The position numbers and the translations under genes were made by a program. Below the pieces are notes generated by a model. The model did not search any database. It was given only the letters and a program-made list of their open reading frames with translations, and was not told the origin of the DNA. This document shows, one piece after another, positions 1 to 64,000 of a DNA stretch of 64,000 bases. The DNA is from Reinekea sp. Lineage in GTDB: Bacteria; Pseudomonadota; Gammaproteobacteria; Pseudomonadales; Natronospirillaceae. The stretch is taken from positions 54,305 through 118,304 of the forward strand of contig JARRJP010000013.1 in NCBI GenBank assembly GCA_037389025.1. Direction: 5' to 3'. Positions within the stretch are counted from its first letter, which is position 1. Every line of letters begins with the position of its first letter.

Positions 1-532
1 CCTGTTTTAATAACAGGCAATGCACTGACTCAGGCACAATATCCACAATCGTTTTTCCATCGCATTTTTCGGACAACCGTACTTCTACAACATACTGGTT
101 ATGACCGATGGAAATGTACGCATTCACCATTGGGTAATTTAATGCCTGGGCAACTCTGATGCCCATGTCTTCTTCTGGATGAATAATTTGGCTGATGCCG
201 AGCCGCGATAAAATGCGATGATGTTCTGGCGTGACGGCCTTGACTCGAATATCTTCAACACCCTGTGTTTTCAAGTGCAGTGTACACAACAGGCTCGCTT
301 CCAGGTTTTCACCGATAGCGACAACGACGGCGTCGCAGTCTTTCAGGTTTAACTCTTCAAGTGCGGCTTCTGACGTTGCATCAGCAATCACCGCATGAGT
401 CAATTCATCTGCAATCGGGTTAACCAGCTTTGGCTCAATATCAACCCCTATCACCGAATGCCCTAGCCGCATTAACTCCAAACAGACTGACCTGCCAAAA
501 CGACCAAGGCCAATGACGGCAAACTGACTCAT
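1..532 (-). CDS. KtrA/TrkA-family K+ uptake regulatory subunit, 5' part (3' end lies beyond the window start)
   Basis: Not in the ORF track because it is open at the window edge. Manual minus-strand translation from ATG 532-530 gives MSQFAVIGLGRFGRSVCLELMRLGHSVIGVDIEPKLV...IIHPEEDMGIRVAQAL. This is a GxGxxG Rossmann TrkA-N domain followed by the start of TrkA-C. Confidence 0.8.
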   Translation of the reverse strand, partial: MSQFAVIGLGRFGRSVCLELMRLGHSVIGVDIEPKLVNPIADELTHAVIADATSEAALEELNLKDCDAVVVAIGENLEASLLCTLHLKTQGVEDIRVKAVTPEHHRILSRLGISQIIHPEEDMGIRVAQALNYPMVNAYISIGHNQYVVEVRLSEKCDGKTIVDIVPESVHCLLLKQ

Positions 533-666
533 AAAGTTGTGCTCCTGTGTGGCAAACGCAAAACCTGAAGTTTATCGAATTCAGGAAAGTAGATCAGGTA
601 GGGGTGAGTAAGTTGTTCGTTTTTACTTCGTGATTTTTTTGGGGGAGGAGAGGAGCTTTTCTGTCA

Positions 667-827
667 CCTGAATCCGAGACTCCATAGCAGCGCAGTGCGC
701 AAGCCATTGATTCCTGTTTGCTTCCCAAAAATTGGGGTGAACCTATGGGTGCACCTGCAATTTTTGAAAACCAAATAGAAATCAAGCTCTTTCACTCTGC
801 ATCCACTGAAGGAGTCACGGATTCAGG
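667..827 (-). repeat. Family-A MITE-like intergenic repeat (~160 bp), full copy
   Basis: Terminal inverted repeats CCTGAATCCGAGACTCC ... GGAGTCACGGATTCAGG. The interior is near-identical to the copies at 1921, 8735, 11057, 19394, 44266, 45107 and 56709. Confidence 0.9.
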
Positions 828-828
828 C

Positions 829-1797
829 TTACTTCTCCTGTAAAACCGCCCACTGCTCGCGTAAGCCCAGTAACTGTTCGCTCCAATAACGCGCGCTGCC
901 GAACCAGGTAAAGGCTTGTGGAAATGCCGGATCGTGCCAGCGTTTGGCAATCCACAATGTATGACGGATCATATGCGCAGTGCGTAAAGCATCAATTAAG
1001 CTGATTTCCGTGCGTGGAAAATCAGCAAACTGTTCATAACCTTCTTTTAGTTCACTTAATTGCAGCGTCTGTTCGGCATCGCTACCGGATAGCAGTTTCC
1101 AGATATCTTGCATGGCCGGGCCGGTCACGCAGTCATCGAAATCAACCAGCAACAGTGCATCATCGCGTGACAGGATATTACCCGCGTGGAAGTCGCCGTG
1201 AATCCGGAAGCAGTCAGCCTGGTTCAGTTGCTCTTCAAAGGGTTGCAGCAGCTTAGCCAGATGATTCAACGCATCAAGATAGTTGGCTCTCATGTCATCG
1301 GGCAGTAATGGGCTGTTATCAAAAAAGGCCAATGAATCCGTTGCCGCTGAAGCCAATGACAGGCGCTTACGGTGTTGAAAGGCATTCACTTTTCCAACGC
1401 TGTGCATCCGACCGAGCAGTTGGCCGATGCGGTACAGTTTGTCCGGGTCATCCAGTTCAAAGGCGTGCCCGGCACGCATCGGAAAGCAGGTAAGCAAAAA
1501 GCCGTCCCGTTCATGGACTATATCGCCCTGAATGCTCAACGCTGGCACAACAGGGATTTCCTGATCATACAGTTCCTGAGTGAAAATCAACTCTTCTCGA
1601 ACCTGTGCTTCGTTCCAGCGATCCGGGCGGTAGATTTTCATGACAATGGGCGTACTGTCTTCAATGCCAATACGATAGACGCGGTTTTCGTAGCTGTTCA
1701 GTGGATAGATGCGGTAATCAGACTCGATGTCGAGTGACTCCAGCCAGTCAATGATGCGATCCTGAGTCAGGGTTTGATAGGGAGGCGTAGGGCTCAT
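829..1797 (-). CDS. srkA: Stress-response serine/threonine kinase SrkA (YihE/RdoA family)
   Basis: 322-aa ORF. LNSYENRVYRIGIEDSTPIVMKIYRPDRW and HGDFHAGNIL...LVDFDD match the YihE/SrkA aminoglycoside-phosphotransferase-fold kinase. Confidence 0.85.
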   Translation of the reverse strand: MSPTPPYQTLTQDRIIDWLESLDIESDYRIYPLNSYENRVYRIGIEDSTPIVMKIYRPDRWNEAQVREELIFTQELYDQEIPVVPALSIQGDIVHERDGFLLTCFPMRAGHAFELDDPDKLYRIGQLLGRMHSVGKVNAFQHRKRLSLASAATDSLAFFDNSPLLPDDMRANYLDALNHLAKLLQPFEEQLNQADCFRIHGDFHAGNILSRDDALLLVDFDDCVTGPAMQDIWKLLSGSDAEQTLQLSELKEGYEQFADFPRTEISLIDALRTAHMIRHTLWIAKRWHDPAFPQAFTWFGSARYWSEQLLGLREQWAVLQEK

Positions 1798-1920
1798 AAG
1801 GGTGTCATCCGCATTTTATTGACCGTGAGTATAACAGTCTTGTTCTTTTATTGAGAGTGACTCTCAAGATGCTATTGCTGCAGTTCTATTGTGTCGAAAA
1901 GATTGTGGCGAAAAGATTAA

Positions 1921-2079
1921 CCTGAATCCGTGACTTCCAAGTGGATGGAGGGGTAAGAGCTTGATTTCTATTTGTTTTTCAAAAATTGCAGGTGCACCCG
2001 TAGGTTCACCCCAATTTTGGGGAAGCAAAGAGGAATCAATGGCTTGCGCACTGCGCCGCTATGGAGTCACGGATTCAGG
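1921..2079 (+). repeat. Family-A MITE-like repeat, full copy (inverted relative to the 667 copy)
   Basis: CCTGAATCCGTGACTTCC...GGAGTCACGGATTCAGG. Flanks are ATTAA / GTTAA. Confidence 0.9.
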
Positions 2080-2105
2080 GTTAATAAAGAACTTTGCCAT
2101 GTGAA

Positions 2106-2786
2106 TTATTTCAACGGTGTTCGTGCCAATGCCCAGACAGAAACAAATTTGCAACCATTGCGTTTTAATAATCGGGTGATGATATTTGCCGTAGCCCCCG
2201 TTGTAAGAACATCATCAATAATGGCAATCCGCTTTGGTGGCGTCGCGGTTAATTCAAATGCATTTTTCAATTCGTGTTGCCGCTCTTTGCGAGATAAGCC
2301 TTCCAGTGCTTGGGTCTGCTGGGTTCGTTTTAGCTGTTGGAATAATGGAATTTTCAACTCAGCCGCAATGTATTTAGCCAGAACAGTTGCCTGGTTATAA
2401 CCTCGTTCGGCTTGCTTACGGCGATGCATCGGAACTGCCAGCAAAGCATCAACAGGTTTGCGCAGAGTCTCCGAAATTGCCAGCCATTCGCGAACCAACG
2501 CTCGTCCGCTGGATTTGTCATGTTGATATTTAAACTGATGAATCAAAAAGCGGGCCAGGCCATCAAAGGTCCATGGTGCAATTACCTGATTCCAATCCGG
2601 CGGTTGTTTCAGGCAGTTTCCGCAAAGCTCGCCTGACTCGATCGGCACCGCACAGGCCTGGCAGGCAAGCTCAATTCGGGTCAGAAAACCACGACATACC
2701 GGGCAAAGGCCATCTGAAGGCTGCAAACAGGCAGGACAATGATTGCTAATCGAGTGTAGCCATTGCATTGATCGAAAAATAACCAT
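2106..2786 (-). CDS. comF: ComF-family phosphoribosyltransferase-like competence protein
   Basis: N-terminal Cys-rich CPAC...CPVC...CQAC...CGNC zinc-finger region. C-terminal PRTase motif IAIIDDVLTTGAT. Divergent from bioB, as in Pseudomonas-type loci. Confidence 0.8.
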   Translation of the reverse strand: MVIFRSMQWLHSISNHCPACLQPSDGLCPVCRGFLTRIELACQACAVPIESGELCGNCLKQPPDWNQVIAPWTFDGLARFLIHQFKYQHDKSSGRALVREWLAISETLRKPVDALLAVPMHRRKQAERGYNQATVLAKYIAAELKIPLFQQLKRTQQTQALEGLSRKERQHELKNAFELTATPPKRIAIIDDVLTTGATANIITRLLKRNGCKFVSVWALARTPLK

Positions 2787-2869
2787 TAGTTAAGTTTATA
2801 TTGCTTAGTAAATTGACAAGCCCTGATTCAGCGGTACTATCGCCTGCAATATATTGACAGGGTATCGAC

Positions 2870-3922
2870 ATGTCTGCCGCTACAGAACCGACCTTACGCT
2901 ATGACTGGACCGCTGAAGAAGTGGTCAAACTGTTTGAACTGCCGTTTAACGACTTGCTGTTTCAGGCAGCGTCAGTTCATCGCGCACATTTCAACCCCAA
3001 CGAAGTACAGGTTAGTACACTGTTGTCGATCAAAACCGGGGCCTGCCCTGAGGATTGCAAATATTGTCCGCAATCGGCGCATTACAATACCGGCCTGGAG
3101 AAAGAAAAACTGATCGAAGTGGAAAAGGTTATCGAGCAGGCCAAGGCTGCCAAGGCTGCTGGCGCTTCTCGTTTTTGCATGGGGGCCGCCTATCGTTCAC
3201 CAGCCAGAAAAGATTTTCCCTATATTCTGGAAATGGTGAAGAGCGTTAAGGATCTTGGCCTGGAAACCTGTATGACGCTGGGCATGCTTGAAAGTGAGCA
3301 AGCAGGAGCACTGGCCGAGGCCGGGCTTGATTACTATAACCATAACCTCGACACCTCACCGGAATACTATGGTGAGATTATCACTACCCGTACCTATGCG
3401 GATCGGCTGGAGACTCTGCAAAACGTCCGTGATGCCGGGATGAAAATCTGTTCCGGCGGTATTCTGGGCATGGGTGAGGGGGTTGATGACCGTGCCGGTC
3501 TGTTTATTCAACTGGCAAACATGAATCCACATCCCGAGAGTGTTCCAGTCAACATGTTGGTGCGGGTTGAAGGGACACCCTTTGCCGAGAATGAAGACCT
3601 TGACCCGATTGAATTTATACGTGCGATTGCTGTTGCCCGCATTATGATGCCGACCTCGCATGTACGCTTGAGTGCTGGCCGTGAAGTCATGAGCGAAGAA
3701 ACTCAGGCGATGGCTTTTTTTGCCGGGGCCAATTCTATTTTTTACGGCGAAAAATTGCTGACCACGGCCAATCCGGAAGCGAACCGCGACAAGACTTTGT
3801 TCAAAAAACTGGGCATCGAGCCTGAAAATCGCAGTTTTGACAGTGGCGAACCGGCACCGGCATTTGATCCGTCGACTTGTCCAAAGCGTAACAACGAAAA
3901 ATTTTACGACGCCAGTCTCTGA
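2870..3922 (+). CDS. bioB: Biotin synthase
   Basis: Radical-SAM [11 protein letters not shown] motif with 350-aa full-length BioB-like sequence. It is the first gene of a bioBFHCD operon. Confidence 0.95.
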
Positions 3923-3969
3923 GCGTCGCATCCGGAGGGCCGTCAGCGAGAGTTGACGGTCGCAAAACA

Positions 3970-5124
3970 TTGAAACATTTCTCTGATATTCCTGATTTGT
4001 TGGCAGAGCGTGAAGCCTCGCATCTGTTACGTCGTCGTGTTGAGTTACAGTCGGCTCAGTCCGTTACACCGGTTATTGATGGCAAGTTGTATCTGTCGTT
4101 TTGCAGTAACGACTATTTAGGCCTGGCGAACCATCCTGTCATCGCTGAACGAATGAAAGCGGCGATTGATGACTATGGTGTCGGAGCCGGTGCGTCACAT
4201 CTGATTGATGGTCATCACGCTGAGCATGAACAACTGGAGCGCGAGCTGGCTACCTTTTGCAAGCGCGAAGCTGCATTGGTATTCAGTACCGGTTATATGG
4301 CGAACCTGGGGGTTATGTCTGCCTTGATGGCGCGTCAGGACAGCATAGTGCAGGACCGACTGAACCACGCCTCTTTGATTGACGGCGCGCTGCTTGCTCA
4401 GTCAAATCTATTGCGATACCGACATAACGATATGGCGCATCTGCAACAGATGCTGGAGAGCACCAGTGGCAAAAAACTGATCGTGACCGATGGTGTTTTT
4501 TCAATGGACGGTGATTGTGCACCGCTGACGGAAATTGCCGATATCGCCCGGCAGCACAATGCCTGGCTGATGGTTGATGATGCACACGGCTTTGGTGTTC
4601 TTGGCCCGCAGGGTTCCGGCTTGGTTGGTCAGCTTGGTCTTGATAGCCAGCAGGTGCCATTGGTCGTCGGTACGCTGGGCAAGGCGTTTGGAACCTCCGG
4701 TGCCTTTGTCGCCGGTGATCAGACGACGATTGATTATCTGCTGCAATTTGCCCGCACTTATATGTATACAACAGCGAGCCCGCCGTCAGTGGCCGCCGCG
4801 ACACGCCAGGCGTTGCAACTGGTCAGACAGGCTGATGATCGCCGTGCTCACCTGACACAGCGGATTGCTCAGCTCAGAAACGGCATACAGGCGATGGGGT
4901 TCAGCCTGATGTCATCTGAAACCCCGATCCAGCCTGTTGTCGTGGGTGCCAATGCGGACGCTTTGCGTTTATCCGCCGTATTGCGTGAACGAGATATTAT
5001 GGTTACTGCCATTCGCCCACCAACGGTGCCGGAAGGTACGGCTCGGTTACGTATCACTCTCAGCGCCAGTCATACCGCCGAACAGGTTAATAGCCTGTTG
5101 AATGCTTTGGATGATGTCCGATGA
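3970..5124 (+). CDS. bioF: 8-amino-7-oxononanoate synthase
   Basis: 384-aa PLP enzyme with SNDYLGL, DDAHGFGVLG and GTLGKAFG (PLP lysine). TTG start in the ORF track. Confidence 0.9.
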   Translation: MKHFSDIPDLLAEREASHLLRRRVELQSAQSVTPVIDGKLYLSFCSNDYLGLANHPVIAERMKAAIDDYGVGAGASHLIDGHHAEHEQLERELATFCKREAALVFSTGYMANLGVMSALMARQDSIVQDRLNHASLIDGALLAQSNLLRYRHNDMAHLQQMLESTSGKKLIVTDGVFSMDGDCAPLTEIADIARQHNAWLMVDDAHGFGVLGPQGSGLVGQLGLDSQQVPLVVGTLGKAFGTSGAFVAGDQTTIDYLLQFARTYMYTTASPPSVAAATRQALQLVRQADDRRAHLTQRIAQLRNGIQAMGFSLMSSETPIQPVVVGANADALRLSAVLRERDIMVTAIRPPTVPEGTARLRITLSASHTAEQVNSLLNALDDVR

Positions 5125-5756
5125 ATATAGTCTGGATTCCCGGTTGGCAGTTTTCCGCCCAGGCCTTTCAACCGCTTTGGCGACATGCTGAGGTGACTGA
5201 ACCGAATGTGCTCGACTATGCCGCTATGGACTTAACGCTGTCGCAATGGCTCGACAAGCAGGTGCAGCATCTGGATCAGGATACCGTGCTGGTGGGCTGG
5301 TCTTTAGGCGGAATGCTTGCCTGTGAACTAGCCAAACGGTCGTCAAAAGTCCAAAAGGTTCTGGCGATTTGTGCCAATACCCGCTTTGCCGGTGGGCCGG
5401 GATTAGCCAATATCGTGGCCGACAGTTTTATGAGTCGCTATCAGCGTAATCCCGCCATTACCCGCAAAAAATTCGCGGCATTGGTGGATCGCCAACAAGT
5501 CAGCGAGATTGAAAACAGTCTGCTGGATGGCAATCATCTGAATACCCTTGAGTGGCTTTATGAGCTGAATATTACTGAGGAATTAGCCTGTCCGATTCAC
5601 GTTCTGCTTGCCGAGCAGGATCAGCTAGTGCCAGTAACCAGCGCGCAACAAGCCTGGCAACCGCTGGCTCAGACAGTCACTATACTCTCTGGTGAGCACA
5701 GTTTGCCGATTACCTCAGCAGCGGCGGTCGCCCAATGGGTGGGGCTGCATGGATAA
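5121..5756 (+). CDS. bioH: Pimeloyl-ACP methyl ester esterase, BioH-like alpha/beta hydrolase (short form)
   Basis: Nucleophile elbow GWSLGG. Sits between bioF and bioC with overlapping stop and start codons. Confidence 0.7.
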   Translation: MNIVWIPGWQFSAQAFQPLWRHAEVTEPNVLDYAAMDLTLSQWLDKQVQHLDQDTVLVGWSLGGMLACELAKRSSKVQKVLAICANTRFAGGPGLANIVADSFMSRYQRNPAITRKKFAALVDRQQVSEIENSLLDGNHLNTLEWLYELNITEELACPIHVLLAEQDQLVPVTSAQQAWQPLAQTVTILSGEHSLPITSAAAVAQWVGLHG

Positions 5757-6519
5757 ACAGGCTGTTGCCCGCCAATTCAGCAGCGCAGCACAGCAGTACG
5801 ATGCAGCGGCGCATCTGCAGCGCAAAATTGCGGATCGGTTATTGGCGCTGGTCAAGAATATTCAATTACCGGTCAGCGCAAAGATTGCGGATCTGGGCAC
5901 CGGAACCGGTTATTGTCTGCCAATGCTACAGCAGCAATTTAATCCTGCACGGCTATATGCACTGGATTTTTCCGATGCCATGCTGGATGTCGCACGTGCG
6001 CGCCAGCCAAACATTGAATGCATTCACGCCGATCTGGAAACGGCGCCATTTGAGCGCCAATCGCTTGATCTGGTGGTATCCAGCCTGGCCGTGCAATGGC
6101 TTGATAAGCCAGAGCCTTTTATCGCCAATATCACCAAAGCCTTAAAACCGGGCGGTGTGCTCGCATTGACAACGCTTGGGCCGAAAACGCTGTGGGAATT
6201 GAAGCTGGCCTGGGCGCAGGTGGATACCTATCGGCATGTCAATGACTTTCATGATGCTGTGGACTGGATTGAGGCTGTCTGGGAGTCGGAGTTGACACTT
6301 GAGTTATGGCGTGAAGAGCGTGTCGAAGTGCGCTATGACTCACCATTGGAACTGTTACGCGAATTGAAAGCGCTGGGGGCTAATCATGTTGATCGCGATC
6401 ATTCACCGCGAAGCAGTCATCTACGGCAGATGTTGCGTCAATATGATGGGTTTAAGCGCAGTGACGGGCGCTATCCGGCAACCTGGGATGCCTGTTATTT
6501 GATTGCGAGGAAGCGATGA
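5749..6519 (+). CDS. bioC: Malonyl-ACP O-methyltransferase
   Basis: SAM motif DLGTGTGY. I prefer the in-frame ATG at 5749, which overlaps the bioH stop, over the ORF-track start at 5692. Confidence 0.85.
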   Translation: MDKQAVARQFSSAAQQYDAAAHLQRKIADRLLALVKNIQLPVSAKIADLGTGTGYCLPMLQQQFNPARLYALDFSDAMLDVARARQPNIECIHADLETAPFERQSLDLVVSSLAVQWLDKPEPFIANITKALKPGGVLALTTLGPKTLWELKLAWAQVDTYRHVNDFHDAVDWIEAVWESELTLELWREERVEVRYDSPLELLRELKALGANHVDRDHSPRSSHLRQMLRQYDGFKRSDGRYPATWDACYLIARKR

Positions 6520-7211
6520 GAAAGCGATTTTTTATTACCGGCACCGATACTGAGATTGGCAAAACCACCGTCAGCGAAGCCCTGCTGCGCTCGGCCCAGG
6601 CGCATGGCTTATCAACCCTGGGCCTGAAGCCGTTGGCGGCCGGTGCTGACGATATTGATGGGCAGTGGCGTAACGGCGATGCCCTGACTCTTCAGGCGGC
6701 CTCCTCAGTGAAGGTTCCCTATGAAACGATCAATCCTGTTTTGCTTAAAGCGCCCATGGCACCTCATATCGCGGCTGAACGCGAGCAGCGTCGTGTCACG
6801 GTACAGTCATTAGCCGGTTTTTGTCGCGGTGCCTTTATGTCAAACCCGGTTGATTTCACCCTGGTCGAAGGCGCTGGTGGCTGGGTAGTCCCGGTCAACT
6901 CACGCGAAACCCTGGCAGATCTGGCCCGGGAACTCCAGCTTGAGGTTATTCTGGTCGTGGGTATGAAACTGGGCTGTCTGAATCATGCTTTACTGACTGC
7001 ACGAGCGATTCAGGCCGATGGTGTGAAACTGGCAGGCTGGGTTGCCAATCAATTATCCGCTGACATGAATGGTTTTAATGAAAACCTGCAAACTCTGCAA
7101 CGACTGATGCCTGCCCCAATGATTGGTCTTCTGCCTTTTATGAACAGCGATCAAGCGATAGCGGCCCAGTGGGCTGAGGCTATTCTTTTTGGGTCTGATC
7201 CCGTCAAATAA
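6516..7211 (+). CDS. bioD: Dethiobiotin synthetase
   Basis: P-loop GTDTEIGKT. 231 aa. ATGA overlap with bioC. Confidence 0.9.
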   Translation: MRKRFFITGTDTEIGKTTVSEALLRSAQAHGLSTLGLKPLAAGADDIDGQWRNGDALTLQAASSVKVPYETINPVLLKAPMAPHIAAEREQRRVTVQSLAGFCRGAFMSNPVDFTLVEGAGGWVVPVNSRETLADLARELQLEVILVVGMKLGCLNHALLTARAIQADGVKLAGWVANQLSADMNGFNENLQTLQRLMPAPMIGLLPFMNSDQAIAAQWAEAILFGSDPVK

Positions 7212-7502
7212 AGCGAAAGTAGTGTATTTTAAATGCGTTTTCGGGAAAAAGTTTCTCGAAACGCATTGTCATGAGTCCTTATTGCTTTCGACCTGATAAA
7301 AAGTTAGTAAGAACACCCCAGGGTTGAGTATTGCGAACTGACGCCACAATGACGGCCTGCCGGTCAAGATATTGGCAGGCTTTACTTTTGGCTAAATGAA
7401 AAAATAAAAAATTACACTTTTGATTGACTCATTGGTTAAAATATAGACAGGGCGTATTGCGTCGAGTGACTGGAAACGTCATTTGCTCAGGAGAGTTTGT
7501 TT

Positions 7503-7739
7503 ATGATCAGTTCTGCATTCAGTATTGGTGTTCAAGGGGTTCGCAATGGTTATGAGCAGTTGAACCGTAGTGCTGATCAGATTGCCAAAGCAAATCTCCC
7601 CCCGGAAGAAGGTGGTTCTGAGGAGCTGTATACGGCGGTGACTGAGCAGATCAGTGGCAAGCATCAAGTGCAAGCCAGTGCCAAAGTAATACAGGCCGCC
7701 AGTGATGCGCTGGGAAGTATTATCGATATTAAAGTTTGA
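7503..7739 (+). CDS. Small YjfB-like 'putative motility' family protein
   Basis: AGGAGAG Shine-Dalgarno 7 nt upstream of ATG 7503. The C-terminal ...ASAKVIQAASDALGSIIDIKV resembles the YjfB-family ending (lG..iDi.a). Confidence 0.45.
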   Translation: MISSAFSIGVQGVRNGYEQLNRSADQIAKANLPPEEGGSEELYTAVTEQISGKHQVQASAKVIQAASDALGSIIDIKV

Positions 7740-7756
7740 ATGGTGGATAGAAGTTT

Positions 7757-8728
7757 ATGTCAACGGTCAGTGGTGTTTTCCCAAATGCAATTACACCATC
7801 TTTTGCCCCGACATCTGACCCTGCGGAGCAGGCTCGCCTGCGCCGTCAGAATGAATCTGCTGTTTTCTCACCTGTAGAAGAAATTGACCAAAACTCAGAA
7901 ACCCGCCCTGCCAATATTGAGCAACCAGGTCGACTTGAAGCTGAATCGGCCACCAATGTTCGTCCCCAGTTCCACGCGCCGGAACAATCAGAGCCAGAAG
8001 TGACAGAAACGGCTCAGGCTGAAAAAGCAAGTCAACCAGACTCAATCATCGAGCGCGCAACGCAGCGTGATCCCGAGTCGACCCAGCGTGCAGAGCAGCA
8101 ACCTCAGGCTGGCCGAGAGGATCAAACCAGGCAAGAGAGCGCCGACCTGCAGGGGGAGATCGAACTGATCCGTGAGTTGGCCAGCCGTGATCGTGAAGTT
8201 AGGGCTCATGAACAGGCTCATCAGGCATCGGGCGGCGAGTATGCAGGCGCAGCCGTATTTAGTTACCGTCGGGGGCCTGATGGCAAGCAATATGCTGTCG
8301 GCGGTGAAGTCTCAATTGATATCTCCCGTGAGTCCAGTCCTGCCGATACCATTGATAAGGCAGAGCGGGTTCGCCGTGCCGCTCTGGCGCCTGCAGAGCC
8401 TTCGGCTCAGGATCGGCGTGTCGCCGCATTAGCGTCTCAGTTGGTATTGGAAGCGCAGGCAGCACTTCGTACCGAAGAGCGCCAGAAGACCGAAAAAACT
8501 GAAGAAGAGAGCGCTGAACAAGACGAATTACAGGTCGAAGAAAAAGCCAAGGTTGCCAAGAGTGATGAAGAGGAATCCGCCAAGGATGAAGAAGCATCAG
8601 GGGATAGCGAAGAAAGGCTTGATGAGATTCTGACTCGTACCGCTGAAACAGTGGCTGCTGCTCTGAACGCGGCTTATCAAACACAATCGGCTAAAGATGT
8701 TGGTTTTAATCTTGATACCACTGTTTGA
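7757..8728 (+). CDS. SprA-related / putative metalloprotease (CJM1_0395-type) family protein with an acidic C-terminus
   Basis: Core RDREVRAHEQAHQASGGEYAGAAVFSYRRGPDGKQYAVGGEVSIDIS is typical of the SprA-related family. Long E/Q/A-rich tails. Confidence 0.6.
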   Translation: MSTVSGVFPNAITPSFAPTSDPAEQARLRRQNESAVFSPVEEIDQNSETRPANIEQPGRLEAESATNVRPQFHAPEQSEPEVTETAQAEKASQPDSIIERATQRDPESTQRAEQQPQAGREDQTRQESADLQGEIELIRELASRDREVRAHEQAHQASGGEYAGAAVFSYRRGPDGKQYAVGGEVSIDISRESSPADTIDKAERVRRAALAPAEPSAQDRRVAALASQLVLEAQAALRTEERQKTEKTEEESAEQDELQVEEKAKVAKSDEEESAKDEEASGDSEERLDEILTRTAETVAAALNAAYQTQSAKDVGFNLDTTV

Positions 8729-8734
8729 TTTCAT

Positions 8735-8886
8735 CCTGAATCCGTGACTCCATAGCGGCGCAGTGCGCAAGCCATTGATTCCTATTTGCTTCCCAAAGAA
8801 CCTATGGGTGCACCTGCAATTTTTGAAAAACAAATAGAAATCAAGCTCTTACACTCTGCATCCACTGAAGAAGTCACGGATTCAGG
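8735..8886 (-). repeat. Family-A MITE-like repeat, full copy (short internal deletion)
   Basis: Perfect 5-bp direct repeat TTCAT abuts both TIRs. Confidence 0.9.
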
Positions 8887-8887
8887 T

Positions 8888-9565
8888 TCATGTTAATGGC
8901 TCGAAGCGGTAACCGGCACCATAAACGGAGTGAATAAAATCATGAGCTGGATTTAGCTGCTGCAGTTTCTTGCGAAGCTTCTTGATATGGGAGTCAATGG
9001 TTCTGTCCGAAACAATACGCTGGTCCTCATAAATCCGGTCGATAATCTGATCACGTGAAAAAATCTGTCTTGGATGGTCCATCAACAGCCGTAGCAGATT
9101 GACTTCCACGATCGTCAACTCGACCGTCTGTTGCCCCAGTTTTACCTGAGTGGAATCTTTCAATAATTTCAGCTCGCGATGAGCATTGTTTGATTGACTG
9201 AAATAGGCTTGGCGCCGTAGTAGTGTTTTTACTCTGGCCACCAGTTCTCGAAGGCTGAATGGCTTACATAAATAATCATCCGCACCCAGTTCCAGCCCGA
9301 TCAGACGATCAACTTCCTCAACCTTGGCCGTCGTCATGATGACGGGCACCATGCTGCTTTGGCGCAGTGTTCTGCAGATATCCAAACCGTCGCGCCCGGG
9401 CAGCATCAAATCCAGAATGACCAGATCGGTTTGATGAATTTCCAGCCACTCCATAGCTTCCTGGCCGTGATGGATAAGCGTTACCTCATGACCGGCAGCA
9501 ACCAGGTAATCACGTTCCAATTCAGCCAGGTGTCGTTCGTCTTCAACAATTAAAATATGACTCAT
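8888..9565 (-). CDS. OmpR/PhoB-family response regulator
   Basis: REC domain (ILIVEDE...DLVILDLMLPG) plus a winged-helix trans_reg_C domain (...IHSVYGAGYRFE). Confidence 0.9.
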   Translation of the reverse strand: MSHILIVEDERHLAELERDYLVAAGHEVTLIHHGQEAMEWLEIHQTDLVILDLMLPGRDGLDICRTLRQSSMVPVIMTTAKVEEVDRLIGLELGADDYLCKPFSLRELVARVKTLLRRQAYFSQSNNAHRELKLLKDSTQVKLGQQTVELTIVEVNLLRLLMDHPRQIFSRDQIIDRIYEDQRIVSDRTIDSHIKKLRKKLQQLNPAHDFIHSVYGAGYRFEPLT

Positions 9566-10983
9566 CTGTTGTCCTTGCCCACCTCCAGTGGAAATCTGAT
9601 AACCAGTTTGACACCGCCAAGGTCACTGTGTTTCGCGTGGATGCCCCCCTCATGTGCGGCGACAATATTCTGCACAATGGCAAGGCCTAGCCCGGCACCA
9701 CCTGAATCTCGTGAACGGGATTCATCGACTCGATACAACCGCTCAAACAGCTTGTCGAGATCGTGATCACCGACGCCGGGTGCAGAGTCCTGCCAGACAA
9801 CGACGGCATGGTTTTTTTCTGTAGTGAGAGAAACCTGCAATCTGCCGGGTTTATTAATATCGCTGTCGGTATAGCGCAGAGTGTTTTGAATCAGGTTATT
9901 GAATAACTGATTCAATCGCGTGTCATCGCCACGAATCCAGATGGAATGACGCGGCAGATCCGCTGATATCTGGAAATGGCCGGTTTCCGATTGCCCGAAG
10001 TGCGCCAATACTGATTCCAGTAGTGCATTCAAATTTAATGGTTCAAAGCGATAATTCAATGTACCTGCATCGGATTGCGATAACTGATGTAAATCGTTTA
10101 CCAGACGAGATAGCCTCTCAACCTGATCATGCATATTTGCAAGCCACTGTTCATTGACTGCACGCACCCCATCCTGGACGGCTTCAATATCGGCCAGAAA
10201 AAGCGCAACTGGTGTCCTCAATTCATGCGCAATATCGCTGACCCATTGCTGCCGATCGTACTGATTTTTTGCCAGGATAGTCGCGAGACGGTTGAAATCT
10301 TTTGCCAGTCGACCAAGTTCATCCTGACGCTTTTCATTCACTGAAACGGACAGATTACCGCTGGCCATCTGGCGCACAGCGCTGGTTAGTTTTGTGATCG
10401 GACGAACCAGCCAGCCAGAAAAAGGAACTGCCAGTGCTGCGGCAATCAGAATGCCGAAAACGCCTATAATCACCAGCCCTCGCTGTTGTTCTTGTTGAAA
10501 TAACTGATCGAACTCCTGATTGGCGCGTGAAGATGGCTCGAAACCAAGATAGGCCACCGTCGTGCCATCGGTATTCTGGACAGGTAACCAGACTCGTTTT
10601 CTATCGTCTGCATTAGCATGCTGTCCCAACAGAACTCTGCCCGTTGAGGCGTCTTTAATATTCAGATTGTCGATGAAATTACGCGGCCCCCCAGGCGGGT
10701 GGTTGACGCCGTGCCTCATCATATCCCGAGGTGAAAAAGACTGTCGCAACATCTGAAGCCACTCAGGATTGTTCCAGCGTAGCCAATCCCAGTTCTGTGC
10801 AAGATCATACTGTCTGGCAATACTGGTGATTAATGGCTGTAGCCGCAGGGTTTCCTGCTGAATGATGTAATCGGAAAAACTGCGATTAAACTGCAACGCA
10901 TTCAACGCCATCATACCAATGACCATCAGTACGTTGGCTGCGATCATCAGTATCAGTAGTTTGGCTCGAATAGACTTGAACAA
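9562..10983 (-). CDS. Membrane sensor histidine kinase (HAMP-HisKA-HATPase), partner of 8888-9565
   Basis: Two TM segments, H-box HELRTPV, and G-boxes DSAPGV and GGAGLGLAIV. 4-nt overlap with the regulator gene. Confidence 0.9.
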   Translation of the reverse strand: MFKSIRAKLLILMIAANVLMVIGMMALNALQFNRSFSDYIIQQETLRLQPLITSIARQYDLAQNWDWLRWNNPEWLQMLRQSFSPRDMMRHGVNHPPGGPRNFIDNLNIKDASTGRVLLGQHANADDRKRVWLPVQNTDGTTVAYLGFEPSSRANQEFDQLFQQEQQRGLVIIGVFGILIAAALAVPFSGWLVRPITKLTSAVRQMASGNLSVSVNEKRQDELGRLAKDFNRLATILAKNQYDRQQWVSDIAHELRTPVALFLADIEAVQDGVRAVNEQWLANMHDQVERLSRLVNDLHQLSQSDAGTLNYRFEPLNLNALLESVLAHFGQSETGHFQISADLPRHSIWIRGDDTRLNQLFNNLIQNTLRYTDSDINKPGRLQVSLTTEKNHAVVVWQDSAPGVGDHDLDKLFERLYRVDESRSRDSGGAGLGLAIVQNIVAAHEGGIHAKHSDLGGVKLVIRFPLEVGKDNR

Positions 10984-11056
10984 GGATGCACCTCAATAGA
11001 CGTTAGTGCGATCAGTCTATCGAAACATTGTGCAAAGAAAATGGATGATTCAGGTT

Positions 11057-11216
11057 CCTGAATCCGTGACTCCAGAGTGGATGCAGGGTGTAAGAGCTTG
11101 ATTTCTATTTGTTTTTCAAAAATTGCAGGTGCACCCATAGGTTCATTAAAATTTTTGGGAAGCAAAGAGGAATCAATGGCTTGCGTACTGCGCCGCTATG
11201 GAGTCTCGGATTCAGG
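11057..11216 (+). repeat. Family-A MITE-like repeat, full copy
   Basis: TIRs are intact. The 7-mer TCAGGTT is present on both flanks. Confidence 0.9.
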
Positions 11217-11221
11217 TCAGG

Positions 11222-11665
11222 TTAAGATCCCATGGCCAGATTGGAAATATCGGTGAACTGAGCCATCAGTTGTTCCAAAGCCGTTGAGTTGATCAGTTGG
11301 TAAAGCCGATCTTCACATGTCAGCGTACCTTGGATATAGCCACCGGCCATATTGGTATCCATCTCATCGACATTAAAATATTGCACACCTTCAACCTTAT
11401 CGACGGCCAAGCCGACCCGGCTCTCGGGAAAATCCAGAACCAGCATAAAGCTGGGGTCTTCAACGTAGCCGGTCCCGTTCATTTTCAGTACGTCCATAAC
11501 TGCCAGGGTTTCACCTCGCAGGCTGATCAGCCCGATGACGCCTGTGGCATGGCTGGGAACAGGGTTTAATGGTTGCCAGGGAACAACTTCCTTAATCAGC
11601 GTGGCCGGAAATGCCAGAGGCTCACCATTGAGCTGCACCACTACCCACATTTCTGTCGTTGACAT
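11222..11665 (-). CDS. cheW: CheW-like chemotaxis coupling protein (orphan)
   Basis: 147 aa. The single-domain CheW pattern ...VVPWQPLNPVPSHATGVIGLISLRGETLAVMDV. Confidence 0.75.
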   Translation of the reverse strand: MSTTEMWVVVQLNGEPLAFPATLIKEVVPWQPLNPVPSHATGVIGLISLRGETLAVMDVLKMNGTGYVEDPSFMLVLDFPESRVGLAVDKVEGVQYFNVDEMDTNMAGGYIQGTLTCEDRLYQLINSTALEQLMAQFTDISNLAMGS

Positions 11666-11810
11666 GAGACTTTCTCCTGATTCGCTTGTTCAGCGTAGTC
11701 ATCATCAGGATATGACGCAAACTTGAGTCAATACCGGTTAATAATGGAACGCTGATTTGCTGCTAGACTAATCTGATAAACCCTACATCGGCTCTGGTAG
11801 TGAAAAATTA

Positions 11811-13064
11811 ATGTCTTATTTACAGCAACTGAATCTGGCGTTTGACAAGTTGGCCAAAGCCAAAAATGTGGATGATCTGGCAAAGCGGGCGGTGATTGCG
11901 CTGCGCGAGCAATTACATTTTGATCGGGCCGGGATTCTCTGGTATGACGCCGAAAATAGTACTCAGGTTGGTACCTGGGGCACAGATGAACAGGGTCGGC
12001 TGCGCGAAGAGCATGACCTGTGCCTGCCAGTGTCGGATGACTTGTTGATCAAGCCTGGTAAGGAGCGCTTCCGGTTCAAACAGAATCATGATTTTTACGG
12101 TGTGCTGGATAAACCCATACCTGAAGGCTGGGTTTTTCAGGCACCGATCAGTTCAGAACAGGAGCTGTACGGCTGGTTATTTGTTGATAACCTGATTCAC
12201 CTGAAACCACTGACTGACGCGCAGTCCGAGATTATTCAGGCATTCGCCAACGCATTGGGTCAGTTGATTGTGCGCTGCAAGATCGAAGACTCGCTCATTG
12301 AAGCTGTGGATTCTCTGGTCACCAATGAAAACATCACAACGAGTGCACTGGAGCGTGTTAATGAACTGGAAGCCCAGTTGGATGGCAGTCGTAAACTGGT
12401 GCAGTTGGCCGAGCGTTTATCGGGCTTGATTCCTGTCAGTGCTCGTGCGGTTGGCAATCTGTTGAATTTTGTAACTTTGTTGCAGCCGGAACAGTTTAAT
12501 GTGGCTGATCGGGCGTTACTGGCATCGGCAAAAAAATCGGCAGATCAGCTCTCGCGTATTTTTAAATTTGCAGATGCTAAAGTGCATGAAGCGACAGACA
12601 ATGACGTACAGACCATGCCAGCCTCGCTGGTCAGAGACTACTGGTACAACTACTTTCATTCGTTGTTTCGCGCCACCTCTCACACCTTGGAAGTGCGTAG
12701 TGAGGATCCAACCATCAGCGTATCAGTGCCACTGATTCTGCTGACTCAATTGGTGAAAGAGTTGGTTTTCAATGCCTTACAGCACGGCCTGGAGGGCATG
12801 CAGGGTGGTTATACCCGCGTCTCTCTGTCTATGTGCAATGGCACCTTGACTGTACATGTTGAGGACTCTGGATCGGGTCTTGATGAAGAGCAGTATATGG
12901 AAGTGCAGAAAATGTTCGTCACCTCCAAACCCAATGAGCAGCTCGGCACCGGACTCAATGTTACCCTGCACTATGTAGAGCGTTGGTTGAATGGACAATT
13001 GGAGTTGGGACCTTCCGAGCTTGGCGGATTGCGATGTACGCTAAAGATTCCGGTGAGTAAGTGA
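11811..13064 (+). CDS. GAF-domain protein with a C-terminal HATPase_c (histidine-kinase-like) domain and no obvious H-box
   Basis: N-terminal GAF-like region. C-terminal NALQHG...HVEDSGSGL...GTGLNV ATPase motifs. Confidence 0.65.
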   Translation: MSYLQQLNLAFDKLAKAKNVDDLAKRAVIALREQLHFDRAGILWYDAENSTQVGTWGTDEQGRLREEHDLCLPVSDDLLIKPGKERFRFKQNHDFYGVLDKPIPEGWVFQAPISSEQELYGWLFVDNLIHLKPLTDAQSEIIQAFANALGQLIVRCKIEDSLIEAVDSLVTNENITTSALERVNELEAQLDGSRKLVQLAERLSGLIPVSARAVGNLLNFVTLLQPEQFNVADRALLASAKKSADQLSRIFKFADAKVHEATDNDVQTMPASLVRDYWYNYFHSLFRATSHTLEVRSEDPTISVSVPLILLTQLVKELVFNALQHGLEGMQGGYTRVSLSMCNGTLTVHVEDSGSGLDEEQYMEVQKMFVTSKPNEQLGTGLNVTLHYVERWLNGQLELGPSELGGLRCTLKIPVSK

Positions 13065-13066
13065 CA

Positions 13067-13152
13067 CCTGAATCCGTGACTCCAGAGTGGATTCAGGAAA
13101 TAGAAACCAAGCTCTTACACCCTACATCCACTGAAGAAATCACGGATTCAGG
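13067..13152. repeat. Family-A repeat, 86-bp collapsed derivative
   Basis: CCTGAATCCGTGACTCCAGAGTGGAT joined to ...ATCCACTGAAGAAATCACGGATTCAGG. It can fold as a long hairpin directly after the stop codon at 13064. Confidence 0.8.
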
Positions 13153-13208
13153 TGGAATTCAGTTCTAACTAGTGTCAGGCTGTGTAAAAACAACAAAAGA
13201 GATTTATC

Positions 13209-15131
13209 GTGACAGTCCTGTTCAAACCAACAGCGGCTGACATTCAACACTGTCAGCTGAGTGACTTTGCTGCTTTCGTCAGTCAACAAACCGGTCAATC
13301 CTATGATAGCTATGCACAGTTGCATCAGTTCAGCATTGAAGAAAAAGAAACCTTCTGGCGTCTGATCTGGCAATTTGCCGGCGTGCGCGGAGAGCTGAAC
13401 GGCAGAGTGCTCAATCAGAGTACCATGCCGGGCACACAGTGGTTTCCTGACAGTCGGCTCAATTTCGCTGACAACCTGCTTGCTGTTGGTCAAGCCCAGA
13501 AAACCGCACTGATTGCCGTCAGTGAAAATAGACAGGAGCAGACCATCAGTTATGCCGAGTTGCGCCATCAGGTCATGCAGCTTGCAGCCTATCTTGCTAA
13601 CGATTGTGGCGTTGAACCGGGTGACCGGGTCTGTGCCTATCTCGGTAATACTGCGGAAGCGATCATTGCAATGCTGGCGACGACCTACCTTGGGGCGGTC
13701 TGGTCATCAGCTTCACCGGACTTTGGTCTGGAAGGGGTTCTTGATCGCTTCAGTCAGATCGAACCCAAGGTCCTTATTGCCGGTAACGGTTATCAGTATG
13801 GTGGCAAGAGCTATCATCGGCATCAGCTGGTTCGACAGCTTGTCAGCGCGCTGCCATCCGCTGTACAGCTGATTTCAGTCCGGGTTCTTCCAGACGAACC
13901 AGAAATCAACGGCAGTGAATCCTTTGCAGCCATTATTCAGGGGCACCGACCTGAACCTGAACGGCATCTGTTCGACTTCAACCATCCGCTTTATATCCTG
14001 TTCTCATCCGGCACCACCGGTAAACCCAAATGTATTGTGCATGGGGCCGGTGGCACGCTGTTGCAGCACATTAAAGAATTACGTCTGCATGGTGATATCA
14101 GTGATCAGTCGGTCTTGTTCTACTTCACTACCACAGGTTGGATGATGTGGAACTGGCTTGCCTCCGGTTTGGTAACTGGTGCAACACTAGTGCTGTATGA
14201 CGGTAATCCCATGCACCCGCAACCAGATCGCCTTTGGACGTTGGTCGGCAAATGGTCCTGTACTCATTTCGGTACCAGTGCCAAATACCTGGCAAGCTGT
14301 CACAAGATGGCGCTGAAACCCGAGACTTCTGACCTCGATGCGCTGCGTGTTATTTTTTCCACGGGTTCACCATTGGCACCAGATGATTTCGACTGGGTCT
14401 ATCAGCAGGTCAAAGATTCAGTCATGTTGCATTCTATTTCTGGCGGCACTGATATTGTTTCCTGTTTTGTTGGCGGCAATCCGTGGTTGCCTGTGGTACG
14501 TGGTAAAATTCAGGCCGCTAATCTCGGTATGGCAGTTGAATCCTGGAATGAACAGGGTCAGCCGGTCATTAATGAACGCGGTGAATTGGTTTGCACCCAG
14601 CCAGCCCCCTGCATGCCGATAAAATTCTGGAACGATGAAACCGGTGAACGTTATCGGGCGGCCTACTTTGAGCGGTTTCCTGGTGTTTGGGCTCATGGTG
14701 ATTTCTGCTCCATCGATGAGCAAGGGCAGGTTGTGATTCTTGGCCGAAGTGACACGACACTCAATCCTGGTGGCGTTCGCATCGGCACTGCGGAAATATA
14801 TCGTCAAGTGGAAATGTTATCGCCGATTCAAGATTCACTGGTGGTGGGCAAACCAGTGGCGGGTGATATTGAAGTAATGCTCTTTGTCGTATTGGCTGGT
14901 GGCGAGTCATTGACTCAAGAACTACAACAACAGATCAAAACCACCATTCGTCAAAACACCACACCACGCCATGTGCCGAGGCACATTATTCAGGTACAGG
15001 CCATTCCATATACCCGTTCAGGAAAAAAAGTGGAGCTGGCGGTGATGCAGATCCTGCGAGGTGAAGAGCCAAAAAATCTCACCGCACTGGCCAATGCGGA
15101 CTGCTTGGATGAATATCGAGCGTTTAGATAA
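13209..15131 (+). CDS. Acetoacetyl-CoA synthetase (acetoacetate-CoA ligase)
   Basis: 640-aa adenylate-forming enzyme with ILFSSGTTGKPKCIVH. The N-terminal FWRLIWQFAGV region is typical of acetoacetyl-CoA synthetases. GTG start. Confidence 0.85.
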   Translation: MTVLFKPTAADIQHCQLSDFAAFVSQQTGQSYDSYAQLHQFSIEEKETFWRLIWQFAGVRGELNGRVLNQSTMPGTQWFPDSRLNFADNLLAVGQAQKTALIAVSENRQEQTISYAELRHQVMQLAAYLANDCGVEPGDRVCAYLGNTAEAIIAMLATTYLGAVWSSASPDFGLEGVLDRFSQIEPKVLIAGNGYQYGGKSYHRHQLVRQLVSALPSAVQLISVRVLPDEPEINGSESFAAIIQGHRPEPERHLFDFNHPLYILFSSGTTGKPKCIVHGAGGTLLQHIKELRLHGDISDQSVLFYFTTTGWMMWNWLASGLVTGATLVLYDGNPMHPQPDRLWTLVGKWSCTHFGTSAKYLASCHKMALKPETSDLDALRVIFSTGSPLAPDDFDWVYQQVKDSVMLHSISGGTDIVSCFVGGNPWLPVVRGKIQAANLGMAVESWNEQGQPVINERGELVCTQPAPCMPIKFWNDETGERYRAAYFERFPGVWAHGDFCSIDEQGQVVILGRSDTTLNPGGVRIGTAEIYRQVEMLSPIQDSLVVGKPVAGDIEVMLFVVLAGGESLTQELQQQIKTTIRQNTTPRHVPRHIIQVQAIPYTRSGKKVELAVMQILRGEEPKNLTALANADCLDEYRAFR

Positions 15132-15285
15132 AACGGATTCAGGTGAAAATGAACTCCCAAAGCTGAATAACCCCTATTGTCATTGCACATGGGCAGGTTC
15201 ATATTCAAAGATCTTACTATTTCTCTCCGTTGCACTCAGTAAATCATCTATACTAGTCATAAAGATCACAATGGGCGGTCGTTCT

Positions 15286-15837
15286 ATGAAAGGAATTGTG
15301 TTCATTGAGTTTAAACAGATGGTTGATGCTGTTTATGGTGAAGCGATGATGGATTATTTAATAGAAGCAGTTAATCCAGCTTCCGGTGGTAGCTATACCA
15401 GTGTTGGCACCTATCATCATACCGAGCTGACGATGATGATAGCTAAATTGAGTGAGCGCACACAAAAGCCAACAGCAGAGTTGACTCGTGCTTTCGGGCA
15501 CTATCTGGCACGGACATTTGTCGTTAAGTTTCCAGATTTTTTTAAGCAGGCACGGAATACGTTAGAATTTTTAAAGCGTATTGATAATCACATTCATGTT
15601 GAAGTGGCCAAGCTGTATCCAGATGCCGAATTGCCCGAATTCAGCTTTGATGATACCGATCCAGATGTTTTTATTCTTAATTATGCTTCAACAAGAAATT
15701 TGGCCGATTTAGCCCATGGTCTGATAAACGAAACGATTCTCTATTATGGAGAATCATATCAAGTTGAGCGTGAAAATCTGACAGAAGATAACACTATGCA
15801 ACGCACACGTTTTAAACTGGTCCAACGTAAACCATGA
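15286..15837 (+). CDS. hnoX: H-NOX (heme nitric oxide/oxygen binding) sensor protein
   Basis: MKGIVFIEFKQMV start, proximal His region NHIHVEVAKLYPDAELP and Y-x-S-x-R motif YASTR. I prefer ATG 15286 over the ORF-track start at 15061. Confidence 0.85.
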   Translation: MKGIVFIEFKQMVDAVYGEAMMDYLIEAVNPASGGSYTSVGTYHHTELTMMIAKLSERTQKPTAELTRAFGHYLARTFVVKFPDFFKQARNTLEFLKRIDNHIHVEVAKLYPDAELPEFSFDDTDPDVFILNYASTRNLADLAHGLINETILYYGESYQVERENLTEDNTMQRTRFKLVQRKP

Positions 15838-17777
15838 CTGAAGTCGAGCGACTGCGCCGCCGTTACGAGCGGGAAAAAATAGCGCGTGAAGAAGCCGAGC
15901 AAATTCTGGAAGCCAAAAGCCGGGAATTATTCGAGCGTAACAATGAGCTTAAAAACTTCAGCGAATCGTTGGAAAAGCTGGTAGAAGGAAGAACAGAAGA
16001 ATTGTTGAAAGCTCGCGATGCTGCTTTGGCAGCGACACGGGCCAAATCGCTGTTTATCGCCAACATGAGTCATGAAATTCGGACACCGCTGAATGGTGTG
16101 CTTGGCATGTTGAATATTCTTGCCAATGCTCAGCTTTCCGAACGTGAACAGCGCACGCTGAAAATTGCCCAGCAATCTGGCCGACACCTTTTGGGAATTG
16201 TGAACGATATTCTCGACTTCAGCAAAATTGATGCTGGAGAAATGACACTGCATCTTGAAGCTGTCAATCTAGTCGATCTGGTGCAACAGACTCTGGAACC
16301 CATGCGTTTTCAGGCTGAAGAAAAGAATACTGAGCTTGTTGCCGAGTATGCCAGTGATTTTCCGGATTTTATCCATATCGATTCCATTCGAACCAGGCAG
16401 ATTATCACCAACCTTGTTTCCAATGCGATTAAGTTTACCAACGTCGGCAAGGTGACTTTTTCGCTGGATTGGAAAGACGGCATGCTGATAATGTCGGTTT
16501 GTGACACAGGCATCGGAATGACACAAACCCAGCTAAAGCGAATTTTTGACGCCTTTGGCCAGGCAGATGATTCCATCACCCGACAATTTGGAGGAACCGG
16601 GCTTGGGCTGACCATAACCGCTCGTCTGACGACCTTGATGGGCGGTACCATCCATGTTGAAAGTACCAAAGACATGGGATCCGAGTTTATTGTCTGTTTG
16701 CCACTGCGCACTGCAAAACAGGCTATACCGATTATCGACTCCGACATCAATGAAGACACCCGTTTTAAAGCGCAGACAGTTCTGCTGGTTGAAGATAACG
16801 ACATTAACATTCATGTCGCAAAAAATGTTCTGGAACAGGCCAACCTTCAGTGTGATATCTGTAGAAATGGCGTTGAGGCCATCGCCGCAATTAAAGCTGA
16901 ATCCTATGCCTTGGTGTTCATGGATGTTCAAATGCCGGTTATGGACGGGTTAACAGCGACGCGAACGATTCGCCGATTGGGTTACAGTAAGGAAAAGCTG
17001 CCGATCATTGCCATGACAGCGCATGCAACCATGGATCATTATCAGGAATCGATGAATGCCGGTATGAATGGTCACGTGATCAAACCACTGGAGGTATCCA
17101 GCCTCATTCAGGAAATTGCCAAGTATTTGCCCGTAGACCGTTCCCCCGTATACCAGCCTGAGCAGAGCAAAACACAAAAAAGAATATATAAATACATTGA
17201 TGTCGCTGATGCCTTGTCACGGGTTGGTGGTAATGCCCGTTTACTCGCCCGCATCTGTAATACGTTCTATACAGTGAATAAAAACAGCGCCGACGCATTA
17301 CGCAGTCTAACCAGCAATAAGCAATGGCACGAAGCTGCCGTTCTTGTCCATACTATCAAGGGTTCGGCAGCCAATATCAGCGCTATGTTAATGTATGAAT
17401 CTGCCAGCAGGCTTGAAGAAACTATCCACCAGCAGCACTATGATGAATGCCCCGAGCTCATTGAACAGCTTATGACAGCCTGGTCTCTTACCGCACCTGA
17501 GGCTAAGGAAATTGCTGAGTCAGCTCGACCAAAACCAGCCAGTCGGGTGCCGGTTTCTGTGACGCTTTTTCTTAAAAAAATACGCTTGATCCACTCCTTA
17601 CTGAAGAGCGATATTTCAACTGCTGAAACAGAAATTGAAAAACTCAGTGATCAGGGTGTTCCCGAATCTGTTCAACAGCCATTTTCGGAATTTAAAAATG
17701 CAATAGACATATTCGATATCAAGCTCGCGGAGTACCTGGCGCACCAAATGATCAAGGAGATAGACTATGGCGGATAA
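15834..17777 (+). CDS. hnoK: H-NOX-associated hybrid histidine kinase (HisKA-HATPase-REC-HPt, cytoplasmic)
   Basis: H-box SHEIRTPLNG, G-box GGTGLGLTI, REC (VLLVEDNDIN...FMDVQMPVMDG) and HPt (HTIKGSAANI). 4-nt overlap with the H-NOX gene. Confidence 0.85.
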   Translation: MTEVERLRRRYEREKIAREEAEQILEAKSRELFERNNELKNFSESLEKLVEGRTEELLKARDAALAATRAKSLFIANMSHEIRTPLNGVLGMLNILANAQLSEREQRTLKIAQQSGRHLLGIVNDILDFSKIDAGEMTLHLEAVNLVDLVQQTLEPMRFQAEEKNTELVAEYASDFPDFIHIDSIRTRQIITNLVSNAIKFTNVGKVTFSLDWKDGMLIMSVCDTGIGMTQTQLKRIFDAFGQADDSITRQFGGTGLGLTITARLTTLMGGTIHVESTKDMGSEFIVCLPLRTAKQAIPIIDSDINEDTRFKAQTVLLVEDNDINIHVAKNVLEQANLQCDICRNGVEAIAAIKAESYALVFMDVQMPVMDGLTATRTIRRLGYSKEKLPIIAMTAHATMDHYQESMNAGMNGHVIKPLEVSSLIQEIAKYLPVDRSPVYQPEQSKTQKRIYKYIDVADALSRVGGNARLLARICNTFYTVNKNSADALRSLTSNKQWHEAAVLVHTIKGSAANISAMLMYESASRLEETIHQQHYDECPELIEQLMTAWSLTAPEAKEIAESARPKPASRVPVSVTLFLKKIRLIHSLLKSDISTAETEIEKLSDQGVPESVQQPFSEFKNAIDIFDIKLAEYLAHQMIKEIDYGG

Positions 17778-18912
17778 AAAGCGGATCTTGGTCGTTGACG
17801 ATTCACCGATCGAAATACGTGTACTGATAGAAATATTGAAAGATCAATATACAGTCGTTGCTGCTACCAGCGGCGACATGGCGCTGGAGATCATGCATGA
17901 ACAGAAACCTGATCTGGTGCTAATGGATATTTCAATGTCACCACTGGATGGTTATCAGACCTGTAAAATTATCAAGCAGACCGTAGACGACATACCGGTT
18001 ATTTTTGTTTCATCCAACTCCGATACCGGAGCGATACTCAAAGGATTTGAAGCCGGCGGACACGACTATATTGCCAAGCCGATTGAACTGAACATATTAA
18101 AGGAAAAAGTTCGTGTTACATTGGAACAGCTAGAAAAGCGCAACCAGCTTGTTCATGAGAAAGACGAAGTCTCTGAGCTGGTCATGGCCGCCATTACCAA
18201 CGTCAGTGATCTTGGTATTGTGCTGAATTTCCTACGCTATGGCACTCGCAAGCGTACGGCACAGGAACTGGCTGAATTGATGCTGGCATCATGCAAAGAA
18301 TACGAACTGAATGCTTCTGTTCTGGTTCTGGGTCATGATCAGGAACCCAATATCGCCAGTTGTGAGGTCGATATTCTTCCACTGGAAAAAGAAGTTCTGA
18401 TTCGGGCATTAAGCTTTAATGAGCGGTTGATGGAAAATGGCAATCGGCTGATTATTCATTTCGATACTGTCTCATTACTGATTAAAAATCTGCCGGAAAG
18501 TGAAAGTCGGCGTGGAGAGCTACGTGACTATCTGGTCATCCTGTGCGAGAACGCGCATGAACTGAATTGGAAAATTGTGCGCGATATGCATATCGGACAG
18601 CAACGGGCTGAAATGCTTTTGAGTGTTGTCGACGAATCCAAGGGTGTCCTTCATGACATAGCGGCATTTCAACATCACTATAAAGCCAGATGCCTTGGCA
18701 TGTTGGATGAACTGATACAGGAAATCCATACGCAGATGCCTGCCCTCAACATGACATCGGAACAGGAGGACAGGATCCGGGAAATTATTCATTCGAAATT
18801 GACGGGTTCAATAGAACGATTTGATAAAGAGTTTGAAGTGGACAAAAAAATGAAAAATCATATTGAAAGACTGGATAGCCTGACCACACAGATTATTAAC
18901 CTGAATCCGTGA
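17767..18912 (+). CDS. Response regulator: REC domain plus an uncharacterised C-terminal domain of about 250 aa
   Basis: REC: ILVVDDSPIE...LVLMDISMSPLDG...K. I do not recognise the C-terminal two-thirds. The stop codon lies inside a family-A repeat. Confidence 0.75.
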   Translation: MADKKRILVVDDSPIEIRVLIEILKDQYTVVAATSGDMALEIMHEQKPDLVLMDISMSPLDGYQTCKIIKQTVDDIPVIFVSSNSDTGAILKGFEAGGHDYIAKPIELNILKEKVRVTLEQLEKRNQLVHEKDEVSELVMAAITNVSDLGIVLNFLRYGTRKRTAQELAELMLASCKEYELNASVLVLGHDQEPNIASCEVDILPLEKEVLIRALSFNERLMENGNRLIIHFDTVSLLIKNLPESESRRGELRDYLVILCENAHELNWKIVRDMHIGQQRAEMLLSVVDESKGVLHDIAAFQHHYKARCLGMLDELIQEIHTQMPALNMTSEQEDRIREIIHSKLTGSIERFDKEFEVDKKMKNHIERLDSLTTQIINLNP

Positions 18913-18997
18913 CTCCATAGCGGCACAGTGCGCAAGCCATTGATTCCTCTTTGCTTCCCAAAAATTTCAATGAACCTATGGGTGCACCTGCAATTTT
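18900..18997 (-). repeat. Family-A repeat, truncated (left half only)
   Basis: Matches the first ~98 bp of the 8735/45107-type copies and then diverges. It contains the stop codons of both convergent neighbours. Confidence 0.85.
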
Positions 18998-19356
18998 CCT
19001 GGTCGGCCGCGTTGATATACCCCAGTAATGGTCATTAACGCTTTGACACAGAGCGTATCGTCATTACGGAAAATATTCTGCTCAAAGACTAGCCGAACTC
19101 GATCCTTCATTTTGGCCGTCAGCGTGATGTAAAAATGGTCGCCACTGGTGAGTGGGTGCTTGTAGTCCAGTTCGGCTCGTGTGACCACTAGATTTAAGCC
19201 TTGATCGGTCAGTTCGGCGAAATCACCGCCGCGACTGAGCAAGTATTCGTGCCGGGTATGTTCCAGATAATTCTGATAGACCGCATTATTAACGATACCC
19301 TGCATGTCGCATTCATAGTCACGTACTTTAAAATCGAGCCGAAATATTTTAGACAT
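18976..19356 (-). CDS. YbgC/4HBT-family acyl-CoA thioesterase
   Basis: 126 aa. Hotdog-fold motif VRDYECDMQGIVNNAVYQNYLEHTRHEYL. The last 6 codons (KLQVHP) are encoded by repeat sequence. Confidence 0.8.
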   Translation of the reverse strand: MSKIFRLDFKVRDYECDMQGIVNNAVYQNYLEHTRHEYLLSRGGDFAELTDQGLNLVVTRAELDYKHPLTSGDHFYITLTAKMKDRVRLVFEQNIFRNDDTLCVKALMTITGVYQRGRPGKLQVHP

Positions 19357-19393
19357 AAATTCCTGTTCCTGTAGCGGATAGTGTTGACACTAC

Positions 19394-19553
19394 CCTGAAT
19401 CCGTGATTCCAGAGTGAAGTCGGGGAGTAAGAGCTTGATTTCTATTTGTTCTTCAAAAGTTGCAGGAGCACCCGTAGGTTCACCGTAATTTTTGGGAAGC
19501 AAAGAGGAATCAATGGCTTGCGCACTGCACCGCTATGAAGTCACAGATTCAGG
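19394..19553 (+). repeat. Family-A MITE-like repeat, full copy (left edge of the AT-rich island)
   Basis: TIRs CCTGAATCCGTGATTCC...GAAGTCACAGATTCAGG. Flanks differ (ACTAC vs TTACA), so no clean target duplication. Confidence 0.9.
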
Positions 19554-19956
19554 TTACATTTTCAAGAGTTCTTGAATATAAGATCACTTGCATGTGCCTT
19601 GAGAAAACCTAGATTAAGAATAACGTTTTCAGATAGATTTAAATATTTCTTCAGTGACCAGCCCTTTCAAGGTGGTATATCAGCACGTTACCGGCAATAT
19701 AGGCAATTTTAGCTACATTTAAAGGGAATGGTCGAAATTGCAACAAAAAATTTCGGATTTAGCGAGTACTTTTCTTAAACTCGATTAGCTTTAGAGCCGC
19801 CAAAACACTGCTCTTTAAGGATTTCTCTAACTTTAGAGCTGGTTATTTTTTCACCTTGAAAGGGCTGCTAAAGTCATCGAATGTCTGCCCTTTTTATTTA
19901 TCAATCAGTGAAATAAAATCACCTTTTGGTGCATCAGGTAAAGGCCGAGTATATCG

Positions 19957-20178
19957 CTAAAAGTAACCAAATTGCTCTTCGATTTCAAAGGCCGTTTTCG
20001 CCTCCTCAAGTCTATCTCTTCCCGTTGAATCGGGATCATAAGCAAAATAGTTAATCCTCTCTTCTGGATCGGTATGCCTGAGTTCCTTAATCCCCTTGAT
20101 CTTAAGGACTTCTTCCGCAAACTCATCAGCAATTTCCCCAAGCTCACAAGGCGATCCTGTTGAGCTAGCCGTCATCAT
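19957..20178 (-). CDS. Hypothetical acidic 73-aa protein (last ORF of the island operon)
   Basis: GTGAGGT Shine-Dalgarno about 5 nt upstream of the ATGATG start. Starts 7 nt after the preceding stop. No family recognised. Confidence 0.5.
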   Translation of the reverse strand: MMTASSTGSPCELGEIADEFAEEVLKIKGIKELRHTDPEERINYFAYDPDSTGRDRLEEAKTAFEIEEQFGYF

Positions 20179-20185
20179 TGGGACC

Positions 20186-20335
20186 TCACTTTACCACGAC
20201 GTTGTTCGCACCAATATACTTGTATTCATCTACTGAAATAATACTGGCGGTCTCTTCTGCATTTAACTGGCCACATAGGAGAAGAACACTCGTCGAAAAT
20301 AACGCTGAAATATTTTTAACCATTCGTTTCTCCAT
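20186..20335 (-). CDS. Hypothetical 49-aa secreted peptide (signal-peptide-like N-terminus)
   Basis: ATG 20335 is 1 nt after the PdxJ-like stop. MEKRMVKNISALFSTSVLLLCGQLNA|EETASIISVDEYKYIGANNVVVK has an n-h-c signal layout with an A-x-A-like site. Confidence 0.4.
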   Translation of the reverse strand: MEKRMVKNISALFSTSVLLLCGQLNAEETASIISVDEYKYIGANNVVVK

Positions 20336-20336
20336 A

Positions 20337-21068
20337 TTAATCACTGCAAATTTCCAAGTACCTTGAAACCACTTGGTCAATGCCATATTCAATACACTCC
20401 ATGGTAAATGCATGACCTATAGAAACTTCAGATATGTCACCTAAATCCAGGAGCGCTCTCAGATTTTCTAGATTTAGATCGTGTCCAGCATTCACGCGAA
20501 CACCGTGCTTATTTGCCAACTGAACACATTGAAGATAACGCTCTTTTGCTTCTACAAAATTCGATTGATTGAACTTTGTGGCCCATTCCTCCGTATATAA
20601 TTCCACTGCACCTATATTGTTCTCAATTATGCTTCCCATTTGAGTGATATTTGCATCGAGGAACACTGCACAGCGAATATCTGAACTAGCAAACGCTTTA
20701 TTCAACATGGAGAGATACTCTCCTTCATTCTGTACATCATATCCATGGTCGGAGGTAAGCTGGTTATCATCATCGGGTACTAATGTACATTGGTGCGGCT
20801 TAACGTCCTTAACTAGTTCAATAAACCTTTCATTTGGATTACCTTCAATATTGAACTCTATTTCCGAGTGTTTTCTCAAAAGGTCTTTTATTTCATACAC
20901 ATCTTCATATCTAATGTGACGTTGATCGGGTCTGGGGTGAACCGTAAACCCCTTAACCCCCAAGCCAATCAACCTTTCTACAAAATAGCCTAAATTAGGG
21001 TAATCGTTACCCCGTGAGTTTCTCAGCAATGCAAGCTTATTCAGATTTACGCTAAATAGAGTGCTCAT
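20337..21068 (-). CDS. pdxJ: PdxJ-family (pyridoxine 5'-phosphate synthase-like) TIM-barrel enzyme, divergent paralogue
   Basis: VNLNKLALLRNSRG, FTVHPRPDQRHI, NIEGN, TLVPD, VNAGHDL and VSIGHAF align along the full length with E. coli PdxJ motifs recalled from memory. Confidence 0.8.
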   Translation of the reverse strand: MSTLFSVNLNKLALLRNSRGNDYPNLGYFVERLIGLGVKGFTVHPRPDQRHIRYEDVYEIKDLLRKHSEIEFNIEGNPNERFIELVKDVKPHQCTLVPDDDNQLTSDHGYDVQNEGEYLSMLNKAFASSDIRCAVFLDANITQMGSIIENNIGAVELYTEEWATKFNQSNFVEAKERYLQCVQLANKHGVRVNAGHDLNLENLRALLDLGDISEVSIGHAFTMECIEYGIDQVVSRYLEICSD

Positions 21069-21076
21069 AGAAATAC

Positions 21077-21865
21077 CTAAATTACGCAGGAAAGTGTTTT
21101 GTTAAATTCAATATTATAAAAATAGAGACCTCCATGCCCGAAAAGCATTACATAATACGAAGGTTCAAAATTGCATATTTTAAAGCGTTTATCTCCTGAC
21201 AAATCGGGATAAAGCTGGTGATTTGTTCCCTTTATAGTTGTATAGGGAACCCCTTGATATTCACCGTGAATATTCTGATGACAGTGACCAAAAAACACAT
21301 GTTTTACAATGTCACTAAAACAAGAAAGTAATTTATAAAATTTGTCGCTATTTTCCAGGCCAATATCATCATAACACTTAACATTGATTTGAAAAGGGTT
21401 GTGGTGCATAAAAAGATATACATCACGTTTGTCTTTGCTAGATTGTTCAAGAACTCTTTTCAACCAATTCATTCGAGAAGAACACAAACTTCCTGACGAC
21501 CGACCGGGGACTGTTGTATCAAGAAATATAAATATCTTGTTGCCATACGCTTTACTGAACTGTACATACCTTCCCTGATAAGTATCTAATTCAATATGAT
21601 TGCTAGCCTGGAGAAAGCTGTCGTGATTTCCTAACAAGGTGTGATATGGAATGGTCAATTCTTGGTTACATTCCGAAAAATATCTATAAGAGATCTCAGA
21701 ACCGTCATTAGATATATCACCCATGCAAAATATCGCCTGCGCATCTGTATGGTGTTCAGCTATATGAGAAACCGCCTTCCTGTAATTAATATCTGAATTA
21801 CAGGAATAGGTTTCAACACTCCTCCCAGTCAAATGGAGGTCCGACAGTAAAATATATTTCTCCAT
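21077..21865 (-). CDS. Calcineurin-like metallophosphoesterase (CpdA/GpdQ-like)
   Basis: Motifs SDLHL, GDISNDG, GNHD, MHH and GHCH in canonical order. Confidence 0.8.
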   Translation of the reverse strand: MEKYILLSDLHLTGRSVETYSCNSDINYRKAVSHIAEHHTDAQAIFCMGDISNDGSEISYRYFSECNQELTIPYHTLLGNHDSFLQASNHIELDTYQGRYVQFSKAYGNKIFIFLDTTVPGRSSGSLCSSRMNWLKRVLEQSSKDKRDVYLFMHHNPFQINVKCYDDIGLENSDKFYKLLSCFSDIVKHVFFGHCHQNIHGEYQGVPYTTIKGTNHQLYPDLSGDKRFKICNFEPSYYVMLFGHGGLYFYNIEFNKTLSCVI

Positions 21866-21879
21866 TTATAGGTTACTGC

Positions 21880-22539
21880 CTACAATCGATTGTCGACATC
21901 ACCAGAATAAACAGTACCTCTATACTGTATTACTATGGAATGGGTATCTACATCATGACGCCAGCCTTTAATATCGTATTTATTTTTTAGGTCTGAAACA
22001 GTGTCATCTATATTAAAAATGGTTTTGCCTGCAATTCTATTTCTGAATTCAGTTTCGCTTTCAATGGGTTTATCGGATATTTCAGATTCATACATTTCGT
22101 ACAGGATTCTAAAGAAACGTACTGTAAGTTTCTCTTTGAATGATTCGGATATACTCTTCTGCCATATTCCAGGCTGGGAATAGAAGACCTGCATTACTGA
22201 GCCGAGATATTTTGAAACGGTTAATGCTTTATAAACTTCAGACTTGTTATCCAACGCGTCACTTGGAGATAATACATAACCTAAATTAAGATATTCCGAT
22301 AAGCAAAGAACTGTCTTTTCAATAACTTCGTGCTGAGCCATTGAAGGAAACCTTGGCCCCAAATGATTTGCTATTTCAAATATGCTCCACTTTCCGTTAA
22401 TCAACTTCCAAGCAGAGTTTGAAAATTCATCTAATCGGCACAAATCCGTCAGCTTAATCAGAAAGATATCTCCGTTAACCACCCTCCTTCTAACCGCATG
22501 ATGTTTCACTAATACATCACCCAAGGCAACCATAGTCAT
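21880..22539 (-). CDS. PqqD-like (RiPP recognition element-type) N-terminal domain protein with an unknown C-terminal domain
   Basis: Residues ~20-90, RLDEFSNSAWKLINGKWSIFEIANHLGPRFPSMAQHEVIEKTVLCLSEYLNLGYV, parallel PqqD [33 protein letters not shown]...VVEFLQ. ATGA overlap with the upstream gene. Confidence 0.55.
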   Translation of the reverse strand: MTMVALGDVLVKHHAVRRRVVNGDIFLIKLTDLCRLDEFSNSAWKLINGKWSIFEIANHLGPRFPSMAQHEVIEKTVLCLSEYLNLGYVLSPSDALDNKSEVYKALTVSKYLGSVMQVFYSQPGIWQKSISESFKEKLTVRFFRILYEMYESEISDKPIESETEFRNRIAGKTIFNIDDTVSDLKNKYDIKGWRHDVDTHSIVIQYRGTVYSGDVDNRL

Positions 22540-23348
22540 ACCGCTTCTCTTCTCAAACAGTAAGCTTTTTCAACCATCTTTTCCGAAAGATGAAGTGCAG
22601 TATTCACATAGTCTCTTTTGTCATATTTGTTTATTGGTAGGTTATGCATGAAAGACCAGTAATCCAAATACACTTCCCTCGCGTCAATATCGCTTTCATA
22701 TATTGCTTCCAAAATTTTAAAACGATGCTTGTTTTTAGGGTTAGTCCACCCTTTGGAGTAAAGCAGCAAATCTATCGAAAATTCCAGGGTTTCCTGGGAT
22801 CGCCGAATCGCACCGGATATATTCCCGCTGTTCAGCATGCCTACAGTGTCATCGAAAGAATCATCTATATAAATACGCTTATTCTCAAAAAGATATCGAT
22901 TGATTTTTACGCGATCAAAACGATCAACAATATCTGCATAGGCATCAGTATTCCTAACAACACGGCAATTAAATATTCTATGTGCGAAATCAATTTCGTT
23001 TTCATCTAGCGCATCCAAAAAGCTATTTTCAGCGTTATCTACCTGTAAGCTATCTATTTTGGACGCGAGCCTATCTATGGACTCGTAGCTCCATATTTCC
23101 ACATCGACTCTTCTACTTTTAAAGTAATGGATTTGGATTTTAAACCTACAGCCATCAGTCACGAATTCTTTAATGGTATTGAGATCTTCGACCACCATAT
23201 ACACGTCAATATCAGAGCTATCATTTCCAATACCCTCCACCAACGAACCGGCTATCCATACTGGAGTACCTTCTGTAACTTGATTTCTAATAAGATCAAG
23301 TATTTCATCGTGGTGGACTCCTCCAATTGATTCATTCATATATTTCAC
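22536..23348 (-). CDS. Pol-beta superfamily nucleotidyltransferase with a helical C-terminal domain (paralogue of 30638-31678)
   Basis: GSLVEGIGNDSSDIDVYMVV (G-S...D-x-D) NTase motif. VDVEIWSYESIDRLASKIDSL is shared with the paralogue. Confidence 0.75.
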   Translation of the reverse strand: MKYMNESIGGVHHDEILDLIRNQVTEGTPVWIAGSLVEGIGNDSSDIDVYMVVEDLNTIKEFVTDGCRFKIQIHYFKSRRVDVEIWSYESIDRLASKIDSLQVDNAENSFLDALDENEIDFAHRIFNCRVVRNTDAYADIVDRFDRVKINRYLFENKRIYIDDSFDDTVGMLNSGNISGAIRRSQETLEFSIDLLLYSKGWTNPKNKHRFKILEAIYESDIDAREVYLDYWSFMHNLPINKYDKRDYVNTALHLSEKMVEKAYCLRREAV

Positions 23349-23351
23349 TCT

Positions 23352-23963
23352 CTACGCTATCAAGGGTTTTATCGCAGTTAGTACCTGATCTTTCGTTGAT
23401 GACAGATCGCCCGAATTATCGATAACCCGATACTTGATTTGAAATTTTCCGAACACATGGAGATAAGATTCACCAAACATCCTCATGAGTTCGATATCTT
23501 CATCGTCACCACAAGACTGCCTGTCTAGATACCGTTTTTCCAAGTTTGATATGCCAGCATCGATATATAAGGTCAGGTCAGGTTGAATAAATTTAGAAAG
23601 CAGGTCCTTTAAAGGTGTAACATCTTCAAAAATATCAATATAGGCGAGATAACAAGGCAGAAATCGGTCAAAGACAACATAATCGTAATTCTCCATGGCC
23701 TTAACATTCTGATCATAGCAACGAATAAAATCCAATAGTATCCCTAACCCTATGTTTTTCCCGAAGGCACTTTCTTTCCAGTCTCGCGAATCGCCGTACT
23801 TTCTTGGAAAGTATTTCTTTACTAAATTTAGGTTTCCATCTTCATATTTTGTACGTCTAAAGAAGAAGACGTTTTTCAGTATATTTGACTCTTCCAACAT
23901 GTTTACTATGGTGGATTTTCCACTTCCGTCTACACCACATATCGCAATCGATTTCATTCCCAA
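23352..23963 (-). CDS. dTMP-kinase-like P-loop kinase, paralogue 1
   Basis: Walker A ICGVDGSGKST. FPRKYGDSRDW and FDRF motifs are shared with 23967-24596 and 26474-27073. Confidence 0.7.
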   Translation of the reverse strand: MGMKSIAICGVDGSGKSTIVNMLEESNILKNVFFFRRTKYEDGNLNLVKKYFPRKYGDSRDWKESAFGKNIGLGILLDFIRCYDQNVKAMENYDYVVFDRFLPCYLAYIDIFEDVTPLKDLLSKFIQPDLTLYIDAGISNLEKRYLDRQSCGDDEDIELMRMFGESYLHVFGKFQIKYRVIDNSGDLSSTKDQVLTAIKPLIA

Positions 23964-23966
23964 AAC

Positions 23967-24596
23967 CTAAAGATAACTGGCAATTATTGATTTAACTTGA
24001 TTTAGCGTCTGCTCAAACGAACCATCATTACTCACGCTTTCCACGTCTAAATCAGAATTCTCGAAGAGATTGACATATGCCGCCAATAATTTCTTCTGGC
24101 ACTCTTTGGTTTCAAATTCATGAATGTCATCGGAACTGCTATCCATACGTTGCCGAATTAGCTCTTCTTTCAGAGTGATAAAAATCACCTTCTCTGGGGC
24201 CGGAACGGAATCTAAAATTTGTAGGGAAATATTGCTTGGCTGCTCATTAATTAGCGTAAAAGCCTTAAAACAAGGCGTATGCCTGTCTGTTACAACGAGC
24301 TTATATTGAGTCGAACTTCCTTCTAATACGGGTCTAATTACCTGATTGTAATAGTTTACATAATCTATCGCACAGCTAATTGCTATAGCCTGATTGAATT
24401 CCCCGCTATACCAATCTTCAATGCCATTTTTTCTAGGAAAGCATTTTTCCACTGTAGATTCTGCTATAGCAGGTCCTCGACCAACAAAATACACCTTCCC
24501 TTTCAACTCGGGTTCAGTTTCAAGTTTTTTAAAAATTGAGGTTTTTCCCACGCCGTCAATACCGCATAGGGAAATAACTGGAATTATTTTTTTCAT
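23967..24596 (-). CDS. dTMP-kinase-like P-loop kinase, paralogue 2
   Basis: Walker A LCGIDGVGKTS, then FPRKNGIEDW and TDRH. Confidence 0.7.
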   Translation of the reverse strand: MKKIIPVISLCGIDGVGKTSIFKKLETEPELKGKVYFVGRGPAIAESTVEKCFPRKNGIEDWYSGEFNQAIAISCAIDYVNYYNQVIRPVLEGSSTQYKLVVTDRHTPCFKAFTLINEQPSNISLQILDSVPAPEKVIFITLKEELIRQRMDSSSDDIHEFETKECQKKLLAAYVNLFENSDLDVESVSNDGSFEQTLNQVKSIIASYL

Positions 24597-25339
24597 TAAC
24601 TAGACACCATTAACTTAGCTGCTTCTTGATAATTAAATAGCCCATCAGACAATTCAACCACTGCGCCATTAAGAGCGTAGTTTGGTGACATTATCTGTTG
24701 GTAAATAGGCTCCACAACATTTTCCACTGCAAGCGGCCTTTCAATAACAAGTTGGCTACATAATTCATTTATGTATTCTTGTCCTTTATCAAATAGACCT
24801 ATACTGAAAACGCAAACACTTCTTCCAGAACCTGAAATCTCCATTGCTGCTGATCGAACAAAATTGCAGAGAGCGGTCGCGGTAGCGTTGTATAAACCGT
24901 TATATTTTACCGCCCCTTTTTCTCCCGCCAGACCAGTAATATTGATAAACTGCCAATTCTTCTTATGCTTTTTTAAATAACTAAAATAGCTGGCCATTGC
25001 TTCCACGGGAGCACGAAACCCCACCCGGGTGACGTTTTCTATTTCTTCTTGTGATATTTCATATACTGAAGAGTGGTTCCACATTCCACAACAGTAAAGC
25101 ACGGTGATATTTTCGTAATTATCTACTTCATCACGAATGACATCGCCTGCAACTACACTTTTGGCAGCTAAATCCATTGAGATTAATTTGATAACGAATT
25201 CTTCTTTGTTGAGACTATCTATATATTGGTTTTTATTTCTATAAACACCAATAATATTCACTTTTCCGCTCTCACCTAGTCTCTTAGAAATACTAAAACC
25301 GAGAAAAGAAGATATGCCATAGATAACAACCAGATTCAC
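24596..25339 (-). CDS. Short-chain dehydrogenase/reductase-like Rossmann protein
   Basis: VVIYGISSFLGFSISKRL glycine-rich dinucleotide motif. I prefer GTG 25339, just after the GT stop at 25341. The ORF-track ATG 25381 would overlap the GT gene by 41 nt. Confidence 0.55.
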   Translation of the reverse strand: MNLVVIYGISSFLGFSISKRLGESGKVNIIGVYRNKNQYIDSLNKEEFVIKLISMDLAAKSVVAGDVIRDEVDNYENITVLYCCGMWNHSSVYEISQEEIENVTRVGFRAPVEAMASYFSYLKKHKKNWQFINITGLAGEKGAVKYNGLYNATATALCNFVRSAAMEISGSGRSVCVFSIGLFDKGQEYINELCSQLVIERPLAVENVVEPIYQQIMSPNYALNGAVVELSDGLFNYQEAAKLMVSS

Positions 25340-25340
25340 T

Positions 25341-26471
25341 CTACATACACTCCAGTATTTTACGAATGGAATTCTCAGCATTTTCGAAACCGAGGTTCGG
25401 CTTTAGTTCTGTTTCTTCGGGATCAAGTTTACTTGCGCTTGTTATACACAAATCTAAGTCTTCGATAAACGAACAAAAATATGCATTTTCTGTTGACTCA
25501 GCAAATTCGGAGGCAATCAAGAATTGCTCGTCGTGTCCAGAGAGAGCCCATACGACCTTTCCTCCGGCTATATTTTTCACATCAGAAAGAAAACCAACAC
25601 CAGCACGAGATACAACCAATTTGGCCTCAGATAGGTATCTGTAGTACTCGAGAGATATTGAATCCACTACGAGCCGATCAATACCTGAAATCTTCTGTAA
25701 GGAGTTGTTTAACTCTTCCCCGAGGCATGAAAATACCTTTACGTGGCTACGTTTATCAAAACAGTTAAGTGCACTCTCTATAGCCTTGTGGGTATAGTCA
25801 TACGTTTCCGAAATCCATTGAGCGGCATCTACTTCCTCTGAACTATATGAAGCGGTATTTGAGGGGAACTCAACGCCGCCACCGTTCGCAATAACAACAA
25901 TATTGTCTTCGGTCTGAGCACCACAACTAGGTAGAGTATAAAAACCATGGCTCACAATCTTGCTAGAAATATTACTATTACTAATTAACGTTTTTTTCTC
26001 CGGCAGTTTATCCAAGGGTAGAAGGTAGTCACTCTCTCCTAGTAGACTCACCAGATAAGTAGAAGGCCCTTTATTTTTTGGCGTATCAATAAGTATTTCA
26101 GGGTTGAATAAGCCTACAGCTTTACAGCTGGTTCCCTTAGTAAGCGGCCCCATTAAATACTCACCACCAAAAAAACAAAGGTCTGCATTAATACTCTCTA
26201 TTAGCGGAAGTATATTTCGTACACCGTGATCGTAGGGGCATAAGCCCGGCCAATCCAAATACTCCTTACGCACATCCAGCTGATGCAGCTTGTATTCAAT
26301 ATCAATAGGGCCACGACCGGAAAGGAATTCATAACCGTTTGAATAGCTTGCGATATGCACTTCAAGCCCTTGATCATAAGCTGCTTTCGCCAGCGCTAAA
26401 CCCGGTATAACATGGCCCAACCCTGGCCGCCCCCTCAATACAAACAGAGCTACCTTCTTATTTAAATTCAT
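25341..26471 (-). CDS. GT-B fold glycosyltransferase (MurG/GT1/GT28-like)
   Basis: N-terminal GRPGLGHVIPGLALAKA and C-terminal VVSRAGVGFLSD...GHDEQFLIASEF resemble MurG/UGT-type donor-binding motifs. Confidence 0.65.
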   Translation of the reverse strand: MNLNKKVALFVLRGRPGLGHVIPGLALAKAAYDQGLEVHIASYSNGYEFLSGRGPIDIEYKLHQLDVRKEYLDWPGLCPYDHGVRNILPLIESINADLCFFGGEYLMGPLTKGTSCKAVGLFNPEILIDTPKNKGPSTYLVSLLGESDYLLPLDKLPEKKTLISNSNISSKIVSHGFYTLPSCGAQTEDNIVVIANGGGVEFPSNTASYSSEEVDAAQWISETYDYTHKAIESALNCFDKRSHVKVFSCLGEELNNSLQKISGIDRLVVDSISLEYYRYLSEAKLVVSRAGVGFLSDVKNIAGGKVVWALSGHDEQFLIASEFAESTENAYFCSFIEDLDLCITSASKLDPEETELKPNLGFENAENSIRKILECM

Positions 26472-26473
26472 GG

Positions 26474-27073
26474 TTATAGCGCTTCCAGAATATGTTCTAC
26501 AATTTCTGAGACGGAGTGCTCCAGCTCTTGAGTATTGTCTACCGTCACTACATCGGACATGTCAGAAAATAGACCATCATAGCTATCAGAAAGCTTTCGT
26601 ATTACATCTGGCGTTTCATCGTTACTCGGCCCTCCTCTAAGATGTTGCCTTTCTATAGCAACTTCGGGAGGTACTTTTATGTAAAAGGTTTTGTCCGGCG
26701 TCCTTACATTGTCAAACATCGAGAAATAGTCTTTATCTGTATTCACAGCTGACATGTACGACGTGTAACAATAACTATACCTATCACATATAACGATGGT
26801 ATTCTCCTTCATTAGAGGCTGAATGTATTTGTCATAGTGAGATATAAAATCCATACCCGTAGCAATAGAGACTAGCTGCGCAAATTTACCCCCACTCCAG
26901 TCCTGATCTCCACCCCAAAAATCGCAAATAAGGTTTACGTTGGTTTTAATATCCTTTTTCAGAGCAGTAGAATAATGCCCAATCTCCTGCAGGCGTTTGG
27001 ATACCAAATCTACCAAAGTAGATTTACCACAACCATCTACGCCACATAACACAAATAATTTTGATGAACTCAT
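26474..27073 (-). CDS. dTMP-kinase-like P-loop kinase, paralogue 3
   Basis: Walker A LCGVDGCGKST, then GGDQDW and CDRY. Confidence 0.7.
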   Translation of the reverse strand: MSSSKLFVLCGVDGCGKSTLVDLVSKRLQEIGHYSTALKKDIKTNVNLICDFWGGDQDWSGGKFAQLVSIATGMDFISHYDKYIQPLMKENTIVICDRYSYCYTSYMSAVNTDKDYFSMFDNVRTPDKTFYIKVPPEVAIERQHLRGGPSNDETPDVIRKLSDSYDGLFSDMSDVVTVDNTQELEHSVSEIVEHILEAL

Positions 27074-27085
27074 AGTTCTAATTCT

Positions 27086-27757
27086 CTATACAACGCGATA
27101 ACTTTCTAAAAGAGTCAATAGGTTATCGATATCTGACCGAGTAACTTCTCTGGTATTTTTTAAACTCTCAGGAGTTCTTTCCTTTGAGCCATAGCGCCAC
27201 CAGGTTTCTTTTGTTCCAAAATCGTAATGGATCGCTCTCTGTTTCTGAGCCGGTGAGCGCAACATTAAGGATATACACTTATCCTCTCCTACCGCTCTCA
27301 AGTTGTGGATAACAGAGTGGTCAATAAAGTAAGGGATATTCTTTACTTCATTTTTTATGTACACAGGTTTAATTTGGTCTGCGTCATGTAGAATCGAGCC
27401 GTCATCCATTGGGCTATACAAAGTATGTTTGTAGCCACCGTGCAGTATCAGACTTGTAAAGTTCATTCTGTGGCTGTGTGGAATATCACTGGAATGTGGA
27501 TACATCACATGCATACGCAGTCTCACGCCAGTTTCTTTGTCACTGAAGAGAACATATTTTTCGATATTATAGTCTTTCTCGCAGCGTCCAAATTTTTCTT
27601 CATCTTCATAGAGATCAGTTACCAATGATTTAAGTAGCTCCTTATCTTCACTCAAGTTCATCAGCGCATTTTTTGTGACGACTTCCACCGACTCGGTATC
27701 TTTCCAATCTAACGCCAAGACCGGCCCCAAGATGTCGTTTAGCTTTTCAATATTCAT
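27086..27757 (-). CDS. Hypothetical protein, possible cupin-fold metalloenzyme
   Basis: MHVMYPHSSDIPHSHRMNFTSLILHGGY...VIHNL is a His-rich beta-strand pattern reminiscent of cupin or cysteine-dioxygenase-like proteins. The assignment is weak. Confidence 0.35.
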   Translation of the reverse strand: MNIEKLNDILGPVLALDWKDTESVEVVTKNALMNLSEDKELLKSLVTDLYEDEEKFGRCEKDYNIEKYVLFSDKETGVRLRMHVMYPHSSDIPHSHRMNFTSLILHGGYKHTLYSPMDDGSILHDADQIKPVYIKNEVKNIPYFIDHSVIHNLRAVGEDKCISLMLRSPAQKQRAIHYDFGTKETWWRYGSKERTPESLKNTREVTRSDIDNLLTLLESYRVV

Positions 27758-27759
27758 AT

Positions 27760-28362
27760 CTATACCTTCCTAATGATAGCTTTTAACCATTTATCTTCCT
27801 TCCGGTGCGCTCGAGTGTCGATGGAAACCCAAAGTTCAACAATTTGAACACCAGGAATGTCATTTATAAACTGTTTGAACCTTTCCTCATTCATGTGAAC
27901 AAACAATCGGCCACTTTTTTCACTTATTTTGTCTTCGCTTCCATATTTATAAGAAGCGTAAAACACTCCGTCATTCTCCAAGTATGAAATAAGCTGTTTG
28001 TAAACAGATGCAAGATCTGCATAAGGAACATGCAACAGAGAGGCGCTCGCCCATATACCATCAAACTTTTGATTTCCGGGGTCATATGTATCAAACCTTT
28101 TATGCTTTACATCTACACCTGTTCGCTCTCTAGCTATGGAACACATCTCGAACGATGCATCAAAAGCATCGACGTCAAAACCTTTGGAAAGAAAAAAGTC
28201 GATGTCTCTCCCCGGCCCGCATCCTGCTTCTAAAATGGCACCACTATTTGCAATATATTTAGTGAACCTTTCCCGAGCATCGTCTACATTTTCTTCCAAA
28301 CTTCTCGATGTGAACTTGTTTGCATTCTCGTCGTAGTACTTAATTGTGTGCTCAACTAACAT
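27760..28362 (-). CDS. Class I SAM-dependent methyltransferase
   Basis: Motif I ILEAGCGPGRD, with post-I acidic residue FDVDAFDAS. 200 aa. Confidence 0.8.
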   Translation of the reverse strand: MLVEHTIKYYDENANKFTSRSLEENVDDARERFTKYIANSGAILEAGCGPGRDIDFFLSKGFDVDAFDASFEMCSIARERTGVDVKHKRFDTYDPGNQKFDGIWASASLLHVPYADLASVYKQLISYLENDGVFYASYKYGSEDKISEKSGRLFVHMNEERFKQFINDIPGVQIVELWVSIDTRAHRKEDKWLKAIIRKV

Positions 28363-28376
28363 TGCTAGCTTCCAAT

Positions 28377-29642
28377 CTAATATTTAAAAAATGGGGAATC
28401 GGCCTCTGCAAAAGGTATTAGCTCATCAAACCAGCTTGCGCTACCCGAATATTTTGATTTAAAAGGTATCTTCACTCTTGTCGAATCCCTATGCTGAATA
28501 AACTGCATTAGAAAATTCCCATTCTCGCCTGGCTCATAGTGGAGGATTTCAACCTTCCCATACTTTGTGCTCATTACCGGCCCACGAACGGTACGAGCCA
28601 GTCCGCTTGTCACCCGAATAGATTTATGAAAGATATTATATGCTTCCCAAAGCGGGACAGAGAAACAATTATTCGCTCCGGTGTCTCGTTCAACGAACAT
28701 ATAGTATGGAACAATCCCTCGATGTACCTGCGCTCTCCATAAGTTCGCCCAATTATCAGGGTTGTCATTTATGCCCTTTAATAAAGGCCCTTGGCTTCTT
28801 ATTACCGCTCCGGTGGACTGAATTGCGGCAATAGCTCTATCGGATATCTCGGTACTCATTTCTTTGGGGTGATTGTAGTGCGCCATAAAAGCCAAATGCT
28901 TACCCGAAATGGTCACCTTCCTAAACAGATTTAGAAGATCATCAGAATCAGAGTCTGTTACAAATCTTTGCGGCCAGAATGTAAGGGCTTTAGACCCGAT
29001 TCGAATATTTTCCACATGTAAAAAGTCTTTACCCAATAACGGCTCAATCATCTTTCTCAAATTACTGGTTTTCATAACCATGGGGTCACCACCGGTAATC
29101 AAGATGTCCGTTATATTTCGGTTAGCTCTTACATACTCCAGCAAGTCGGTAATTTCCTTCGACTCCATCCTCAACGGTTTATCACCAATAAATTGGGCCC
29201 ACCGAAAACAGAAAGTACAGTAGCTATGGCAAACCTGACCCGATGAAGGAAAGTAAAGAACGGTTCTTTCATATTTATGTTGCAAACCAGAAACCGGTAT
29301 TCCCCCCACTTCTGGTATATTCATTTTTAGCTGATCACCAGGGTGAGGGTTCAGCTCAGAACGTATTTCTTCTACTATTGGTCTAATGGACTCTCTTCCT
29401 AACGCTAACCCTTTCTTGATTTTCTCGTACTGCTCATTTGTGAGCATGCTTTTATTTGGAATAGTTAACCTGTATATAGGGTCATCTCTATAATTATCCC
29501 AATCAATCAATGAGTCGCAGACATACTCGTTAACACGAAAGGGCAGCACTTCAGAAACCACCTTTATTTCTTCCAGTGCTCTTTTTCCAATTTTCTTTGC
29601 TGAGTGTTCTGATGTTGTTATTATATTGCTACTTATAGACAT
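28377..29642 (-). CDS. KamA-family radical SAM enzyme (lysine 2,3-aminomutase-like)
   Basis: CHSYCTFCFRW CxxxCxxC cluster, ILITGGDPMVM, and a length and layout typical of KamA/EpmB/AblA-type PLP-dependent aminomutases. Confidence 0.8.
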   Translation of the reverse strand: MSISSNIITTSEHSAKKIGKRALEEIKVVSEVLPFRVNEYVCDSLIDWDNYRDDPIYRLTIPNKSMLTNEQYEKIKKGLALGRESIRPIVEEIRSELNPHPGDQLKMNIPEVGGIPVSGLQHKYERTVLYFPSSGQVCHSYCTFCFRWAQFIGDKPLRMESKEITDLLEYVRANRNITDILITGGDPMVMKTSNLRKMIEPLLGKDFLHVENIRIGSKALTFWPQRFVTDSDSDDLLNLFRKVTISGKHLAFMAHYNHPKEMSTEISDRAIAAIQSTGAVIRSQGPLLKGINDNPDNWANLWRAQVHRGIVPYYMFVERDTGANNCFSVPLWEAYNIFHKSIRVTSGLARTVRGPVMSTKYGKVEILHYEPGENGNFLMQFIQHRDSTRVKIPFKSKYSGSASWFDELIPFAEADSPFFKY

Positions 29643-29663
29643 GTATTTTCCGTAAATTCCCTA

Positions 29664-30650
29664 TCAAACAAGTTCATTTAGGGCTTGCTCGCACTGACGA
29701 TAATTGAATCTCGCATATTGTTTGTCTGCGCCAAAGGTTTCGCCACCTACCACCTTAAATTCTATGCCTTGGATACCTAACTTGCCGTTTTGGATTCTTT
29801 CGCCAGCTTTAAGCCACATATATTGAACAAGCAATCCAGTAACTTCATAACCCTCACCTGCAATTAGCCCGCTCACCGTGTCGAGTACTTTTTTAGATTT
29901 TTCCTTCTCGGCTTTGGCCCATTTGGAGAAATTATTCATATTCTCTGCCGCTGTAACTTGAGCAACTGAAGATACGGGGTTAAGAAATCTGCATTTAATC
30001 TCTACTAAGTTATCTATCAGAGACTTACAGGCATTTATAAACCCAACTCTTAACCCAGGCATTCCGGCCCATTTTGAAAGTGAATCAACAACTGCAACAT
30101 GGGTATCATCCACCTGCGCGGAAAACCGTTCACAGTCTCCAAAGGAATAATGAGCAAGACACTCATCAATTATCAACATACACCCGTTTTCTTTCGTCAC
30201 CGCTACTATTTTTTTCATCTCAGCACAGGAAAAGAAAAAACCTGTTGGGTTATGAGGGTTATTTACTATTAGTACCGAACATCGCTTAGAAGCGTCTTCT
30301 ATAGAACGAATGCTGGTATAAGAATACCGCTTAATATCGTAATCAAGGCCTCCAAATATCTTTGCGAACCCCGGCCAGGCGATATCTGATATAGCTACGC
30401 TTTTTTCTTTTCGTTGAAAAAATAGGGCAAGCAGCATCAGACCTTCTTTTACTCCGCTGGTGACCAACACATTATCAGTAGTTATATGGTTCGCATATTG
30501 GCTCTCAACGTAACGCGCTCTTAACTCATGCAACCCAAATTCGCAGGTGTAGTCTGCCACCGTAGAAATTTTAACTTGCGTCTTCATGAGCGCATCTGAA
30601 TATAAACCACCTCCAGCGTCCGCCAACACTGCTTTTTTCACGAGATCCAC
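29664..30650 (-). CDS. Class I/II PLP-dependent aminotransferase or decarboxylase (HisC/CobD-sized)
   Basis: VNNPHNPTG and DSLSKWAGMPGLRVGF (PLP lysine). 328 aa. Confidence 0.8.
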   Translation of the reverse strand: MDLVKKAVLADAGGGLYSDALMKTQVKISTVADYTCEFGLHELRARYVESQYANHITTDNVLVTSGVKEGLMLLALFFQRKEKSVAISDIAWPGFAKIFGGLDYDIKRYSYTSIRSIEDASKRCSVLIVNNPHNPTGFFFSCAEMKKIVAVTKENGCMLIIDECLAHYSFGDCERFSAQVDDTHVAVVDSLSKWAGMPGLRVGFINACKSLIDNLVEIKCRFLNPVSSVAQVTAAENMNNFSKWAKAEKEKSKKVLDTVSGLIAGEGYEVTGLLVQYMWLKAGERIQNGKLGIQGIEFKVVGGETFGADKQYARFNYRQCEQALNELV

Positions 30651-31678
30651 AGCCGAGTTGGTTCAGTTCCCTCAACATACACCTTGCTTCGATAGGTATA
30701 TTCCATATACTCATAGCTCTCCACATCAATATTCTTTAAATCATACCGGTTAGCTAATAACTCAATAGATTTGATATTATTTGGTGTAACGCTATATTTA
30801 TCTAGAATACTGATGGATAAATTATAAATTTGGTCACAAAAATCCAGACAATCTAGAACATACCTTTCTTTGTCTGAACTCTTCTCCATTTGATAACCAA
30901 TAAAATATATTAGCTTGAAGAAGTCACCGGAGAGCGAAGAGATATCCTGTTTTTTACTTTCTTGTAAATATGTATACATCCATTTTGGATCTACATTAGT
31001 ACAGCCATTTATATGCAAATACGCTTGCACTTGTCTCTTTAAGTTAATTTGAGATATTTCAACAGCACGATCGCGTTCCCCCTTTGATATAGCGCCAAAG
31101 ATGTCCAACAATATTGAAAAATCTGATGCCAACCAACGATAGGCAAGATAGCAGTACTTTTCTTTGGAGAATTGCGCCTGAATCTCTTTAAGCTTTCTTT
31201 CGTTTTTAATAGGAAGTGCTTCAAATATCCTATGTATAATGCTGTTTTCTCTATATTCTAGATACTTTGACAGCATTTCCAAATTACTAGTAGCGTACTC
31301 AAATAGACTCTCAACTTTATTGGCTACTTCCGCTATCGACCGGTAGCTTTTAAATTCAACATCAACTTTAATATTGGTTTCAGGTATTACCGTGTGAACC
31401 AAAAATACTTCTTCGTTCTCCACTTCCGAGATGTTGGTTGAGGTAACTATGGTTCTATTAACAGTTAACACTCTGTGGTGTTTTTCAAAATCGATTTCTT
31501 TTGCTTTAGGTAAGTTTTCTCTAAACACATAGATGTCTAGATCAGAGAATTTGTTACCTATACCTTCAATCAAGCTACTTGTGGCAATTATCAGGTCATC
31601 ATCACCAGCATAAGCATTATCCAGAATAAACTGAACTGGAACATTTACTTTACCATCTAATATTTTTATTGATTTCAT
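30638..31678 (-). CDS. Pol-beta superfamily nucleotidyltransferase with a helical C-terminal domain (paralogue of 22536-23348)
   Basis: SSLIEGIGNKFSDLDIYVF NTase motif, then VDVEFKSYRSIAEVANKVESL. 13-nt overlap with the downstream gene. Confidence 0.75.
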   Translation of the reverse strand: MKSIKILDGKVNVPVQFILDNAYAGDDDLIIATSSLIEGIGNKFSDLDIYVFRENLPKAKEIDFEKHHRVLTVNRTIVTSTNISEVENEEVFLVHTVIPETNIKVDVEFKSYRSIAEVANKVESLFEYATSNLEMLSKYLEYRENSIIHRIFEALPIKNERKLKEIQAQFSKEKYCYLAYRWLASDFSILLDIFGAISKGERDRAVEISQINLKRQVQAYLHINGCTNVDPKWMYTYLQESKKQDISSLSGDFFKLIYFIGYQMEKSSDKERYVLDCLDFCDQIYNLSISILDKYSVTPNNIKSIELLANRYDLKNIDVESYEYMEYTYRSKVYVEGTEPTRLWIS

Positions 31679-31693
31679 CTTTAGTACACATTT

Positions 31694-33058
31694 TTACACT
31701 ATGGTAGGTATTCTGGCTTCGGGTTTATACAATAGATTTTCAGCAGTCTTAATCGTCTTAACAATTCTCTCTGCCATAATGTTGAGTTCTTCTATGGTGC
31801 ATATGTAAGGTGGAGCAATTAATATGTGGTCACTCGTACCTTTCCCACTAAATCCCTCGCAGGCATAGAGTAGAATCTCGTTTTCCATTCCGATATTCTT
31901 AATAACATCAGGCATATTTATATTTTTCGAAAATGGTGTCTTATCAGACTTATTTGATACAAACTCAATAGATTGAAGAAATCCACGCCCCCTTATATCT
32001 CCCACTATCCCGCAAGAATTTAACTCCTCTTTCAATATCGAAGTTAGATACGCGCCGTTATTTTTTACCCTGCTTACCAAATCATTTTCTAGCACGTATT
32101 TCTGAGCAGCATAGCCAGCAGCACAAGACACGTTATGACCAACGTATGTACCAGCATGAATAAAACCAGATTTCATTTGTTCTATGCACACCGCAACTCG
32201 TTGACTACACAGCGTGGCCGCTAACGGCTGATACCCAGAGGCAATCGTTTTACCAACCGCAACAATGTCTGGCTGGATATTCTCAGCCTCGAATGCATAA
32301 TAATGTCCAGTTCTACCCAGGCCACACATAACCTCATCGAGAACCAATAGGATGTTGTATTTCTTGCATACTTTCGCGGTTTTCTCAAAGTAATCCTTTT
32401 CTGCCGTTACAGCTCCAGAAGTCGATCCGCCTACGGTTTCTATCAGGAAGCAGGAGATTTTCTCTGCACCAAGACGTTCTATCTCTTTTTCTAAGCTATT
32501 AATACAGTAGTCTATGTATTCGGTAGTGGTTTCAAAGGTGTCAACATTTCGATATGAGTTGCAAATTTTTATATTTTCGGAATGCCCGCTTTTTTTATCG
32601 CAAAAATATTTCTTTCTACTAAGCTGGCCACCTACTTCTAATGTTTTCAGAGAACCACCGTGATAGCTTAACTCTCGACACAGAACGATTTCTTTCTTGC
32701 CAAATCCGTTAAGTTTCCAATACTGGGCGGCCATTTTAATGGCCACTTCGATTGCCTCAGTACCTGATGGAGAAAAAACTACTCGAGAAAGCCTTCCCTT
32801 GGACTGTGTTACCAACAAGTCTGCTAGCTTTTCAGAAGCTTCCGAAGTAAAAGTTCCGGTGTGCGAAAATGGAACTTCTTTCAGCTGATTTATTGTCGCT
32901 TCGATAACAGCTTCATTGCTATAACCTAGAGATGCCACAGCTCCTGAGCAGCTATCCAAAAACCGACGGCCAGAACGATCGTTAACATATATACCACTAC
33001 TAGCAGCACAGAGGATTTTTTCAAAAGAACCCCTTTTAAGAATACTCGAGCCCATCAC
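31694..33058 (-). CDS. Class III PLP-dependent aminotransferase
   Basis: LVLDEVMCGLGRTGHYYAFE, DIVAVGKTIASG (PLP lysine) and SYHGGS. 454 aa. Confidence 0.85.
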   Translation of the reverse strand: MMGSSILKRGSFEKILCAASSGIYVNDRSGRRFLDSCSGAVASLGYSNEAVIEATINQLKEVPFSHTGTFTSEASEKLADLLVTQSKGRLSRVVFSPSGTEAIEVAIKMAAQYWKLNGFGKKEIVLCRELSYHGGSLKTLEVGGQLSRKKYFCDKKSGHSENIKICNSYRNVDTFETTTEYIDYCINSLEKEIERLGAEKISCFLIETVGGSTSGAVTAEKDYFEKTAKVCKKYNILLVLDEVMCGLGRTGHYYAFEAENIQPDIVAVGKTIASGYQPLAATLCSQRVAVCIEQMKSGFIHAGTYVGHNVSCAAGYAAQKYVLENDLVSRVKNNGAYLTSILKEELNSCGIVGDIRGRGFLQSIEFVSNKSDKTPFSKNINMPDVIKNIGMENEILLYACEGFSGKGTSDHILIAPPYICTIEELNIMAERIVKTIKTAENLLYKPEARIPTIV

Positions 33059-33069
33059 GCTTTCCTTAA

Positions 33070-33870
33070 CTAGAACCTTTCATAGTGGCGTTTTTCACAC
33101 ATTTTTTTGAATGTGTTTCTGACCAAATCACTTGCTTTGTTCACTTCGTAGTACCATTCAGGATGCCACTGCACAGCAATAACATCTCCCAGCTCAGGGT
33201 TAAGAGAAAAGGCTTCTACCACACCATCTTTACTAATGGCTTCAACTCTCAAACCAGAACCTAACTTATTGACTGCCTGTCTATGTAGGGAATTCACATC
33301 CAGTACTCTTTCAGTTTTATTCTTCTTGCTGTATTCCTGCGCAAGAATTCCGCCCTCTTGCAGGACTACTTTATGGGAATCTATGTATTTTTCTTCAAAA
33401 ACACCTGTGATGTGTACTCTGTGAGTTTCTATCTGCTCGTCCGTTGGAAGCTTTTGATACAAGGTCCCACCTAAAGCGACATTTATCTCCTGCATCCCAC
33501 GACATATTCCCATTAATGGAATTTTTTCCTCAATACACGCCAAGACCAAAGGCAAAGTGGTACTGTCTCTATCAAGGTCAATTCGGCTGAAATCAATATT
33601 TCCTTTCTCATCAAGAACTATATTTTCCTCGCCGTACTTTTTGGGCTCCACATTGGAGGGACTCCCCGTGAGAAGTACGCCATCCAACCTTTTGACAACT
33701 TCTCTTAATGTGCTGGCACGGGTTTGAGTATCTTTATACCTCCTCCCCATACAAGGAATCATAAGAGGGCTATACCCCAGACCTTTAACAATATAGTCCA
33801 GGTACTTATCAAATACTGAATGGTGGGGCGCATCCAATATTTCCACACAGCTAGATACTCCAATAATCAT
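33070..33870 (-). CDS. Peptidase C26 / gamma-glutamyl-GABA hydrolase (PuuD)-like class I glutamine amidotransferase
   Basis: Nucleophile elbow GICRGMQEINVALGGTL and the His region VQWHPEW. Confidence 0.8.
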   Translation of the reverse strand: MIIGVSSCVEILDAPHHSVFDKYLDYIVKGLGYSPLMIPCMGRRYKDTQTRASTLREVVKRLDGVLLTGSPSNVEPKKYGEENIVLDEKGNIDFSRIDLDRDSTTLPLVLACIEEKIPLMGICRGMQEINVALGGTLYQKLPTDEQIETHRVHITGVFEEKYIDSHKVVLQEGGILAQEYSKKNKTERVLDVNSLHRQAVNKLGSGLRVEAISKDGVVEAFSLNPELGDVIAVQWHPEWYYEVNKASDLVRNTFKKMCEKRHYERF

Positions 33871-33875
33871 AATTT

Positions 33876-34265
33876 TTACTCTATATTTTCAGCTTCACCT
33901 GGGTATTGGCCAAGCTCTCGTAGTTTTACGTAGTGAGGGATATCTTTAGTCGCGCGCTCAAACTCAGTATGACTAACACCAGGCATAGACAAACTTTTGG
34001 TGACACGCCCAGGAAATCTTCGCTTGTAATCTTCACGAAAGGCTTCCCAATCTGACAGTTCATTTACGGAGAAAACTCCCATCCAATCCCACTCGCCTGC
34101 CATGTTCATTGTGTGTGACCCGATGGTTTGCTTAACTTTCGGATACCAATCCTTAAAGAAGTTGTTAATTGCTTCTTGGCTCTTTGCTTCTTCTTCGGGC
34201 GTTTGTGCATAAAAAGCATCGTTATGTTTTACTAAATGAAAAATGAGGTACTTATAAGGCGCCAT
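33876..34265 (-). CDS. Hypothetical 129-aa protein, possibly a dimeric alpha+beta barrel (darcynin/Dabb-like) fold
   Basis: YLIFHLVKHND...WDWMGVFSVNELSDWEAFREDYKRRFPGR. This is only a pattern resemblance. Confidence 0.3.
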   Translation of the reverse strand: MAPYKYLIFHLVKHNDAFYAQTPEEEAKSQEAINNFFKDWYPKVKQTIGSHTMNMAGEWDWMGVFSVNELSDWEAFREDYKRRFPGRVTKSLSMPGVSHTEFERATKDIPHYVKLRELGQYPGEAENIE

Positions 34266-34277
34266 ATTTTTTACTTC

Positions 34278-35424
34278 CTATTGATTAGACAAGATTTGAA
34301 TAAGATTTCTGTATATTTCATTTTGAGCATTCAAGCTAAGATCAAATGCAGGACAAATGTGCGCATACTTTCTAACGCTATGCTTATCCCCACTTTTCTT
34401 CATTACAGATGTCCCTATATATGCCCACATATCGAAGCCCGTTAAATCAGACGCGAACTTAGCGGCCTGCTCTGAATTCATATCCAGGCGAATAGAGGTT
34501 GGGGTTACACTTATGCCAATTTTCAATAACTGCGGAAAATTCTGTCAGACCATGCGTGAATGTAAGTGGAGCTATCCCGGAAGACTGAACGGCCTCTGTA
34601 ATATCAGAAGATAAAAGAGTGCAGCTCAAGGGATGTAAACCGGAAGTCAACCCTTTGGATACAATTGAAACATCTGGTAATACCTGTTCTTCTTTTACAC
34701 CGCATGAAAGAAAAACACCATGCCTAAATGCACCTGATGCGACATCGTCTAGCACAACCAAAATTTCATGATTCCGGCAATAGGAAATAATGTCTCTTAA
34801 AACTTTACCGTCACTGTTAAACTTCCACCCTGTTGTTGGCTTTCCTTCAAGCAATAGCAATGCGGGGTAATGAATCCGCTTGCTTTCAACTAACTCTTTT
34901 AAATGATCAATAAATGTTGATCTATCTAAATTTTCATTACAGGCTAGGTATTCTTCCGATGGACATTCGTCAATGACAATCACACGCTTGTCTTTGGAAC
35001 CACCGGAAGCACGAGCCGATAGATTTCGACATAAATCTGTATTTCCATGATAACTACCTTTTCTTACAATAAAGCTTTGAATCTCTTTACCATATTTATA
35101 ATTACAGTAAACATTAGCTGCCCAGATACCAGATTCAATGGCATCAGAACCACTACTTGACCACAACATGTCTTTATATTTTTTGTTACATTGAGCAATG
35201 ACACTTTTCTGCAATTTTCTCTTCTGTTCTGACTCAAAACCAGCAGACGGAGCAATATGATTTAATACAGATTTTGAAAGCTCACAAAGCGTCTCAACAT
35301 TTGAAAAGTTTTGGGTTAATGACCCACCACTAATATCAACAAGAAACTTGCCATTCCCAAGGGAAAAATTAGAACCAATTTTTTCTTTGATATTGAGGAT
35401 ACTTTTATTCAAGTGACGTATCAT
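34278..35424 (-). pseudogene. Class III aminotransferase split by a frameshift near 34515-34530 (ORFs 34459-35424 and 34278-34526)
   Basis: The upstream ORF has LVVLDDVASGAFRHG and SIVSKGLTSG (PLP lysine). The downstream frame continues with the expected C-terminal ...HICPAFDLSLNAQNEIYRNLIQIL. The frames overlap around TTGAAAATTGG. Confidence 0.6.
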
Positions 35425-36056
35425 CAGGTACCAACCTGCAATTCTTCATCTTCTAAAAGAACCGCTTTCGTAATATCCACAATAGACACGATTGGTATAT
35501 CTAGATTTCTAGAGATACTTTCTAGTTCGGATTTTCGAGCAATAGAACCAGCAGAATTTAATATTTCACAAATCACACCAGCCCCCCCGATCCCAGCTAA
35601 ATCAAGTAAGTCTACGATCGCTTCAGTATGCCCATCTCTTACTTTCAGGCCACCTGGCTTAGCTAATAGAGTTGGAATATGACCAGGAGTACAGAATAAT
35701 TCAGGGGTGCTATCGATATCACTTAACGCCTGTATTGTCTCACTACGATCTTCTGCAGAAATACCTGAAGAACCATTGGCAAGGGAAACAGGACAACCAA
35801 AAGGAGTATCATGCACATCCTTATTATTGCTACGTAAACGTGTAATTTCAAACTTTTCTGCAAACTCACTTGGCAAAGAAACACACAAAAATCCCTTTGC
35901 AAAAGTCAACGCAAAATTCACCAATGCTGGAGTAGCATATTTTCCACTAAAAGCAAGGTCACCTTCACCCTCTCTATCATCTCGATCACGAATTATTATC
36001 GGTTTACCAGAAACCAAATAATCGATAGCCTTGTCTACTGATTTTGAATATTTCAT
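35424..36056 (-). CDS. ribB: RibB-family 3,4-dihydroxy-2-butanone-4-phosphate synthase-like enzyme
   Basis: DRDDREGEGDLAF, GISAEDR, TPGHIPTL, DGHTEA and GVICEI align with E. coli RibB catalytic motifs recalled from memory. Confidence 0.85.
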   Translation of the reverse strand: MKYSKSVDKAIDYLVSGKPIIIRDRDDREGEGDLAFSGKYATPALVNFALTFAKGFLCVSLPSEFAEKFEITRLRSNNKDVHDTPFGCPVSLANGSSGISAEDRSETIQALSDIDSTPELFCTPGHIPTLLAKPGGLKVRDGHTEAIVDLLDLAGIGGAGVICEILNSAGSIARKSELESISRNLDIPIVSIVDITKAVLLEDEELQVGT

Positions 36057-36086
36057 AATGTGTCCACACGCTAGATCATACTAGTT

Positions 36087-36317
36087 TTAGGTAACAATTA
36101 ATGCTGGAGAAAAAGTTGAATGCTGATCTTCGGGAATGCCAATTGAAGAGCCAGCCTCAGGCGCAATTGCTACTATTGCGATAGTATTCGGAACCTTATC
36201 TTTTTTTATTCTTAAGTTATTACAAATAATATTTTTTTGATTTTCGGTTAACTCAATTGTAGTTGTAGTTGCCATATTAATATCCGATTGCAGTTGTTTA
36301 TTTGTAAAAATAGCCAT
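36087..36317 (-). CDS. Small leader ORF of the island operon (62-94 aa depending on start); candidate precursor or scaffold peptide
   Basis: Open frame 36087-36371 with ATGs at 36335, 36317 and 36275. From 36275 it reads MATTTTIELTENQKNIICNNLRIKKDKVPNTIAIVAIAPEAGSSIGIPEDQHSTFSPALIVT. Ends 30 nt upstream of the ribB-like gene. No known family. Confidence 0.4.
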   Translation of the reverse strand: MAIFTNKQLQSDINMATTTTIELTENQKNIICNNLRIKKDKVPNTIAIVAIAPEAGSSIGIPEDQHSTFSPALIVT

Positions 36318-36359
36318 AACACTCGGCTGCGTCATCTTCCCGGTTGCCTGAGCTCTCTC

Positions 36360-36880
36360 TGCTGTCGGCAAAGGTTTTTTTCATGCGGCGATACAGTGTG
36401 AGCGTTTCCGCACTAATAACCACGCCTGGGTGCTTCTTCCAGTTATAATAGGTCGACTTTCATGACTTGACAAAGTGTCACAACTGGATAGTGCTCAGAC
36501 TCTCCTTTAACGAATTCAAACTTTACTTCATTTATTTCGCAAAGAAGGCACTGGTCTTTTTTAAAATATCTTTCTCCATGCACAATTCTTTATTTTCTTT
36601 ATGGAGGCGCTTGAGTTCTTCGTGTTCATCTTCGACTAAGGCAACACCTTCACGCTGAGCTTAAATTTTTCTTTTCATTTATAGAGTAAGAATCGTGCAA
36701 TGCTCAACGAATTCGCGGCTTGGGTAACGGAATAACCTTGCTATAATGCTAAAGCTTCAGCCTCTTCTTTAAATTCTTTCGTATATTGCTTGTGAGTTCG
36801 TTTCTGACTCATACTGACACCGTAACTGATTGGCGGTTATTGTCTCTCAATTAAGTGTCCGGTGCCATTAGACCACTACA
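36360..36880 (-). mobile_element. IS3-family element, 5' fragment (IRL plus degenerate orfA and start of orfB), truncated
   Basis: The minus strand from 36880 reads TGTAGTGGTCTAATGGCACC..., then MSQKRTHKQYTKEFKEEAEALAL*, several more stops, an A-rich slippery region and ...YNWKKHPGVVISAETLTLYRR. Confidence 0.7.
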
Positions 36881-36896
36881 GACTTAATTTAATAGA

Positions 36897-37319
36897 TCAT
36901 GAAATTTCTTTTTTTACATGAGCCCATTTTTTTGGCGTATAACCATACCAGCGTTTAAATGATTCTATAAATGCACTTGAGCTTCTAAAAAACAAAAATT
37001 TAGACACCTGATCAACAGTACAACCTTCAAAGGATAGCAAAAATAACGCATACGGCTTTCTAATCTCATCTTTAACCCCTAAATATGTCATTTTTCGATC
37101 TCTCAATCTTCTATATAAAGTTCTTTCACTAACACATAGAGATGAGCAAACCCCATGCAAATCAAAAGGATTTTTACTATTACTATTAATCTTTTTAATA
37201 ATAACTAGAAAAACGCTTCTCAAAAAATCATCTTTACAATACTTAATGTTGATATGATTGATAATTTTCCTAATTGACTTTTTTGAAACTTTTTCCATTT
37301 TCATTTCCATTGAAGGCAA
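36897..37319 (-). CDS. AraC/XylS-family HTH regulator (DNA-binding domain only, 140 aa)
   Basis: LCVSERTLYRRLRD...TVDQVSKFLFFRSSSAFIESFKRWYGYTPKKW is the double-HTH AraC C-terminal signature. Confidence 0.75.
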   Translation of the reverse strand: MPSMEMKMEKVSKKSIRKIINHINIKYCKDDFLRSVFLVIIKKINSNSKNPFDLHGVCSSLCVSERTLYRRLRDRKMTYLGVKDEIRKPYALFLLSFEGCTVDQVSKFLFFRSSSAFIESFKRWYGYTPKKWAHVKKEIS

Positions 37320-37574
37320 GGATTATAAAAATTCAATAGGCTCTACTATCTTAAAAAGATATAAAAATACGAATAAGCAAGAATTATCATTTTTCATGTT
37401 TATTTATAAAAATTCAACAATAAAAATATCGATTATCTGCCAATAGCACCTTAGTGATAAGCAAATCACACCCATTAAAAAAGAGATCTTAGAATCTTGG
37501 CAATTTCCACGATATTTTAACGTCATTAATTATCCGAATTGTTATGGTAAGTATCAATAAAATCTCAGTATGAG

Positions 37575-37834
37575 ATGAGCTGGATCGGTTGAAATCCGAG
37601 TTCAATCGATTATCTTTTGAAGGTAAAGTCTCTTGGGAAATTCGATTGCTCATGCAAAGCATGCTGGCTCTATTGGATATCATCTGTGCCATTTTTCTGG
37701 AAAGGAACACGACCAAAACTCCAGTCAATTCCAACAAGCCGTCCTCTCAAAACGGAAAATATGAAACGACTCTGCCACACAAAGGCAGTAAAGGAAAAGG
37801 GAAGTATGAAGCGACTCTGTCGGCCAACAATACC
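37575..37834 (+). mobile_element. Transposase N-terminal fragment (IS66/IS1182-like), truncated by IS3 insertion
   Basis: Coiled-coil DELDRLKSEFNRL... followed by KTPVNSNKPSSQNGK, which resembles the NS.NSSKPPS motif of these transposases. It ends abruptly at the IS3 end at 37835. Confidence 0.35.
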
Positions 37835-38330
37835 TGTGACCTGGTCAAGCATTACTGACCAGTCCAGTTAAGCAGCCTTTGCCATTATTTCATTATCTGT
37901 TTTAAACTGTATTGGACTTTTGTAGCCCAAGTAGGAATGAAGTCTTTTGCTGTTGTAATGCATGACAATATAATTCAGAACATCTGCTTGCGCTTCTGCT
38001 CGTGTTTGGTAATGACACCACTGAACTTGCTCTTGCTTTAACGTGCCAAAAACAATTTCGCTTACTGCGCTGTTCCAACAATTTCCTTTGTGGCTCATGC
38101 TACCAACAAAGTGATGATCCTCCAGTAGTTTTCGATACTCACTCGCTCGTGTACTGATAGCCACGATCCGAATAGATCAATCAGCCCAGCTTTTGACTGT
38201 CTTTGCCATCTTTAACGCATCACACACTAATGCTGCTGTCATTCGACTACTCGTGCTCCAACCGACCACTCGGCGTGAGTACAAATTTATGATCACCGTA
38301 AGATAGAGCCAGCCTTCTTGCGTCGTAACT
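37835..38330 (-). mobile_element. IS3-family element, 3' fragment (orfB integrase core, frameshifted and 5'-truncated)
   Basis: [39 protein letters not shown]..(frameshift)..YSDRG and ORF 37868-38164 with SMSHKGNCWNSAVSEIVFGTLKQE...YNSKRLHSYLGYKSPIQF (rve DDE domain). Confidence 0.8.
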
Positions 38331-38798
38331 ACTCACCCCAAAAGCCACAATTTCCCCCGCCAACACCATCTGTCTCGCAATCAACGGATTCACTCCCTTA
38401 CTTGCCATACTCTGCAAATAACTAGTGTCTGTCCGGAAGCGTCTAATCCATTGAATTTAAAAAATAAATTGACCAATTCCAAATAAAACGGCCTTGTGGT
38501 TTTGTAAAATTGCTTTCGCCAAAAAAGAATCCAACCAAACCCAAGGCTTGGCCATGCGGAAAAACCACACAGCTCAAACCAGTATATTCGATTCCTACTG
38601 CGACCCAGAAACCGGAACTGCGAACACCAAACGGAAACAAGTCACTGATCCAGCAAATATTTAAACACAGAATATTGGTGATTCAACAGCAAGATGATTT
38701 GGTTGCTGCTGTATGCGGCACAGCAAAACACCTGATTGATCGACTCAACCTGGCAACAACGCTAATATCCAACCAAACCCAGACGACAGTAATCTTTT

Positions 38799-39848
38799 AT
38801 GTATTTCGGAAGTGATAATCAGGCCGGAGCATCGGCACAGGTCTTTGCGACTCTGCAGCAGGCCAATGAAGGTATCACCGCAGCCTATGGTGATGATGAA
38901 TGGACGACGAAGGCGGTCGGTCGTTTACGCGAGTTATTTGAATGCGATGCTGAAGTGTTTCTGGTCAGCACCGGTACGGCGGCAAATTCATTGGCGTTAT
39001 CGTGCCTGGTCAACCCGTGGGAGAGCATTGTCTGTCACGGCCAGGCTCATATCATCAACGACGAACTGACTGCACCGGAGTTCTTTACCGGTGGTGCGCG
39101 CTTGATCGGCCTTGACTTGACAAAACCGATGCTGTCAGCGACCTCGCTGACAGAATTACTGAGGCAGGGAGCGGCCCATCCACCGCACAATGCGCTACCA
39201 AAAGCGCTCAGCATTACTCAGATAACCGAATCGGGTCAGGTCTATTCGCTGGAGCATATCAGTGAACTGACTACACTTGCCCAACGGCACGGTTTGCGCG
39301 TTCACATGGACGGCGCACGCTTCGCCAATGCCATTGCCGCATTAGGTTGTACACCTGCTGAAATGACCTGGAAATCCGGTGTCGATGTATTAAGCCTTGG
39401 CGCAACAAAAAACGGAGCCTTATGCGCAGAAGCCGTTATCTTTTTTGATCGGGGACAAGCAAGCAATTTTATTGCGCAACGCAAGCGTTCCGGTCATCTG
39501 ATATCCAAAAGCCGCTGGTTGGGTGCGCAATTTTGCGGATGGTTAGATAACAATCATTGGCTCACGCTGGCACAACATGCCAACCAAATGGCTGATCACC
39601 TGCAAACCGCCTTGCAGCAGCACAGCGAGTACAAGCTTGTCTGGCCGGTAAAAGCCAATGAAGTGTTCGTAGTGATGAGCCAGAAAAATATCGATAGATT
39701 GCGTAGCTTCGGTGCAATATTCTATGACTGGCCAAACGCTTTTTTACCCGCCGGGCTGGCATTGACGGAGGACCACCGGGTTGTCCGTCTGGTTACCTCA
39801 TTCCGTACAACAGAAGATGAAGTGCAACAGTTTATTTCTGCACTTTAG
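38799..39848 (+). CDS. ltaE: Low-specificity L-threonine aldolase
   Basis: MYFGSDNQAGASAQV start, STGTAANSLAL and LSLGATKNG (PLP lysine), as in the beta-eliminating lyase / threonine aldolase family. Confidence 0.8.
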   Translation: MYFGSDNQAGASAQVFATLQQANEGITAAYGDDEWTTKAVGRLRELFECDAEVFLVSTGTAANSLALSCLVNPWESIVCHGQAHIINDELTAPEFFTGGARLIGLDLTKPMLSATSLTELLRQGAAHPPHNALPKALSITQITESGQVYSLEHISELTTLAQRHGLRVHMDGARFANAIAALGCTPAEMTWKSGVDVLSLGATKNGALCAEAVIFFDRGQASNFIAQRKRSGHLISKSRWLGAQFCGWLDNNHWLTLAQHANQMADHLQTALQQHSEYKLVWPVKANEVFVVMSQKNIDRLRSFGAIFYDWPNAFLPAGLALTEDHRVVRLVTSFRTTEDEVQQFISAL

Positions 39849-39964
39849 CCATTCCCTCTATGCAATGTAAATTCCGAAAACGGCCAGATTTAAGGACCCT
39901 ATTCTGGCGTAATATCTCTTCGGAAACATCCTGACTCAAAAAATTATCGTACAAGGAACATTGC

Positions 39965-40858
39965 ATGAAAAAGATTGATCTCTTCACTCTGGTCTTGCTA
40001 TCGGCAATATGGGGAGCATCATTTCTGTTTATGCGTGTGGCCTCTGATGATTTTGGTCCCTGGTCACTGGTCTTTATTCGCATGTTCAGCGCGTTTCTGT
40101 GCATTTCACCACTACTGTTCAAAGCAGGAACGCTGCGTCGTATCGCCAGAAACATCCTGCCACTGACGATTCTCGCCTTGTTTAATCAGGTATTGCCCTT
40201 CACGCTGTTTGCTTTTGCAACACTGCGCCTGGAAGCCGGTTTTACCTCGTTGTTGAACGCCACAACGCCCATCATGACGGCAATAGTGGGGACTTTATTG
40301 TTCGCTGCCCCCATTTACCGTCACCAGATAATCGGTCTGGCGTTTTCCTTTTTCGGTATTTTTGTACTGTCATCAGACAAGATGGACTTCACCAGTGGTG
40401 GCGAAGGCTGGTCAATCATCGCAGGGCTGACTGCCTGCCTGTGTTATGCCTGGTCGGCGAACTACACCAAGCGATTCTCGGAGCTGAGCGCCTCGGAAAT
40501 GGCCGTCGGCACTATGTTTACCAGCAGCCTGCTATTGGTTATTCCTGGTGTACTGTACTGGCCTGCTGTGATGCCAGATGGCATTACCTGGCTTAGCGCA
40601 TTGCTACTGGGAGCGTTTTGTACCGGCGTCGCTTTTATGCTGTTTTATCGGCTGGTGCGCAGTGCCGGAGCGCTGTCATCGACGACCGTAACAATTCTAG
40701 TGCCTATTTTTGCAATCTGTTGGGGCGCACTACTACTTGAGGAAACAATCTCATTACGAATGCTGGTTGGTATGGTTCTGGCGCTCGCGGGCACCGCCGT
40801 TACAATCAGGCTGGTAAAACTTCCGACGACGGCGAAAAGCCTTGAGAATCAACACTAG
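39965..40858 (+). CDS. EamA/DMT-family transporter
   Basis: 297 aa with ~10 TM segments and the tandem EamA-domain layout. Confidence 0.8.
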   Translation: MKKIDLFTLVLLSAIWGASFLFMRVASDDFGPWSLVFIRMFSAFLCISPLLFKAGTLRRIARNILPLTILALFNQVLPFTLFAFATLRLEAGFTSLLNATTPIMTAIVGTLLFAAPIYRHQIIGLAFSFFGIFVLSSDKMDFTSGGEGWSIIAGLTACLCYAWSANYTKRFSELSASEMAVGTMFTSSLLLVIPGVLYWPAVMPDGITWLSALLLGAFCTGVAFMLFYRLVRSAGALSSTTVTILVPIFAICWGALLLEETISLRMLVGMVLALAGTAVTIRLVKLPTTAKSLENQH

Positions 40859-41028
40859 GAGGCTGTCCGAGAATGGCGTTTGAAAACGAGATACAGTTTT
40901 GGGTGATTCAAAAGTTTCTTTATACTACCTGTCAGTTGAATTAGTTGAAATTAAAGTATTGTTTAGATGTACTTGAGCATCGTCGTATTTTGGGTCGGCG
41001 ACCTTGTGCCTTATTCTCGGACAGCCAC
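40859..41028 (+). mobile_element. Family-B MITE (170 bp), copy 1
   Basis: TIR GAGGCTGTCCGAGAAT...ATTCTCGGACAGCCAC, flanked by CTAG on both sides (40855-40858 and 41029-41032). About 85-90% identical by eye to the copy at 41780. Confidence 0.85.
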
Positions 41029-41532
41029 CTAGAACGATGCTGCAGCCCGCGCAGCCTGATCATATACTCCGGACATGGTACGCAGAAACTTGGCCATGTT
41101 GCCAAGTTCCTCACGGCTGACACCCAGGGTAGCCAGTGAATCGACCAGACAGTCCTTGCGCACATCCCGGTATTTCAGACACAGGGTGGCACCGCTGTCA
41201 CTGGTGGTATAAAAGGTTTCTTTGCCTACCTTCTCACTTGACACGAGTCCCAGCTTACCCAGTTTTCGCAATGAGTAAGAGACCGTGTGGGTATCATCGA
41301 TATTCAGCATAAAGCAGATATCGGCAATACGTTTCGGTCGTTCCCGGTGATGCACGTTGTGCAGGATCAGAATATCGATCGAACTGAGTTCCTTGTTACC
41401 TGCTGCCGCCATGCAGTGAATCAGCCAGCGCGAAAAGGCGTTATTGGCCATGGTCAGCGCATATTCAAATTCACTGAGTTCGGTGCCGCTTTCACTCAGA
41501 TGGCTGGAGGAAACAATAGAGGTTTTGATCAT
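41029..41532 (-). CDS. Winged-helix (MarR-like) DNA-binding transcriptional regulator
   Basis: 167 aa. ...SIDILILHNVHHRERPKRIADICFMLNIDDTHTVSYSLRKLGKLGLVSSEKVGKETFY is a wHTH pattern. Confidence 0.65.
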   Translation of the reverse strand: MIKTSIVSSSHLSESGTELSEFEYALTMANNAFSRWLIHCMAAAGNKELSSIDILILHNVHHRERPKRIADICFMLNIDDTHTVSYSLRKLGKLGLVSSEKVGKETFYTTSDSGATLCLKYRDVRKDCLVDSLATLGVSREELGNMAKFLRTMSGVYDQAARAAASF

Positions 41533-41557
41533 TAGGGTATTGCCTTTCGTGATTGGT

Positions 41558-41617
41558 CAGTATTACCAGTGTCATCGGCTAATACTGGGCTGGACGATAA
41601 TACTGTAGAGGATACTG
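41558..41617. promoter_or_regulatory. Array of ATACTG-type half sites upstream of the wHTH regulator (candidate operator)
   Basis: CAGTATTACCAGTG (41558-41571), then AATACTGGG (41581), AATACTGTA (41598) and GATACTGGC (41611). Confidence 0.25.
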
Positions 41618-41779
41618 GCATCTATGGCGGGAAGGAAGGGGTGTCATGGCAAAGCGATCTACCAGCCTGTTAATCCACTCTGCTGTTCAGTGAAGCGACC
41701 GGAAAAAGGCATCCTGTCTTATTTCAACCTGAATCCGCGATCACTCTCTGTACCCAACCTGAAATCGGATAGTATCTAG

Positions 41780-41949
41780 GAGGCTGTCCGAGAATAGCGT
41801 TTAAAAACGAAATATAGTTTTAGGTGAATCGAAAGTTTCTTTATGCTACCTATCAGTCTAATTAATTGAAATCAAAGTATTTTATGGATGTACTTACACA
41901 TCGCCGTATTTTGGGTCGGCGACCTTGTGCCTTGTTCTCGGACAGCCTC
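41780..41949 (+). mobile_element. Family-B MITE (170 bp), copy 2
   Basis: Same orientation as copy 1. Left flank CTAG, right flank CCAG. TIR GAGGCTGTCCGAGAA / TTCTCGGACAGCCTC. Confidence 0.85.
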
Positions 41950-42071
41950 CCAGGCTAATTTTCACCGCTCTCGACCTATGGTGACATTTCCGGGCCAGTT
42001 TGATCCGTCCAATTGGAAGTGAGCGGTAAATGTTTGGCGTCTGCTGTGCACAGCTTTTCAGAGACGTTCAA

Positions 42072-42866
42072 TCAATAAAATGCAAACGCTCCGAATCCGC
42101 GAACACGATCTTTCTTTCCGGTTGTGTCGGCAGAAGTCGACATGCCAAGACATTTTGAATCAAGCTGCTTTTCTTTTGCCAATAGTAAAAAAGCATTTAA
42201 GACGTTGTAGCCGCATGCCTGTTCATATTGGAAAGTCGAATCATATAAGCGAACACGTTCACTTGATCTCTGGTTTTCTTCCACTACCTTTTCATAAGGT
42301 TTGTGACGACTGAGTCCAGTGCTGATGATAAATAGCGTCTCGTTATCGCCCCAAAGCTCAAGCAGAGTCTCTTTGATCTTTGGTGAATCCTGATTACCTA
42401 CAACAATGGGAACAATTTGAAAATCATCCAAGGCAACCTGTAGAAACGGCAACTGTACTTCCAGACTGTGCTCTTTTCGGTGTGCTTCTGCATTTTTTTC
42501 AAACATTGGATGTTCACAAAATTGTTTAATCGCTGTCTTATCAACATTGACTGTACCCAGAGGTGTCTGGAAGGCGTCTTCGATCGGCAGTGCCAGGGTA
42601 TCAAGTGGTGTTTTATGAGAGGGGCCAAGTAATACCACGCGACGGATAGTGTCATAGACGGTATCCAGCTGTTGGTATGCCAGCGCTGCTGTCTGTGCAG
42701 AATATTGATAAGAAGAATGTGGCACAACCAAGGCTTTGGGTGGGCGTGGAATCAATCGTCCTTTGTGTTCCAGCCAAGCCTCTACCTGTGCCAGTAGACG
42801 TTGTGTGTCGGCCTCATAAAGCGTGCCAGCAAAAGCGGGTAGGCGAATGTTCATGTTGAAGCTCAT
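42072..42866 (-). CDS. MEMO1-family protein (AmmeMemoRadiSam system protein B-like)
   Basis: PAFAGTLYEAD..., ALVVPHSSYQYS and VVLLGPSH are typical Memo-like motifs. Confidence 0.75.
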   Translation of the reverse strand: MSFNMNIRLPAFAGTLYEADTQRLLAQVEAWLEHKGRLIPRPPKALVVPHSSYQYSAQTAALAYQQLDTVYDTIRRVVLLGPSHKTPLDTLALPIEDAFQTPLGTVNVDKTAIKQFCEHPMFEKNAEAHRKEHSLEVQLPFLQVALDDFQIVPIVVGNQDSPKIKETLLELWGDNETLFIISTGLSRHKPYEKVVEENQRSSERVRLYDSTFQYEQACGYNVLNAFLLLAKEKQLDSKCLGMSTSADTTGKKDRVRGFGAFAFY

Positions 42867-42949
42867 TTGGTGACTTGGTTGCTAAAAAGACTAAGCCAGA
42901 AGACATGATTCGCTTTGCTTCAGGTCAACGATTGGGTAACTCAGTTAAA

Positions 42950-43570
42950 TTATCGCTGTCGGCTGCGCAACCATTGCCTGGAAACCCGGTAGCCAACATA
43001 GGCTGCAACACCCACCGGACCGGCTGCCCAGCGAGCAGCTGATTTAAGTCCCCAGTCGAGCGCCAGGTCTTTTGCAATGTTACCAGCAGCTTTTCGCTTG
43101 GAGGCTGTACTGGTATTCCCTGGTGCGCTGAGTGTGCCGAGTCCTCGGCTGATGGCTTCCAAACCGGGATGGATTGCCCCAAGCACTGTATCAACCCACT
43201 CTATCTGAGCTGAGCGTTGGTCTCCCATAATGGCCCAGTGGCATAGATGCTCGCAATTATTGGAGTGGACGTTGTATTTCTCTTCGCCCAGTCGGCTTAA
43301 GGCACGTAATACGCAGTCCTCACGAGAAAACCGTCGTTTTTGATATTCTCTGACATAAACTGTTCTACCATCAGCGAAACCATTGAGGTCGGCAATTTCA
43401 AGTGGCCCTGAATCCAGGTGTCGTATCCAGCCAGCATAATGAATGACCAGCGCCTCACCTTCGTTATTTTCGCCCAGATATAAACCGTGATGGCTGTAGC
43501 CTTGTCTGAGAATCCACAGATGGTCTCCCTGCCTTGGCAAGGTATCAGGTGCCAGTTTATATGACGCCAT
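42950..43570 (-). CDS. LRAT/NlpC-P60 (H-box/NC domain) family protein with a C-terminal hydrophobic tail
   Basis: YSHHGLYLG (His box) and NCEHLCHW (catalytic Cys motif). C-terminal AAGPVGVAAYVGY segment. Confidence 0.7.
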   Translation of the reverse strand: MASYKLAPDTLPRQGDHLWILRQGYSHHGLYLGENNEGEALVIHYAGWIRHLDSGPLEIADLNGFADGRTVYVREYQKRRFSREDCVLRALSRLGEEKYNVHSNNCEHLCHWAIMGDQRSAQIEWVDTVLGAIHPGLEAISRGLGTLSAPGNTSTASKRKAAGNIAKDLALDWGLKSAARWAAGPVGVAAYVGYRVSRQWLRSRQR

Positions 43571-43654
43571 AGATCAATCTCTATTGAACTTTATGGCTCT
43601 AAGGTAGTCTGCTTTATTCAGGAATACATTGGAAAGATGTCATGAGTTCACCTC

Positions 43655-44185
43655 GTGCTGAGTCCGGTTGTAGACGTGCAATATCTGATGGGTGGTCTCG
43701 CTCCAGATTGCCAACAAGCTATGCCATTGCAGCAACAGGAAGCTATTAAAGGGTATTGGCAGAAAATCCAGACAATGTTTGGGACGGAATTTAATTTCAG
43801 CTTTTGGACTGAGAACGCCCCTCGGCGATCAACTTATCCTGCCTGTCGAGCGGTAATAGCAGCCCGCTGGCAGCAGGCTGAGCTCGCAATGATTGATGCC
43901 ATTCAAAATGCCTATTATTTGCGTGCAATGAACCCTTCGGATGTTTCCACTCACGTTCGACTGGCCGGAGAGTTGGCGCTGGATGTTGAAAAGTTCAGTG
44001 TTGATCTTGAGAGCGATGCATTGGAAACCGCTTTTCAGCGGGAGTTGGCTTATGCTCGCTCTTTGCCGGTCAATGGCTTTCCATCTATGGTTCTGGTTGT
44101 TGACGGTCGTGCGACGGCTGTACCGCTTGACTACCGGAACCATGAAACGGCGGTAATCTTTGTGAAAACACAATTACAGTCGTGA
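43655..44185 (+). CDS. DsbA-family thioredoxin-fold protein, apparently lacking the N-terminal CxxC segment
   Basis: GTG start. It begins at ...VQYLMGGLAPD, which in related DsbA-like proteins lies ~40-50 aa after the CxxC. Only 84 bp of intergenic DNA lie upstream. Confidence 0.5.
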   Translation: MLSPVVDVQYLMGGLAPDCQQAMPLQQQEAIKGYWQKIQTMFGTEFNFSFWTENAPRRSTYPACRAVIAARWQQAELAMIDAIQNAYYLRAMNPSDVSTHVRLAGELALDVEKFSVDLESDALETAFQRELAYARSLPVNGFPSMVLVVDGRATAVPLDYRNHETAVIFVKTQLQS

Positions 44186-44265
44186 GCGGTCAATTCGGTT
44201 AAAAGTGACTATCTGCCGTTTATTCAACTTGCTACATTGAAATACTCTGTTTGGGTGTTTAAGTA

Positions 44266-44426
44266 CCTGAATCCGTGACTTCTTCAGTGGATGCAGGGTG
44301 TAAGAGCTTGATTTCTATTTGTTTTGCAAAACTTGCAGGTGCACCCATAGATTCACCCCAATTTTTGAGAAGCAAAGAGGAATCAATGGCTTGCGCACTG
44401 CGCCGCGATGAAGTCACGGATTCAGG
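44266..44426 (+). repeat. Family-A MITE-like repeat, full copy
   Basis: TIRs are intact. The 6-mer TAAGTA is on both flanks. Confidence 0.9.
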
Positions 44427-44472
44427 TAAGTACTTAAACGTATATTGTTAGGAACCTTAAGGAGTCCCTGTT

Positions 44473-44844
44473 ATGCGTCCGATTCTCGACATTGAGCATA
44501 TTCACGCGGCAATTCACGATCAACTGGGTGGCAACCCGCGCTATATTGAAGAGATTAAAAAAGCGATTGCGCAACATCCTGTCGTCGTCGTGGGTATGAA
44601 GCAGAATCCTTTTGTCAAACGTGCACGGCAGGTGCTCAATGAAAAAGGCATTAAATATGAGTACTTGGAGTACGGCTCTTATTTTTCGCAGTGGCGTTTG
44701 CGCTTGGCGATTAAAATGTGGACTGGGTATGTCACATTTCCCCAGATCTTTGTAGCGGGTACCTTAATTGGTGGTAATGATGAATTAAGAGCTATGCTGT
44801 CAGGTGATGTGTCTGAGTTACCGGTGGCATTGAAGGGGCAGTAA
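44473..44844 (+). CDS. Glutaredoxin-fold protein without any cysteine
   Basis: VVVVGMKQNPFVKRARQVLNEKGIKYEY...TFPQIFVAGTLIGGNDEL matches the Grx layout. The CxxC/CGFS position reads NPFV, and the 123-aa protein has no Cys. Confidence 0.65.
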   Translation: MRPILDIEHIHAAIHDQLGGNPRYIEEIKKAIAQHPVVVVGMKQNPFVKRARQVLNEKGIKYEYLEYGSYFSQWRLRLAIKMWTGYVTFPQIFVAGTLIGGNDELRAMLSGDVSELPVALKGQ

Positions 44845-44865
44845 TGTTGCTGGAAAGGCCAAGTT

Positions 44866-44896
44866 AAAAAACGGATCAGTTAACTGATCCGTTTTT
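44866..44896 (+). terminator. Rho-independent (bidirectional) terminator after the Grx-like gene
   Basis: AAAAAACGGATCAG-TTAA-CTGATCCGTTTTT: a 9-bp perfect stem and 4-nt loop, with an A-run upstream and a T-run downstream. Confidence 0.8.
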
Positions 44897-45106
44897 GTTG
44901 TAGGGGCCAGTGTAGTGTCTCAAATAAAACGCATATTAAGATAATCCACCGATTTAAAGTTGCGGCATAGGTATTATTCGGTAAAACGGCGGCCCGCTCT
45001 TCGAGAAGCTCTCCAGAAGTCCACCGCTTCGTTCCAGCTCTTGATAAAGGAGGGGCCTTCGAGCTGCGCCTCGTAGTGAACATCTGGAGGGGCTTTCTTA
45101 ATACAG

Positions 45107-45266
45107 TCTGAATCCGTGACTCCATAGCGGCGCAGTGCGCAAGCCATTGATTCCTATTTGCTTCCCAAAAATTGGGGTGAACCTATGGGTACACCTGCAA
45201 TTTTTGAAAAACAAATAGAAATCAAGTTCTTACACTCTGCATCCACTCTGGAGTCACGGATTCAGG
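45107..45266 (-). repeat. Family-A MITE-like repeat, full copy
   Basis: Perfect 5-bp direct repeat TACAG abuts both ends. Inverted relative to the copy at 44266. Confidence 0.9.
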
Positions 45267-45307
45267 TACAGGTTTTATTCAAGATACAACACTAGTTGTT
45301 GTATCAA

Positions 45308-46675
45308 TTAGTTGATGGCAGGAATGCTTTCGAGGTCAAGATTGTCCTGTGAAATTAAAACTACATCCGAAAGATTACTGAAATCCGCAATGACCTCATA
45401 GGTTGCCATATCCAAAATCAGGTCGGCCTGTTTATTGCCGTTGACGGTTATTTGGCCGATTATAGTTCTGTCTGAATCGAAATCGCTATTCACATCAGCC
45501 ACATAGACTATGCGAACATCCTGCATCGTATTGGTGCTGTCATACAGGTAGGCAGTATCCACCTCATCATCTTTGACGTTTAAGTTCAAACCCAGCCCTA
45601 GTTTGGTATTACCTACCGTGAGCGCCAGTTTGCCGTCAAAATTCAAGTAGTTTACTGAGTCAGCCTCATAAGAAAGATTGTCGGCGGTCATCTCATAGTT
45701 CATCTCAGCGATAAACAGGGTGTTATTAGAGGTTTTTTCTGTCAAATCTAGCTTGACAGAAAATTCCATGTCTATGTCGTCATAGTATTGACCAGTATAA
45801 TAGCTGTAACTGTTCCCGAAGTCTGACTCTACAACGACTTTGGTTGTTGCATTCAGGGTGTCACCCTGGCTGTTGGTCAGAGACCCATTAATGTCAAAGC
45901 CAAAGTTTTCCCTGGTACTTTCGAATTGTTCTTCTGGATCAAAAGCAGAAGAGAAGGCAGCGTCTCCTGATAATGATATATCGGCAATCTGTGCTTCTGC
46001 GTCGTTAAGCGCGATTTCAAATGCATATGGTTCTGCATCCTTAATCCGACCCTGATTGAACGCGTCGAGATAATTCAGCTCGAATTTGCCCGAGGTTGCT
46101 GATACAAGGGTGCCAATATCATCTGAAATATTCAGGTTGGACAGAGCAATTGAAAAGCTGTCATCCGTTATCGCAATATCGTTAATTATCATGACCAGGC
46201 TTAAATCCAAGGTGTTGGTCACCTGTGAGTTTGAGCTGGCGATGTCTGAACCGGATATGGTAATGGTGGAGCCCGTTCGGTTAATGGAAATTCCACTGCT
46301 GGTGATGGCCGAAGTGGCAAGGTTTTCGAAGTTGACTTCGACCAGATTATTATTGCTGTCAGCAACGATCGCCGGGTCAATATAGTTATCAAAGTCGATA
46401 ACAAAATTTTCGATAACCTCACCCCAGACCGTCAACGCTTGGGTGTTAACTTCTGATATATCCTGATTCAATTGAAGCGAGAAACCTGATAACAGTTCCT
46501 GCACTTCATTGATCGGTTGATTGACATTTTGAATACTGACAGCAAATTTATGTGCCGCTTCTGCCTCGGGTAGAGTTTTTTTATCTTTATCACCTGAGTC
46601 GGAGTTGCAGGCATACATCAGAGCTGAGGAAACAAGAAGTAATCCTGTAGCATATTTTTTTAACATGGCTTTCAA
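45308..46675 (-). CDS. Lipoprotein of unknown function (paralogue of 48211-49608)
   Basis: Lipobox LLLVSSALMYAC. Shares AEAAHKFAVSIQ / INRTGSTITISGSDI / ...ADLILDMATYEVIADFSNLSDVVLISQD blocks with the paralogue. Confidence 0.7.
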   Translation of the reverse strand: MKAMLKKYATGLLLVSSALMYACNSDSGDKDKKTLPEAEAAHKFAVSIQNVNQPINEVQELLSGFSLQLNQDISEVNTQALTVWGEVIENFVIDFDNYIDPAIVADSNNNLVEVNFENLATSAITSSGISINRTGSTITISGSDIASSNSQVTNTLDLSLVMIINDIAITDDSFSIALSNLNISDDIGTLVSATSGKFELNYLDAFNQGRIKDAEPYAFEIALNDAEAQIADISLSGDAAFSSAFDPEEQFESTRENFGFDINGSLTNSQGDTLNATTKVVVESDFGNSYSYYTGQYYDDIDMEFSVKLDLTEKTSNNTLFIAEMNYEMTADNLSYEADSVNYLNFDGKLALTVGNTKLGLGLNLNVKDDEVDTAYLYDSTNTMQDVRIVYVADVNSDFDSDRTIIGQITVNGNKQADLILDMATYEVIADFSNLSDVVLISQDNLDLESIPAIN

Positions 46676-46857
46676 TCCTTAAGCTAACATCAAATATGTC
46701 GACATAGTCGAGCCAAGACAGTATAACCGGCTCCTTTAATTGTTGTTATATTTTTTATTACCCGGATAGAGCAATGATTTTGCGTAGTCTTTTGTTCAGA
46801 TATTAAAACCGGTTTTTTTGATTCATGATCATTTTGAAGATATCAGGGTATTGTTAA

Positions 46858-48162
46858 TTGTTAGCCATTTTACTTAGCAGTGTTTTGTTCCCCGGAACAA
46901 CCGCATTGGATCCGGTTTCCCTTCTGGTTATGGATGGGACAATGACTGAAGTGGTCGGCGGTTCAGCTTTGGTTACGGGTTTGCCAATTACTTTTTTGTC
47001 AGATATCCAGAGCACTAATCTGAATGGTGCTGAGTTGGGTTATACAACCTATTCAAACGGCTTTGTTGCCAATGCTGAACAGAAAACGACACAGTTGTAT
47101 TTTGGTTTGATTCAACAAGCGCAACGTTATCACTATCATTTAGACAGTGAGCAATACGACCTTTACGTAGAGAATGCGGAGCCCTTTATTGGCTTTGGCA
47201 ATGACTATCTGCAACTTTATATGTCGCCTGAAAACTGGAAAATCCATTCAGGTATTTCAGCCTTTGGTGCGCAGTTGAATGCATCATTCGGCCACTGGCA
47301 ATTGCCTCTACAGGTGGAGGTCCGTTCAGACAAGCTTGATGTTAACGAACAACTTGATTTCCTATTGCAACAGAATCGTTGCAACGTCAGCGCACAATGG
47401 TGGGCATTGCAACTGAAGGCTGTCTGCGATTGGCGTGAAAATTCATTTGAGTTTTCTGGTCTTTCTGCGGCCTATCATAACGATGTATGGCAGCTTGAGG
47501 CTGGCTATCGGAACAATGAATTTAACGCTTCAGATGACTGGCAGATTGATCAAATAATTAACGGTGACACTGAAACCAATATTTCGCAACAGCGTTGGTT
47601 TGCGGCAGTTGCATATCAGGAATGGGAGTTGAGCTATCAATCTCGAGTGGTGGATGGCGATATGCTATCCCAGTTGGATATTCAGGATAGATTGGTGTCC
47701 GGTGTCGGTAAGGGGCGTTACTTCGTGACTGGTCAGTTTGATTTTCGTCAGCGCCAGCTAGGGCTACAACCACCAGTGTGGGACAGCGCATGGGGGCGGT
47801 TCTCATGGCCGCTTTCCTTAAGCTACATTGATGATGTCGAAGTGAATGCCGATATCTATGAACCATTACTGTTTCTGGGTTTGCCGGTATTGACTGATAG
47901 TCAGGCGTTATCGATTGAGTCGGTACTGGTGTCTGTTGCCCAATTCCAATGGCAGAAAGAATGGCATGGATGGATAGTATTCAGTGAAGCCAGTCAAGTG
48001 ATTCCACTGTCTGTTCAGGAAACCAAGTCAGGATCTGAAAGCGGAGGCGGTGGCGGCGGCAATGGCGGTGGCGAGCCAACAACGCCCGTGGAACCGGATG
48101 AGAAGAAGGCACTGTTCTGGCCCGGTTTTTCATTAAAAGTTGGTCTGAGATGGCAGTTTTAA
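46858..48162 (+). CDS. Predicted outer-membrane beta-barrel protein
   Basis: Alternating-hydrophobicity strands and an OMP-type C-terminal signature ...LKVGLRWQF. Gly-rich insert GSESGGGGGGNGGGEP. TTG start with a weak signal peptide. Confidence 0.5.
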   Translation: MLAILLSSVLFPGTTALDPVSLLVMDGTMTEVVGGSALVTGLPITFLSDIQSTNLNGAELGYTTYSNGFVANAEQKTTQLYFGLIQQAQRYHYHLDSEQYDLYVENAEPFIGFGNDYLQLYMSPENWKIHSGISAFGAQLNASFGHWQLPLQVEVRSDKLDVNEQLDFLLQQNRCNVSAQWWALQLKAVCDWRENSFEFSGLSAAYHNDVWQLEAGYRNNEFNASDDWQIDQIINGDTETNISQQRWFAAVAYQEWELSYQSRVVDGDMLSQLDIQDRLVSGVGKGRYFVTGQFDFRQRQLGLQPPVWDSAWGRFSWPLSLSYIDDVEVNADIYEPLLFLGLPVLTDSQALSIESVLVSVAQFQWQKEWHGWIVFSEASQVIPLSVQETKSGSESGGGGGGNGGGEPTTPVEPDEKKALFWPGFSLKVGLRWQF

Positions 48163-48210
48163 TCGGGACGTTCAGCCCTCTGCGTTGCTATTGAGTCTCG
48201 GATTCAGGTT

Positions 48211-49608
48211 CTATTGACGGAAATCAGTGGATGAGGTTGCAGCAGTATCGCCTTTGGAAACCAGTAAAACATCATTGAGTTGATCAAAACTGGCAATAAC
48301 TTCTCCACTTTCCAGTTTGAGGTATATGTCGGCGAGTTCGATATTATCAACAACAATGTTTCCGATAGTCACTGTATTGGCATCGAAATCAGGTTTGCTC
48401 TCCGGTAGCAGAGTCATAGAAATCTTGAAGTTTTTATCGATTGCATCGTTCAAGGTAAAATGAAAAACATTGTCTTGATCGCTTTGCGTTTTTCGATCCG
48501 TCTCCACATTCAAGTCCAAGCTCAAGCGATTATTGCCAATGGTTAGATGAATGACACCGTTGAACTCAATCTCCAGATTGTTGTCGCTGGGAAAACTGGC
48601 ACCATCCTGAGTCTGGGGTGAACTTAATTTATAGCTCAGACTGGCAATGATTGGCGTGGTATCGTTGGCGGCACCGCTGAGATCAATATCAACATTAACT
48701 GTTCCGCTGATTTCGGAAGTGCTCGGGCTGTTTCCATCTGGACGAATTCTGTCATCGGTATAGTTCAATGCTCCTGTTAGCGGAGCTGAAAAGCTATTTC
48801 CGGAGTTGCTTCCTAAGATTCCGCTGATATCCATAGATAATTTCACCTGCTCGGATGTATCGTCGTTGTCTTCATTGGGTAGAGTGAGAACCGAAATACT
48901 GCCATTCCCAGTCAGAGTAAGAACACCAGATAACACAACGGCTCCGTTTTCAAGGTCAATGCGACTCATGTTCGGCGTAGGCTGGTTATTGTTCGGATAT
49001 GTCGAGCTTTCAAAGCTCATCGATATTACACAGGAGCTGGCTGTGATACTGGTCTGATAGTCGTCACTGACTGTCAACGCGCTGACCGAAAGAAGCAGTG
49101 TGTTGTCGTCAACCGTTGTATCAGACAGGCTGATCACGAACGATGCATCAATACTGTTATTAGTTGTTCTGGCGTGTCCGACAATGCCTGTCCCAGTCAC
49201 CGTGATCACAGTGCCACTGCGTTGTATGAAGATGCCATGACCTTGATTATTCCGGGTTATCGGTAACTGTTGCCAGTCTACTGACATGATGTTGCCGTCA
49301 TTATCAACCGTCAGTGCGCCGAAAAGATAATCTCCCAGATCATCAAACAGGATAGATAATGCGTCACCCATCGCATTGAGTCGGTCTGCCCGAATGGTTT
49401 GAAGATCATCGGCCGTTTGCAGAGCAAAGTTTTCCAGACCGGTTTGTGAATCCAGAATGGGACCGATGGAACCCTGCAGCCGTTGTGCAAAACTGTACGC
49501 GGCCTCTGCCCTTTCTGGCGTATAAGCTTTGGTCGTGTCTGCGGGTTGGCAAGCATATAGCACCAGCATCGCAGTTATAACGGCTGTCACAGAAGTGTGG
49601 TTCATCAT
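48211..49608 (-). CDS. Lipoprotein of unknown function (paralogue of 45308-46675)
   Basis: I prefer ATG 49608 (MMNHTSVTAVITAMLVLYAC lipobox). The ORF-track start at 49722 would overlap hemF. Confidence 0.7.
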   Translation of the reverse strand: MMNHTSVTAVITAMLVLYACQPADTTKAYTPERAEAAYSFAQRLQGSIGPILDSQTGLENFALQTADDLQTIRADRLNAMGDALSILFDDLGDYLFGALTVDNDGNIMSVDWQQLPITRNNQGHGIFIQRSGTVITVTGTGIVGHARTTNNSIDASFVISLSDTTVDDNTLLLSVSALTVSDDYQTSITASSCVISMSFESSTYPNNNQPTPNMSRIDLENGAVVLSGVLTLTGNGSISVLTLPNEDNDDTSEQVKLSMDISGILGSNSGNSFSAPLTGALNYTDDRIRPDGNSPSTSEISGTVNVDIDLSGAANDTTPIIASLSYKLSSPQTQDGASFPSDNNLEIEFNGVIHLTIGNNRLSLDLNVETDRKTQSDQDNVFHFTLNDAIDKNFKISMTLLPESKPDFDANTVTIGNIVVDNIELADIYLKLESGEVIASFDQLNDVLLVSKGDTAATSSTDFRQ

Positions 49609-49708
49609 ACCTATTTGCTGATATCCGGCTAAAGGAGTGCCGATGGTGGATTGATAGTTATAGCCTAAAAATAATCCGGCAGTGCGACTGAACCGCCGGA
49701 TTATCTGT

Positions 49709-50632
<924 letters not shown>

Positions 50633-50638
50633 TTAGTT

Positions 50639-51199
50639 TCAGGCGCGCAAGTATTCATCTGATTTAAGATCAATGATTGTGCTTGAATGGCCCGGTGTTT
50701 GAACCTGGCCGGTAAGTAAATAATCGATTTCTTTACCCAAGTGCTGGCGTACTTGAAAGCTGGTCGTTAATGCCGGTCGATTGGAGCGGTTTGCGCTGGT
50801 GGATACTAATGGGATCCGGGTACGTTGGCAGAGCTTTGCCGCAACGGGATGTGAGGTGACGCGCACCGCAACGGTCGTTCTTCCTCCGGTAATCCAGTCA
50901 GGCAGTATGCCGTTGTGGGGAATAACCCAGGTTGTTGGCCTGGGCCAGCTCTGTTTAAGCTTGTCGCGCTGGCCTTGTGTTAGCGGCTGCAGGTAGGGTG
51001 TCAAACGCTCGATGTTATCGGCAATAAGAATCAGGCCTTTGGAAATCGGGCGCCCTTTAATTCGCAGAATCCGGCCGACGGCATCGGCATTGAACGGGTC
51101 ACAGCCCAGGCCATAGACCCCTTCAGTCGGGTAAGCAATGATGCCACCGCTCAGAATGCAATCTGACGAGACCTTGACATGATGACAATAACACCCCAT
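50639..51199 (-). CDS. tsaC: L-threonylcarbamoyladenylate synthase type 1
   Basis: IIAYPTEGVYGLGCDP, KGRPISKGLILI and PLVSTSAN are YrdC/TsaC motifs. Confidence 0.85.
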   Translation of the reverse strand: MGCYCHHVKVSSDCILSGGIIAYPTEGVYGLGCDPFNADAVGRILRIKGRPISKGLILIADNIERLTPYLQPLTQGQRDKLKQSWPRPTTWVIPHNGILPDWITGGRTTVAVRVTSHPVAAKLCQRTRIPLVSTSANRSNRPALTTSFQVRQHLGKEIDYLLTGQVQTPGHSSTIIDLKSDEYLRA

Positions 51200-51270
51200 A
51201 TAATCCTGAAACCTTTGAAAAGCAGCGGCTAAGAGTAGCGGTGATGCTAAAGACAGGCAAATCTGTTGCG

Positions 51271-52380
51271 TTATAGCAGGATGTACCCTCCTGGTTGTTG
51301 CTCGATCACTCCGCTCAGTTCGAGTTCCAAAACCGGTTCAAGTAATTGATGTACAGAAAGGCTCAAGCGATGAGCGAGCACATCCAATGGTTGTTGTTCC
51401 GTCTTAAGCGTATTAACTATCTGGCGTTGAACATCGGATAAACCTTCCAGGGGGTCATGATGTACAGTGTGTCGGGTATTTTGCTGCCACTTCAGATGAT
51501 TCAGAATATCATCAGCACTGGATAGCAGATAGGCTCCGTCCTGAATCAGGCGATGGCAGCCATCGCTGTTAGGGTTATCAATATCTCCAGGCATGGCAAA
51601 GATATCACGGCCCTGCTCCAGAGCATGTTGTGCCGTTATCAGCGAGCCACTTTTCAATGATGCTTCGATAATGATCAGAACTTCTGAGAGGCCGCTGATA
51701 AGCCGATTCCTGCGCGGGAAGTGACCCGGTCGAGGCGGTGTTCCAAGTGAGTATTCAGATAGCAGCAGTCCGCTCTGAGTCAGATTCTGGAACATCAACC
51801 GGTTTGATTTCGGATATACGATGTCGACACCGCAGCCCAGAATAGCGATGGTTGAACCATTACTGTCCAGCGTTGCCTGATGGCAGGCAGCATCAATGCC
51901 TTTTGCGCCGCCGCTGGTGATGGTCAGGTCTGATTCCGCAAGGCGTTGGCTGATATGAGCCGCATGCCTCATTGCCCTGTGGCTGGCCTGGCGGCTACCA
52001 ACCATTCCAATTTGAGGCTTTGCCAGAGCGCTTAGTTGGCCTCTGGCCCATAACACCAGTGGCGCTTCATAAATCTGTGTGAGTTGATCAGGATATGCAG
52101 AGTCGGTTAGCGTCAGCAGGTGATTATTTTCCAATTCTGCCCAGCGCAATTGTTCGAGTGCTTTGCGGTGAACAGGATGTTGTTCACCAAGCAGATTCAT
52201 TTCCCGAATGGTTGTTTTAATGCGATCCGGCAGTGGCCAGCGGTCAGGATGCAAAAACAGGGCTTGTGGTGAATCGACCAGTGCTAATAGCTGGTGGGCT
52301 CTTTTCAGGCCGATTTCAGGGATAAGAACCCAGCGTAGCCAGGCCAGTGTATCGTTGGACATGATTAACTCCTTGCTCAC
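51271..52380 (-). CDS. dprA: DNA processing protein DprA (Smf)
   Basis: MVGSRQAS...GGAKGIDAACHQ...PGHFPRRNRLISGLS Rossmann-like DprA core plus a C-terminal wHTH. Confidence 0.9.
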   Translation of the reverse strand: MSKELIMSNDTLAWLRWVLIPEIGLKRAHQLLALVDSPQALFLHPDRWPLPDRIKTTIREMNLLGEQHPVHRKALEQLRWAELENNHLLTLTDSAYPDQLTQIYEAPLVLWARGQLSALAKPQIGMVGSRQASHRAMRHAAHISQRLAESDLTITSGGAKGIDAACHQATLDSNGSTIAILGCGVDIVYPKSNRLMFQNLTQSGLLLSEYSLGTPPRPGHFPRRNRLISGLSEVLIIIEASLKSGSLITAQHALEQGRDIFAMPGDIDNPNSDGCHRLIQDGAYLLSSADDILNHLKWQQNTRHTVHHDPLEGLSDVQRQIVNTLKTEQQPLDVLAHRLSLSVHQLLEPVLELELSGVIEQQPGGYILL

Positions 52381-52460
52381 TATGTTATTAGCCTTAGTCC
52401 TTAAGGTTGCGAGTTACTATACTCGATGTTTGTTTATTTGTTGATCGATTTTTTTCAGGC

Positions 52461-52488
52461 AATAAAAAAGGAACCCGAAGGTTCCTTT
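52461..52488 (-). terminator. Rho-independent terminator downstream of the LysM gene
   Basis: AAAGGAACC-CGAA-GGTTCCTTT: a 9-bp stem. On the minus strand it is followed by TTTTTTATT. Confidence 0.8.
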
Positions 52489-52503
52489 GATTGATAACGT
52501 TAA

Positions 52504-52535
52504 CCTGAATCCGTTGAGGAAGTCACGGATTCAGG
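52504..52535. repeat. Family-A repeat reduced to its TIR hairpin (32 bp)
   Basis: CCTGAATCCGT-TGAGGAAGTC-ACGGATTCAGG. Confidence 0.8.
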
Positions 52536-52549
52536 GTTAAGTCAGGAAC

Positions 52550-53626
52550 TTAGAAGCCAGGATCCGTAATTCTATCACCTGTCTGCATTGGTAGTTTGGC
52601 TGAGAGGATCAGACCGTAAGACATCTTTCTAAATGTACGGAATACCATCAACATACCGCCTTCTTCACTTGGCAGTTGAATACGTTCGTCGGTTACAGGG
52701 TCGCGAATTCGGTCGCCCACGTGGTCGACACGAAAAATATTGCCTGGTTCTACACCTTCGCGCTCCCCGACATTCAGCAGTACGATATCGAATTGGCCGA
52801 TATTCTGAACACCACGTGCAACATCAATAATTTCACCATTCAGACCTTGTGGTGGCTCGCTTGGGTAGAACACGGATTCGAGTAGCGCTTGGTCCGAAGG
52901 CAAAATGCGATCACCAATGGCAATTTGCTGGTTGGAACGCAGCACGTCAAAGGTGGCAATGTCGCCATCCAGGCTATTCAAACGTCCACTGCCCACTTCG
53001 ATGGCTTCATAACCCAGGACTTCTTTGGTATTTGGATCACGATAACGATCACCGATTCGATAGACCTGATAGACCGATAAATCTGGTGAGAACTCACCGC
53101 GACCATAAATGCGGTCACCGGCACCCAGTAATAATCGGCCGTCTGAACCACTGATAATGTAAGGCGCAGAGTTCATCTGCTCGTCAGGCAAAATACGGTT
53201 ACCGGACAGGAAGCCCTCAACATGTTCGCGAGGTATTGCGGGTATGGCACCAAAAATAGGAGTTGATCGGGCTTGTGGACGTAGCTTAACCACACCGTTC
53301 TCATTGGCCTGTTCTGGATTGATTTTGATGGTATTGGCGGAATCACCACGTTGTACAACGGTAAAACGTTGTTCTCCACCGACGGTGATCAGGGCAATGA
53401 CATCACCCGGGTAAATTAAATGCGGATTTTCGACCTGTGGGTTGTTGTACCAGATTTCTTGCCATTTCCACGGATCTCTCAGAAATCTGCTGGCAATGTC
53501 CCACAAGGTATCACCCTTGACGACTACATAACGGTCAGGTACATCCTGATTTATTATCAGTTCATCAGCCAGGGCCATGCCCATGGTCGAACAGAACATG
53601 AATAAAACTGCGATGATTTTCCTCAT
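52550..53626 (-). CDS. LysM peptidoglycan-binding domain protein (conserved dprA/def-neighbour)
   Basis: Signal peptide MRKIIAVLFMFCSTMGMALA from ATG 53626. LysM: YVVVKGDTLWDIASRFLRDPWKWQEIW. Confidence 0.8.
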   Translation of the reverse strand: MRKIIAVLFMFCSTMGMALADELIINQDVPDRYVVVKGDTLWDIASRFLRDPWKWQEIWYNNPQVENPHLIYPGDVIALITVGGEQRFTVVQRGDSANTIKINPEQANENGVVKLRPQARSTPIFGAIPAIPREHVEGFLSGNRILPDEQMNSAPYIISGSDGRLLLGAGDRIYGRGEFSPDLSVYQVYRIGDRYRDPNTKEVLGYEAIEVGSGRLNSLDGDIATFDVLRSNQQIAIGDRILPSDQALLESVFYPSEPPQGLNGEIIDVARGVQNIGQFDIVLLNVGEREGVEPGNIFRVDHVGDRIRDPVTDERIQLPSEEGGMLMVFRTFRKMSYGLILSAKLPMQTGDRITDPGF

Positions 53627-53944
53627 GGCCAGATTCCCTATACAATTTGGCGTTGGCGGCTGGACATAAAACATATTGTCATTCTTTCTTTTCGGTTCAA
53701 CTCGTATACACAGACCAATTGGCCTGCAATTATCTATAATGACCAGTCAATATACGGCATTGAAGGATTATTGCTCCGATCCGAGTCACAAGAGTGAACA
53801 TTTTTAGTTTAGCAGTCAATTGCTTAGCACAACACCTTAAAGCCAAATCTGAACAAATTGACTCAGTTTTGTTAACTGGGTAACAATTTGTCAGAAATTG
53901 GATTTGGCTGGCAAGATAAATTAACAGTGGTGAATCAATACATT

Positions 53945-54454
53945 ATGGCATTACTCGATATTTTGGAATTTCCTGATCCCCGGCTTCGTACCATTGCAAA
54001 GCCGGTTGCAGAGGTGACCGATGAACTGCGTCAACTGGCTGATGATATGCTGGAGACCATGTACAACGCTCCCGGTATTGGCCTGGCAGCCTCTCAGATC
54101 AATGTACACAAGCGTCTGATCGTGCTTGATGTGTCGGAAGACCAGAACGAACCTCATGTTCTGTTTAATCCCGAATACGACATTTTGGGTGACATTATTG
54201 AATATCAGGAAGGTTGTCTGTCTGTTCCAGGTTTCTATGAAAATGTAGGGCGTTACAACAAGATTCGCGCTCGTGCGCTGAACCGAGCTGGTGAAGCCAT
54301 TGAGTTTATTGCGGATGACCTGTTGGCGATCTGCATTCAACATGAAATCGATCATCTGGATGGCAAACTGTTCGTGGATTACCTATCTGGACTGAAACGT
54401 AGCCGAATCAAGAAAAAGCTCGAAAAAAATCACAAGTTGGCGACCAAAGCATAA
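53945..54454 (+). CDS. def: Peptide deformylase
   Basis: [17 protein letters not shown] and HEIDHLDG motifs. I prefer ATG 53945 ([14 protein letters not shown]). Confidence 0.95.
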
Positions 54455-54457
54455 GAT

Positions 54458-55399
54458 ATGGCATTTAAAATAATTTTTGCGGGCACCCCCGATTTTGCGG
54501 TTGCGCATCTGGATACGTTGCTTGGCAGTGAACATGAGGTTATCGCCGTTTATAGCCAGCCGGATCGCCCCGCCGGAAGAGGGCGTAAGTTGACCGCCTC
54601 TCCGGTAAAAGCACTGGCACAGCAGCATCATATTCCGGTATATCAGCCGACGAATTTTAAATCTGATGAAGCGGTAGCTGAGTTACAGGCCCTGAATGCT
54701 GATCTGATGGTGGTTGTGGCCTACGGTTTGATTCTGCCTTCTGTTGTATTGAATGCACCTCGCCTGGGTTGCATCAACGTTCATGCCTCTCTTTTACCAC
54801 GTTGGCGTGGTGCTGCACCGATTCATCGCGCCTTGCTGGCGGGTGATCAAACGACAGGTGTTACCATCATGCAGATGGATGCAGGGTTGGATACCGGCGA
54901 TATGCTGGTGAAAAGCGAATGTCCGATTCTGGCAACTGATACCAGCGAGGATTTACATGATCGCTTGACCAGTATCGGTGGTTTGGCATTGCTTGATGCA
55001 TTGAACCAGTTGGCGTCAGGTACAGCCGCACCTGAAAAGCAGGATGATGCTTTGGCCAATTATGCCCACAAACTGGAAAAAGCCGAAGGCAAAATTGATT
55101 GGCGACAGTCAGCGGACGCGATAGACCGTCAGATTCGTGGCCTGACGCCATGGCCCGGCGCCTATACCCGATGGCAGGACGATAACGTACGTATTCACCG
55201 TGCCAGTATCGCTAAACTTGAGACTGAAAAAACACCAGGCAGCATTATTCAGCTCGATAACAAAAGCCTGTCGGTTGCCACCGGTCAGGGGGTGATTCAG
55301 TTGGAGCAGCTGCAAATGCCGGGTAAAAAAGCCATGGCAGTTGCTGATGTCCTCAATGCCCGCCGAGAACAGTTCGAAGCCCACCCCCATTTTGACTAA
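54458..55399 (+). CDS. fmt: Methionyl-tRNA formyltransferase
   Basis: IIFAGTPDFAV and NVHASLLPRWRGAAPI motifs. 313 aa. Confidence 0.95.
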   Translation: MAFKIIFAGTPDFAVAHLDTLLGSEHEVIAVYSQPDRPAGRGRKLTASPVKALAQQHHIPVYQPTNFKSDEAVAELQALNADLMVVVAYGLILPSVVLNAPRLGCINVHASLLPRWRGAAPIHRALLAGDQTTGVTIMQMDAGLDTGDMLVKSECPILATDTSEDLHDRLTSIGGLALLDALNQLASGTAAPEKQDDALANYAHKLEKAEGKIDWRQSADAIDRQIRGLTPWPGAYTRWQDDNVRIHRASIAKLETEKTPGSIIQLDNKSLSVATGQGVIQLEQLQMPGKKAMAVADVLNARREQFEAHPHFD

Positions 55400-55411
55400 T
55401 TCTGAGATAAC

Positions 55412-56695
55412 ATGAAAAATACCCGCCTGCTGGCTGCCGAAATACTGCTGAATGTTGTCGATAACGGCCGCTCCCTGAATGATGAGCTACCACGGGCATC
55501 AGAACAGGTCGATCCCGATCAGCAGGCCTTTTTGCACCAGCTGGTTTACGGCAGTACTCGCTTTTATTTCGCTTTGGATGAGTTAATTCAGGGTATTGTT
55601 GAGAAGCCGATAAAAGGCAAAGAGCGTCTTGTTCATATGCTGCTTGCCATAGGTCTTTATCAGCTTTGGAAGCTGGATGTTGCGGATCATGCTGCGATTA
55701 ATGAAACGGTTGATGCAACTGTCGGTGCCAAAAAGCAATGGGCCAGGAATCTGGTAAATGCCAGCCTGCGCCGATTTCAGCGTGAACGGGAGTCTCTGTT
55801 AGCCGTGATGCGGCGACAGGAGTCTTTTCCTGGCTGGCTTAACAAACGGCTGCGTCAGGCTTATCCACAGCACTATGCTGATATCTGTGCTCAGTCCAAT
55901 ATTCCCGGCCCGATGACGCTACGGGTAAATACCCGGCAGAACTCTCGCAGTGACTGGATGGCGAATGCTCAGCAAGAAGGATTCGAGTTGCTAGCCACCG
56001 ATCACTCTGCGGTGGGGTTAACACTGGCTTCTCCGGCACCGGTCCATGCCTTACCTGGTTTTGAGCGGGGCTTGGTTTCTGTCCAGGATGAAGCCGCTCA
56101 GATGTGCGCGCAGATACTTAAGGTTCAGGATGGCGAACGCGTCCTGGATGCCTGTGCGGCACCGGGTGGCAAAACCGGTCATTTACTGGAATATGCGGAT
56201 ATTGAACTTACTGCGCTGGATGTGGACCAGAAACGTTTGCAGCGGGTTGCAGAGAATCTGAATCGCATCGGTCTGTCGGCTGATCTGCGAGTGGCGGATG
56301 CCGCTGATCTGTCGAGTTGGTGGCAAGATGAGCCGTATGATGTCATTCTGCTTGATGCCCCCTGCTCAGGTACCGGAGTGATACGTCGTCATCCAGATAT
56401 CAAGCTGCTTCGTAAATCGGCTGATATCAAACAGTTGGGCCAGGTACAGAAGGCACTGCTGGATCAGCTGTGGAAAACGCTGAAACCTGGTGGTCGATTA
56501 TTGTATGCAACCTGCTCAGTCCTGCCTGATGAGAATACCGATCAGATCAGCGCTTTTTTGCAGCGAACACAAAATGCCGAGTTGGTGCCAATGGCATTAA
56601 GCAGTGATGTTGATGTGCCTTGCGGGGTGCAGTGGTTGCCAAAACAGAGTAGTCATGACGGCTTTTATTTTGCACTGTTAAAAAAGCAGTCATAA
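55412..56695 (+). CDS. rsmB: 16S rRNA (cytosine967-C5)-methyltransferase
   Basis: N-terminal NusB-like domain. [27 protein letters not shown] and YATCS motifs. Confidence 0.9.
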
Positions 56696-56708
56696 TCCTA
56701 TTGTCATA

Positions 56709-56857
56709 CCTGAATCCGTGACTTCTTCAGTGGATGCAGGGTGTAAGAGCTTGATTTCGATTTGTTTTTCAAAAATCGTAGGTTCACCCCGATTTTTGGG
56801 AAGCAAAGAGGGATCAATGGCTTGCGCACCGCGCCGCTATGGAGTCACGGATTCAGG
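56709..56857 (+). repeat. Family-A MITE-like repeat, full copy (internal 11-bp deletion)
   Basis: Perfect 5-bp direct repeat TCATA abuts both ends. It lies between rsmB and trkA. Confidence 0.9.
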
Positions 56858-56897
56858 TCATAAAAAACAACAAAGCCTAGGGCGCAGGAACAGTCTT

Positions 56898-58274
56898 TTG
56901 AAAATCATCTTACTGGGTGCTGGTCAGGTTGGTGGCACATTGGCCGAAAACCTTGCTTCAGAAGAAAATGACATCACCATCATTGATACCGATGCCGCAC
57001 GATTACGTGAGTTACAGGACCGAATCGATATCCGCACGATAACCGGTTTGGCGTCGTTGCCTGATGTGCTCTCCAGAGCCGGGGCTGAAGATGCCGACAT
57101 GCTGATAGCGGTCACCAACAGTGATGAAGTGAACATGATCGCCTGTCAGGTTGCGCGCACCCTGTTTCGTACTCCCACCAAGATTGCCCGTATTCGTGAT
57201 CCGCAATATATCCGTGAAAGCGACAAACTGTTTACGCCGGAGACAGTGCCGGTTGATGTTCTGATCAGCCCCGAGCAATTAGTTACCAACTACATTCACC
57301 GTCTCATCGATACGCCGGGAGCACTTCAAGTACTGGATTTTGCCGACGGCAAACTGCAACTGGTGGCGGTGAAAGCAGTTCACGGTGGGTTGCTTGTGGG
57401 GCAGGAGCTGCGTTTTCTGAAGCATCATATGCCATCAATCGACACTCGGGTTGCCGCCATATTCCGTAAAGGCCGCGCCATTATTCCAGAAGGGTCGACG
57501 GTGATAGAAGCCGAAGATGAGGTCTTTTTCCTCGCTGGCAGCAGCGATATTCGGGCTGTTATGAGTGAGCTGCGCCGCAAGGAAAGCAATTACAAGCGCA
57601 TCGTCATTGCCGGGGGAGGAAACATTGGTTATCGGCTGGCCAGAAGCATCGAAAACCGCTATTCCGTCAAAGTTCTGGAGCATAATGAAAAACGCTGTCA
57701 TTGGCTCAGTAACCATTTGAAGCATGCCATCGTGCTGCGCGGTGATGCCTCGGATCAGGAATTGCTGCTGGATGAGAACATCGAAGATACTGACGTCTTC
57801 CTGGCCCTGACCAACGATGATGAAGCCAACATAATGGCCTCAATGCTGGCCAAACGCCTGGGGGCGCGCAAGGTGATGACGCTGATTAACAACACCGCCT
57901 ACGTTGACCTGGTTCAGGGAGGGGATATTGATATCGCTATTTCACCATCACAGTCCACTATCGGCAGCTTGTTGACTCATGTGCGGCGTGGCGACATTGT
58001 GAATGTTCACTCACTGCGTCGTGGTGCAGCCGAAGCGATTGAGGCGGTTGCTCATGGTGATCGCAAGTCATCGAAGGTGGTTGGTCGTGCGATAGAAGAC
58101 ATTGATTTGCCCGAAGGCTGCTCAATCGGGGCTATCGTGCGTAACGACGAAGTCATTATCGCTCATGACCACACCGTTATTGAAACCGACGACCACGTGA
58201 TATTGTTTCTGATCGATAAACGTTACACGGCGGATGTTGAACGTCTGTTCCAGGTCGGTTTTACCTTTTTCTAA
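56898..58274 (+). CDS. trkA: Trk system K+ uptake protein TrkA
   Basis: TTG 56898 gives the canonical 458-aa TrkA starting (M)[16 protein letters not shown]. The upstream 60 codons of ORF 56718 are repeat-derived. Confidence 0.9.
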
Positions 58275-58289
58275 ACGAAGGATCGCTTT

Positions 58290-59738
58290 ATGCAGTTTCG
58301 ACTGACTTTGAAAATACTGGGCTTGTTGCTCATGGTTTTCAGCCTGTCGATGTTACCGTCCATTGTTGTTTCACTGCTATATGACGATGGCGCACATATC
58401 GCGTTTATCATCACGTTTCTGTTGGAGCTGGCCTGCGGATTTTGCATGTGGTACCCGGTACGCCGACATAATCGGGATTTGCGCACTCGCGATGGCTTTA
58501 TTGTAACCGTCATGTTCTGGCTGGTACTGGCGGTGGCCGGGTCAGTGCCGCTCTACCTGGCACCGACGATGGAGCTTGATTACACTGATGCGTTTTTTGA
58601 GTCGTTAAGTGGTTTAACGACGACCGGTGCTACGGTCATTACCGGCATTGATTTTCTGCCCAAGAGCATTCTTTTTTATCGCCAGCAACTGCAGTGGCTG
58701 GGAGGAATGGGCATTATTGTTCTGGCCGTTGCCGTGTTGCCGATTCTGGGTATTGGTGGAATGCAGTTGTATCGTGCTGAAACACCAGGACCGATGAAAG
58801 ACTCGAAACTGACGCCGCGTATTGCCGAGACGGCCAAGGCGTTGTGGTACATCTATCTGGCGCTCACCATTGTCTGTGCCTTGGCCTATTGGCTGGCCGG
58901 AATGGATGGATTTGATGCGATATCGCACAGCTTTTCAACAGTCGCCATTGGCGGTTTTTCCACTCATGACGCCTCTATCGGTTACTTCAACAGCGTTGCG
59001 ATTGAAATGGTGGCGGTTGTGTTCATGCTGCTGTCGGCTGCCAACTTCGCTCTGCACTATGTGGCGTGGAACTCCAAATCTGTAAAGCATTACCTCAGGG
59101 ATCCCGAGTATAAATTCTTCCTGCAGATTGCATTGTTACTGGTATTGCTGACGATTTTGGTACTTTGGATCAGTCATTCCTCCAACTTCTGGGAAGCCGC
59201 CCGCTACGGTTTGTTTGAAACCGTCAGTGTGCTGACCACGACCGGCTATGGTTCAACAGGCTTTTCCAGCTGGCCACATCTGCTGCCCTATTTATTGTTC
59301 ATGTCTTCATTTATTGGTGGTTGCGCGGGATCGACCGCCGGCGGCATGAAAGTTATGCGTGTGCTGTTGATTCTTAAGCAAGGGATTCGTGAAATAAAAC
59401 GTTTGATTCATCCGGCCGGGGTTTTCCCGATTAAAGTTGGCAATCTTGGGGTTGGTGATAAGGTGGTGGAGTCGGTCTGGGGATTTTTCAGCGTTTATAT
59501 TATGGTTTACGCAGTCAATTTTTCTGGATTGTTAGCAACCGGGCTGGACTTCCATACGGCATGGTCAGCCGTTGGTTCGGCTCTGAACAATCTCGGGCCA
59601 GGTTTGGGGGATGTGGCTTTGAACTATGGTTCCATCCCGGGTGCAGCAAAGTGGTTGCTGTGCGTGGCTATGTTGCTGGGACGATTGGAGATATTTACAT
59701 TGCTGGTTCTGTTAACGCCGCAATACTGGCGCTCCTGA
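58290..59738 (+). CDS. trkH: Trk system K+ uptake protein TrkH
   Basis: 482-aa polytopic membrane protein with repeated TTTG/GxG selectivity-filter-like motifs (SGLTTTGATV, LTTTGYGS). Confidence 0.9.
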   Translation: MQFRLTLKILGLLLMVFSLSMLPSIVVSLLYDDGAHIAFIITFLLELACGFCMWYPVRRHNRDLRTRDGFIVTVMFWLVLAVAGSVPLYLAPTMELDYTDAFFESLSGLTTTGATVITGIDFLPKSILFYRQQLQWLGGMGIIVLAVAVLPILGIGGMQLYRAETPGPMKDSKLTPRIAETAKALWYIYLALTIVCALAYWLAGMDGFDAISHSFSTVAIGGFSTHDASIGYFNSVAIEMVAVVFMLLSAANFALHYVAWNSKSVKHYLRDPEYKFFLQIALLLVLLTILVLWISHSSNFWEAARYGLFETVSVLTTTGYGSTGFSSWPHLLPYLLFMSSFIGGCAGSTAGGMKVMRVLLILKQGIREIKRLIHPAGVFPIKVGNLGVGDKVVESVWGFFSVYIMVYAVNFSGLLATGLDFHTAWSAVGSALNNLGPGLGDVALNYGSIPGAAKWLLCVAMLLGRLEIFTLLVLLTPQYWRS

Positions 59739-59908
59739 GCAACTATGCCGACAGGGTGGCAAGGGGCATTTGCCCCTATAGAGCCTAGCCCGGAAACTTC
59801 ACCAAAGATCGAAGATAGGTGATAAATTGTCTTCCGCATCGACAAGTTAAGCTGCCCTACACTCGTGAGTTGCAGCAGATTTCCGAGCGTTTTGGTGAAT
59901 TTTCCTGA

Positions 59909-60553
59909 CTAGAATTCAAATGTAATTCCAAAACTAAGAGCCGAAATATCTATGCTGTAACCGTCAGGCACCTCAATGGTGTCTCCCTGATTGCTGCTGA
60001 CAGTGGTAAGTGAAGCGCTATTTGTTGAATAGCGAACAAATATTCCAGGTATTACCCTCTTTGGATTGTCTACATTTTGTATAGCCGTATATCTCAATTC
60101 AGCGTTATAGCCAAAAGAAGACGCCAGTTCGGCTATCACCTTATCACTACCTACTTGACCTACATATTTGGGCAGGAATAGATAGGAAAGCCCACCGGCA
60201 ATAGATAATTGACGACTGAGATCTAATTTACCTGTCAGGTAAACAGGCAGGTAACTGAAGCGATGATTCATTGCTTCCCCGCTGAGGCTATCACCGGTTT
60301 GTGCCTCCCAGTTCAATCCTGCTCTGAGGTTGAGTGCAGCAGGTCCTAGTTGGAATACATCTTTACTCAATAAAAAGCTAAAACCATCGCCTGGGACCAA
60401 CTTGTTTGTTGAGCCATCTGGATAGATATAGGTAAAAATAGGCTGGTCGCTCATTCCGACGCCGTAAGCCAAGTCGATACCCCACCCTTCGGCAATCGCT
60501 AAATTGAATACTGAGCTTGTTGCAAATAGAATTGTTGAAATTAAAGACTTCAT
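59909..60553 (-). CDS. Small outer-membrane beta-barrel protein
   Basis: Signal peptide MKSLISTILFATSSVFNLAIA, alternating strands and C-terminal ...FGITFEF. Confidence 0.6.
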   Translation of the reverse strand: MKSLISTILFATSSVFNLAIAEGWGIDLAYGVGMSDQPIFTYIYPDGSTNKLVPGDGFSFLLSKDVFQLGPAALNLRAGLNWEAQTGDSLSGEAMNHRFSYLPVYLTGKLDLSRQLSIAGGLSYLFLPKYVGQVGSDKVIAELASSFGYNAELRYTAIQNVDNPKRVIPGIFVRYSTNSASLTTVSSNQGDTIEVPDGYSIDISALSFGITFEF

Positions 60554-60783
60554 CTTATTCCTTGTATCACGTTCTAATCGTTAGTATATCTGGCCTCCTA
60601 TCATGCCGAATTTGACTCCGAGGCCTTTCCATCGACAGAGATATATTCGGGCATAGGTAGAAATTAATTATGACTTAAGTGTTAGGTTGATTCCAAGTAC
60701 AGTCGCCATATCCCATGACCACAGTAGGCACTGCATGTATAATGCCCTCCCATTTTTCAAGCTAATTTGACTGGAAGACCCTC

Positions 60784-61764
60784 GTGACAACCAAAACGCC
60801 AGAGACCAAAACCTTTCAAGGGCTGATTCTTACCCTGCAACAATACTGGGCCGATCAAGGCTGTGTCATTCTGCAACCACTGGATATGGAAGTTGGCGCC
60901 GGTACATCACATCCCGCAACCTTCTTACGCGCATTAGGCCCGGAGACATGGAACGCCGCCTATGTGCAGCCATCTCGACGCCCAACCGATGGTCGCTATG
61001 GAGAGAACCCGAACCGTTTGCAGCATTACTATCAGTATCAGGTGGTTCTGAAGCCGAACCCGGATAACTTTCAGGAATTGTATCTGGGTTCGCTGGCGGC
61101 GATCGGTGTTGATCTGGAAACCAACGATGTCCGTTTTGTTGAAGATAACTGGGAAAACCCGACGCTGGGTGCCTGGGGTCTTGGCTGGGAAATCTGGATG
61201 AATGGGATGGAAGTCACTCAGTTTACCTATTTTCAGCAGGTCGGCGGTATCGAATGTTATCCGGTAACCGGCGAAATTACCTACGGTCTGGAACGTCTTG
61301 CCATGTATATTCAGGGTGTTGACAGTGTTTATGATCTGATCTGGACCATTGGTCCGGATGGTAAACCAGTCACTTACGGTGATGTTTTCCATCAAAACGA
61401 AGTTGAGCAGTCCACCTACAACTTTGAATACGCCAATGTCGACGAACTGTTCCATCAGTTTGATTATCATGCCGCAGAAGCTGAAAAGCTGATTGAAAAT
61501 GATTTACCTCTACCTGCTTACGAGCAAATCTTAAAATCCGCTCATACCTTTAATCTGCTTGATGCCCGTAAAGCGATTTCTGTGACTGAGCGCCAACGTT
61601 ATATCCTGCAAATCCGCACCCTGTCGCGCACGGTTGCGCAATCCTATTTCAACTCTCGTTTGCGTCTGGGCTTCCCGCAAGCACCGGAAGCGTTGCGTAA
61701 TGAAGTGATTGCCAAAGAAAAAGCTGCAGCCGAAAAAGCGGCCAAGAAAAAGGGGAAAAAATAA
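60784..61764 (+). CDS. glyQ: Glycine--tRNA ligase alpha subunit
   Basis: [34 protein letters not shown]... is nearly identical in pattern to E. coli GlyQ. GTG start. Confidence 0.95.
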
Positions 61765-63809
61765 TGTCGCAAGCTGATTTTCTGATTGAACTGGGTACCG
61801 AAGAGTTACCACCAAAGGCACTGCGCAATCTTAAAAATGCGTTTGCGGATGGCATTATTGATCGCCTGCACAAGGCCGGACTATCATTTGAAACAGCTGA
61901 GAGCTACGCCGCTCCGCGTCGGCTCGCGTTGATGATAAATAAGCTGCAACTGAATCAACCGGATGAGACGATTGAACGTCGCGGGCCTTCCGCATCGGCA
62001 CCTGCAAAAGCGATTGAAGGTTTTGCGGCTTCGTGTGGAGTCAGTGTTGATCAACTGGAAACATTAGAAACAGATAAAGGCGCCTGGTTGGTTTATCGGG
62101 GAGTTAAACCTGGAAAGGAAACCAAGGCGTTATTACCTGAAATTATTCAGCAGACCCTGGATACCCTACCGATTCCAAAACGGATGCGCTGGGCAGATCG
62201 CCGTGATGAATTTGTTCGACCGGTAAAATGGTTATTGCTATTGCTGGGTGATGAAGTTGTTCCGGCTGAAATTTATGGCGTCAAGTCCGGCAATACAACG
62301 CGTGGTCATCGCTTCCATGCGCCGGGTGAGATCGTCATTCCTGACGCCGGCAGCTACGTCAGTCTGTTAGAGGATGAAGGTAAAGTTCTGGCGTCTTATG
62401 GGCAACGCCATCGTTTGATTGAAGCTGAAGCCAAAAAAGCCGCTGCGGAAAAAGGGGTGATTGCTGTTATCGATTCGGATCTGCTTGATGAAGTCACTGC
62501 ATTGACTGAATGGCCAGTTGCGCTCGTCGGTCAATTCGAAGAACGATTTCTCGATGTTCCTGCGGAAGCACTGATGTCCTCAATGGAAGAACATCAGAAG
62601 TATTTCCCGACGGTTGATCAGGATGGCAGAATTCAGCCTTATTTTGTTTTCATCGCTAACCTGGAATCGAAAGATCCTCAAGTGGTCATCCATGGTAATG
62701 AACGGGTGATCCGACCACGCCTCGCCGATGCGGCCTTCTTCTGGGAAACAGACAAGAAAACACCACTGGCTGACCGTGTTGAAAAACTGAAAACCGTTAA
62801 ATTCCAGGAACAGCTAGGCAGCGTTTACGACAAAGCAGAACGTATAAAAAATATCGCCGGGCACGTAGCAGAGCAGATAGATGCCTCGGTTTCAGAAGCT
62901 GAACGCGCAGCGTTTCTTGCCAAGGCAGACCTGGTCACAGACATGGTGTTTGAGTTTACCGATCTGCAAGGTATTGCTGGACGTTATTACGCGCTGTCCG
63001 ATGGTGAGCCAGAAGCTGTTGCTGAAGCGATTTTGGAACAATACAAACCAGCCGGTGCCGGTGATGCCTTACCTGCCTCACGGGAAGGTATGGCGGTAGC
63101 CCTGGCTGATCGCCTGGATAACCTGTCTGGTTTATTTGGTATTGGTCAACCGCCAACAGGTACTAAAGATCCGTTTGCACTGCGTCGTGCAGCACTGGGT
63201 GTTCTACGCATTATTGTTGAGCGAGAGCTGAATCTTGATTTGGCCGAGCTTGTGGAATTTGCCGCCCGCCAGCACGCCAATCTGCCAAAACAGGACAGTG
63301 TTGTTTCTGATGTTGTCAGCTATGCTCTGGATCGTTTCAGTGCCTGGTATGCCGATGAAGGTATTCGTACCGAAGTTTTCCAGTCGGTGCGGGCTTTGAA
63401 TCCAACGCGACCATACGACATTGATCTGCGAGTTCGTGCTGTCGCACAATTCAGTAAATTGGAGCAGGCAGAAGCGTTAGCCGCCGCCAATAAGCGAGTT
63501 TCCAATTTACTGGCAAAGGTTGACGGTGACATTACAAGTGATATTAACACTGCATTGTTTGAGCAGGCTGTTGAAGGTAAATTGCTTAGTGCTTTGGACG
63601 CTGTAACGCATAGTGTTACCGAGTCCGTTAATGCATCGGATTATGCGAAAGCATTAACCGACCTGGCTGGTCTGCGTGACGTTGTTGATAGATTTTTTGA
63701 TCAGGTCATGGTGATGGCCGAGGATTTGAACGTTAGAAATAATCGCTTGGCGCTGTTGGCAAAACTTCGCGGTCTGTTTATGCAGGTGGCTGATATTTCA
63801 GTTCTTTAA
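61764..63809 (+). CDS. glyS: Glycine--tRNA ligase beta subunit
   Basis: 681 aa. LIELGTEELPPKAL start. The start shares one base with the glyQ stop (TAATG, position 61764). Confidence 0.95.
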   Translation: MSQADFLIELGTEELPPKALRNLKNAFADGIIDRLHKAGLSFETAESYAAPRRLALMINKLQLNQPDETIERRGPSASAPAKAIEGFAASCGVSVDQLETLETDKGAWLVYRGVKPGKETKALLPEIIQQTLDTLPIPKRMRWADRRDEFVRPVKWLLLLLGDEVVPAEIYGVKSGNTTRGHRFHAPGEIVIPDAGSYVSLLEDEGKVLASYGQRHRLIEAEAKKAAAEKGVIAVIDSDLLDEVTALTEWPVALVGQFEERFLDVPAEALMSSMEEHQKYFPTVDQDGRIQPYFVFIANLESKDPQVVIHGNERVIRPRLADAAFFWETDKKTPLADRVEKLKTVKFQEQLGSVYDKAERIKNIAGHVAEQIDASVSEAERAAFLAKADLVTDMVFEFTDLQGIAGRYYALSDGEPEAVAEAILEQYKPAGAGDALPASREGMAVALADRLDNLSGLFGIGQPPTGTKDPFALRRAALGVLRIIVERELNLDLAELVEFAARQHANLPKQDSVVSDVVSYALDRFSAWYADEGIRTEVFQSVRALNPTRPYDIDLRVRAVAQFSKLEQAEALAAANKRVSNLLAKVDGDITSDINTALFEQAVEGKLLSALDAVTHSVTESVNASDYAKALTDLAGLRDVVDRFFDQVMVMAEDLNVRNNRLALLAKLRGLFMQVADISVL

Positions 63810-63840
63810 TCTTTTTATAACGCTCAAGTATTTATGAGAG

Positions 63841-63868
63841 GCAGGCTTTTCAGTCTGCCTTTTTATTT
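63841..63868 (+). terminator. Rho-independent terminator after glyS
   Basis: GCAGGCT-TTTC-AGTCTGC (7-bp stem including one G-T pair) followed by CTTTTTATTT. Confidence 0.6.
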
Positions 63869-63883
63869 GTGCTATTTTACACC

Positions 63884-63978
63884 TTTTCAATGAATCTATG
63901 GGTGCCCTACTATTTTTGCAAAACAAATAGAAATCAAGCATTTACACTCTGCATCCACTCTGGAGTCTCGGATTCAGG
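63884..63978 (-). repeat. Family-A repeat, truncated (right half only)
   Basis: ...TTTTCAATGAATCTATGGGTGCC...AAATAGAAATCAAGC...CATCCACTCTGGAGTCTCGGATTCAGG. Confidence 0.8.
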
Positions 63979-64000
63979 TTACAGTCTGCAAGATCCTGTT

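Follow-up and report, generated by a model that had tools for sequence, protein, structure and literature searches.

Which pathway could bring RibB- and PdxJ-type enzymes, P-loop kinases, nucleotidyltransferases and a small conserved peptide together in a single AT-rich island? With a probability of about one half, we read this island as a biosynthetic gene cluster whose product either joins a ribosomal peptide to a phosphorylated small molecule or is a small molecule built on a peptide scaffold. That product would probably be a phosphate-containing amino compound attached to a 62-residue peptide ending in Thr. All substrates, the step order and the product chemistry given below are those that we infer for the cluster.

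The window, that is the whole stretch of 64,000 nucleotides analysed here, comes from a marine Reinekea sp. MAG. A sequence-only reading had announced an AT-rich foreign island within it, and all compositional profiles shift accordingly, ruling out a flat profile. GC content is 39.2% (0.392) between 19.55 and 38.4 kb vs 48.4% (0.484) across the rest; in 2-kb steps it passes from 0.45-0.51 to 0.36-0.42 over ~19-38.5 kb, then back to 0.48-0.50. Third-codon-position GC is 0.37 in the island genes vs 0.47-0.57 in flanking genes (n = 4), and the tetranucleotide distance from the flank background reaches 0.38-0.43 within the island vs 0.13-0.20 elsewhere. On the basis of the GC and tetranucleotide shifts, of an IS3 fragment at its edge and of an integrase fragment lying upstream in a strain variant of 93% identity, the ~19-kb island is horizontally acquired. 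Two features border the operon on this side:

37868..38164, minus strand: C-terminal fragment of an IS3-family transposase (rve) at the island's right edge; translation ends ...YNSKRLHSYLGYKSPIQF
36897..37319, minus strand: AraC-family HTH-only ORF of 140 aa, upstream of the operon (Pfam HTH_18 2.2e-11, HTH_AraC 2.8e-8)

At the position matching the IS3 fragment, rve_2/rve_3 were called in locus L025. The AraC-family ORF is a candidate regulator, possibly truncated; the Saccharospirillum cluster and locus L007 are also flanked by AraC-type genes. The earlier statement that neither transporter nor integrase is present does not extend to related clusters, which carry transporters and an integrase fragment.

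Every gene from 36275 to 19957, in an operon of ~20 biosynthetic genes, lies on the minus strand, with intergenic gaps of -77 to +30 nt. The ORF coordinates and overlaps first reported are all present, including a 4-nt ATGA overlap between NT270 and p219 (22536-22539), one base shared by neighbouring ORFs at 24596 and again at 35424, and an overlap of 13 nt at 30638-30650. The claim of a single operon holds for strand and spacing; co-transcription is suggested by spacing and synteny. Promoter-like and terminator-like sites were not enriched over shuffled sequence.

At least nine further loci carry the gene set, with partly conserved synteny; they come from Saccharospirillum salsuginis KCTC 22169, from one Arenibaculum and one Tepidisphaeraceae MAG and from metagenome contigs. 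These relatives have 15-18 families in common at 25-93% identity, with full collinearity in Saccharospirillum. Such recurrence argues for one selected pathway, and conservation of the set across phyla excludes an assemblage of unrelated housekeeping paralogues. The cluster family is extremely rare: a scan of 185,579 species representative genomes yielded it in just 3; its GT marker forms 41 clusters among 5.8 billion (5.8e9) proteins, and its p129 marker 24 clusters among the same 5.8e9 and 10 representatives among 1.84e9. Co-occurrence defines two gene modules. The first consists of RibB, AT3a, p129, K1, GT and SDR, often joined by PdxJ and a KamA-type aminomutase:

35424..36056, minus strand: RibB-like 3,4-dihydroxy-2-butanone-4-phosphate synthase (Pfam DHBP_synthase 2.1e-55, full length)
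34278..35424, minus strand: AT3a, class-III aminotransferase, broken here (Aminotran_3 1.8e-21)
33876..34265, minus strand: p129, signature protein of dimeric alpha+beta-barrel (DABB) fold (AF2 and Foldseek)
28377..29642, minus strand: KamA-family radical SAM/PLP 2,3-aminomutase (TIGR00238 6.2e-39)
26474..27073, minus strand: K1, dTMP-kinase-like P-loop kinase (Thymidylate_kin 5.5e-18)
25341..26471, minus strand: GT, GT-B glycosyltransferase-like (GT28/GT1-like) family marker (profile matches)
24596..25381, minus strand: SDR oxidoreductase (adh_short 8e-14)
20337..21068, minus strand: PdxJ, pyridoxine 5'-phosphate synthase (Pfam PdxJ 3.7e-67)

The cluster RibBs all belong to a divergent, cluster-specific clade, sub-threshold for TIGR00506: the present one scores 162.9 (cut-off 177.45), and six other cluster-linked RibBs likewise fall below. 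AT3a, which always adjoins RibB, had been described as frameshifted. Its defect is a 113-nt deletion at 34523/34524 relative to an independent, otherwise identical assembly with an intact gene, specific to this MAG and probably an assembly artefact; AT3a is intact (419 aa) in L020, L022 and L023, and sibling MAGs have other deletions at the same site. The p129 protein is 58-98% identical over all loci, with invariant residues identified; its AF2 model (pLDDT 91.9) best matches HemQ/chlorite dismutase, OAC cyclase, hydroxynitrile lyase and SP1 in Foldseek. K1 (TIGR00041 score 73.7, below the cut-off of 83.25) is always directly upstream of GT, and SDR always directly downstream. The GT profile matches MurG (7D1I, 1.4e-8) and the N-terminal regions of YjiC/OleD, and in one relative (P0018) GT is fused to PdxJ.

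The KamA-family protein carries Arg where LAM has Asp293, can be aligned to PDB 2A5H and reaches none of the cut-offs set for the Lys, Glu, Arg and EpmB equivalogs. A PYYMFVER/QCR motif is conserved in six cluster copies; the copy in the window is without 21 aa near the N-terminus, owing to a 63-nt deletion at 29599/29600. A role as RRE-dependent peptide-modifying enzyme was considered for this radical SAM protein and rejected, the enzyme being an aminomutase.

From ribulose-5-phosphate, RibB would make 3,4-dihydroxy-2-butanone-4-phosphate, which AT3a would aminate. The aminated product may be elaborated further by p129 (the DABB protein), SDR and GT and, in many versions, also by PdxJ, which yields another phosphomonoester. 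Against this role, PdxJ passes the housekeeping equivalog cut-off (NF003626 score 282.6 vs 222), as four other cluster-linked PdxJs also do; it might just provide the PLP that the four or five PLP enzymes need, or be a self-resistance copy. The PdxJ gene occurs in 6 of ~10 clusters. The phosphorylated amino-polyol or pyridine-type moiety once postulated from RibB/PdxJ chemistry is compatible with such a route and is probably the 'cargo'. In favour of this cargo count the GT-PdxJ fusion, the sub-threshold RibB clade and the fit of every cluster PdxJ to a single NCBIfam sub-model.

Module 1 is found without pep in L006 and L007, and in the Tepidisphaeraceae MAG it adjoins ACP, acyl-CoA dehydrogenase, acyltransferase and MMPL genes. 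Occurring thus without the peptide and beside such neighbours, it looks like a transferable 'head-group' cassette. That the cluster modifies a macromolecule, as had also been suggested, or the envelope stays a minority option. Assembly on a peptide would draw on module 2, which comprises pep, C26, AT3b, NT346, K2, K3, the cupin p223, NT270, the RRE-like p219 and the metallophosphoesterase, listed here with AT12, a methyltransferase and two terminal ORFs:

36087..36275, minus strand: pep, conserved 62-aa peptide MATTTT...FSPALIVT*, first gene of the operon (seven homologues)
33070..33870, minus strand: Peptidase C26/class-I GATase-type hydrolase, PuuD-like (Peptidase_C26 1.8e-55)
31694..33058, minus strand: AT3b, second class-III aminotransferase (Aminotran_3 9.5e-71)
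30638..31678, minus strand: NT346, divergent Pol-beta-type nucleotidyltransferase, NT270 paralogue (weak MTPAP palm match)
29664..30650, minus strand: AT12, class I/II PLP enzyme, CobD (threonine-phosphate decarboxylase)/GntC-like (Aminotran_1_2 1.5e-34)
27760..28362, minus strand: SAM-dependent methyltransferase (Methyltransf_25 2e-12)
27086..27757, minus strand: p223, cysteine-dioxygenase-like cupin (family profile vs PDB)
23967..24596, minus strand: K2, dTMP-kinase-like P-loop kinase (Thymidylate_kin 1.7e-6; TIGR00041 6.7e-11)
23352..23963, minus strand: K3, dTMP-kinase-like P-loop kinase (Thymidylate_kin 3.3e-9; TIGR00041 8.4e-11)
22536..23348, minus strand: NT270, Pol-beta-type nucleotidyltransferase (MTPAP palm 1.7e-4; NTP_transf_2 3.2e-3)
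21880..22539, minus strand: p219 (219 aa), N-terminal PqqD/RRE-like domain and C-terminal domain of ~120 aa (PF05402)
21077..21865, minus strand: metallophosphoesterase, CpdA/SpdA-like phosphodiesterase (Metallophos 1.5e-12)
19957..20413, minus strand: last two small ORFs, one of 75/49 aa whose N-terminus is signal-peptide-like and an acidic one of 73 aa (no family match)

The two terminal ORFs (20186-20413 and 19957-20178) were found only in the Reinekea population assemblies L001-L004. With the Saccharospirillum locus as the informative comparison, they had no tblastn match there, where called genes stop at the metallophosphoesterase, and they probably stand outside the conserved pathway.

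Leading the operon in most loci, pep starts at a conserved ATG at 36275, not at 36317 as initially assumed. Its seven distinct variants are each exactly 62 aa with zero indels, and all (7/7) end in P(A/S)LI(I/V)T-stop with an invariant terminal Thr; neither Pfam nor NCBIfam returned a family match. We propose pep as a scaffold or precursor peptide and infer that it serves as an enzyme substrate. Against the scaffold, conservation over the full length resembles a small folded protein more than a RiPP precursor with leader and variable core, and pep was not found in the part of the L015 contig that was read, despite the NT270-p219 pair there. The peptide-linked reading is also weakened by the window encoding no dedicated protease or exporter.

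In its favour, p219 always directly follows NT270, the pair occurring in five loci (the window, L005, L015, L016 and L017); K2 and K3 are directly upstream of it, or one gene off, in four of the five, L015 having one kinase. The NT270 catalytic columns G-S...D-x-D...E are invariant, as are the E38, S45, D46, D48, D82 and E84 columns in its joint alignment with NT346 (27% identity, tblastn). The p219 N-terminus appears PqqD/RRE-like, with PF05402 (PqqD) as the sole recurring Pfam family (4/5 homologues, best E = 1.7e-4). Matches all under the gathering score and a poor single-sequence AF2 model (pLDDT 55) oppose this assignment, and no RRE emerged when PDB sequences were searched by profile.

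Other members of the operon resemble known enzymes at a distance. The C26 hydrolase scores 148 with the PuuD model (cut-off 266) and 2.5e-13 with the gamma-glutamyl-CDP-amidate hydrolase model, and AT3b 217.7 with the daptide aminotransferase model (cut-off 450). AT12 matches GntC (3.6e-28) and CobD (2e-27), both below the respective cut-offs, as does the metallophosphoesterase SpdA (5.3e-41). The methyltransferase is confined to the Reinekea and Saccharospirillum versions. The p223 family profile matches mercaptosuccinate dioxygenase (PDB 8VNI, 1.5e-4), with H83, P93, H94, H96, R97, H147 and H151 invariant, so the 'cupin-like' call stands and becomes, more precisely, cysteine-dioxygenase-like. 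The remaining domain calls of the sequence-only reading were essentially right: RibB, two class-III aminotransferases, C26, class I/II aminotransferase, KamA and methyltransferase, and also three dTMP-kinase-like P-loop proteins, GT-B, SDR, two nucleotidyltransferases, PqqD-like, metallophosphoesterase and PdxJ.

The products of RibB and PdxJ are phosphomonoesters, the substrate type of enzymes of the NMP-kinase fold. On the fosfazinomycin model, K2 and K3, both NMP-kinase-like, would phosphorylate the cargo phosphomonoester further, giving a di- or triphosphate-like species. Steered by the RRE-like p219, NT270 may then attach the phospho-cargo to a nucleophile located at the pep C-terminus or close to it, either the hydroxyl of the C-terminal Thr or an amine that SDR and AT3b would generate by daptide-like oxidation, decarboxylation and transamination. 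Trimming or release of the product could fall to the C26 hydrolase and the metallophosphoesterase. Among the three initial hypotheses, a peptide-scaffolded or RiPP-like product thus gathers most support, from the pep Thr, the RRE-like/nucleotidyltransferase pair and published precedent; its radical SAM component falls, the enzyme being an aminomutase and missing from the Saccharospirillum cluster.

The enzyme mix maps to no characterised pathway: E. coli genomes and plasmids gave no match, the PADLOC and PHROG libraries generic kinase matches only, and the full-text literature no characterised cluster matching this gene set. Judged against these sources, with MIBiG/antiSMASH outside the comparison, the cluster is uncharacterised; 'unprecedented' is accurate within the libraries searched, not beyond them. 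The nearest working analogies are late-stage fosfazinomycin assembly and the daptides, and the island fails membership of both. In fosfazinomycin assembly (PMC13622209), two kinases yield a triphosphate-like phospho-species, and a nucleotidyltransferase encoded beside a discrete RRE ligates this species to a scaffold peptide at its C-terminus. Kinases, a nucleotidyltransferase, an RRE(-like) protein and a scaffold peptide, here a candidate, are common to both systems, and NT270 is likened to FzmU by gene context, not by sequence comparison. However, one of the two fosfazinomycin kinases is an ATP-grasp enzyme and an asparagine-synthetase-like enzyme first readies the nucleophile; both are absent from the island. 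In daptides (PMC10036551), the C-terminal Thr is invariant, and its conversion takes an NAD(P) oxidoreductase working with an RRE-bearing partner, followed in the enzyme set by one class-III aminotransferase and one methyltransferase. With these the island has in common the invariant C-terminal Thr, in pep, and a class-III aminotransferase, AT3b.

The island (window 19554-38440) is a real, foreign, biosynthetic operon, probably intact, and it belongs to a very rare family of clusters that crosses phyla. Its distinct composition, claimed in a sequence-only reading of this DNA, was borne out by three measures, and the shift is sharp. The GC content of 2-kb windows runs at 0.45-0.51 as far as about 19 kb, drops to 0.36-0.42 over 19-38.5 kb and recovers to 0.48-0.50 beyond, with 39.2% GC in the island against 48.4% in the remaining window. 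Third-codon-position GC is 0.37 in the island genes versus 0.47-0.57 in four flanking genes, and the tetranucleotide distance from the flank background is 0.38-0.43 within the island and 0.13-0.20 outside it. Downstream of the island, at window 44000-48000, the GC content dips again, less markedly (0.43-0.45).

The borders of the island carry the following features:

13000-18912, left flank: H-NOX (HNOB), hybrid histidine kinase and response regulator beside an acetyl-CoA-synthetase-like gene (annotations from L001, the identical MAG contig)
18976-19356, minus strand, left flank: 4HBT thioesterase ORF, bracketed by a 98-nt inverted repeat
36897-37319, between the operon and ltaE: AraC-type HTH-only ORF
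37868-38164, between the operon and ltaE: IS3 rve fragment
right flank of the island: ltaE and an EamA transporter gene

The arms of the repeat around the thioesterase ORF (18900-18997 and 19456-19553) are 90% complementary, and further copies of the element, of about 120-155 nt and 88-91% identical, occur on the same contig (L001 12063-12182 and 19862-20015), so that it looks like a REP/MITE-like family. Just beyond the operon end lies a perfect 16-nt inverted repeat (19659-19674 and 19852-19867, arms 177 nt apart), in a stretch (19657-19869) showing indel differences among assemblies of the same Reinekea population (L002, L003); a small element, mobile or hairpin-forming, may lie here. In a 93%-identical strain variant (L020 539-988, L023 481-930) a phage-integrase fragment lies upstream and replaces the AraC and IS3 remnants of the window. 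No tRNA gene was found in the window or at the island borders, and Rfam returned no element and no riboswitch over 18.5-39.5 kb, specifically no FMN element ahead of ribB. Direct repeats within the island are short two-copy matches, often chance-born, and none stands at its ends. No empty site was found in a relative, the sole other ltaE contig (L025) sharing the AraC and IS edge. Neither the island nor its left flank had a megablast match in E. coli genomes, and the island had none among PLSDB plasmids.

From 36275 down to 19957 every ORF is on the minus strand, with gaps of -77 to +30 nt, and all the overlaps quoted in the sequence-only reading were found again; nearly every one of its domain calls was confirmed by Pfam and NCBIfam. 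Its claim of a single operon stands as to common direction and tight spacing, from which we infer co-transcription. Promoter-like and terminator-like consensus sites are not more frequent than in shuffled sequence. As had been claimed, the island ORFs encode no transporter, and likewise no protease.

One claim has to be revised. The class-III aminotransferase AT3a had been described as frameshifted, and it is indeed broken in the window copy. Exact matches to the window occur in the Reinekea sp. MAGs GCA_037379395.1 and GCA_037389065.1, in a third MAG and in marine metagenome assemblies. An independent assembly (L022, SRR13768054), otherwise 100% identical to the window, contains 113 additional nucleotides at 34523/34524, 63 at 29599/29600 and about 200 at 37482. 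There, as in the 93%-identical variant, AT3a is intact (419 aa) and the radical SAM protein KamA measures 442 aa. Two sibling NCBI MAGs show different lesions in the same places, and a run of A8 or T9 abuts every breakpoint. From this comparison of assemblies, the three deletions are probably artefacts of MAG assembly which give rise to the apparent frameshift, and the pathway should be regarded as intact.

The family is extremely sparse. For GT, a GT-B glycosyltransferase-like protein of 376 aa, 41 relatives (90% clusters) were found in 5.8 billion proteins; for p129, a 129-aa protein with a DABB fold, 24 were found in the same number, every one at least 58% identical, and an HMM search run exhaustively over 1.84 billion representatives found 10. 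A pattern scan for the GT family found three species among the GTDB species representative genomes, none of them Reinekea, which marks the island as accessory. A pattern scan of metagenome contigs yielded four short fragments only.

The relatives keep recognisable clusters. That of Saccharospirillum salsuginis KCTC 22169 (BMXR01000006, 156.6-172 kb) is fully collinear, at 49-93% identity, and lacks KamA and PdxJ. An Arenibaculum MAG (Alphaproteobacteria) has the 62-aa peptide pep, RibB, AT3a, p129, one nucleotidyltransferase, the dTMP-kinase-like proteins K1 and K2, GT and the SDR, with KamA and the phosphoesterase on the opposite strand. The same families are carried by the metagenome contigs L015-L018, L026 and L028, with the addition of a DegT-type aminotransferase (L015-L017, L026) and, in several of them, of a flavin monooxygenase or a transporter of the Na+/H+-exchanger family. 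Reduced sets occur in the Tepidisphaeraceae MAG L006 (a KamA-like protein, RibB, AT3a, GT, SDR, one kinase and p129) and at locus L007 (GT, p129, SDR and one kinase). Neighbouring genes encode a LanB-type lanthipeptide dehydratase (L007 12034-13286), a 924-aa AMP-binding/halogenase-like protein (L016 20701-20966) and an ANT(2'')-like 'Aminoglyc_resit' protein adjoining the cluster of L015 (14452-14910).

That the island could be a chance juxtaposition of housekeeping paralogues, or a degraded and non-functional remnant, is scarcely credible. The broken AT3a and the shortened KamA of the window copy would fit such a remnant, and PdxJ passes a housekeeping equivalog cut-off. Against this, independent assemblies of the same sequence are free of the lesions, p129 is 58-98% identical across all loci, and the gene set, with much of its order, is shared across classes and phyla. 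The same families recur around the relatives of GT and p129, and this repeated association excludes a chance assembly of housekeeping paralogues, a possibility contemplated in the sequence-only reading. No description of this gene set and no characterised member of the family was found in the full-text PMC and bioRxiv literature; nor was any account of the cluster found under RibB, PdxJ or DHBP synthase linked to a BGC, a RiPP, an aminomutase or a thymidylate kinase.

Co-occurrence divides the cluster into two modules. Module 1 comprises RibB, AT3a, p129, K1, GT and the SDR, with or without PdxJ and KamA, and is found in all loci, including the two without pep (L006, L007). Module 2 comprises pep, the peptidase C26/PuuD-like hydrolase C26, a second class-III aminotransferase (AT3b), the kinases K2 and K3, the cupin p223, the Pol-beta-type nucleotidyltransferases NT270 and NT346, the PqqD/RRE-like protein p219 and the metallophosphoesterase, and is restricted to large clusters. 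PdxJ, found in 6 of about 10 clusters, has no fixed place in them, and the GT relative P0018 has PdxJ fused to its C-terminus. The five scored cluster-linked PdxJs all pass NF003626 (242-309 bits against a cut-off of 222; 282.6 for the window copy), and all seven cluster-linked RibBs miss TIGR00506 (125-163 bits against 177.45; 162.9 for the window copy). Since the PdxJs share one NCBIfam sub-model and the RibBs all stay below the cut-off, both genes appear, on the strength of these scores, to travel with the cluster; no other rib or pdx genes neighbour them in the window region.

The surroundings of module 1 in the Tepidisphaeraceae MAG suggest a lipid-linked version of the product. The genes flanking it (L006 1340-6175 and 13302-17471) encode an MMPL protein, a PlsC-type acyltransferase, a class I/II aminotransferase, an ACP, two acyl-CoA dehydrogenases and an acyl-AMP ligase. 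The cluster could accordingly be read as an envelope or macromolecule modification system, in which the MurG-like GT-B protein and the nucleotidyltransferases would put an activated polar head group on a lipid, glycan or protein of the producer. Attachment to a molecule of the producer itself would explain why no exporter is encoded in the window, which has no protease either, and among solved relatives GT comes closest to the MurG enzymes, whose acceptors are lipid-linked. Yet no Wzx/Wzy, lipid A, teichoic acid or capsule genes lie nearby, and the very patchy distribution, the foreign composition and the IS and integrase scars better fit an accessory island of specialised metabolism, as does the position of other loci beside secondary-metabolism genes such as those for the LanB-type dehydratase and the AMP-binding/halogenase-like protein. 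We regard this reading as unlikely.

Three signature proteins of the cluster are unannotated: pep, the highly conserved DABB protein p129 and the GT-B protein. The AF2 model of p129 (pLDDT 91.9) is a dimeric alpha+beta barrel, whose top Foldseek matches are halves of HemQ/chlorite dismutase, olivetolic acid cyclase, hydroxynitrile lyase and SP1. With 34 invariant columns, among them four His and several Arg, Asp and Glu, the modelled protein is probably a small enzyme. Its 240-aa relative P0083 carries a tandem duplication of the DABB domain, with two profile-matching stretches, consistent with a dimeric barrel.

Cupin p223 is cysteine-dioxygenase-like (family profile against PDB 8VNI, E = 1.5e-4), and its PH(S/N)HR motif and further His residues are invariant. 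The alignment of KamA to 2A5H stops at ...PYYIYQ (residue 291), where the cluster proteins read PYYMFVER or PYYVFQCR and carry Arg at the position of Asp293 of lysine 2,3-aminomutase, a residue with a role in lysine binding. This Arg suggests a non-lysine substrate, possibly an acidic or phosphorylated one, and this would agree with the neighbouring PLP enzyme, which is CobD-like (threonine-phosphate decarboxylase-like). K1-K3, read from their translations, retain the dTMP-kinase P-loop and the DR(Y/H/F) motif and score under the equivalog cut-off. NT270 and NT346 are paralogues with invariant Pol-beta catalytic columns and no close solved relative.

The genes of NT270 and p219 overlap by 4 nt and are paired in five loci. 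Those of the dTMP-kinase-like K2 and K3 lie directly upstream in the window; four of the five loci have two such kinase genes ahead of the pair, and L015 has one. PqqD (PF05402) is the sole Pfam family recurring in the N-terminal 95 residues of p219, found in four of five homologues with a best E = 1.7e-4 and always under the gathering score, so that the RRE call is sub-threshold. The strand-like pattern VRRR..(D/G).I(F/Y)LI.L, followed by W.L.(N/D)G.....EI...L and a helix ending in G, is one which we take to fit RRE domains. The single-sequence AF2 model of p219 was poor and unsuitable for Foldseek, and a search for homologous proteins returned only p219 itself. PDB sequence searches with NT346 and p219, as single sequences or family profiles, gave nothing informative past the nucleotidyltransferase catalytic motif.

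The peptide itself is the product of the first ORF, whose start was set by homology at the ATG at 36275, and neither Pfam nor NCBIfam has a family that matches it. Seven distinct homologues (the window and L020, L005, L026, L028, L009 and L016) are all exactly 62 aa long without a single indel, and a Thr immediately precedes the stop codon in every one of them; no copy was found in the readable part of the L015 contig. Their consensus is MAT(T/S)T..I.LT..Q.....LR......P....(I/V)(V/M)A(I/L)(A/S)PEA....G(I/L)P........P(A/S)LI(I/V)T-stop. Unlike typical RiPP precursors, pep is conserved over its whole length, and the invariance of its last residue argues that the C-terminus is a functional site.

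An invariant C-terminus is also a property of the MftA and PqqA peptides. Pep might be consumed to make a redox cofactor in the manner of PQQ or mycofactocin, its C-terminal residue becoming part of the cofactor, which would then be glycosylated and phosphorylated. The combination of a small conserved peptide with a PqqD-like protein, a glycosyltransferase and oxidoreductases does echo mycofactocin (MftA/B/C/F). However, the sole radical SAM protein of the window cluster belongs to the KamA family (TIGR00238) of PLP aminomutases and not to the peptide-modifying SPASM/twitch type, and it is dispensed with in Saccharospirillum; no dependent dehydrogenases co-occur, and extreme rarity and an island context are atypical of a cofactor pathway. 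Such an origin seems to us distinctly improbable.

The strongest rival is a purely small-molecule pathway of which pep is not the substrate, and we consider it possible rather than probable. RibB and PdxJ units and a beta-amino acid, glycosylated and transaminated, would yield an aminoglycoside-like or phosphorylated amino-polyol or a B6/B2 antimetabolite; phosphorylation, nucleotidylation and a last dephosphorylation would provide intermediate handles or self-protection, and the 62-aa ORF would encode a regulator, a chaperone or an immunity protein. Module 1 does occur without pep, and the full-length conservation of pep is that of a folded protein. The association of GT, SDR and aminotransferases, including the DegT-type ones, follows a typical amino-sugar logic, the relatives have transporters (Na+/H+-exchanger family, MMPL), an ANT(2'')-like gene stands beside L015, and the extra PdxJ and RibB copies could be resistant targets. 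This pathway would nonetheless leave the constant length and terminal Thr of pep, which mark its terminus as a functional site, to one side; the cluster encodes no cyclitol- or NDP-sugar-forming enzymes, and it pairs an RRE-like domain with a nucleotidyltransferase, where published RREs bind peptides (PMC10036551, PMC13622209).

We return to a peptide-linked product, for which the block K2-K3-(p223)-NT270-p219, together with pep, is the most informative anatomy. Since the island encodes counterparts of the late-step fosfazinomycin set and of the daptide set, a sequence of steps can be proposed, each of them predicted by analogy. Module 1 would make a phosphomonoester cargo from DHBP and/or PNP, which AT3a would aminate and which p129, the SDR, GT and the aminomutase/decarboxylase pair would tailor. 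The NMP-kinase-like enzymes would lift this cargo to the di- or triphosphate level, and NT270 with p219, perhaps also NT346, would move it onto pep, either on the C-terminal Thr or close to it. Trimming or release of the product would fall to the C26 hydrolase and the phosphoesterase. The most novel form of this proposal, to which we give a probability of roughly 0.3, is a new class of ribosomal-peptide conjugates. A phosphodiester or phosphoramidate bond would link the C-terminal Thr of pep to a head group, amino-polyol or pyridoxine-like, built from RibB and PdxJ products. Pol-beta nucleotidyltransferases would form it with a kinase-made triphosphate surrogate, and other phyla would put the head-group cassette to use again with lipid scaffolds.

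If this logic is true, ligation by an NTP surrogate, made by kinases and used by a nucleotidyltransferase, would extend past phosphonates to ordinary phosphate esters, in Gram-negative marine bacteria. It would also be the first found case of RibB and PdxJ, enzymes of riboflavin and vitamin B6, as suppliers of building blocks for a specialised product. With such a conjugate, DHBP synthase and PNP synthase would be seen for the first time to serve biosynthesis outside the vitamins, and a new family of DABB enzymes would be added. A B2/B6 antimetabolite or a Trojan-horse conjugate is a plausible identity for the product of such a recruitment. The complete syntenic copy carried by the cultured type strain S. 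salsuginis KCTC 22169 makes the cluster directly testable.

Several known systems offer comparisons. In thiamin (ThiD/ThiE) and methanofuran (MfnE/MfnF) biosynthesis, a hydroxymethyl-heteroaryl phosphate, the phosphomonoester of a small heterocycle, is raised by a kinase to a diphosphate, which serves as the leaving group when the units are coupled; MfnE has the NMP-kinase fold. RibB and PdxJ also supply phosphomonoesters, a likeness that is conceptual only. The cluster has no homologues of ThiE or MfnF, and its proposed coupling enzymes are the Pol-beta nucleotidyltransferases or the GT-B protein. With mycofactocin and PQQ the cluster shares a small peptide and a PqqD-family binding protein, and with mycofactocin also a glycosyltransferase that would decorate the product, but it lacks a SPASM-type radical SAM enzyme and an MftE- or PqqF-type peptidase, and is dominated by PLP enzymes, kinases and nucleotidyltransferases. 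The hallmarks of aminoglycosides and aminocyclitols (2-deoxy-scyllo-inosose synthase, inositol-phosphate synthase, APH-type kinases) had no Pfam or NCBIfam match. Anti-phage defence and phage DNA hypermodification were dropped, as PADLOC and PHROG matched generic kinase or P-loop proteins only. Flavophos, a phosphonate cluster containing a DHBP synthase, was set aside because the island has no PEP mutase.

In daptides (MpaA-D, MpaM; Nat Commun 2023, PMC10036551), an NAD(P) enzyme and its RRE-bearing partner carry out the oxidative decarboxylation of an invariant C-terminal Thr; transamination by a class-III aminotransferase and methylation follow. The cluster offers a comparable set: a candidate precursor whose C-terminal Thr is invariant (7/7 pep sequences), together with an oxidoreductase of the NAD(P) type, a SAM methyltransferase, a class-III aminotransferase and an accessory protein with an RRE-like domain. 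Its sole oxidoreductase is an SDR, whereas the oxidative decarboxylase of daptides, MpaC, is of the alcohol-dehydrogenase type, and its RRE-like domain lies at the N-terminus of a 219-aa protein that seems unrelated to the DUF-RRE protein MpaB. No membrane peptidase is encoded among its ORFs, so that an MpaP peptidase seems to be lacking, pep is not a short, variable, hydrophobic core, and more than 12 further enzymes are without daptide counterpart. Membership was rejected because the NCBIfam cut-offs are missed by wide margins: AT3b and AT3a score 217.7 and 72.6 bits with the aminotransferase model NF041821 (cut-off 450), and the methyltransferase, which most related clusters lack, 27.4 bits with NF041820 (cut-off 175).

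The closest parallel is fosfazinomycin, as described in a preprint of September 2026 (bioRxiv 10.64898/2026.09.23.753898; PMC13622209). Two kinases, FzmF and FzmK, turn the phosphonate into a triphosphate-like species; the nucleotidyltransferase FzmU, whose gene stands beside that of the discrete PqqD-type RRE FzmT, uses this species as an NTP surrogate and so ligates the phospho-moiety to the modified C-terminus of the ribosomal scaffold peptide FzmZ (PMC13622209). Our cluster shares a short ribosomal peptide with a conserved C-terminal residue, the gene pair of a PqqD-type RRE and a Pol-beta-superfamily nucleotidyltransferase (NT270-p219, with the RRE call sub-threshold), two kinase genes beside that pair (K2 and K3, of predicted activity), a phosph(on)ate-bearing cargo to be activated, here a predicted one, and the lack of a dedicated protease. 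It differs in having no phosphonate or hydrazine genes, and Pfam and NCBIfam found neither PEP mutase nor an FzmA-type asparagine-synthetase-like enzyme with fused RRE in the 22 ORFs. All its kinases resemble dTMP kinases, whereas FzmF is of the ATP-grasp type, and pep has 62 aa and ends in Thr, against 21-22 aa, a YxxP motif and a terminal Arg. Its RRE-like domain forms the N-terminal part of a larger protein (219 aa) and does not stand alone, and the cluster adds a second nucleotidyltransferase and a third kinase. The cluster would work most like the late steps of fosfazinomycin and partly like daptides, and is a member of neither; we class it as a peptide-linked, RRE-containing biosynthetic cluster with an unusual recruitment of RibB and PdxJ, the product and chemistry being those predicted here.

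What the first reader, a model, noticed from the sequence alone, without database searches (positions are those of the whole stretch)
20337..21068. Divergent PdxJ paralogue with an altered N-terminal active-site motif closes the enzyme block
The protein aligns with PdxJ over its full length (HPRPDQRH, NIEGN, LVPD, NAGHDL, IGHAF). The canonical N-terminal VN(I/V)DH(I/V)ATLRNARG instead reads VNLNKLALLRNSRG, so the D-H pair is N-K. The comparison is from my memory of E. coli PdxJ. PdxJ condenses an amino-ketone phosphate with DXP into a pyridine ring. Together with RibB-like, three aminotransferases, a methyltransferase and kinases, this raises the possibility of a substituted pyridine or B6-like cofactor or antimetabolite made from non-canonical substrates.
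Basis: partly seen in the sequence, partly recalled or inferred. Interest (0 to 1): 0.65.

Follow-up and report, generated by a model that had tools for sequence, protein, structure and literature searches.

The report
Ordinary-type PdxJ inside a biosynthetic island
The gene encodes an intact vitamin-B6 ring-forming enzyme (PdxJ) whose "odd" N-K motif is normal for a large PdxJ clade; what is unusual is that it is the last gene of a foreign, uncharacterised biosynthetic gene island whose relatives in other bacteria usually carry a PdxJ too.

Summary
The ORF (20337-21068, minus strand, 243 aa) is real and is a full-length PdxJ. Evidence: Pfam E = 3.7e-67; it passes the NCBIfam equivalog NF003626; its model has TM 0.92 to PDB 6W6A. 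But N-K is not an alteration. All 120 close homologues have it, as do 132 of 145 aligned 50%-identity representatives, the S. maltophilia crystal structure, and at least 597 genomic loci across many phyla in unrelated, non-biosynthetic neighbourhoods. The window protein matches its clade at 40 of 40 strongly conserved columns, so nothing suggests a changed active site. The context claim holds up better. PdxJ is the terminal gene of a low-GC (39% against 48-49%) mobile island in a Reinekea-like host. The island family has a conserved core: RibB, a class-III aminotransferase, a GT-B glycosyltransferase, an SDR, a kinase and a ~130-aa protein. An in-cluster PdxJ occurs in 6 of 8 informative variants, at three different positions and from two PdxJ sub-branches. 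My best reading is a standard PNP-synthase-type enzyme recruited to supply a pyridine intermediate. Cofactor supply and self-resistance remain live rivals. Whether the host has a second pdxJ could not be tested.

The parts
20337..21068 (-). PdxJ (pyridoxine 5'-phosphate synthase), N-K clade, 243 aa; terminal gene of the island
   Evidence: PF03740 E=3.7e-67. NF003626 282.6 bits against a cutoff of 222. PDB 6W6A E=2e-45. AF2 model pLDDT 92.9, TM 0.92 to 6W6A. GC 0.396.
20194..20336 (.). Island edge: similarity of the ~93-94% identical island copies in four other runs starts at exactly 20194. The stretch also holds a possible small ORF with a signal-peptide-like start just after PdxJ.
   Evidence: Contig pieces and loose ends at 20194 in X3, X4, X8 and X11; sequence read.
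21077..21865 (-). Metallophosphoesterase (CpdA/SpdA-like), 8 bp upstream of PdxJ; the pairing is conserved in L005 and L096
   Evidence: PF00149; NF050112 and NF008359, both below cutoff; contexts.
21880..22539 (-). 219-aa protein of unknown function; recurs in the cluster family
   Evidence: No Pfam or NCBIfam match; homologues in L089, L096, L097, L090 and L100.
22536..23348 (-). Pol-beta-type nucleotidyltransferase-like protein
   Evidence: Weak NTP_transf_2 / MTPAP-like hits; homologues in the variants.
23352..24596 (-). Two tandem thymidylate-kinase-like P-loop kinases (23352-23963 and 23967-24596)
   Evidence: PF02223, and TIGR00041 below cutoff.
24596..25339 (-). Short-chain dehydrogenase/reductase (core gene of the family)
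   Evidence: PF00106; gene call of 247 aa in L001; present in all variants.
25341..26471 (-). GT-B glycosyltransferase-like protein (GT28/MurG-like), used here as the family marker
   Evidence: 41 homologues, many with PF04101. A profile built from them hits MurG (7D1I, E=2.9e-9) and YjiC/OleD.
26474..27073 (-). Third thymidylate-kinase-like kinase (core)
   Evidence: PF02223 E=5.5e-18.
27086..28362 (-). 223-aa unknown protein (27086-27757) and a SAM methyltransferase (27760-28362)
28377..29642 (-). KamA-family radical-SAM aminomutase-like gene. The window lacks 63 nt (21 codons) near its 5' end relative to an independent contig.
   Evidence: TIGR00238 at 133.9 bits, below cutoff; L004 comparison; X4 joint at 29600/29602.
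29664..33058 (-). Class I/II aminotransferase or decarboxylase-like gene (29664-30650), 346-aa unknown NTase-like gene (30638-31678), class-III aminotransferase (31694-33058)
33070..33870 (-). Peptidase C26 / PuuD-like gamma-glutamyl hydrolase
   Evidence: PF07722 E=1.8e-55; NF008471 below cutoff.
33876..34265 (-). 129-aa protein of unknown function, the most conserved core component of the cluster family
   Evidence: 93% identical to the S. salsuginis copy and 59-64% in distant variants. Low-confidence ferredoxin-like beta-alpha-beta-beta-alpha-beta model.
34284..35424 (-). RibB-adjacent class-III (BioA-like) aminotransferase, a core gene. It appears frameshifted in the window because 113 nt are missing at 34523/34524.
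   Evidence: tblastn finds two frames. The X1 contig carries 113 extra nt at that point and X2 contigs break there.
35424..36056 (-). [quoted passage not shown]
   Evidence: PF00926 E=2e-55; TIGR00506 at 162.9 bits against a cutoff of 177.45; PDB RibBA 4FFJ E=7.5e-40.
36897..37319 (-). AraC-family regulator (HTH part only)
   Evidence: PF12833 and PF00165; a full-length 270-aa AraC occupies the same position in S. salsuginis.
37868..38164 (-). IS3-type transposase remnant (integrase-core C-terminus) between the island and host genes
   Evidence: rve_2 E=2.1e-14. Nearby pieces (36529-36880, 38258-38317) have high depth in X3, suggesting multicopy sequence.

Best explanation
Shown: the gene encodes a structurally and catalytically intact pyridoxine-5'-phosphate synthase of the 'N-K' clade (NCBIfam NF003626). 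This is the ordinary PdxJ type of Bacteroidota, Xanthomonadales/Lysobacterales, Psychrobacter, many other Gammaproteobacteria, cyanobacteria and planctomycetes. Asn10-Lys11 in place of E. coli Asp11-His12 is that clade's normal state. It co-varies with HPRPDxRH, NIEG, LVPD, TSDHG, NAGHDL and SIGHA. The residues I recall as catalytic in E. coli PdxJ (Asn9, Arg20, His45, Arg47, His52, Glu72, Thr102, Glu153, His193, Gly215-His216) are all kept.

Shown: the gene is not a stray housekeeping gene. It is the last, almost translationally coupled gene of a ~17-kb, low-GC, horizontally acquired operon in a Reinekea-like host, and it moves with that island.

Inferred: the enzyme carries out PdxJ-type chemistry (a Schiff base between a 2-keto sugar phosphate and an alpha-aminoketone phosphate, phosphate elimination, ring closure to a 3-hydroxypyridine) in the service of the island's pathway. 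It supplies PNP, or a close analogue, as an intermediate. The analogue could be 6-methyl-PNP, formed if the aminoketone is 3-amino-2-oxobutyl phosphate made from DHBP by the in-cluster RibB, BioA-like aminotransferase and SDR, in parallel to SerC/PdxA in the normal route. The neighbouring metallophosphoesterase, the GT-B glycosyltransferase and the tailoring enzymes would then process that intermediate. Where a cluster lacks its own PdxJ (S. salsuginis, a Tepidisphaeraceae MAG), the housekeeping enzyme would do the job.
For: Identity as PdxJ.

N-K is a clade signature: 120/120 close homologues and 132/145 representatives; 77 of 80 named genomic loci; PDB 6W6A from S. maltophilia.

That clade sits in ordinary, non-biosynthetic contexts: none of the 80 genomic loci has another cluster gene. 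Neighbours are ThrRS, MsrA, a conserved CBS-protein/alpha-beta-hydrolase arrangement, and ampD/nadD/rsfS.

No deviation from the clade: 40/40 columns conserved at 90% or more, and a single L-to-I change at the 80% level.

Foreign island: GC 0.39 against 0.48-0.49. The host's GlyS is 81% identical to Reinekea, while the PdxJ is nearest Psychrobacter at 63%. An IS3 remnant is present. The island edge at 20194 has different flanks in four other runs.

Pathway linkage: Mphos-PdxJ is conserved in L005 (79%) and L096 (54%). RibB-AT3-GT-PdxJ occurs in L090. AT3 followed by a GT::PdxJ fusion occurs in L088. C26-PdxJ-AT occurs in L100/L101. The in-cluster PdxJs come from two different N-K sub-branches.

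Partners: RibB is a credible DHBP synthase. The adjacent aminotransferase is BioA-like. The GT is of the GT-B class related to MurG, YjiC and OleD.
Against: Two otherwise complete cluster variants have no PdxJ (L089 S. salsuginis, L099), so an in-cluster copy is dispensable. The window enzyme shows no substitution that would indicate a non-canonical substrate. The GT::PdxJ fusion rests on one Logan contig, and its linker contains the original PdxJ start codon, so it could be a read-through or a sequencing error. No PdxA, PdxH or Dxs is in the cluster. No product is known. I found no literature precedent for a pathway-dedicated PdxJ. The proposed 6-methyl-PNP chemistry is inference only.
Confidence: 0.42

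Rival explanations
1. Cofactor supply. The in-cluster PdxJ is a plain extra PNP synthase that raises PLP supply for the cluster's many PLP-dependent enzymes (two class-III aminotransferases, one class I/II enzyme and a KamA-type aminomutase).
For: There are three or four PLP-dependent enzymes per cluster. PdxJ is reported as the slow, rate-limiting step of the DXP-dependent route (kcat 0.07 per second; PMC10471632). The window enzyme cannot be told apart from housekeeping PdxJ at conserved sites. The copy is dispensable in L089 and L099.
Against: It does not explain the tight GT-PdxJ adjacency or fusion, or retention at three positions across hosts of 39-70% GC. No other PLP-pathway gene (pdxA, pdxH) is ever co-recruited in the loci seen. 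The literature search for PdxJ homologues in biosynthetic gene clusters found no characterised case of any role.
Confidence: 0.2
2. Self-resistance by target duplication. The island makes an antimetabolite derived from DHBP (an amino sugar phosphate resembling DXP or the aminoketone substrate) that inhibits PdxJ or B6 synthesis. The in-cluster PdxJ is an insensitive or simply additional copy of the target.
For: A duplicated vitamin-pathway enzyme inside a cluster is a recognised resistance signature; one example is lumazine synthase in the flavophos cluster, whose product mimics DHBP (PMC12871164). All in-cluster copies are N-K type. Export genes are adjacent in some variants: an RND pump in L005, MMPL in L099, a Na/H exchanger in L100.
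Against: The window PdxJ has no distinguishing substitution relative to housekeeping clade members, and it is 63% identical to Psychrobacter's ordinary PdxJ. A resistance protein placed directly after, or fused to, a biosynthetic glycosyltransferase would be unusual. Two clusters lack it.
Confidence: 0.18
3. Sole housekeeping copy. The host lost, or never had, another pdxJ, and this gene is simply its PNP synthase that happens to lie at the island's edge.
For: The gene is intact and of ordinary type. The rest of the host genome could not be inspected.
Against: Its GC matches the island, not the host. It is 8 bp from the preceding cluster gene. It travels with the island into different flanks. 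It is paired with the same metallophosphoesterase in other organisms. Its nearest relatives are Moraxellaceae, not Saccharospirillaceae. The island is rare: the GT protein has no relative among 185,579 species representatives. The lineage must therefore have had another B6 source before acquiring it.
Confidence: 0.05

Closest known systems
N-K-clade pyridoxine 5'-phosphate synthase (NCBIfam NF003626 / PRK05265.1-4; PDB 6W6A, Stenotrophomonas maltophilia K279a; Psychrobacter PdxJ)
   Same: Full-length homology (45% identity to 6W6A in the HMMER alignment; 60-63% to Psychrobacter). Same N-K, HPRPDxRH, NIEG, LVPD, TSDHG, NAGHDL and SIGHA signatures. TM 0.92 and rmsd 1.9 Å to 6W6A. Matches 40/40 clade-conserved columns.
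   Different: Genomic setting: the known members sampled are stand-alone genes in unrelated, non-biosynthetic neighbourhoods. This one is the last gene of a mobile biosynthetic operon.
E. coli-type (D-H) PdxJ (PDB 1HO1, 1M5W; TIGR00559)
   Same: Same TIM-barrel fold (TM 0.89). Same length. Conserved Asn9, Arg20, His45, Arg47, His52, Glu72, Thr102, Glu153, His193 and Gly215-His216 equivalents.
   Different: About 28% identity. Asp11-His12 becomes Asn-Lys, Gly194 becomes Asp, HLREDRRH becomes HPRPDQRH, and the active-site loop differs (LVPEKRQEVTTEGG against LVPDDDNQLTSDHG). It scores just below the TIGR00559 cutoff (188.2 against 192.75).
In-cluster PdxJ of the high-GC variants of the same cluster family (L090, L088 fusion, L100/L101)
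   Same: N-K motif. Embedded in a RibB / AT-III / GT / SDR / kinase / ~130-aa-protein cluster.
   Different: Only ~35% identical to the window PdxJ. A separate deep sub-branch with VP[VT]xPGExT[ST]xRG, H[AG]GHDL and HPR[EA]DERH. Placed next to the GT or mid-cluster rather than at the end.
In-cluster copies of vitamin-pathway enzymes (e.g. lumazine synthase in the flavophos cluster, PMC12871164)
   Same: A primary-metabolism vitamin enzyme that handles a small keto-sugar phosphate through Schiff-base and phosphate-elimination chemistry sits inside a specialised-metabolite cluster. DHBP is involved.
   Different: In the flavophos case the copy is shown to confer resistance and the product is a phosphonate. 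Here no product or phenotype is known, and there is no phosphonate machinery (no PepM-like gene).

Membership tests
PdxJ / pyridoxine 5'-phosphate synthase (PF03740) | Full-length match to the family profile above the curated threshold | tested here: met
   PF03740: 226.3 bits against a cutoff of 24.5, residues 5-240 of 243. NF003626: 282.6 against a cutoff of 222.
PdxJ / pyridoxine 5'-phosphate synthase (PF03740) | (beta/alpha)8 barrel superposable on solved PdxJ structures | tested here: met
   AF2 model pLDDT 92.9. The top 16 PDB hits are all PdxJ; 6W6A has TM 0.92 and 1HO1 has TM 0.89.
PdxJ / pyridoxine 5'-phosphate synthase (PF03740) | Catalytic and phosphate-binding residues of E. coli PdxJ (Asn9, Arg20, His45, Arg47, His52, Glu72, Thr102/103, Glu153, His193, Gly215-His216). 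The residue list is from my memory of the E. coli structural papers. | tested here: met
   Equivalents are N8, R19, H44, R46, H51, E75, T105/S106, E156, H196 and G218-H219, from the HMMER alignment to 1M5W. All are invariant in the clade.
PdxJ / pyridoxine 5'-phosphate synthase (PF03740) | Asp11-His12 pair of the E. coli-type enzyme | tested here: not met
   It is N10-K11 here. The pair is not family-defining, however: N-K is the norm in a whole clade that includes PDB 6W6A. An E. coli redesign study that excluded conserved residues nevertheless mutated D11 and H12 (PMC10471632).
PdxJ / pyridoxine 5'-phosphate synthase (PF03740) | Enzymatic formation of PNP from DXP and 3-amino-2-oxopropyl phosphate; complementation of a pdxJ mutant | not testable with these tools
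   Needs an enzyme assay or complementation. I found no published assay of any N-K-clade enzyme.
N-K clade of PdxJ (NCBIfam NF003626) | Signature set: SVN(L/I/V)NK, HPRPDxRH, NIEG, LVPD, T-S-(D/N)-x-G, NAGHDL, SIGHA | tested here: met
   All are present. The window residue is the majority or a common state at every signature position, and it matches 40/40 columns conserved at 90% or more.
Component of a biosynthetic gene cluster | Same strand and tight spacing with cluster genes; same composition as the cluster; co-inherited with it; recurs in homologous clusters | tested here: met
   8-bp gap. GC 0.396 against 0.391 for the island. The island edge at 20194 lies beyond PdxJ. PdxJ is present in 6 of 8 informative variants and absent in 2.
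Self-resistance copy of an antibiotic target | A second, diverged copy beside a sensitive housekeeping copy, with substitutions at ligand-contacting positions | tested here: inconclusive
   No substitution at clade-conserved positions.
Paralogue (second pdxJ in the same genome) | Another pdxJ elsewhere in the host genome | not testable with these tools
   Only the window and ±10 kb of contig JARRJN010000012.1 were accessible. No other PdxJ is in the window (ORF and family scans covered only part of it).

The most novel reading that the evidence does not exclude
The island family encodes an alternative, RibB-fed branch into PdxJ chemistry. DHBP is transaminated by the BioA-like aminotransferase and oxidised by the SDR to 3-amino-2-oxobutyl phosphate. 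PdxJ condenses this with DXP into a 6-methyl-pyridoxine-5'-phosphate-type ring. The ring is then dephosphorylated, glycosylated by the GT-B enzyme and further tailored into a secreted vitamin-B6 analogue or antimetabolite. This would be the first natural-product pathway built on PdxJ.
Probability: 0.2. Interest if true: 0.8.

Novelty: new variant of a known kind. Interest (0 to 1): 0.5.

Why it matters
That is worth knowing, because E. coli-centred residue lists (Asp11/His12) do not transfer to a large share of bacterial PdxJs.

The interesting part is the context. A rare, uncharacterised cluster family is spread from marine Gammaproteobacteria to a planctomycete (Tepidisphaeraceae) MAG and unidentified high-GC hosts. 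It repeatedly carries a PNP synthase together with a DHBP synthase, a BioA-like aminotransferase, a GT-B glycosyltransferase, P-loop kinases and a highly conserved ~130-aa protein of unknown function.

If PdxJ builds part of the product, this would be the first specialised-metabolite pathway based on B6 ring-forming chemistry, possibly yielding a B6 antimetabolite. If PdxJ is a resistance copy, it points to a natural inhibitor of B6 biosynthesis.

Either way, a cultured strain (Saccharospirillum salsuginis) carries the cluster, so the question can be addressed experimentally.

Tried and rejected
1. Scanning species-representative genomes for the cluster with the 376-aa GT protein found nothing; the cluster is rare.
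2. The metagenome scan with the GT-family alignment returned only five short loci, of little use.
3. Identifying the host from exact-sequence clusters gave no named relatives. GlyS homologues later placed it near Reinekea.
4. Finding the host's own pdxJ was not possible: the genome scans and word-index searches were exhausted, and no reference DNA close enough for read-laying was available.
5. P0265 (610 aa) looked like a second GT::PdxJ fusion, but its N-terminus is low-complexity junk from a mis-called ORF. I rejected it.
6. Taxonomic placement of the high-GC variants failed.
7. Probing plasmids with the conserved ~130-aa protein found no match.
8. No RNA runs cover the PdxJ end of the island.
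The single-sequence model is low confidence (pLDDT 60), so I ran no fold search on it.
10. Literature searches found nothing on the roles of Asp11/His12 in open papers, nothing on 6W6A, nothing on PdxJ in Reinekea, and no PdxJ with a dedicated cluster role.
11. I first took the apparent frameshift of the RibB-adjacent aminotransferase as a sign of cluster decay. I rejected that: independent contigs carry 113 extra nt that restore the gene.
12. No flanking direct repeats or att-like sites were found at the island ends.
Full report
**1. The observation**

It matches Pfam PdxJ over its whole length (E = 3.7e-67). An AlphaFold model (pLDDT 92.9) superposes on solved PdxJ structures, with TM 0.92 to 6W6A and 0.89 to 1HO1. 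The sequence-level observation is correct.

**2. The N-K pair is a clade hallmark, not an alteration**

- Among six NCBIfam PdxJ equivalog models, the protein passes exactly one, NF003626 (282.6 bits, cutoff 222). It falls just under the general TIGR00559 model.
- The best PDB match, 6W6A (PNP synthase of Stenotrophomonas maltophilia K279a), reads SVNVNKIAVLRNSRGG and shares HPRPDRRH, NIEGNP, LVPD, NAGHDL and SIGHA.
- All 120 closest database homologues have N-K. Most of these are the annotated PdxJ of Psychrobacter species at 60-63% identity.
- In a search of 1.84 billion 50%-identity representatives, 132 of the 145 best hits that align over the site have N-K.
- A scan of species-representative genomes found at least 597 loci with this PdxJ type. 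They lie in Bacteroidota, Chlorobiota, cyanobacteria, Planctomycetota, Burkholderiales, Lysobacterales, Halieaceae, SAR86, Legionella, Marinicella and others, and include complete isolate genomes. Of the 80 loci kept, 77 have N-K.
- None of these 80 loci has any other gene of the window's cluster nearby.
- The neighbours I sampled are unrelated to biosynthesis: ThrRS, MsrA, a conserved CBS-protein/alpha-beta-hydrolase arrangement in Flavobacteriia, and pta/nadD/rsfS/ampD in Psychrobacter.
- The window protein agrees with the clade consensus at 40 of 40 columns conserved at 90% or more. At the 80% level it departs only by a Leu-to-Ile change at position 226.
- The equivalents of the E. coli catalytic and phosphate-binding residues are all present (residue list from my memory of the structural literature; alignment).
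- An E. coli PdxJ redesign study that excluded conserved residues nevertheless selected D11 and H12, within about 6 Å of the imine intermediate, for mutation (PMC10471632).

I conclude that the enzyme is a normal N-K-type PNP synthase and that its sequence gives no sign of changed specificity.

**3. The gene's setting**

The window has a 20-38 kb block of GC 0.36-0.42 with a strong minus-strand skew. The flanks have GC 0.48-0.49. The block is a single co-directional operon with, in order of transcription:
- an AraC-type regulator;
- RibB (DHBP synthase);
- a BioA-like class-III aminotransferase;
- a 129-aa unknown protein;
- a PuuD-like C26 hydrolase;
- a second class-III aminotransferase;
- a 346-aa unknown protein;
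- a class I/II aminotransferase or decarboxylase-like enzyme;
- a KamA-type radical-SAM aminomutase-like enzyme;
- a methyltransferase;
- a 223-aa unknown protein;
- a thymidylate-kinase-like kinase;
- a GT-B glycosyltransferase-like protein;
- an SDR;
- two more kinases;
- a nucleotidyltransferase-like protein;
- a 219-aa unknown protein;
- a metallophosphoesterase;
- and, 8 bp later, PdxJ.

Apart from PdxJ, no protein reaches a curated equivalog cutoff, so the pathway is uncharacterised.

The flanks carry gammaproteobacterial core genes (glyS, trkAH, rsmB, dprA, bioF). GlyS is 81% identical to Reinekea blandensis and 66-68% to Saccharospirillum. The host is therefore a Reinekea-like member of the Saccharospirillaceae. 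The PdxJ, in contrast, is nearest Moraxellaceae.

An IS3-type transposase remnant lies between the AraC end and the host threonine-aldolase gene. Four further sequencing runs contain a ~93-94% identical island. In each, similarity to the window begins at exactly 20194, about 140 bp beyond the PdxJ stop, and the sequence before that point is different. PdxJ is thus the terminal gene inside a mobile unit.

**4. Is PdxJ functionally tied to the cluster?**

I used the cluster-specific GT-like protein as a handle. It has only 41 homologues in 5.8 billion proteins, and no relative in 185,579 species representatives by the pattern scan. Contexts were as follows.

| Locus | GT identity to window | Arrangement | In-cluster PdxJ? 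|
|---|---|---|---|
| L005 | not available (PdxJ 79%) | unk219 - Mphos - PdxJ, then an RND pump | yes, at the end |
| L096 | 51% | long cluster ending Mphos - PdxJ (54% to window), then IS3 genes | yes, at the end |
| L089 (S. salsuginis isolate) | 66% | same gene order from AraC to Mphos; also lacks KamA | no |
| L097 (Sedimenticola MAG) | 46% | long cluster; contig ends right after Mphos | unknown |
| L090 (GC 69%) | 41% | RibB - AT3 - GT - PdxJ - ~130-aa protein - KamA-like - ... | yes, 35 bp after the GT |
| L088 (GC 70%) | 41% | RibB - AT3 - GT::PdxJ single ORF of 643 aa - ~130-aa protein | yes, fused to the GT |
| L100/L101 (GC 56%) | 44% | AT3 - ~130-aa protein - DegT - C26 - PdxJ - AT - KamA-like - ... 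- GT - SDR - kinases - Mphos | yes, mid-cluster |
| L099 (Tepidisphaeraceae MAG) | 36% | rSAM - RibB - AT3 - GT - SDR - kinase - ~130-aa protein | no |
| L098 | 38% | truncated at the contig start | unknown |

Counting the window itself, an in-cluster PdxJ is present in 6 of 8 informative variants, at three different positions.

In an NJ tree, the PdxJs of the marine long-form clusters (window, L005, L096) group with the Psychrobacter PdxJ. Those of L090, L088 and L100 form a separate deep N-K sub-branch with its own loop signature. This points to repeated recruitment, or replacement, of PdxJ within the family.

The conserved core of the family is RibB, the BioA-like aminotransferase, the GT, the SDR, a kinase and the ~130-aa protein. 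That last protein is the most conserved of all: 93% identical to the S. salsuginis copy and 59-64% in the most distant variants.

**5. Mechanism**

- **Shown:** an intact PNP-synthase-type enzyme, carried and co-inherited with the island, and recurrently associated with the same core enzymes.
- **Inferred (best reading, about 0.4):** the pathway uses PdxJ chemistry to make a pyridine intermediate.
- **Supporting partner evidence:** RibB is a credible DHBP synthase (E = 7.5e-40 to RibBA). The adjacent aminotransferase is BioA-like, a type that aminates ketones lacking an alpha-carboxylate.
- **Proposed chemistry:** an SDR oxidation of the resulting amino alcohol phosphate would give 3-amino-2-oxobutyl phosphate, the methyl homologue of PdxJ's natural aminoketone substrate. 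This formally parallels SerC/PdxA in the normal route. Condensation with DXP would give a 6-methyl-PNP-type ring. Alternatively PdxJ makes ordinary PNP for the pathway.
- **Downstream steps:** the neighbouring metallophosphoesterase could remove the 5'-phosphate. The GT-B enzyme, remotely related to MurG and to small-molecule glycosyltransferases such as YjiC and OleD, could glycosylate the ring.
- **When the in-cluster copy is absent:** the housekeeping PdxJ would substitute, which fits the window enzyme being indistinguishable from housekeeping enzymes.

Rivals:
- **PLP supply** for the three or four PLP-dependent enzymes of the cluster. PdxJ is reported as rate-limiting.
- **Self-resistance** to a DHBP-derived antimetabolite, by analogy with lumazine synthase in the flavophos cluster.
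- **Sole housekeeping copy**, which is unlikely given the composition, the mobility and the rarity of the island.

**6. Comparison with the known, and novelty**

As a protein, this is a new member of a known clade. It is a PdxJ by every feature I could test. The one E. coli feature it lacks (Asp11-His12) is not family-defining. Open-literature searches found no PdxJ with a dedicated role in a biosynthetic cluster. The recurrent embedding of PdxJ in this RibB-based cluster family therefore appears to be undescribed, and I rate the whole as a new variant of a known kind.

**7. Limits**

- The host's remaining genome could not be searched, so 'paralogue' is an inference.
- The GT::PdxJ fusion rests on a single contig, and its linker contains the original PdxJ start codon.
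- I could not test whether the high-GC PdxJ sub-branch is exclusive to these clusters.
- No expression data exist.
- The window assembly has two small deletions relative to independent contigs of the same population: 113 nt at 34523/34524 and 63 nt near 29600. Gene models in this window should be read with that in mind.

Noticed in passing
window 34523/34524 (within 34284-35424, minus strand): The RibB-adjacent class-III aminotransferase looks frameshifted in the window. An independent Logan contig of the same population (depth 32) has 113 extra nt exactly here, and contigs from a second run break at the same point. It is an assembly gap or a minor variant, not a pseudogene.
   Followed up: yes
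window ~29600 (KamA-like gene 28377-29642, minus strand): The window lacks 63 nt (21 in-frame codons, IDEIARFRVYGKNNFHKTEFA) near the 5' end of the KamA-like gene compared with L004. The homologues in L096 and L097 are also 442 aa, against 421 aa here.
   Followed up: yes
window 33876-34265 (minus strand); homologues in L088, L089, L090, L097, L098, L099 and L100: A 129-aa protein with no Pfam or NCBIfam match is the most conserved protein of the whole cluster family: 93% identical to the S. salsuginis copy, 59-64% in the most distant variants, and about 50 invariant residues, including several His and Trp. The single-sequence model suggests a ferredoxin-like beta-alpha-beta-beta-alpha-beta fold at low confidence.
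   Followed up: partly
L088 1689-3620 (protein P0417): A single 643-aa ORF joins the GT-like protein (residues 6-359) to a PdxJ domain (395-632). The linker still contains the PdxJ start (MTYLSVNLNK), so it is either a genuine read-through fusion or an error in one Logan contig.
   Followed up: partly
L089 (Saccharospirillum salsuginis, GCA_014651855.1, contig BMXR01000006.1, 156653-177783): A cultured, named isolate carries the same cluster in the same gene order (proteins 49-93% identical) but without PdxJ and without the KamA-like gene. It is a natural comparison strain for experiments.
   Followed up: partly
window 37868-38164 (minus strand); also 36529-36880 and 38258-38317: An IS3-family transposase remnant (rve_2, E = 2e-14) lies at the AraC end of the island. 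Short pieces in this intergenic zone have high depth (52-93x) in another run, which suggests multicopy repeat elements.
   Followed up: partly
window 20186-20334 (minus strand): Immediately after the PdxJ stop, and still inside the island, there is a small ORF (about 45-49 aa) with a signal-peptide-like start (MVKNISALFSTSVLLLCGQLNA/EE). Gene callers predicted a 66-aa version in L002 and L004. Its reality and function are unknown.
   Followed up: no
window 15061-18912 (plus strand): The host genes next to the island form an H-NOX (HNOB) - hybrid histidine kinase - response regulator module, preceded by an acetoacetyl-CoA synthetase. This looks like a nitric-oxide-sensing signalling unit and seems unrelated to the island.
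   Followed up: no
window 19659-19674 / 19852-19867: A perfect 16-nt inverted repeat (CAGCCCTTTCAAGGTG / CACCTTGAAAGGGCTG) with arms 177 nt apart lies in the gap between the host thioesterase gene and the island edge. Its meaning is unknown.
   Followed up: no
L098 12034-13286; L099 13302-17471: Distant variants of the cluster sit next to other secondary-metabolism genes: a lanthipeptide dehydratase in L098; a carrier protein, acyl-CoA dehydrogenases and an AMP-binding enzyme in L099.
   Followed up: no

Follow-up and report, generated by a model that had tools for sequence, protein, structure and literature searches.

A PqqD-type recognition domain translationally coupled to a predicted nucleotidyltransferase in a peptide-encoding operon of Reinekea

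PqqD-type RiPP recognition elements (RREs) classically partner radical SAM (rSAM) enzymes, namely PqqE, MftC and the sactisynthases. A different arrangement is found in fosfazinomycin biosynthesis, where every fzm cluster carries the genes of the RRE protein FzmT and the nucleotidyltransferase (NTase) FzmU side by side. A triphosphate-like phosphonate is produced by two kinases and transferred by FzmU to the scaffold peptide FzmZ; FzmT is dispensable for FzmU activity in vitro (PMC13622209, bioRxiv preprint, Sept 2026). Tailoring by a kinase and an NTase-fold enzyme has also been reported for the lasso peptide pseudomycoidin (PsmK/PsmN, PMC6993621).

Here we analysed a 64,000-nucleotide stretch of DNA from Reinekea sp. 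(contig JARRJP010000013.1, positions 54,305 to 118,304), which we call the window, with emphasis on a gene for a 219-residue protein (Table 1). Compared by description, the FzmT/FzmU pair with the kinases FzmF/FzmK and the peptide FzmZ appears to be the closest precedent. In both cases a discrete RRE gene adjoins the gene of a pol-beta-superfamily NTase, the cluster holds two or more kinases and a small ribosomal peptide, and phosphorus-bearing small-molecule precursors are expected; fosfazinomycin shows that a small molecule from many "ordinary" enzymes can be assembled on a peptide. The window cluster differs in that it lacks PepM/phosphonate genes, an asparagine-synthetase-like hydrazide synthetase and an AurF-like enzyme. 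Neither the N-terminal YxxP motif of the fosfazinomycin scaffold nor the asparagine-synthetase-like enzyme with a fused RRE is present. The window peptide has 62 residues compared to 22 for FzmZ and is conserved over its full length. Unlike FzmT, RREs of the present family have (or accompany) an extra domain of ~120 residues, and fusion to the NTase is possible. Finally, the window kinases are dTMP-kinase-like P-loop proteins instead of ATP-grasp enzymes of the FzmF type, which counts against a docking role of the 219-residue protein by analogy with FzmT.

Table 1. Features of the Reinekea operon and its surroundings in window coordinates
Feature	Position	Strand	Description	Basis or remark
219-aa two-domain protein	21880..22539	minus	N-terminal PqqD/RRE and C-terminal domain of unknown function	ORF and translation
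RRE (PqqD-like winged-helix) domain	22270..22512	minus	residues ~10-90	profiles, model, Foldseek
C-terminal domain	21883..22254	minus	residues ~96-219; four helices and a three-stranded sheet	
NT1	22536..23348	minus	270-aa pol-beta-type nucleotidyltransferase, HEPN-like helical C-terminal half	upstream of RRE gene
K3	23352..23963	minus	dTMP-kinase-like P-loop kinase, 203 aa	Pfam Thymidylate_kin; NCBIfam DTMP_kinase below cut-off
K2	23967..24596	minus	dTMP-kinase-like P-loop kinase, 209 aa	Pfam Thymidylate_kin
SDR and GT28/MurG-like glycosyltransferase-like protein	24596..26471	minus	261 aa and 376 aa	Pfam adh_short; synteny
K1	26474..27073	minus	dTMP-kinase-like P-loop kinase, 199 aa	Pfam Thymidylate_kin, 65.7 bits
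NT2	30638..31678	minus	346-aa NTase paralogue	SS-x9-SD-x-D, signature Gly replaced by Ser (alignment)
Small-molecule enzymes of the operon	26474..36056	minus		Pfam, NCBIfam, synteny
Metallophosphoesterase and PdxJ paralogue	20337..21865	minus	262 aa and 243 aa; last operon genes	Pfam
62-aa conserved peptide	36087..36275	minus	MATTTTIELTENQKNIICNNLRIKKDKVPNTIAIVAIAPEAGSSIGIPEDQHSTFSPALIVT; first operon gene	proposed RRE ligand (precursor or scaffold)
AraC-family regulator	36897..37319	minus	upstream of operon	Pfam HTH_18/HTH_AraC

The reading frame of the 219-residue protein runs on the minus strand from an ATG at 22539 to a stop codon at 21880-21882. Its translation agrees exactly with the ORF and with residues 20-90 quoted by a first-pass annotation of the DNA, from which the strand was absent. 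A word-indexed homology search returned only the protein itself, and relatives surfaced only in an exhaustive HMMER scan of 1.84 billion representatives, which provided ~13 full-length homologues. No match was obtained when genomes and metagenomes were scanned with the alignment of the RRE family or when the protein sequence alone was searched against the PDB.

The first-pass annotation had recognized a PqqD-type domain at the N-terminus and had proposed to check it by a search with PF05402 and by structure prediction with superposition. For the window protein alone the Pfam search remained below threshold: PF05402 was the best Pfam match (E 0.019), but its 15.8 bits lie under the gathering score of 23.4. 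In contrast, the orthologues from Sorangium (locus L009) and locus L011 exceed this score with 27.9 and 32.1 bits, respectively, and are matched by the N-domain HMM of the family at E values of 2e-25 and 7e-11. PqqD was matched by 8 of 12 family members (best E 5.6e-5), and a member from Arenibaculum (WP_327501561.1) is already labelled "PqqD family protein". The NCBIfam PqqD equivalog models were not reached (14.5 and 13.7 bits at cut-offs of 101 and 46). The family profile found the PqqD structure 3G2B over its full length with an E value of 0.009, and hhalign of the family against 3G2B gave 2.3e-5.

A single-sequence AlphaFold prediction of the 219-residue protein (pLDDT 55, zero strands) was replaced by an AlphaFold2 model that used the family alignment and reached a pLDDT of 88. 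The predicted RRE domain has a beta3-alpha3 topology with strands at residues 16-21, 24-29 and 32-36 and helices at 38-46, 53-63 and 69-86. Its best 15 Foldseek matches in the PDB include the RREs of TbiB1, PqqD, lasso B1, ThcOx, TigE and PbtF, and the best matches have TM values of 0.76-0.80 at an rmsd of 2.0-2.4 Å (5V1V: 0.78, 2.3 Å; 5SXY: 0.78, 2.0 Å; 6JX3: 0.80, 2.0 Å). The superposition proposed beforehand thus came out positive. The domain shares the beta3-alpha3 fold and, at the level of the orthologues, PF05402 with lasso B1 proteins (TbiB1 5V1V; 6JX3) and PqqD (5SXY, 3G2B), while the sequence identity to these structures is merely 8-19%. Given the Pfam scores of the orthologues, the family profile, the hhalign result and the superposition of the model, the likeness to PqqD goes beyond chance. 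Profile, structure-prediction and comparative evidence together support the assignment of residues ~10-90 as a PqqD-type RRE.

Since RREs have a winged helix-turn-helix fold in common, the domain might in principle be a common winged helix that binds DNA, in which case the protein would regulate the pathway; the DNA-binding domain of the response regulator NsrR was indeed found at Foldseek rank 40. However, its probability was 0.51, whereas the top structural matches are all RREs with a probability of 1.0, and the sequence profiles match PqqD only. Enzyme fusion and translational coupling, described below, are atypical of regulators, and a dedicated AraC regulator is already present, such that we regard a regulatory role as highly improbable. 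The cluster of Saccharospirillum salsuginis is likewise flanked by an AraC gene.

The coupling concerns NT1. Its stop codon overlaps the start of the RRE gene by 4 nt in an ATGA (GTA TGA / ATG ACT at 22541-22534), as the first-pass annotation had stated. Within the window the Pfam NTase matches of NT1 are weak, and its orthologues match NTP_transf_2 and HEPN. In the alignment the pol-beta signature GS-x9-SD-x-D is invariant, as are the downstream residues E84, H123-R124 and D167. The NTase-RRE pair is kept in five related loci (L004, L005, L009, L011, L016), and L011 even holds a second pair. The ATGA overlap recurs in L001, L004, L005 and L011, while in Sorangium the genes overlap by 11 nt. 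In locus L007 both domains are fused within one protein (P0018), a Rosetta-stone arrangement in which the C-terminal domain is separate and forms the next ORF. The L007 counterpart of NT2 (375 aa) shows a weak C-terminal PqqD match (E 0.01). We rejected an RRE at the C-terminus of NT2, as this match was missed by the N-domain HMM and had no equivalent in the 346-residue window protein.

With its NTP_transf_2 and HEPN-like architecture the NTase resembles MNT-HEPN and KNTase-type enzymes. MNT enzymes AMPylate tyrosines of proteins, i.e. the fold is able to nucleotidylate polypeptides. In contrast to MNT-HEPN systems, the window lacks a separate HEPN toxin, and the gene is located inside a biosynthetic operon. 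PADLOC matched neither the RRE nor the NTases nor the peptide, and the kinases gave only generic P-loop kinase matches; a reading as anti-phage defence or HEPN-MNT toxin-antitoxin system was therefore discarded.

The RRE could also offer a peptide chiefly to another enzyme, be it an rSAM enzyme (KamA-like here, B12-binding in Sorangium), a kinase or a glycosyltransferase, with the NTase link being secondary. Such a role would agree with the classical service of PqqD-type RREs to rSAM enzymes, with the B12-binding rSAM gene directly after the RRE gene in Sorangium and with the KamA-like rSAM gene that is kept in the window, L004, L010, L011 and L013. To our knowledge, however, the substrates of KamA-family enzymes, for which NCBIfam matches were obtained in the window, are free amino acids, and these enzymes have neither a SPASM domain nor a dependence on RREs. 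Furthermore, an rSAM gene beside the pair is missing in L005, L007 and L016, and the NTase is the sole partner to which the RRE is fused or translationally coupled. We thus consider a main partner other than the NTase distinctly unlikely, while an rSAM partner is possible in some lineages.

The first-pass annotation had named two candidate ligands. The peptide encoded at 20186-20335 has no homologue in any related locus and was dismissed as part of the cluster together with a 73-residue ORF (19957-20178), for which homologues in these loci are also missing. The 62-residue peptide (MATTT...FSPALIVT), in contrast, represents a conserved family. Its 17 homologues have equal length, share 40-82% identity and come from genomes of 39-70% GC, with Gammaproteobacteria, Sorangium and high-GC metagenomes among the sources (L004, L007, L008/L015, L009, L010, L011-14 and L016). 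Scanning with the peptide alignment returned Saccharospirillum salsuginis alone among 185,579 species representatives and one contig among the metagenomes. No family was found for it in Pfam or NCBIfam. Peptide and RRE occur together in all six loci that cover both (the window, L004, L007, L009, L011 and L016). Among the hydroxyl residues Thr4 alone, within the N-terminal MATT motif, is invariant; in Sorangium the C-terminal Thr62 is replaced by Ala. The peptide contains no Tyr and no YxxP motif, which is typical of ligands of PqqD-type RREs, and may fold into a small protein instead of acting as a leader/core precursor. The missing motif and the end-to-end conservation count against a docking function of the 219-residue protein.

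Another explanation is that the RRE is a relic or a structural adaptor that binds no peptide and uses protein-protein contacts to stabilise or regulate the NTase or the kinase/SDR/glycosyltransferase set. The NTase substrate would then be a small molecule, e.g. a self-resistance target or an intermediate resembling an aminoglycoside. The absence of YxxP, the activity of FzmU in vitro without FzmT, the dominance of small-molecule enzymes in the operon and a gene annotated "Aminoglyc_resit (weak)" directly after the RRE gene in L004 are in line with such a role. It does not account for the constant company of the peptide, which in minimal cassettes devoid of small-molecule enzymes adjoins the kinase, NTase and RRE genes, nor for the RRE fold and the conserved residues of beta1-beta3 and alpha1, which were kept across very large evolutionary distances. 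A purely structural role therefore appears unlikely to us.

As previously annotated, the RRE is fused to a C-terminal part of about 120 residues, which we found to be a separable domain. It has no relatives in Pfam or the PDB, is unrelated to the NTase according to hhalign, and no HEPN Rx4-6H motif was seen in it by eye. Alignments reveal the invariant residues W126, R141, F142, E148, W193, Y211, G213, D214 and R218, and all homologues terminate exactly one residue past the invariant Arg. The domain also exists as a stand-alone protein of 105-115 residues (P0010, P0014 and a 113-residue ORF in L007) and is missing from the Sorangium cassette. Its probable role is to dock either the NTase or the kinase, SDR and glycosyltransferase encoded alongside.

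The placement of the RRE gene among kinases and nucleotidyltransferases, already noted from the sequence, holds: its neighbourhood contains two paralogous NTase genes and three genes of the dTMP-kinase-like type. A dTMP-kinase-like gene adjoins the NTase-RRE pair in L004, L007, L009, L011 and L016, and K2 has orthologues in L004, L007 and L011. The SDR and GT28/MurG-like genes are kept beside the kinase-NTase-RRE block by synteny, orthologues of the latter carrying Glyco_tran_28_C; PdxJ is also found in L004 and on the contig JGI 3300042731. The block of small-molecule enzymes encodes a RibB-like DHBP synthase, a frameshifted class-III aminotransferase, a 129-residue unknown protein, a Peptidase_C26/GATase, a second class-III aminotransferase, NT2, a class-I/II aminotransferase, the KamA-like rSAM aminomutase, a methyltransferase, a 223-residue unknown protein and K1. 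It is syntenic with S. salsuginis, a Sedimenticola MAG and metagenomes. Because the first aminotransferase is frameshifted in the window genome, the pathway may be impaired there. In L016 a minimal cassette combines peptide, kinase, NTase and RRE/C-terminal domain within 2.9 kb, and in Sorangium the order is peptide, NTase, RRE, B12-rSAM and kinase. Judged by gene content, the core cassette is the peptide together with a dTMP-kinase-like kinase, the NTase and the RRE.

The operon contains no PqqA/B/C/E genes, and among its 20 genes there is neither a lasso B2 transglutaminase-like protease nor an asparagine-synthetase-like cyclase. It thus differs from lasso B1 and PqqD systems by these absences, by the NTase partner and by the additional C-terminal domain. 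The clusters of paeninodin (PadeK) and pseudomycoidin (PsmK/PsmN) likewise combine a kinase, an NTase-fold enzyme and a PqqD-type RRE; the enzymes jointly act on a hydroxyl residue of the peptide and leave phosphate-linked decorations on the product. Their kinase is, however, HPr-kinase-like, PsmN is ANT(2'')-like, and both carry out late tailoring of a lasso peptide. We also considered a daptide, as the C-terminal Thr occurs with an aminotransferase, for which a sub-threshold daptide-aminotransferase match was seen, and a methyltransferase. This reading was dropped: bioA-type models rank above the match, Sorangium has Ala in place of the C-terminal Thr, and no other daptide-type genes known to us were recognized in the cluster. 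A typical RiPP protease or exporter is missing from the operon as well. This, the frameshifted aminotransferase and the dispensability of FzmT in vitro, by which an RRE encoded beside an NTase may be non-essential, speak against a docking subunit.

Overall, we think that the 219-residue protein probably serves a peptide-modifying NTase as a subunit that is not catalytic itself but docks the substrate. Its RRE would bind the 62-residue peptide from the head of the operon and, with the protein being made 1:1 with the coupled NTase, would position this ligand in the active site of that enzyme. On a nucleophile of the peptide, with Thr4 as candidate and Thr62 as alternative, the NTase would then form a phosphodiester. 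What is transferred may be a normal NMP; alternatively, if FzmU is taken as the model, it may be a small phosphorylated molecule that the neighbouring dTMP-kinase-like enzymes turn into an NTP-like triphosphate. Phosphomonoesters that suit such kinases (DHBP-type and pyridoxine-phosphate-type) would be supplied by the RibB and PdxJ paralogues of the operon. The earlier suggestion of peptide-directed nucleotidylation or phosphorylation in place of a SPASM rSAM partnership is the best-supported reading with respect to the partner, the chemistry being predicted, since the NTase and RRE genes overlap in every locus seen, L007 carries them as a fusion, the peptide accompanies the RRE throughout and fosfazinomycin provides the same logic of RRE, NTase, two kinases and scaffold peptide (PMC13622209). 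The setting does include rSAM enzymes, namely the KamA-like aminomutase and, in Sorangium, the B12-rSAM.

A more specific scheme, which we regard as doubtful, is that an aminated phosphomonoester derived from RibB/PdxJ is converted by the NMP-kinase-like enzymes into an NTP-like triphosphate and attached by the RRE-guided NTase to a Thr of the 62-residue peptide, yielding a new class of peptide-small-molecule conjugates or of peptide-scaffolded metabolites or cofactors. If true, the "NTP-surrogate" chemistry of fosfazinomycin would extend from phosphonates to phosphate esters, and a new precursor-peptide family as well as a new RRE-associated domain would be defined.

RRE domains are a handle for discovering new ribosomal-peptide pathways. 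In the present case this handle leads to a family of precursor or scaffold peptides without database annotation, to a new accessory domain and to a partner class, pol-beta/HEPN NTases, that was biochemically shown once before in the 2026 preprint. No description of the cluster or the 62-residue peptide was found in the literature, and this rare cluster points to a new peptide-linked natural product for which paralogues of vitamin biosynthesis (RibB, PdxJ) and three NMP-kinase-like proteins are recruited. The compact four-gene cassettes of L016 and Sorangium offer a readily testable entry point, and the cluster is a good lead for genome mining. If the logic holds, joining ribosomal peptides to activated phosphorylated small molecules by means of NTases would be a general strategy and not an oddity of fosfazinomycin.

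The target gene encodes 219 amino acids between an ATG start and a TAG stop, and residues 20-90 as quoted in the first-pass annotation are identical to the actual translation. It occupies position 18 in a series of about 20 tightly packed, co-directional genes that run from 36275 down to 20337 and are preceded by a gene for an AraC regulator. The reported surroundings of kinases and nucleotidyltransferases (NTases) were recovered, as the operon encodes three dTMP-kinase-like proteins and two NTases. The described coupling was likewise found: ATG of the target and TGA of the 270-aa NTase gene lying upstream overlap in the sequence ATGA.

Features of the window; genes 1-20 belong to the operon of the target
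Gene	Feature	Position	Strand
1	62-aa peptide	36087-36275	-
2	RibB-like DHBP synthase		-
3	class-III aminotransferase, frameshifted	34281-35424	-
4	129-aa unknown protein	33876-34265	-
5	Peptidase_C26/GATase		-
6	class-III aminotransferase (second)		-
7	346-aa NTase paralogue (NT2)	30638-31678	-
8	class-I/II aminotransferase		-
9	KamA-like radical SAM aminomutase	28377-29642	-
10	methyltransferase		-
11	223-aa unknown protein		-
12	dTMP-kinase-like protein		-
13	GT28-like protein		-
14	SDR		-
15-16	two further dTMP-kinase-like proteins		-
17	270-aa NTase (NT1)	22536-23348	-
18	target, 219 aa	21880-22539	-
19	metallophosphoesterase		-
20	PdxJ paralogue		-
	other candidate peptide	20186-20335	
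	stop-riddled frame between AraC and peptide genes	~36330-36860	-
	acetoacetyl-CoA synthetase-like gene; H-NOX (HNOB)/hybrid histidine kinase/response regulator module	13209-18912	+

The N-terminal part of the target had been assigned to the PqqD-type RiPP recognition elements (RREs). In the proposed Pfam search PF05402 was indeed the best match, but it remained below threshold (E 0.019, 15.8 bits vs 23.4); NCBIfam PqqD models matched weakly. While a word-indexed homology search returned only the target itself, scanning 1.84 billion representatives exhaustively with HMMER yielded a small family. It comprises 18 proteins with E < 1e-3, of which about 13 are full-length (around 220 aa) and one is already auto-annotated 'PqqD family protein'. 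PqqD was matched by 8 of 12 family members, and orthologues from Sorangium (85 aa) and the related locus L011 (205 aa) passed the gathering score of the Pfam model. The family profile matched PqqD 3G2B from end to end (E 0.009) as well as a lasso PqqD chaperone and PqqCD, and hhalign against the 3G2B sequence gave E 2.3e-5. An AlphaFold2 model based on a 12-sequence family alignment (pLDDT 88) placed strands at 16-21, 24-29 and 32-36 ahead of helices at 38-46, 53-63 and 69-86. Upon superposition, the top Foldseek matches in the PDB were almost all RREs (TbiB1, PqqD, lasso B1, ThcOx, TigE, PbtF, McbB, MccB and SuiB), the best with TM 0.76-0.80 and rmsd 2.0-2.4 Å. Family profile, orthologue Pfam scores, hhalign and comparison of the predicted structure agree with the original call, and we regard the PqqD/RRE assignment of the N-terminal domain as established.

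The C-terminal domain (residues ~96-219) comprises four helices and a three-stranded sheet. Its invariant residues are W126, R141, F142, E148, W193, Y211, G213, D214 and R218, and all homologues terminate exactly one residue past the invariant Arg. No relatives were found in Pfam or the PDB, in agreement with its earlier description as unfamiliar; a kinship with the NTase was rejected, the two being unrelated on comparison. Since the domain also makes up whole proteins by itself (105-115 aa; P0010, P0014), has its own ORF in locus L007 and is absent from the Sorangium cassette, it is a separable module. It was found wherever the SDR/GT/two-kinase block occurs, and our guess is that it docks partner enzymes.

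The coupled enzyme had been called a pol-beta NTase, which its sequence bears out: GS-x9-SD-x-D is invariant between the 270-aa protein and its homologues, as are a Glu further downstream, an HR pair and other residues, and orthologues match NTP_transf_2 and HEPN. Stop codon of the NTase and start codon of the RRE overlap in every locus, and in P0018 (L007) both are a single polypeptide. Locus L011 holds, beside its main kinase-NTase-RRE block, a second pair of an NTase (263 aa) and a stand-alone RRE-like protein (137 aa) at 3601-4777 (+), adjoining a 911-aa FAD-dependent halogenase-like/AMP-binding protein. Because of the general codon overlap, the fusion and this second pair, NTase and RRE probably work together, as judged from classical Rosetta-stone and synteny evidence. 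The paralogue NT2 is conserved in many clusters. Its high-GC version (375 aa; L007, 3763-4890 (-)) showed weak matches to PqqD at the C-terminus (E 0.01) and to DUF6001; the window version showed neither, and its signature Gly is replaced by Ser.

Two operon-associated peptides had been put forward as ligands. The one at 20186-20335 had no homologue anywhere. The 62-aa peptide shares 47% identity with an ORF of equal length in L007, and 16 clusters, each labelled 'hypothetical', emerged from a profile search. They come from Saccharospirillum salsuginis (82% identity), a Sedimenticola MAG, Sorangium sp. So ce726 and metagenomes, among other sources; neither Pfam nor NCBIfam has a matching family. 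The length of the peptide is constant, T4, L9, Q13, L21, P29, G46, P48, F55, P57 and L59 are invariant, and the ends (MATT... and ...F(S/A)PALI(V/I)T) nearly so. Peptide and RRE occur together in all six loci covering both (window, L004, L007, L009, L011, L016). The most compact cassettes consist of peptide, dTMPK-like kinase, NTase and RRE/C-domain (L016, 2.9 kb) or of peptide, NTase, RRE, B12-rSAM and kinase (Sorangium, L009). The conserved core is therefore peptide, kinase, NTase and RRE. The RibB, aminotransferase, C26, KamA, PdxJ, GT and SDR genes, common to the marine gammaproteobacterial and several high-GC versions, are lineage-specific elaborations.

The gene of the 129-aa protein is the most conserved of the cluster, with identities of 93% to S. 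salsuginis, 88% to Sedimenticola and 61% to high-GC loci. No match was obtained for it in Pfam, NCBIfam or PADLOC, and it is always flanked by aminotransferase and C26 peptidase genes. The KamA-like gene has three start calls in near-identical contigs (394, 421 and 442 aa), and its product scored far under every NCBIfam aminomutase equivalog cut-off. In a high-GC relative (JGI 3300042731 contig) the cluster abuts an NRPS module, PdxJ lies within a 643-aa fusion protein, and an NTase-RRE fusion (367 aa) again adjoins a split C-domain (113 aa). The flanking H-NOX module probably serves NO-sensing signalling unrelated to the cluster.

Compared with the 419-aa orthologue in locus L013, the broken aminotransferase carries residues 1-311 in one frame and 339-419 in another, with ~27 residues missing near 34513-34523. 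At the nucleotide level, the sequence is 93-95% identical to L013 on the downstream side of 34522, but on the upstream side no identity is detectable; the cluster therefore seems to be a mosaic, with a recombination breakpoint at this junction. The low GC content of the cluster (39.4% at 20337-36275 vs 48.4% elsewhere in the window) suggests horizontal transfer, as does the gene for a phage integrase that immediately precedes the peptide gene in L013 and L014. The stop-riddled frame (…KRTHKQYTKEFKEEA…), with seven stop codons confirmed within 36443-36850, looks by eye like a remnant of an IS3-family transposase OrfA.

While the RRE domain itself is of a known kind, literature searches found no description of its architecture with the C-terminal domain, of a pol-beta/HEPN NTase as its obligatory neighbour or fusion partner, of the peptide family or of the cluster as a whole. 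With about 18 RRE-family members in 1.84 billion representatives and the peptide in only 1 of 185,579 species-representative genomes, the system is rare.

With the RRE tied to both the NTase and a conserved, dedicated peptide, we argue that the target most likely serves as the docking site from which this 62-aa peptide is presented to the NTase. Members of the dTMP kinase family are NMP-kinase-like and phosphorylate a phosphomonoester; the products of RibB and PdxJ are both phosphomonoesters. The best precedent is fosfazinomycin, in whose clusters the RRE gene fzmT always lies beside fzmU, which encodes an NTase. There, two kinases turn a phosphonate into a triphosphate-like compound, and FzmU handles this compound like an NTP in transferring it to the scaffold peptide FzmZ (PMC13622209, September 2026). 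In the present cluster a phosphomonoester would be converted to the di- and triphosphate, and the NTase would then transfer the activated group to a peptide hydroxyl. The scheme is entirely inferred; it is coherent, since the kinases here are NMP-kinase-like and RibB and PdxJ would supply phosphomonoesters. Pseudomycoidin, with kinase and NTase-fold tailoring (PMC6993621), is a second, looser analogue. Several points call for caution: the peptide has no YxxP motif and is conserved over its entire length, FzmT is dispensable in vitro (PMC13622209), the operon contains neither protease nor exporter, and its first aminotransferase is frameshifted. For the minimal cassettes, it is more economical to guess that the peptide is simply nucleotidylated and/or phosphorylated.
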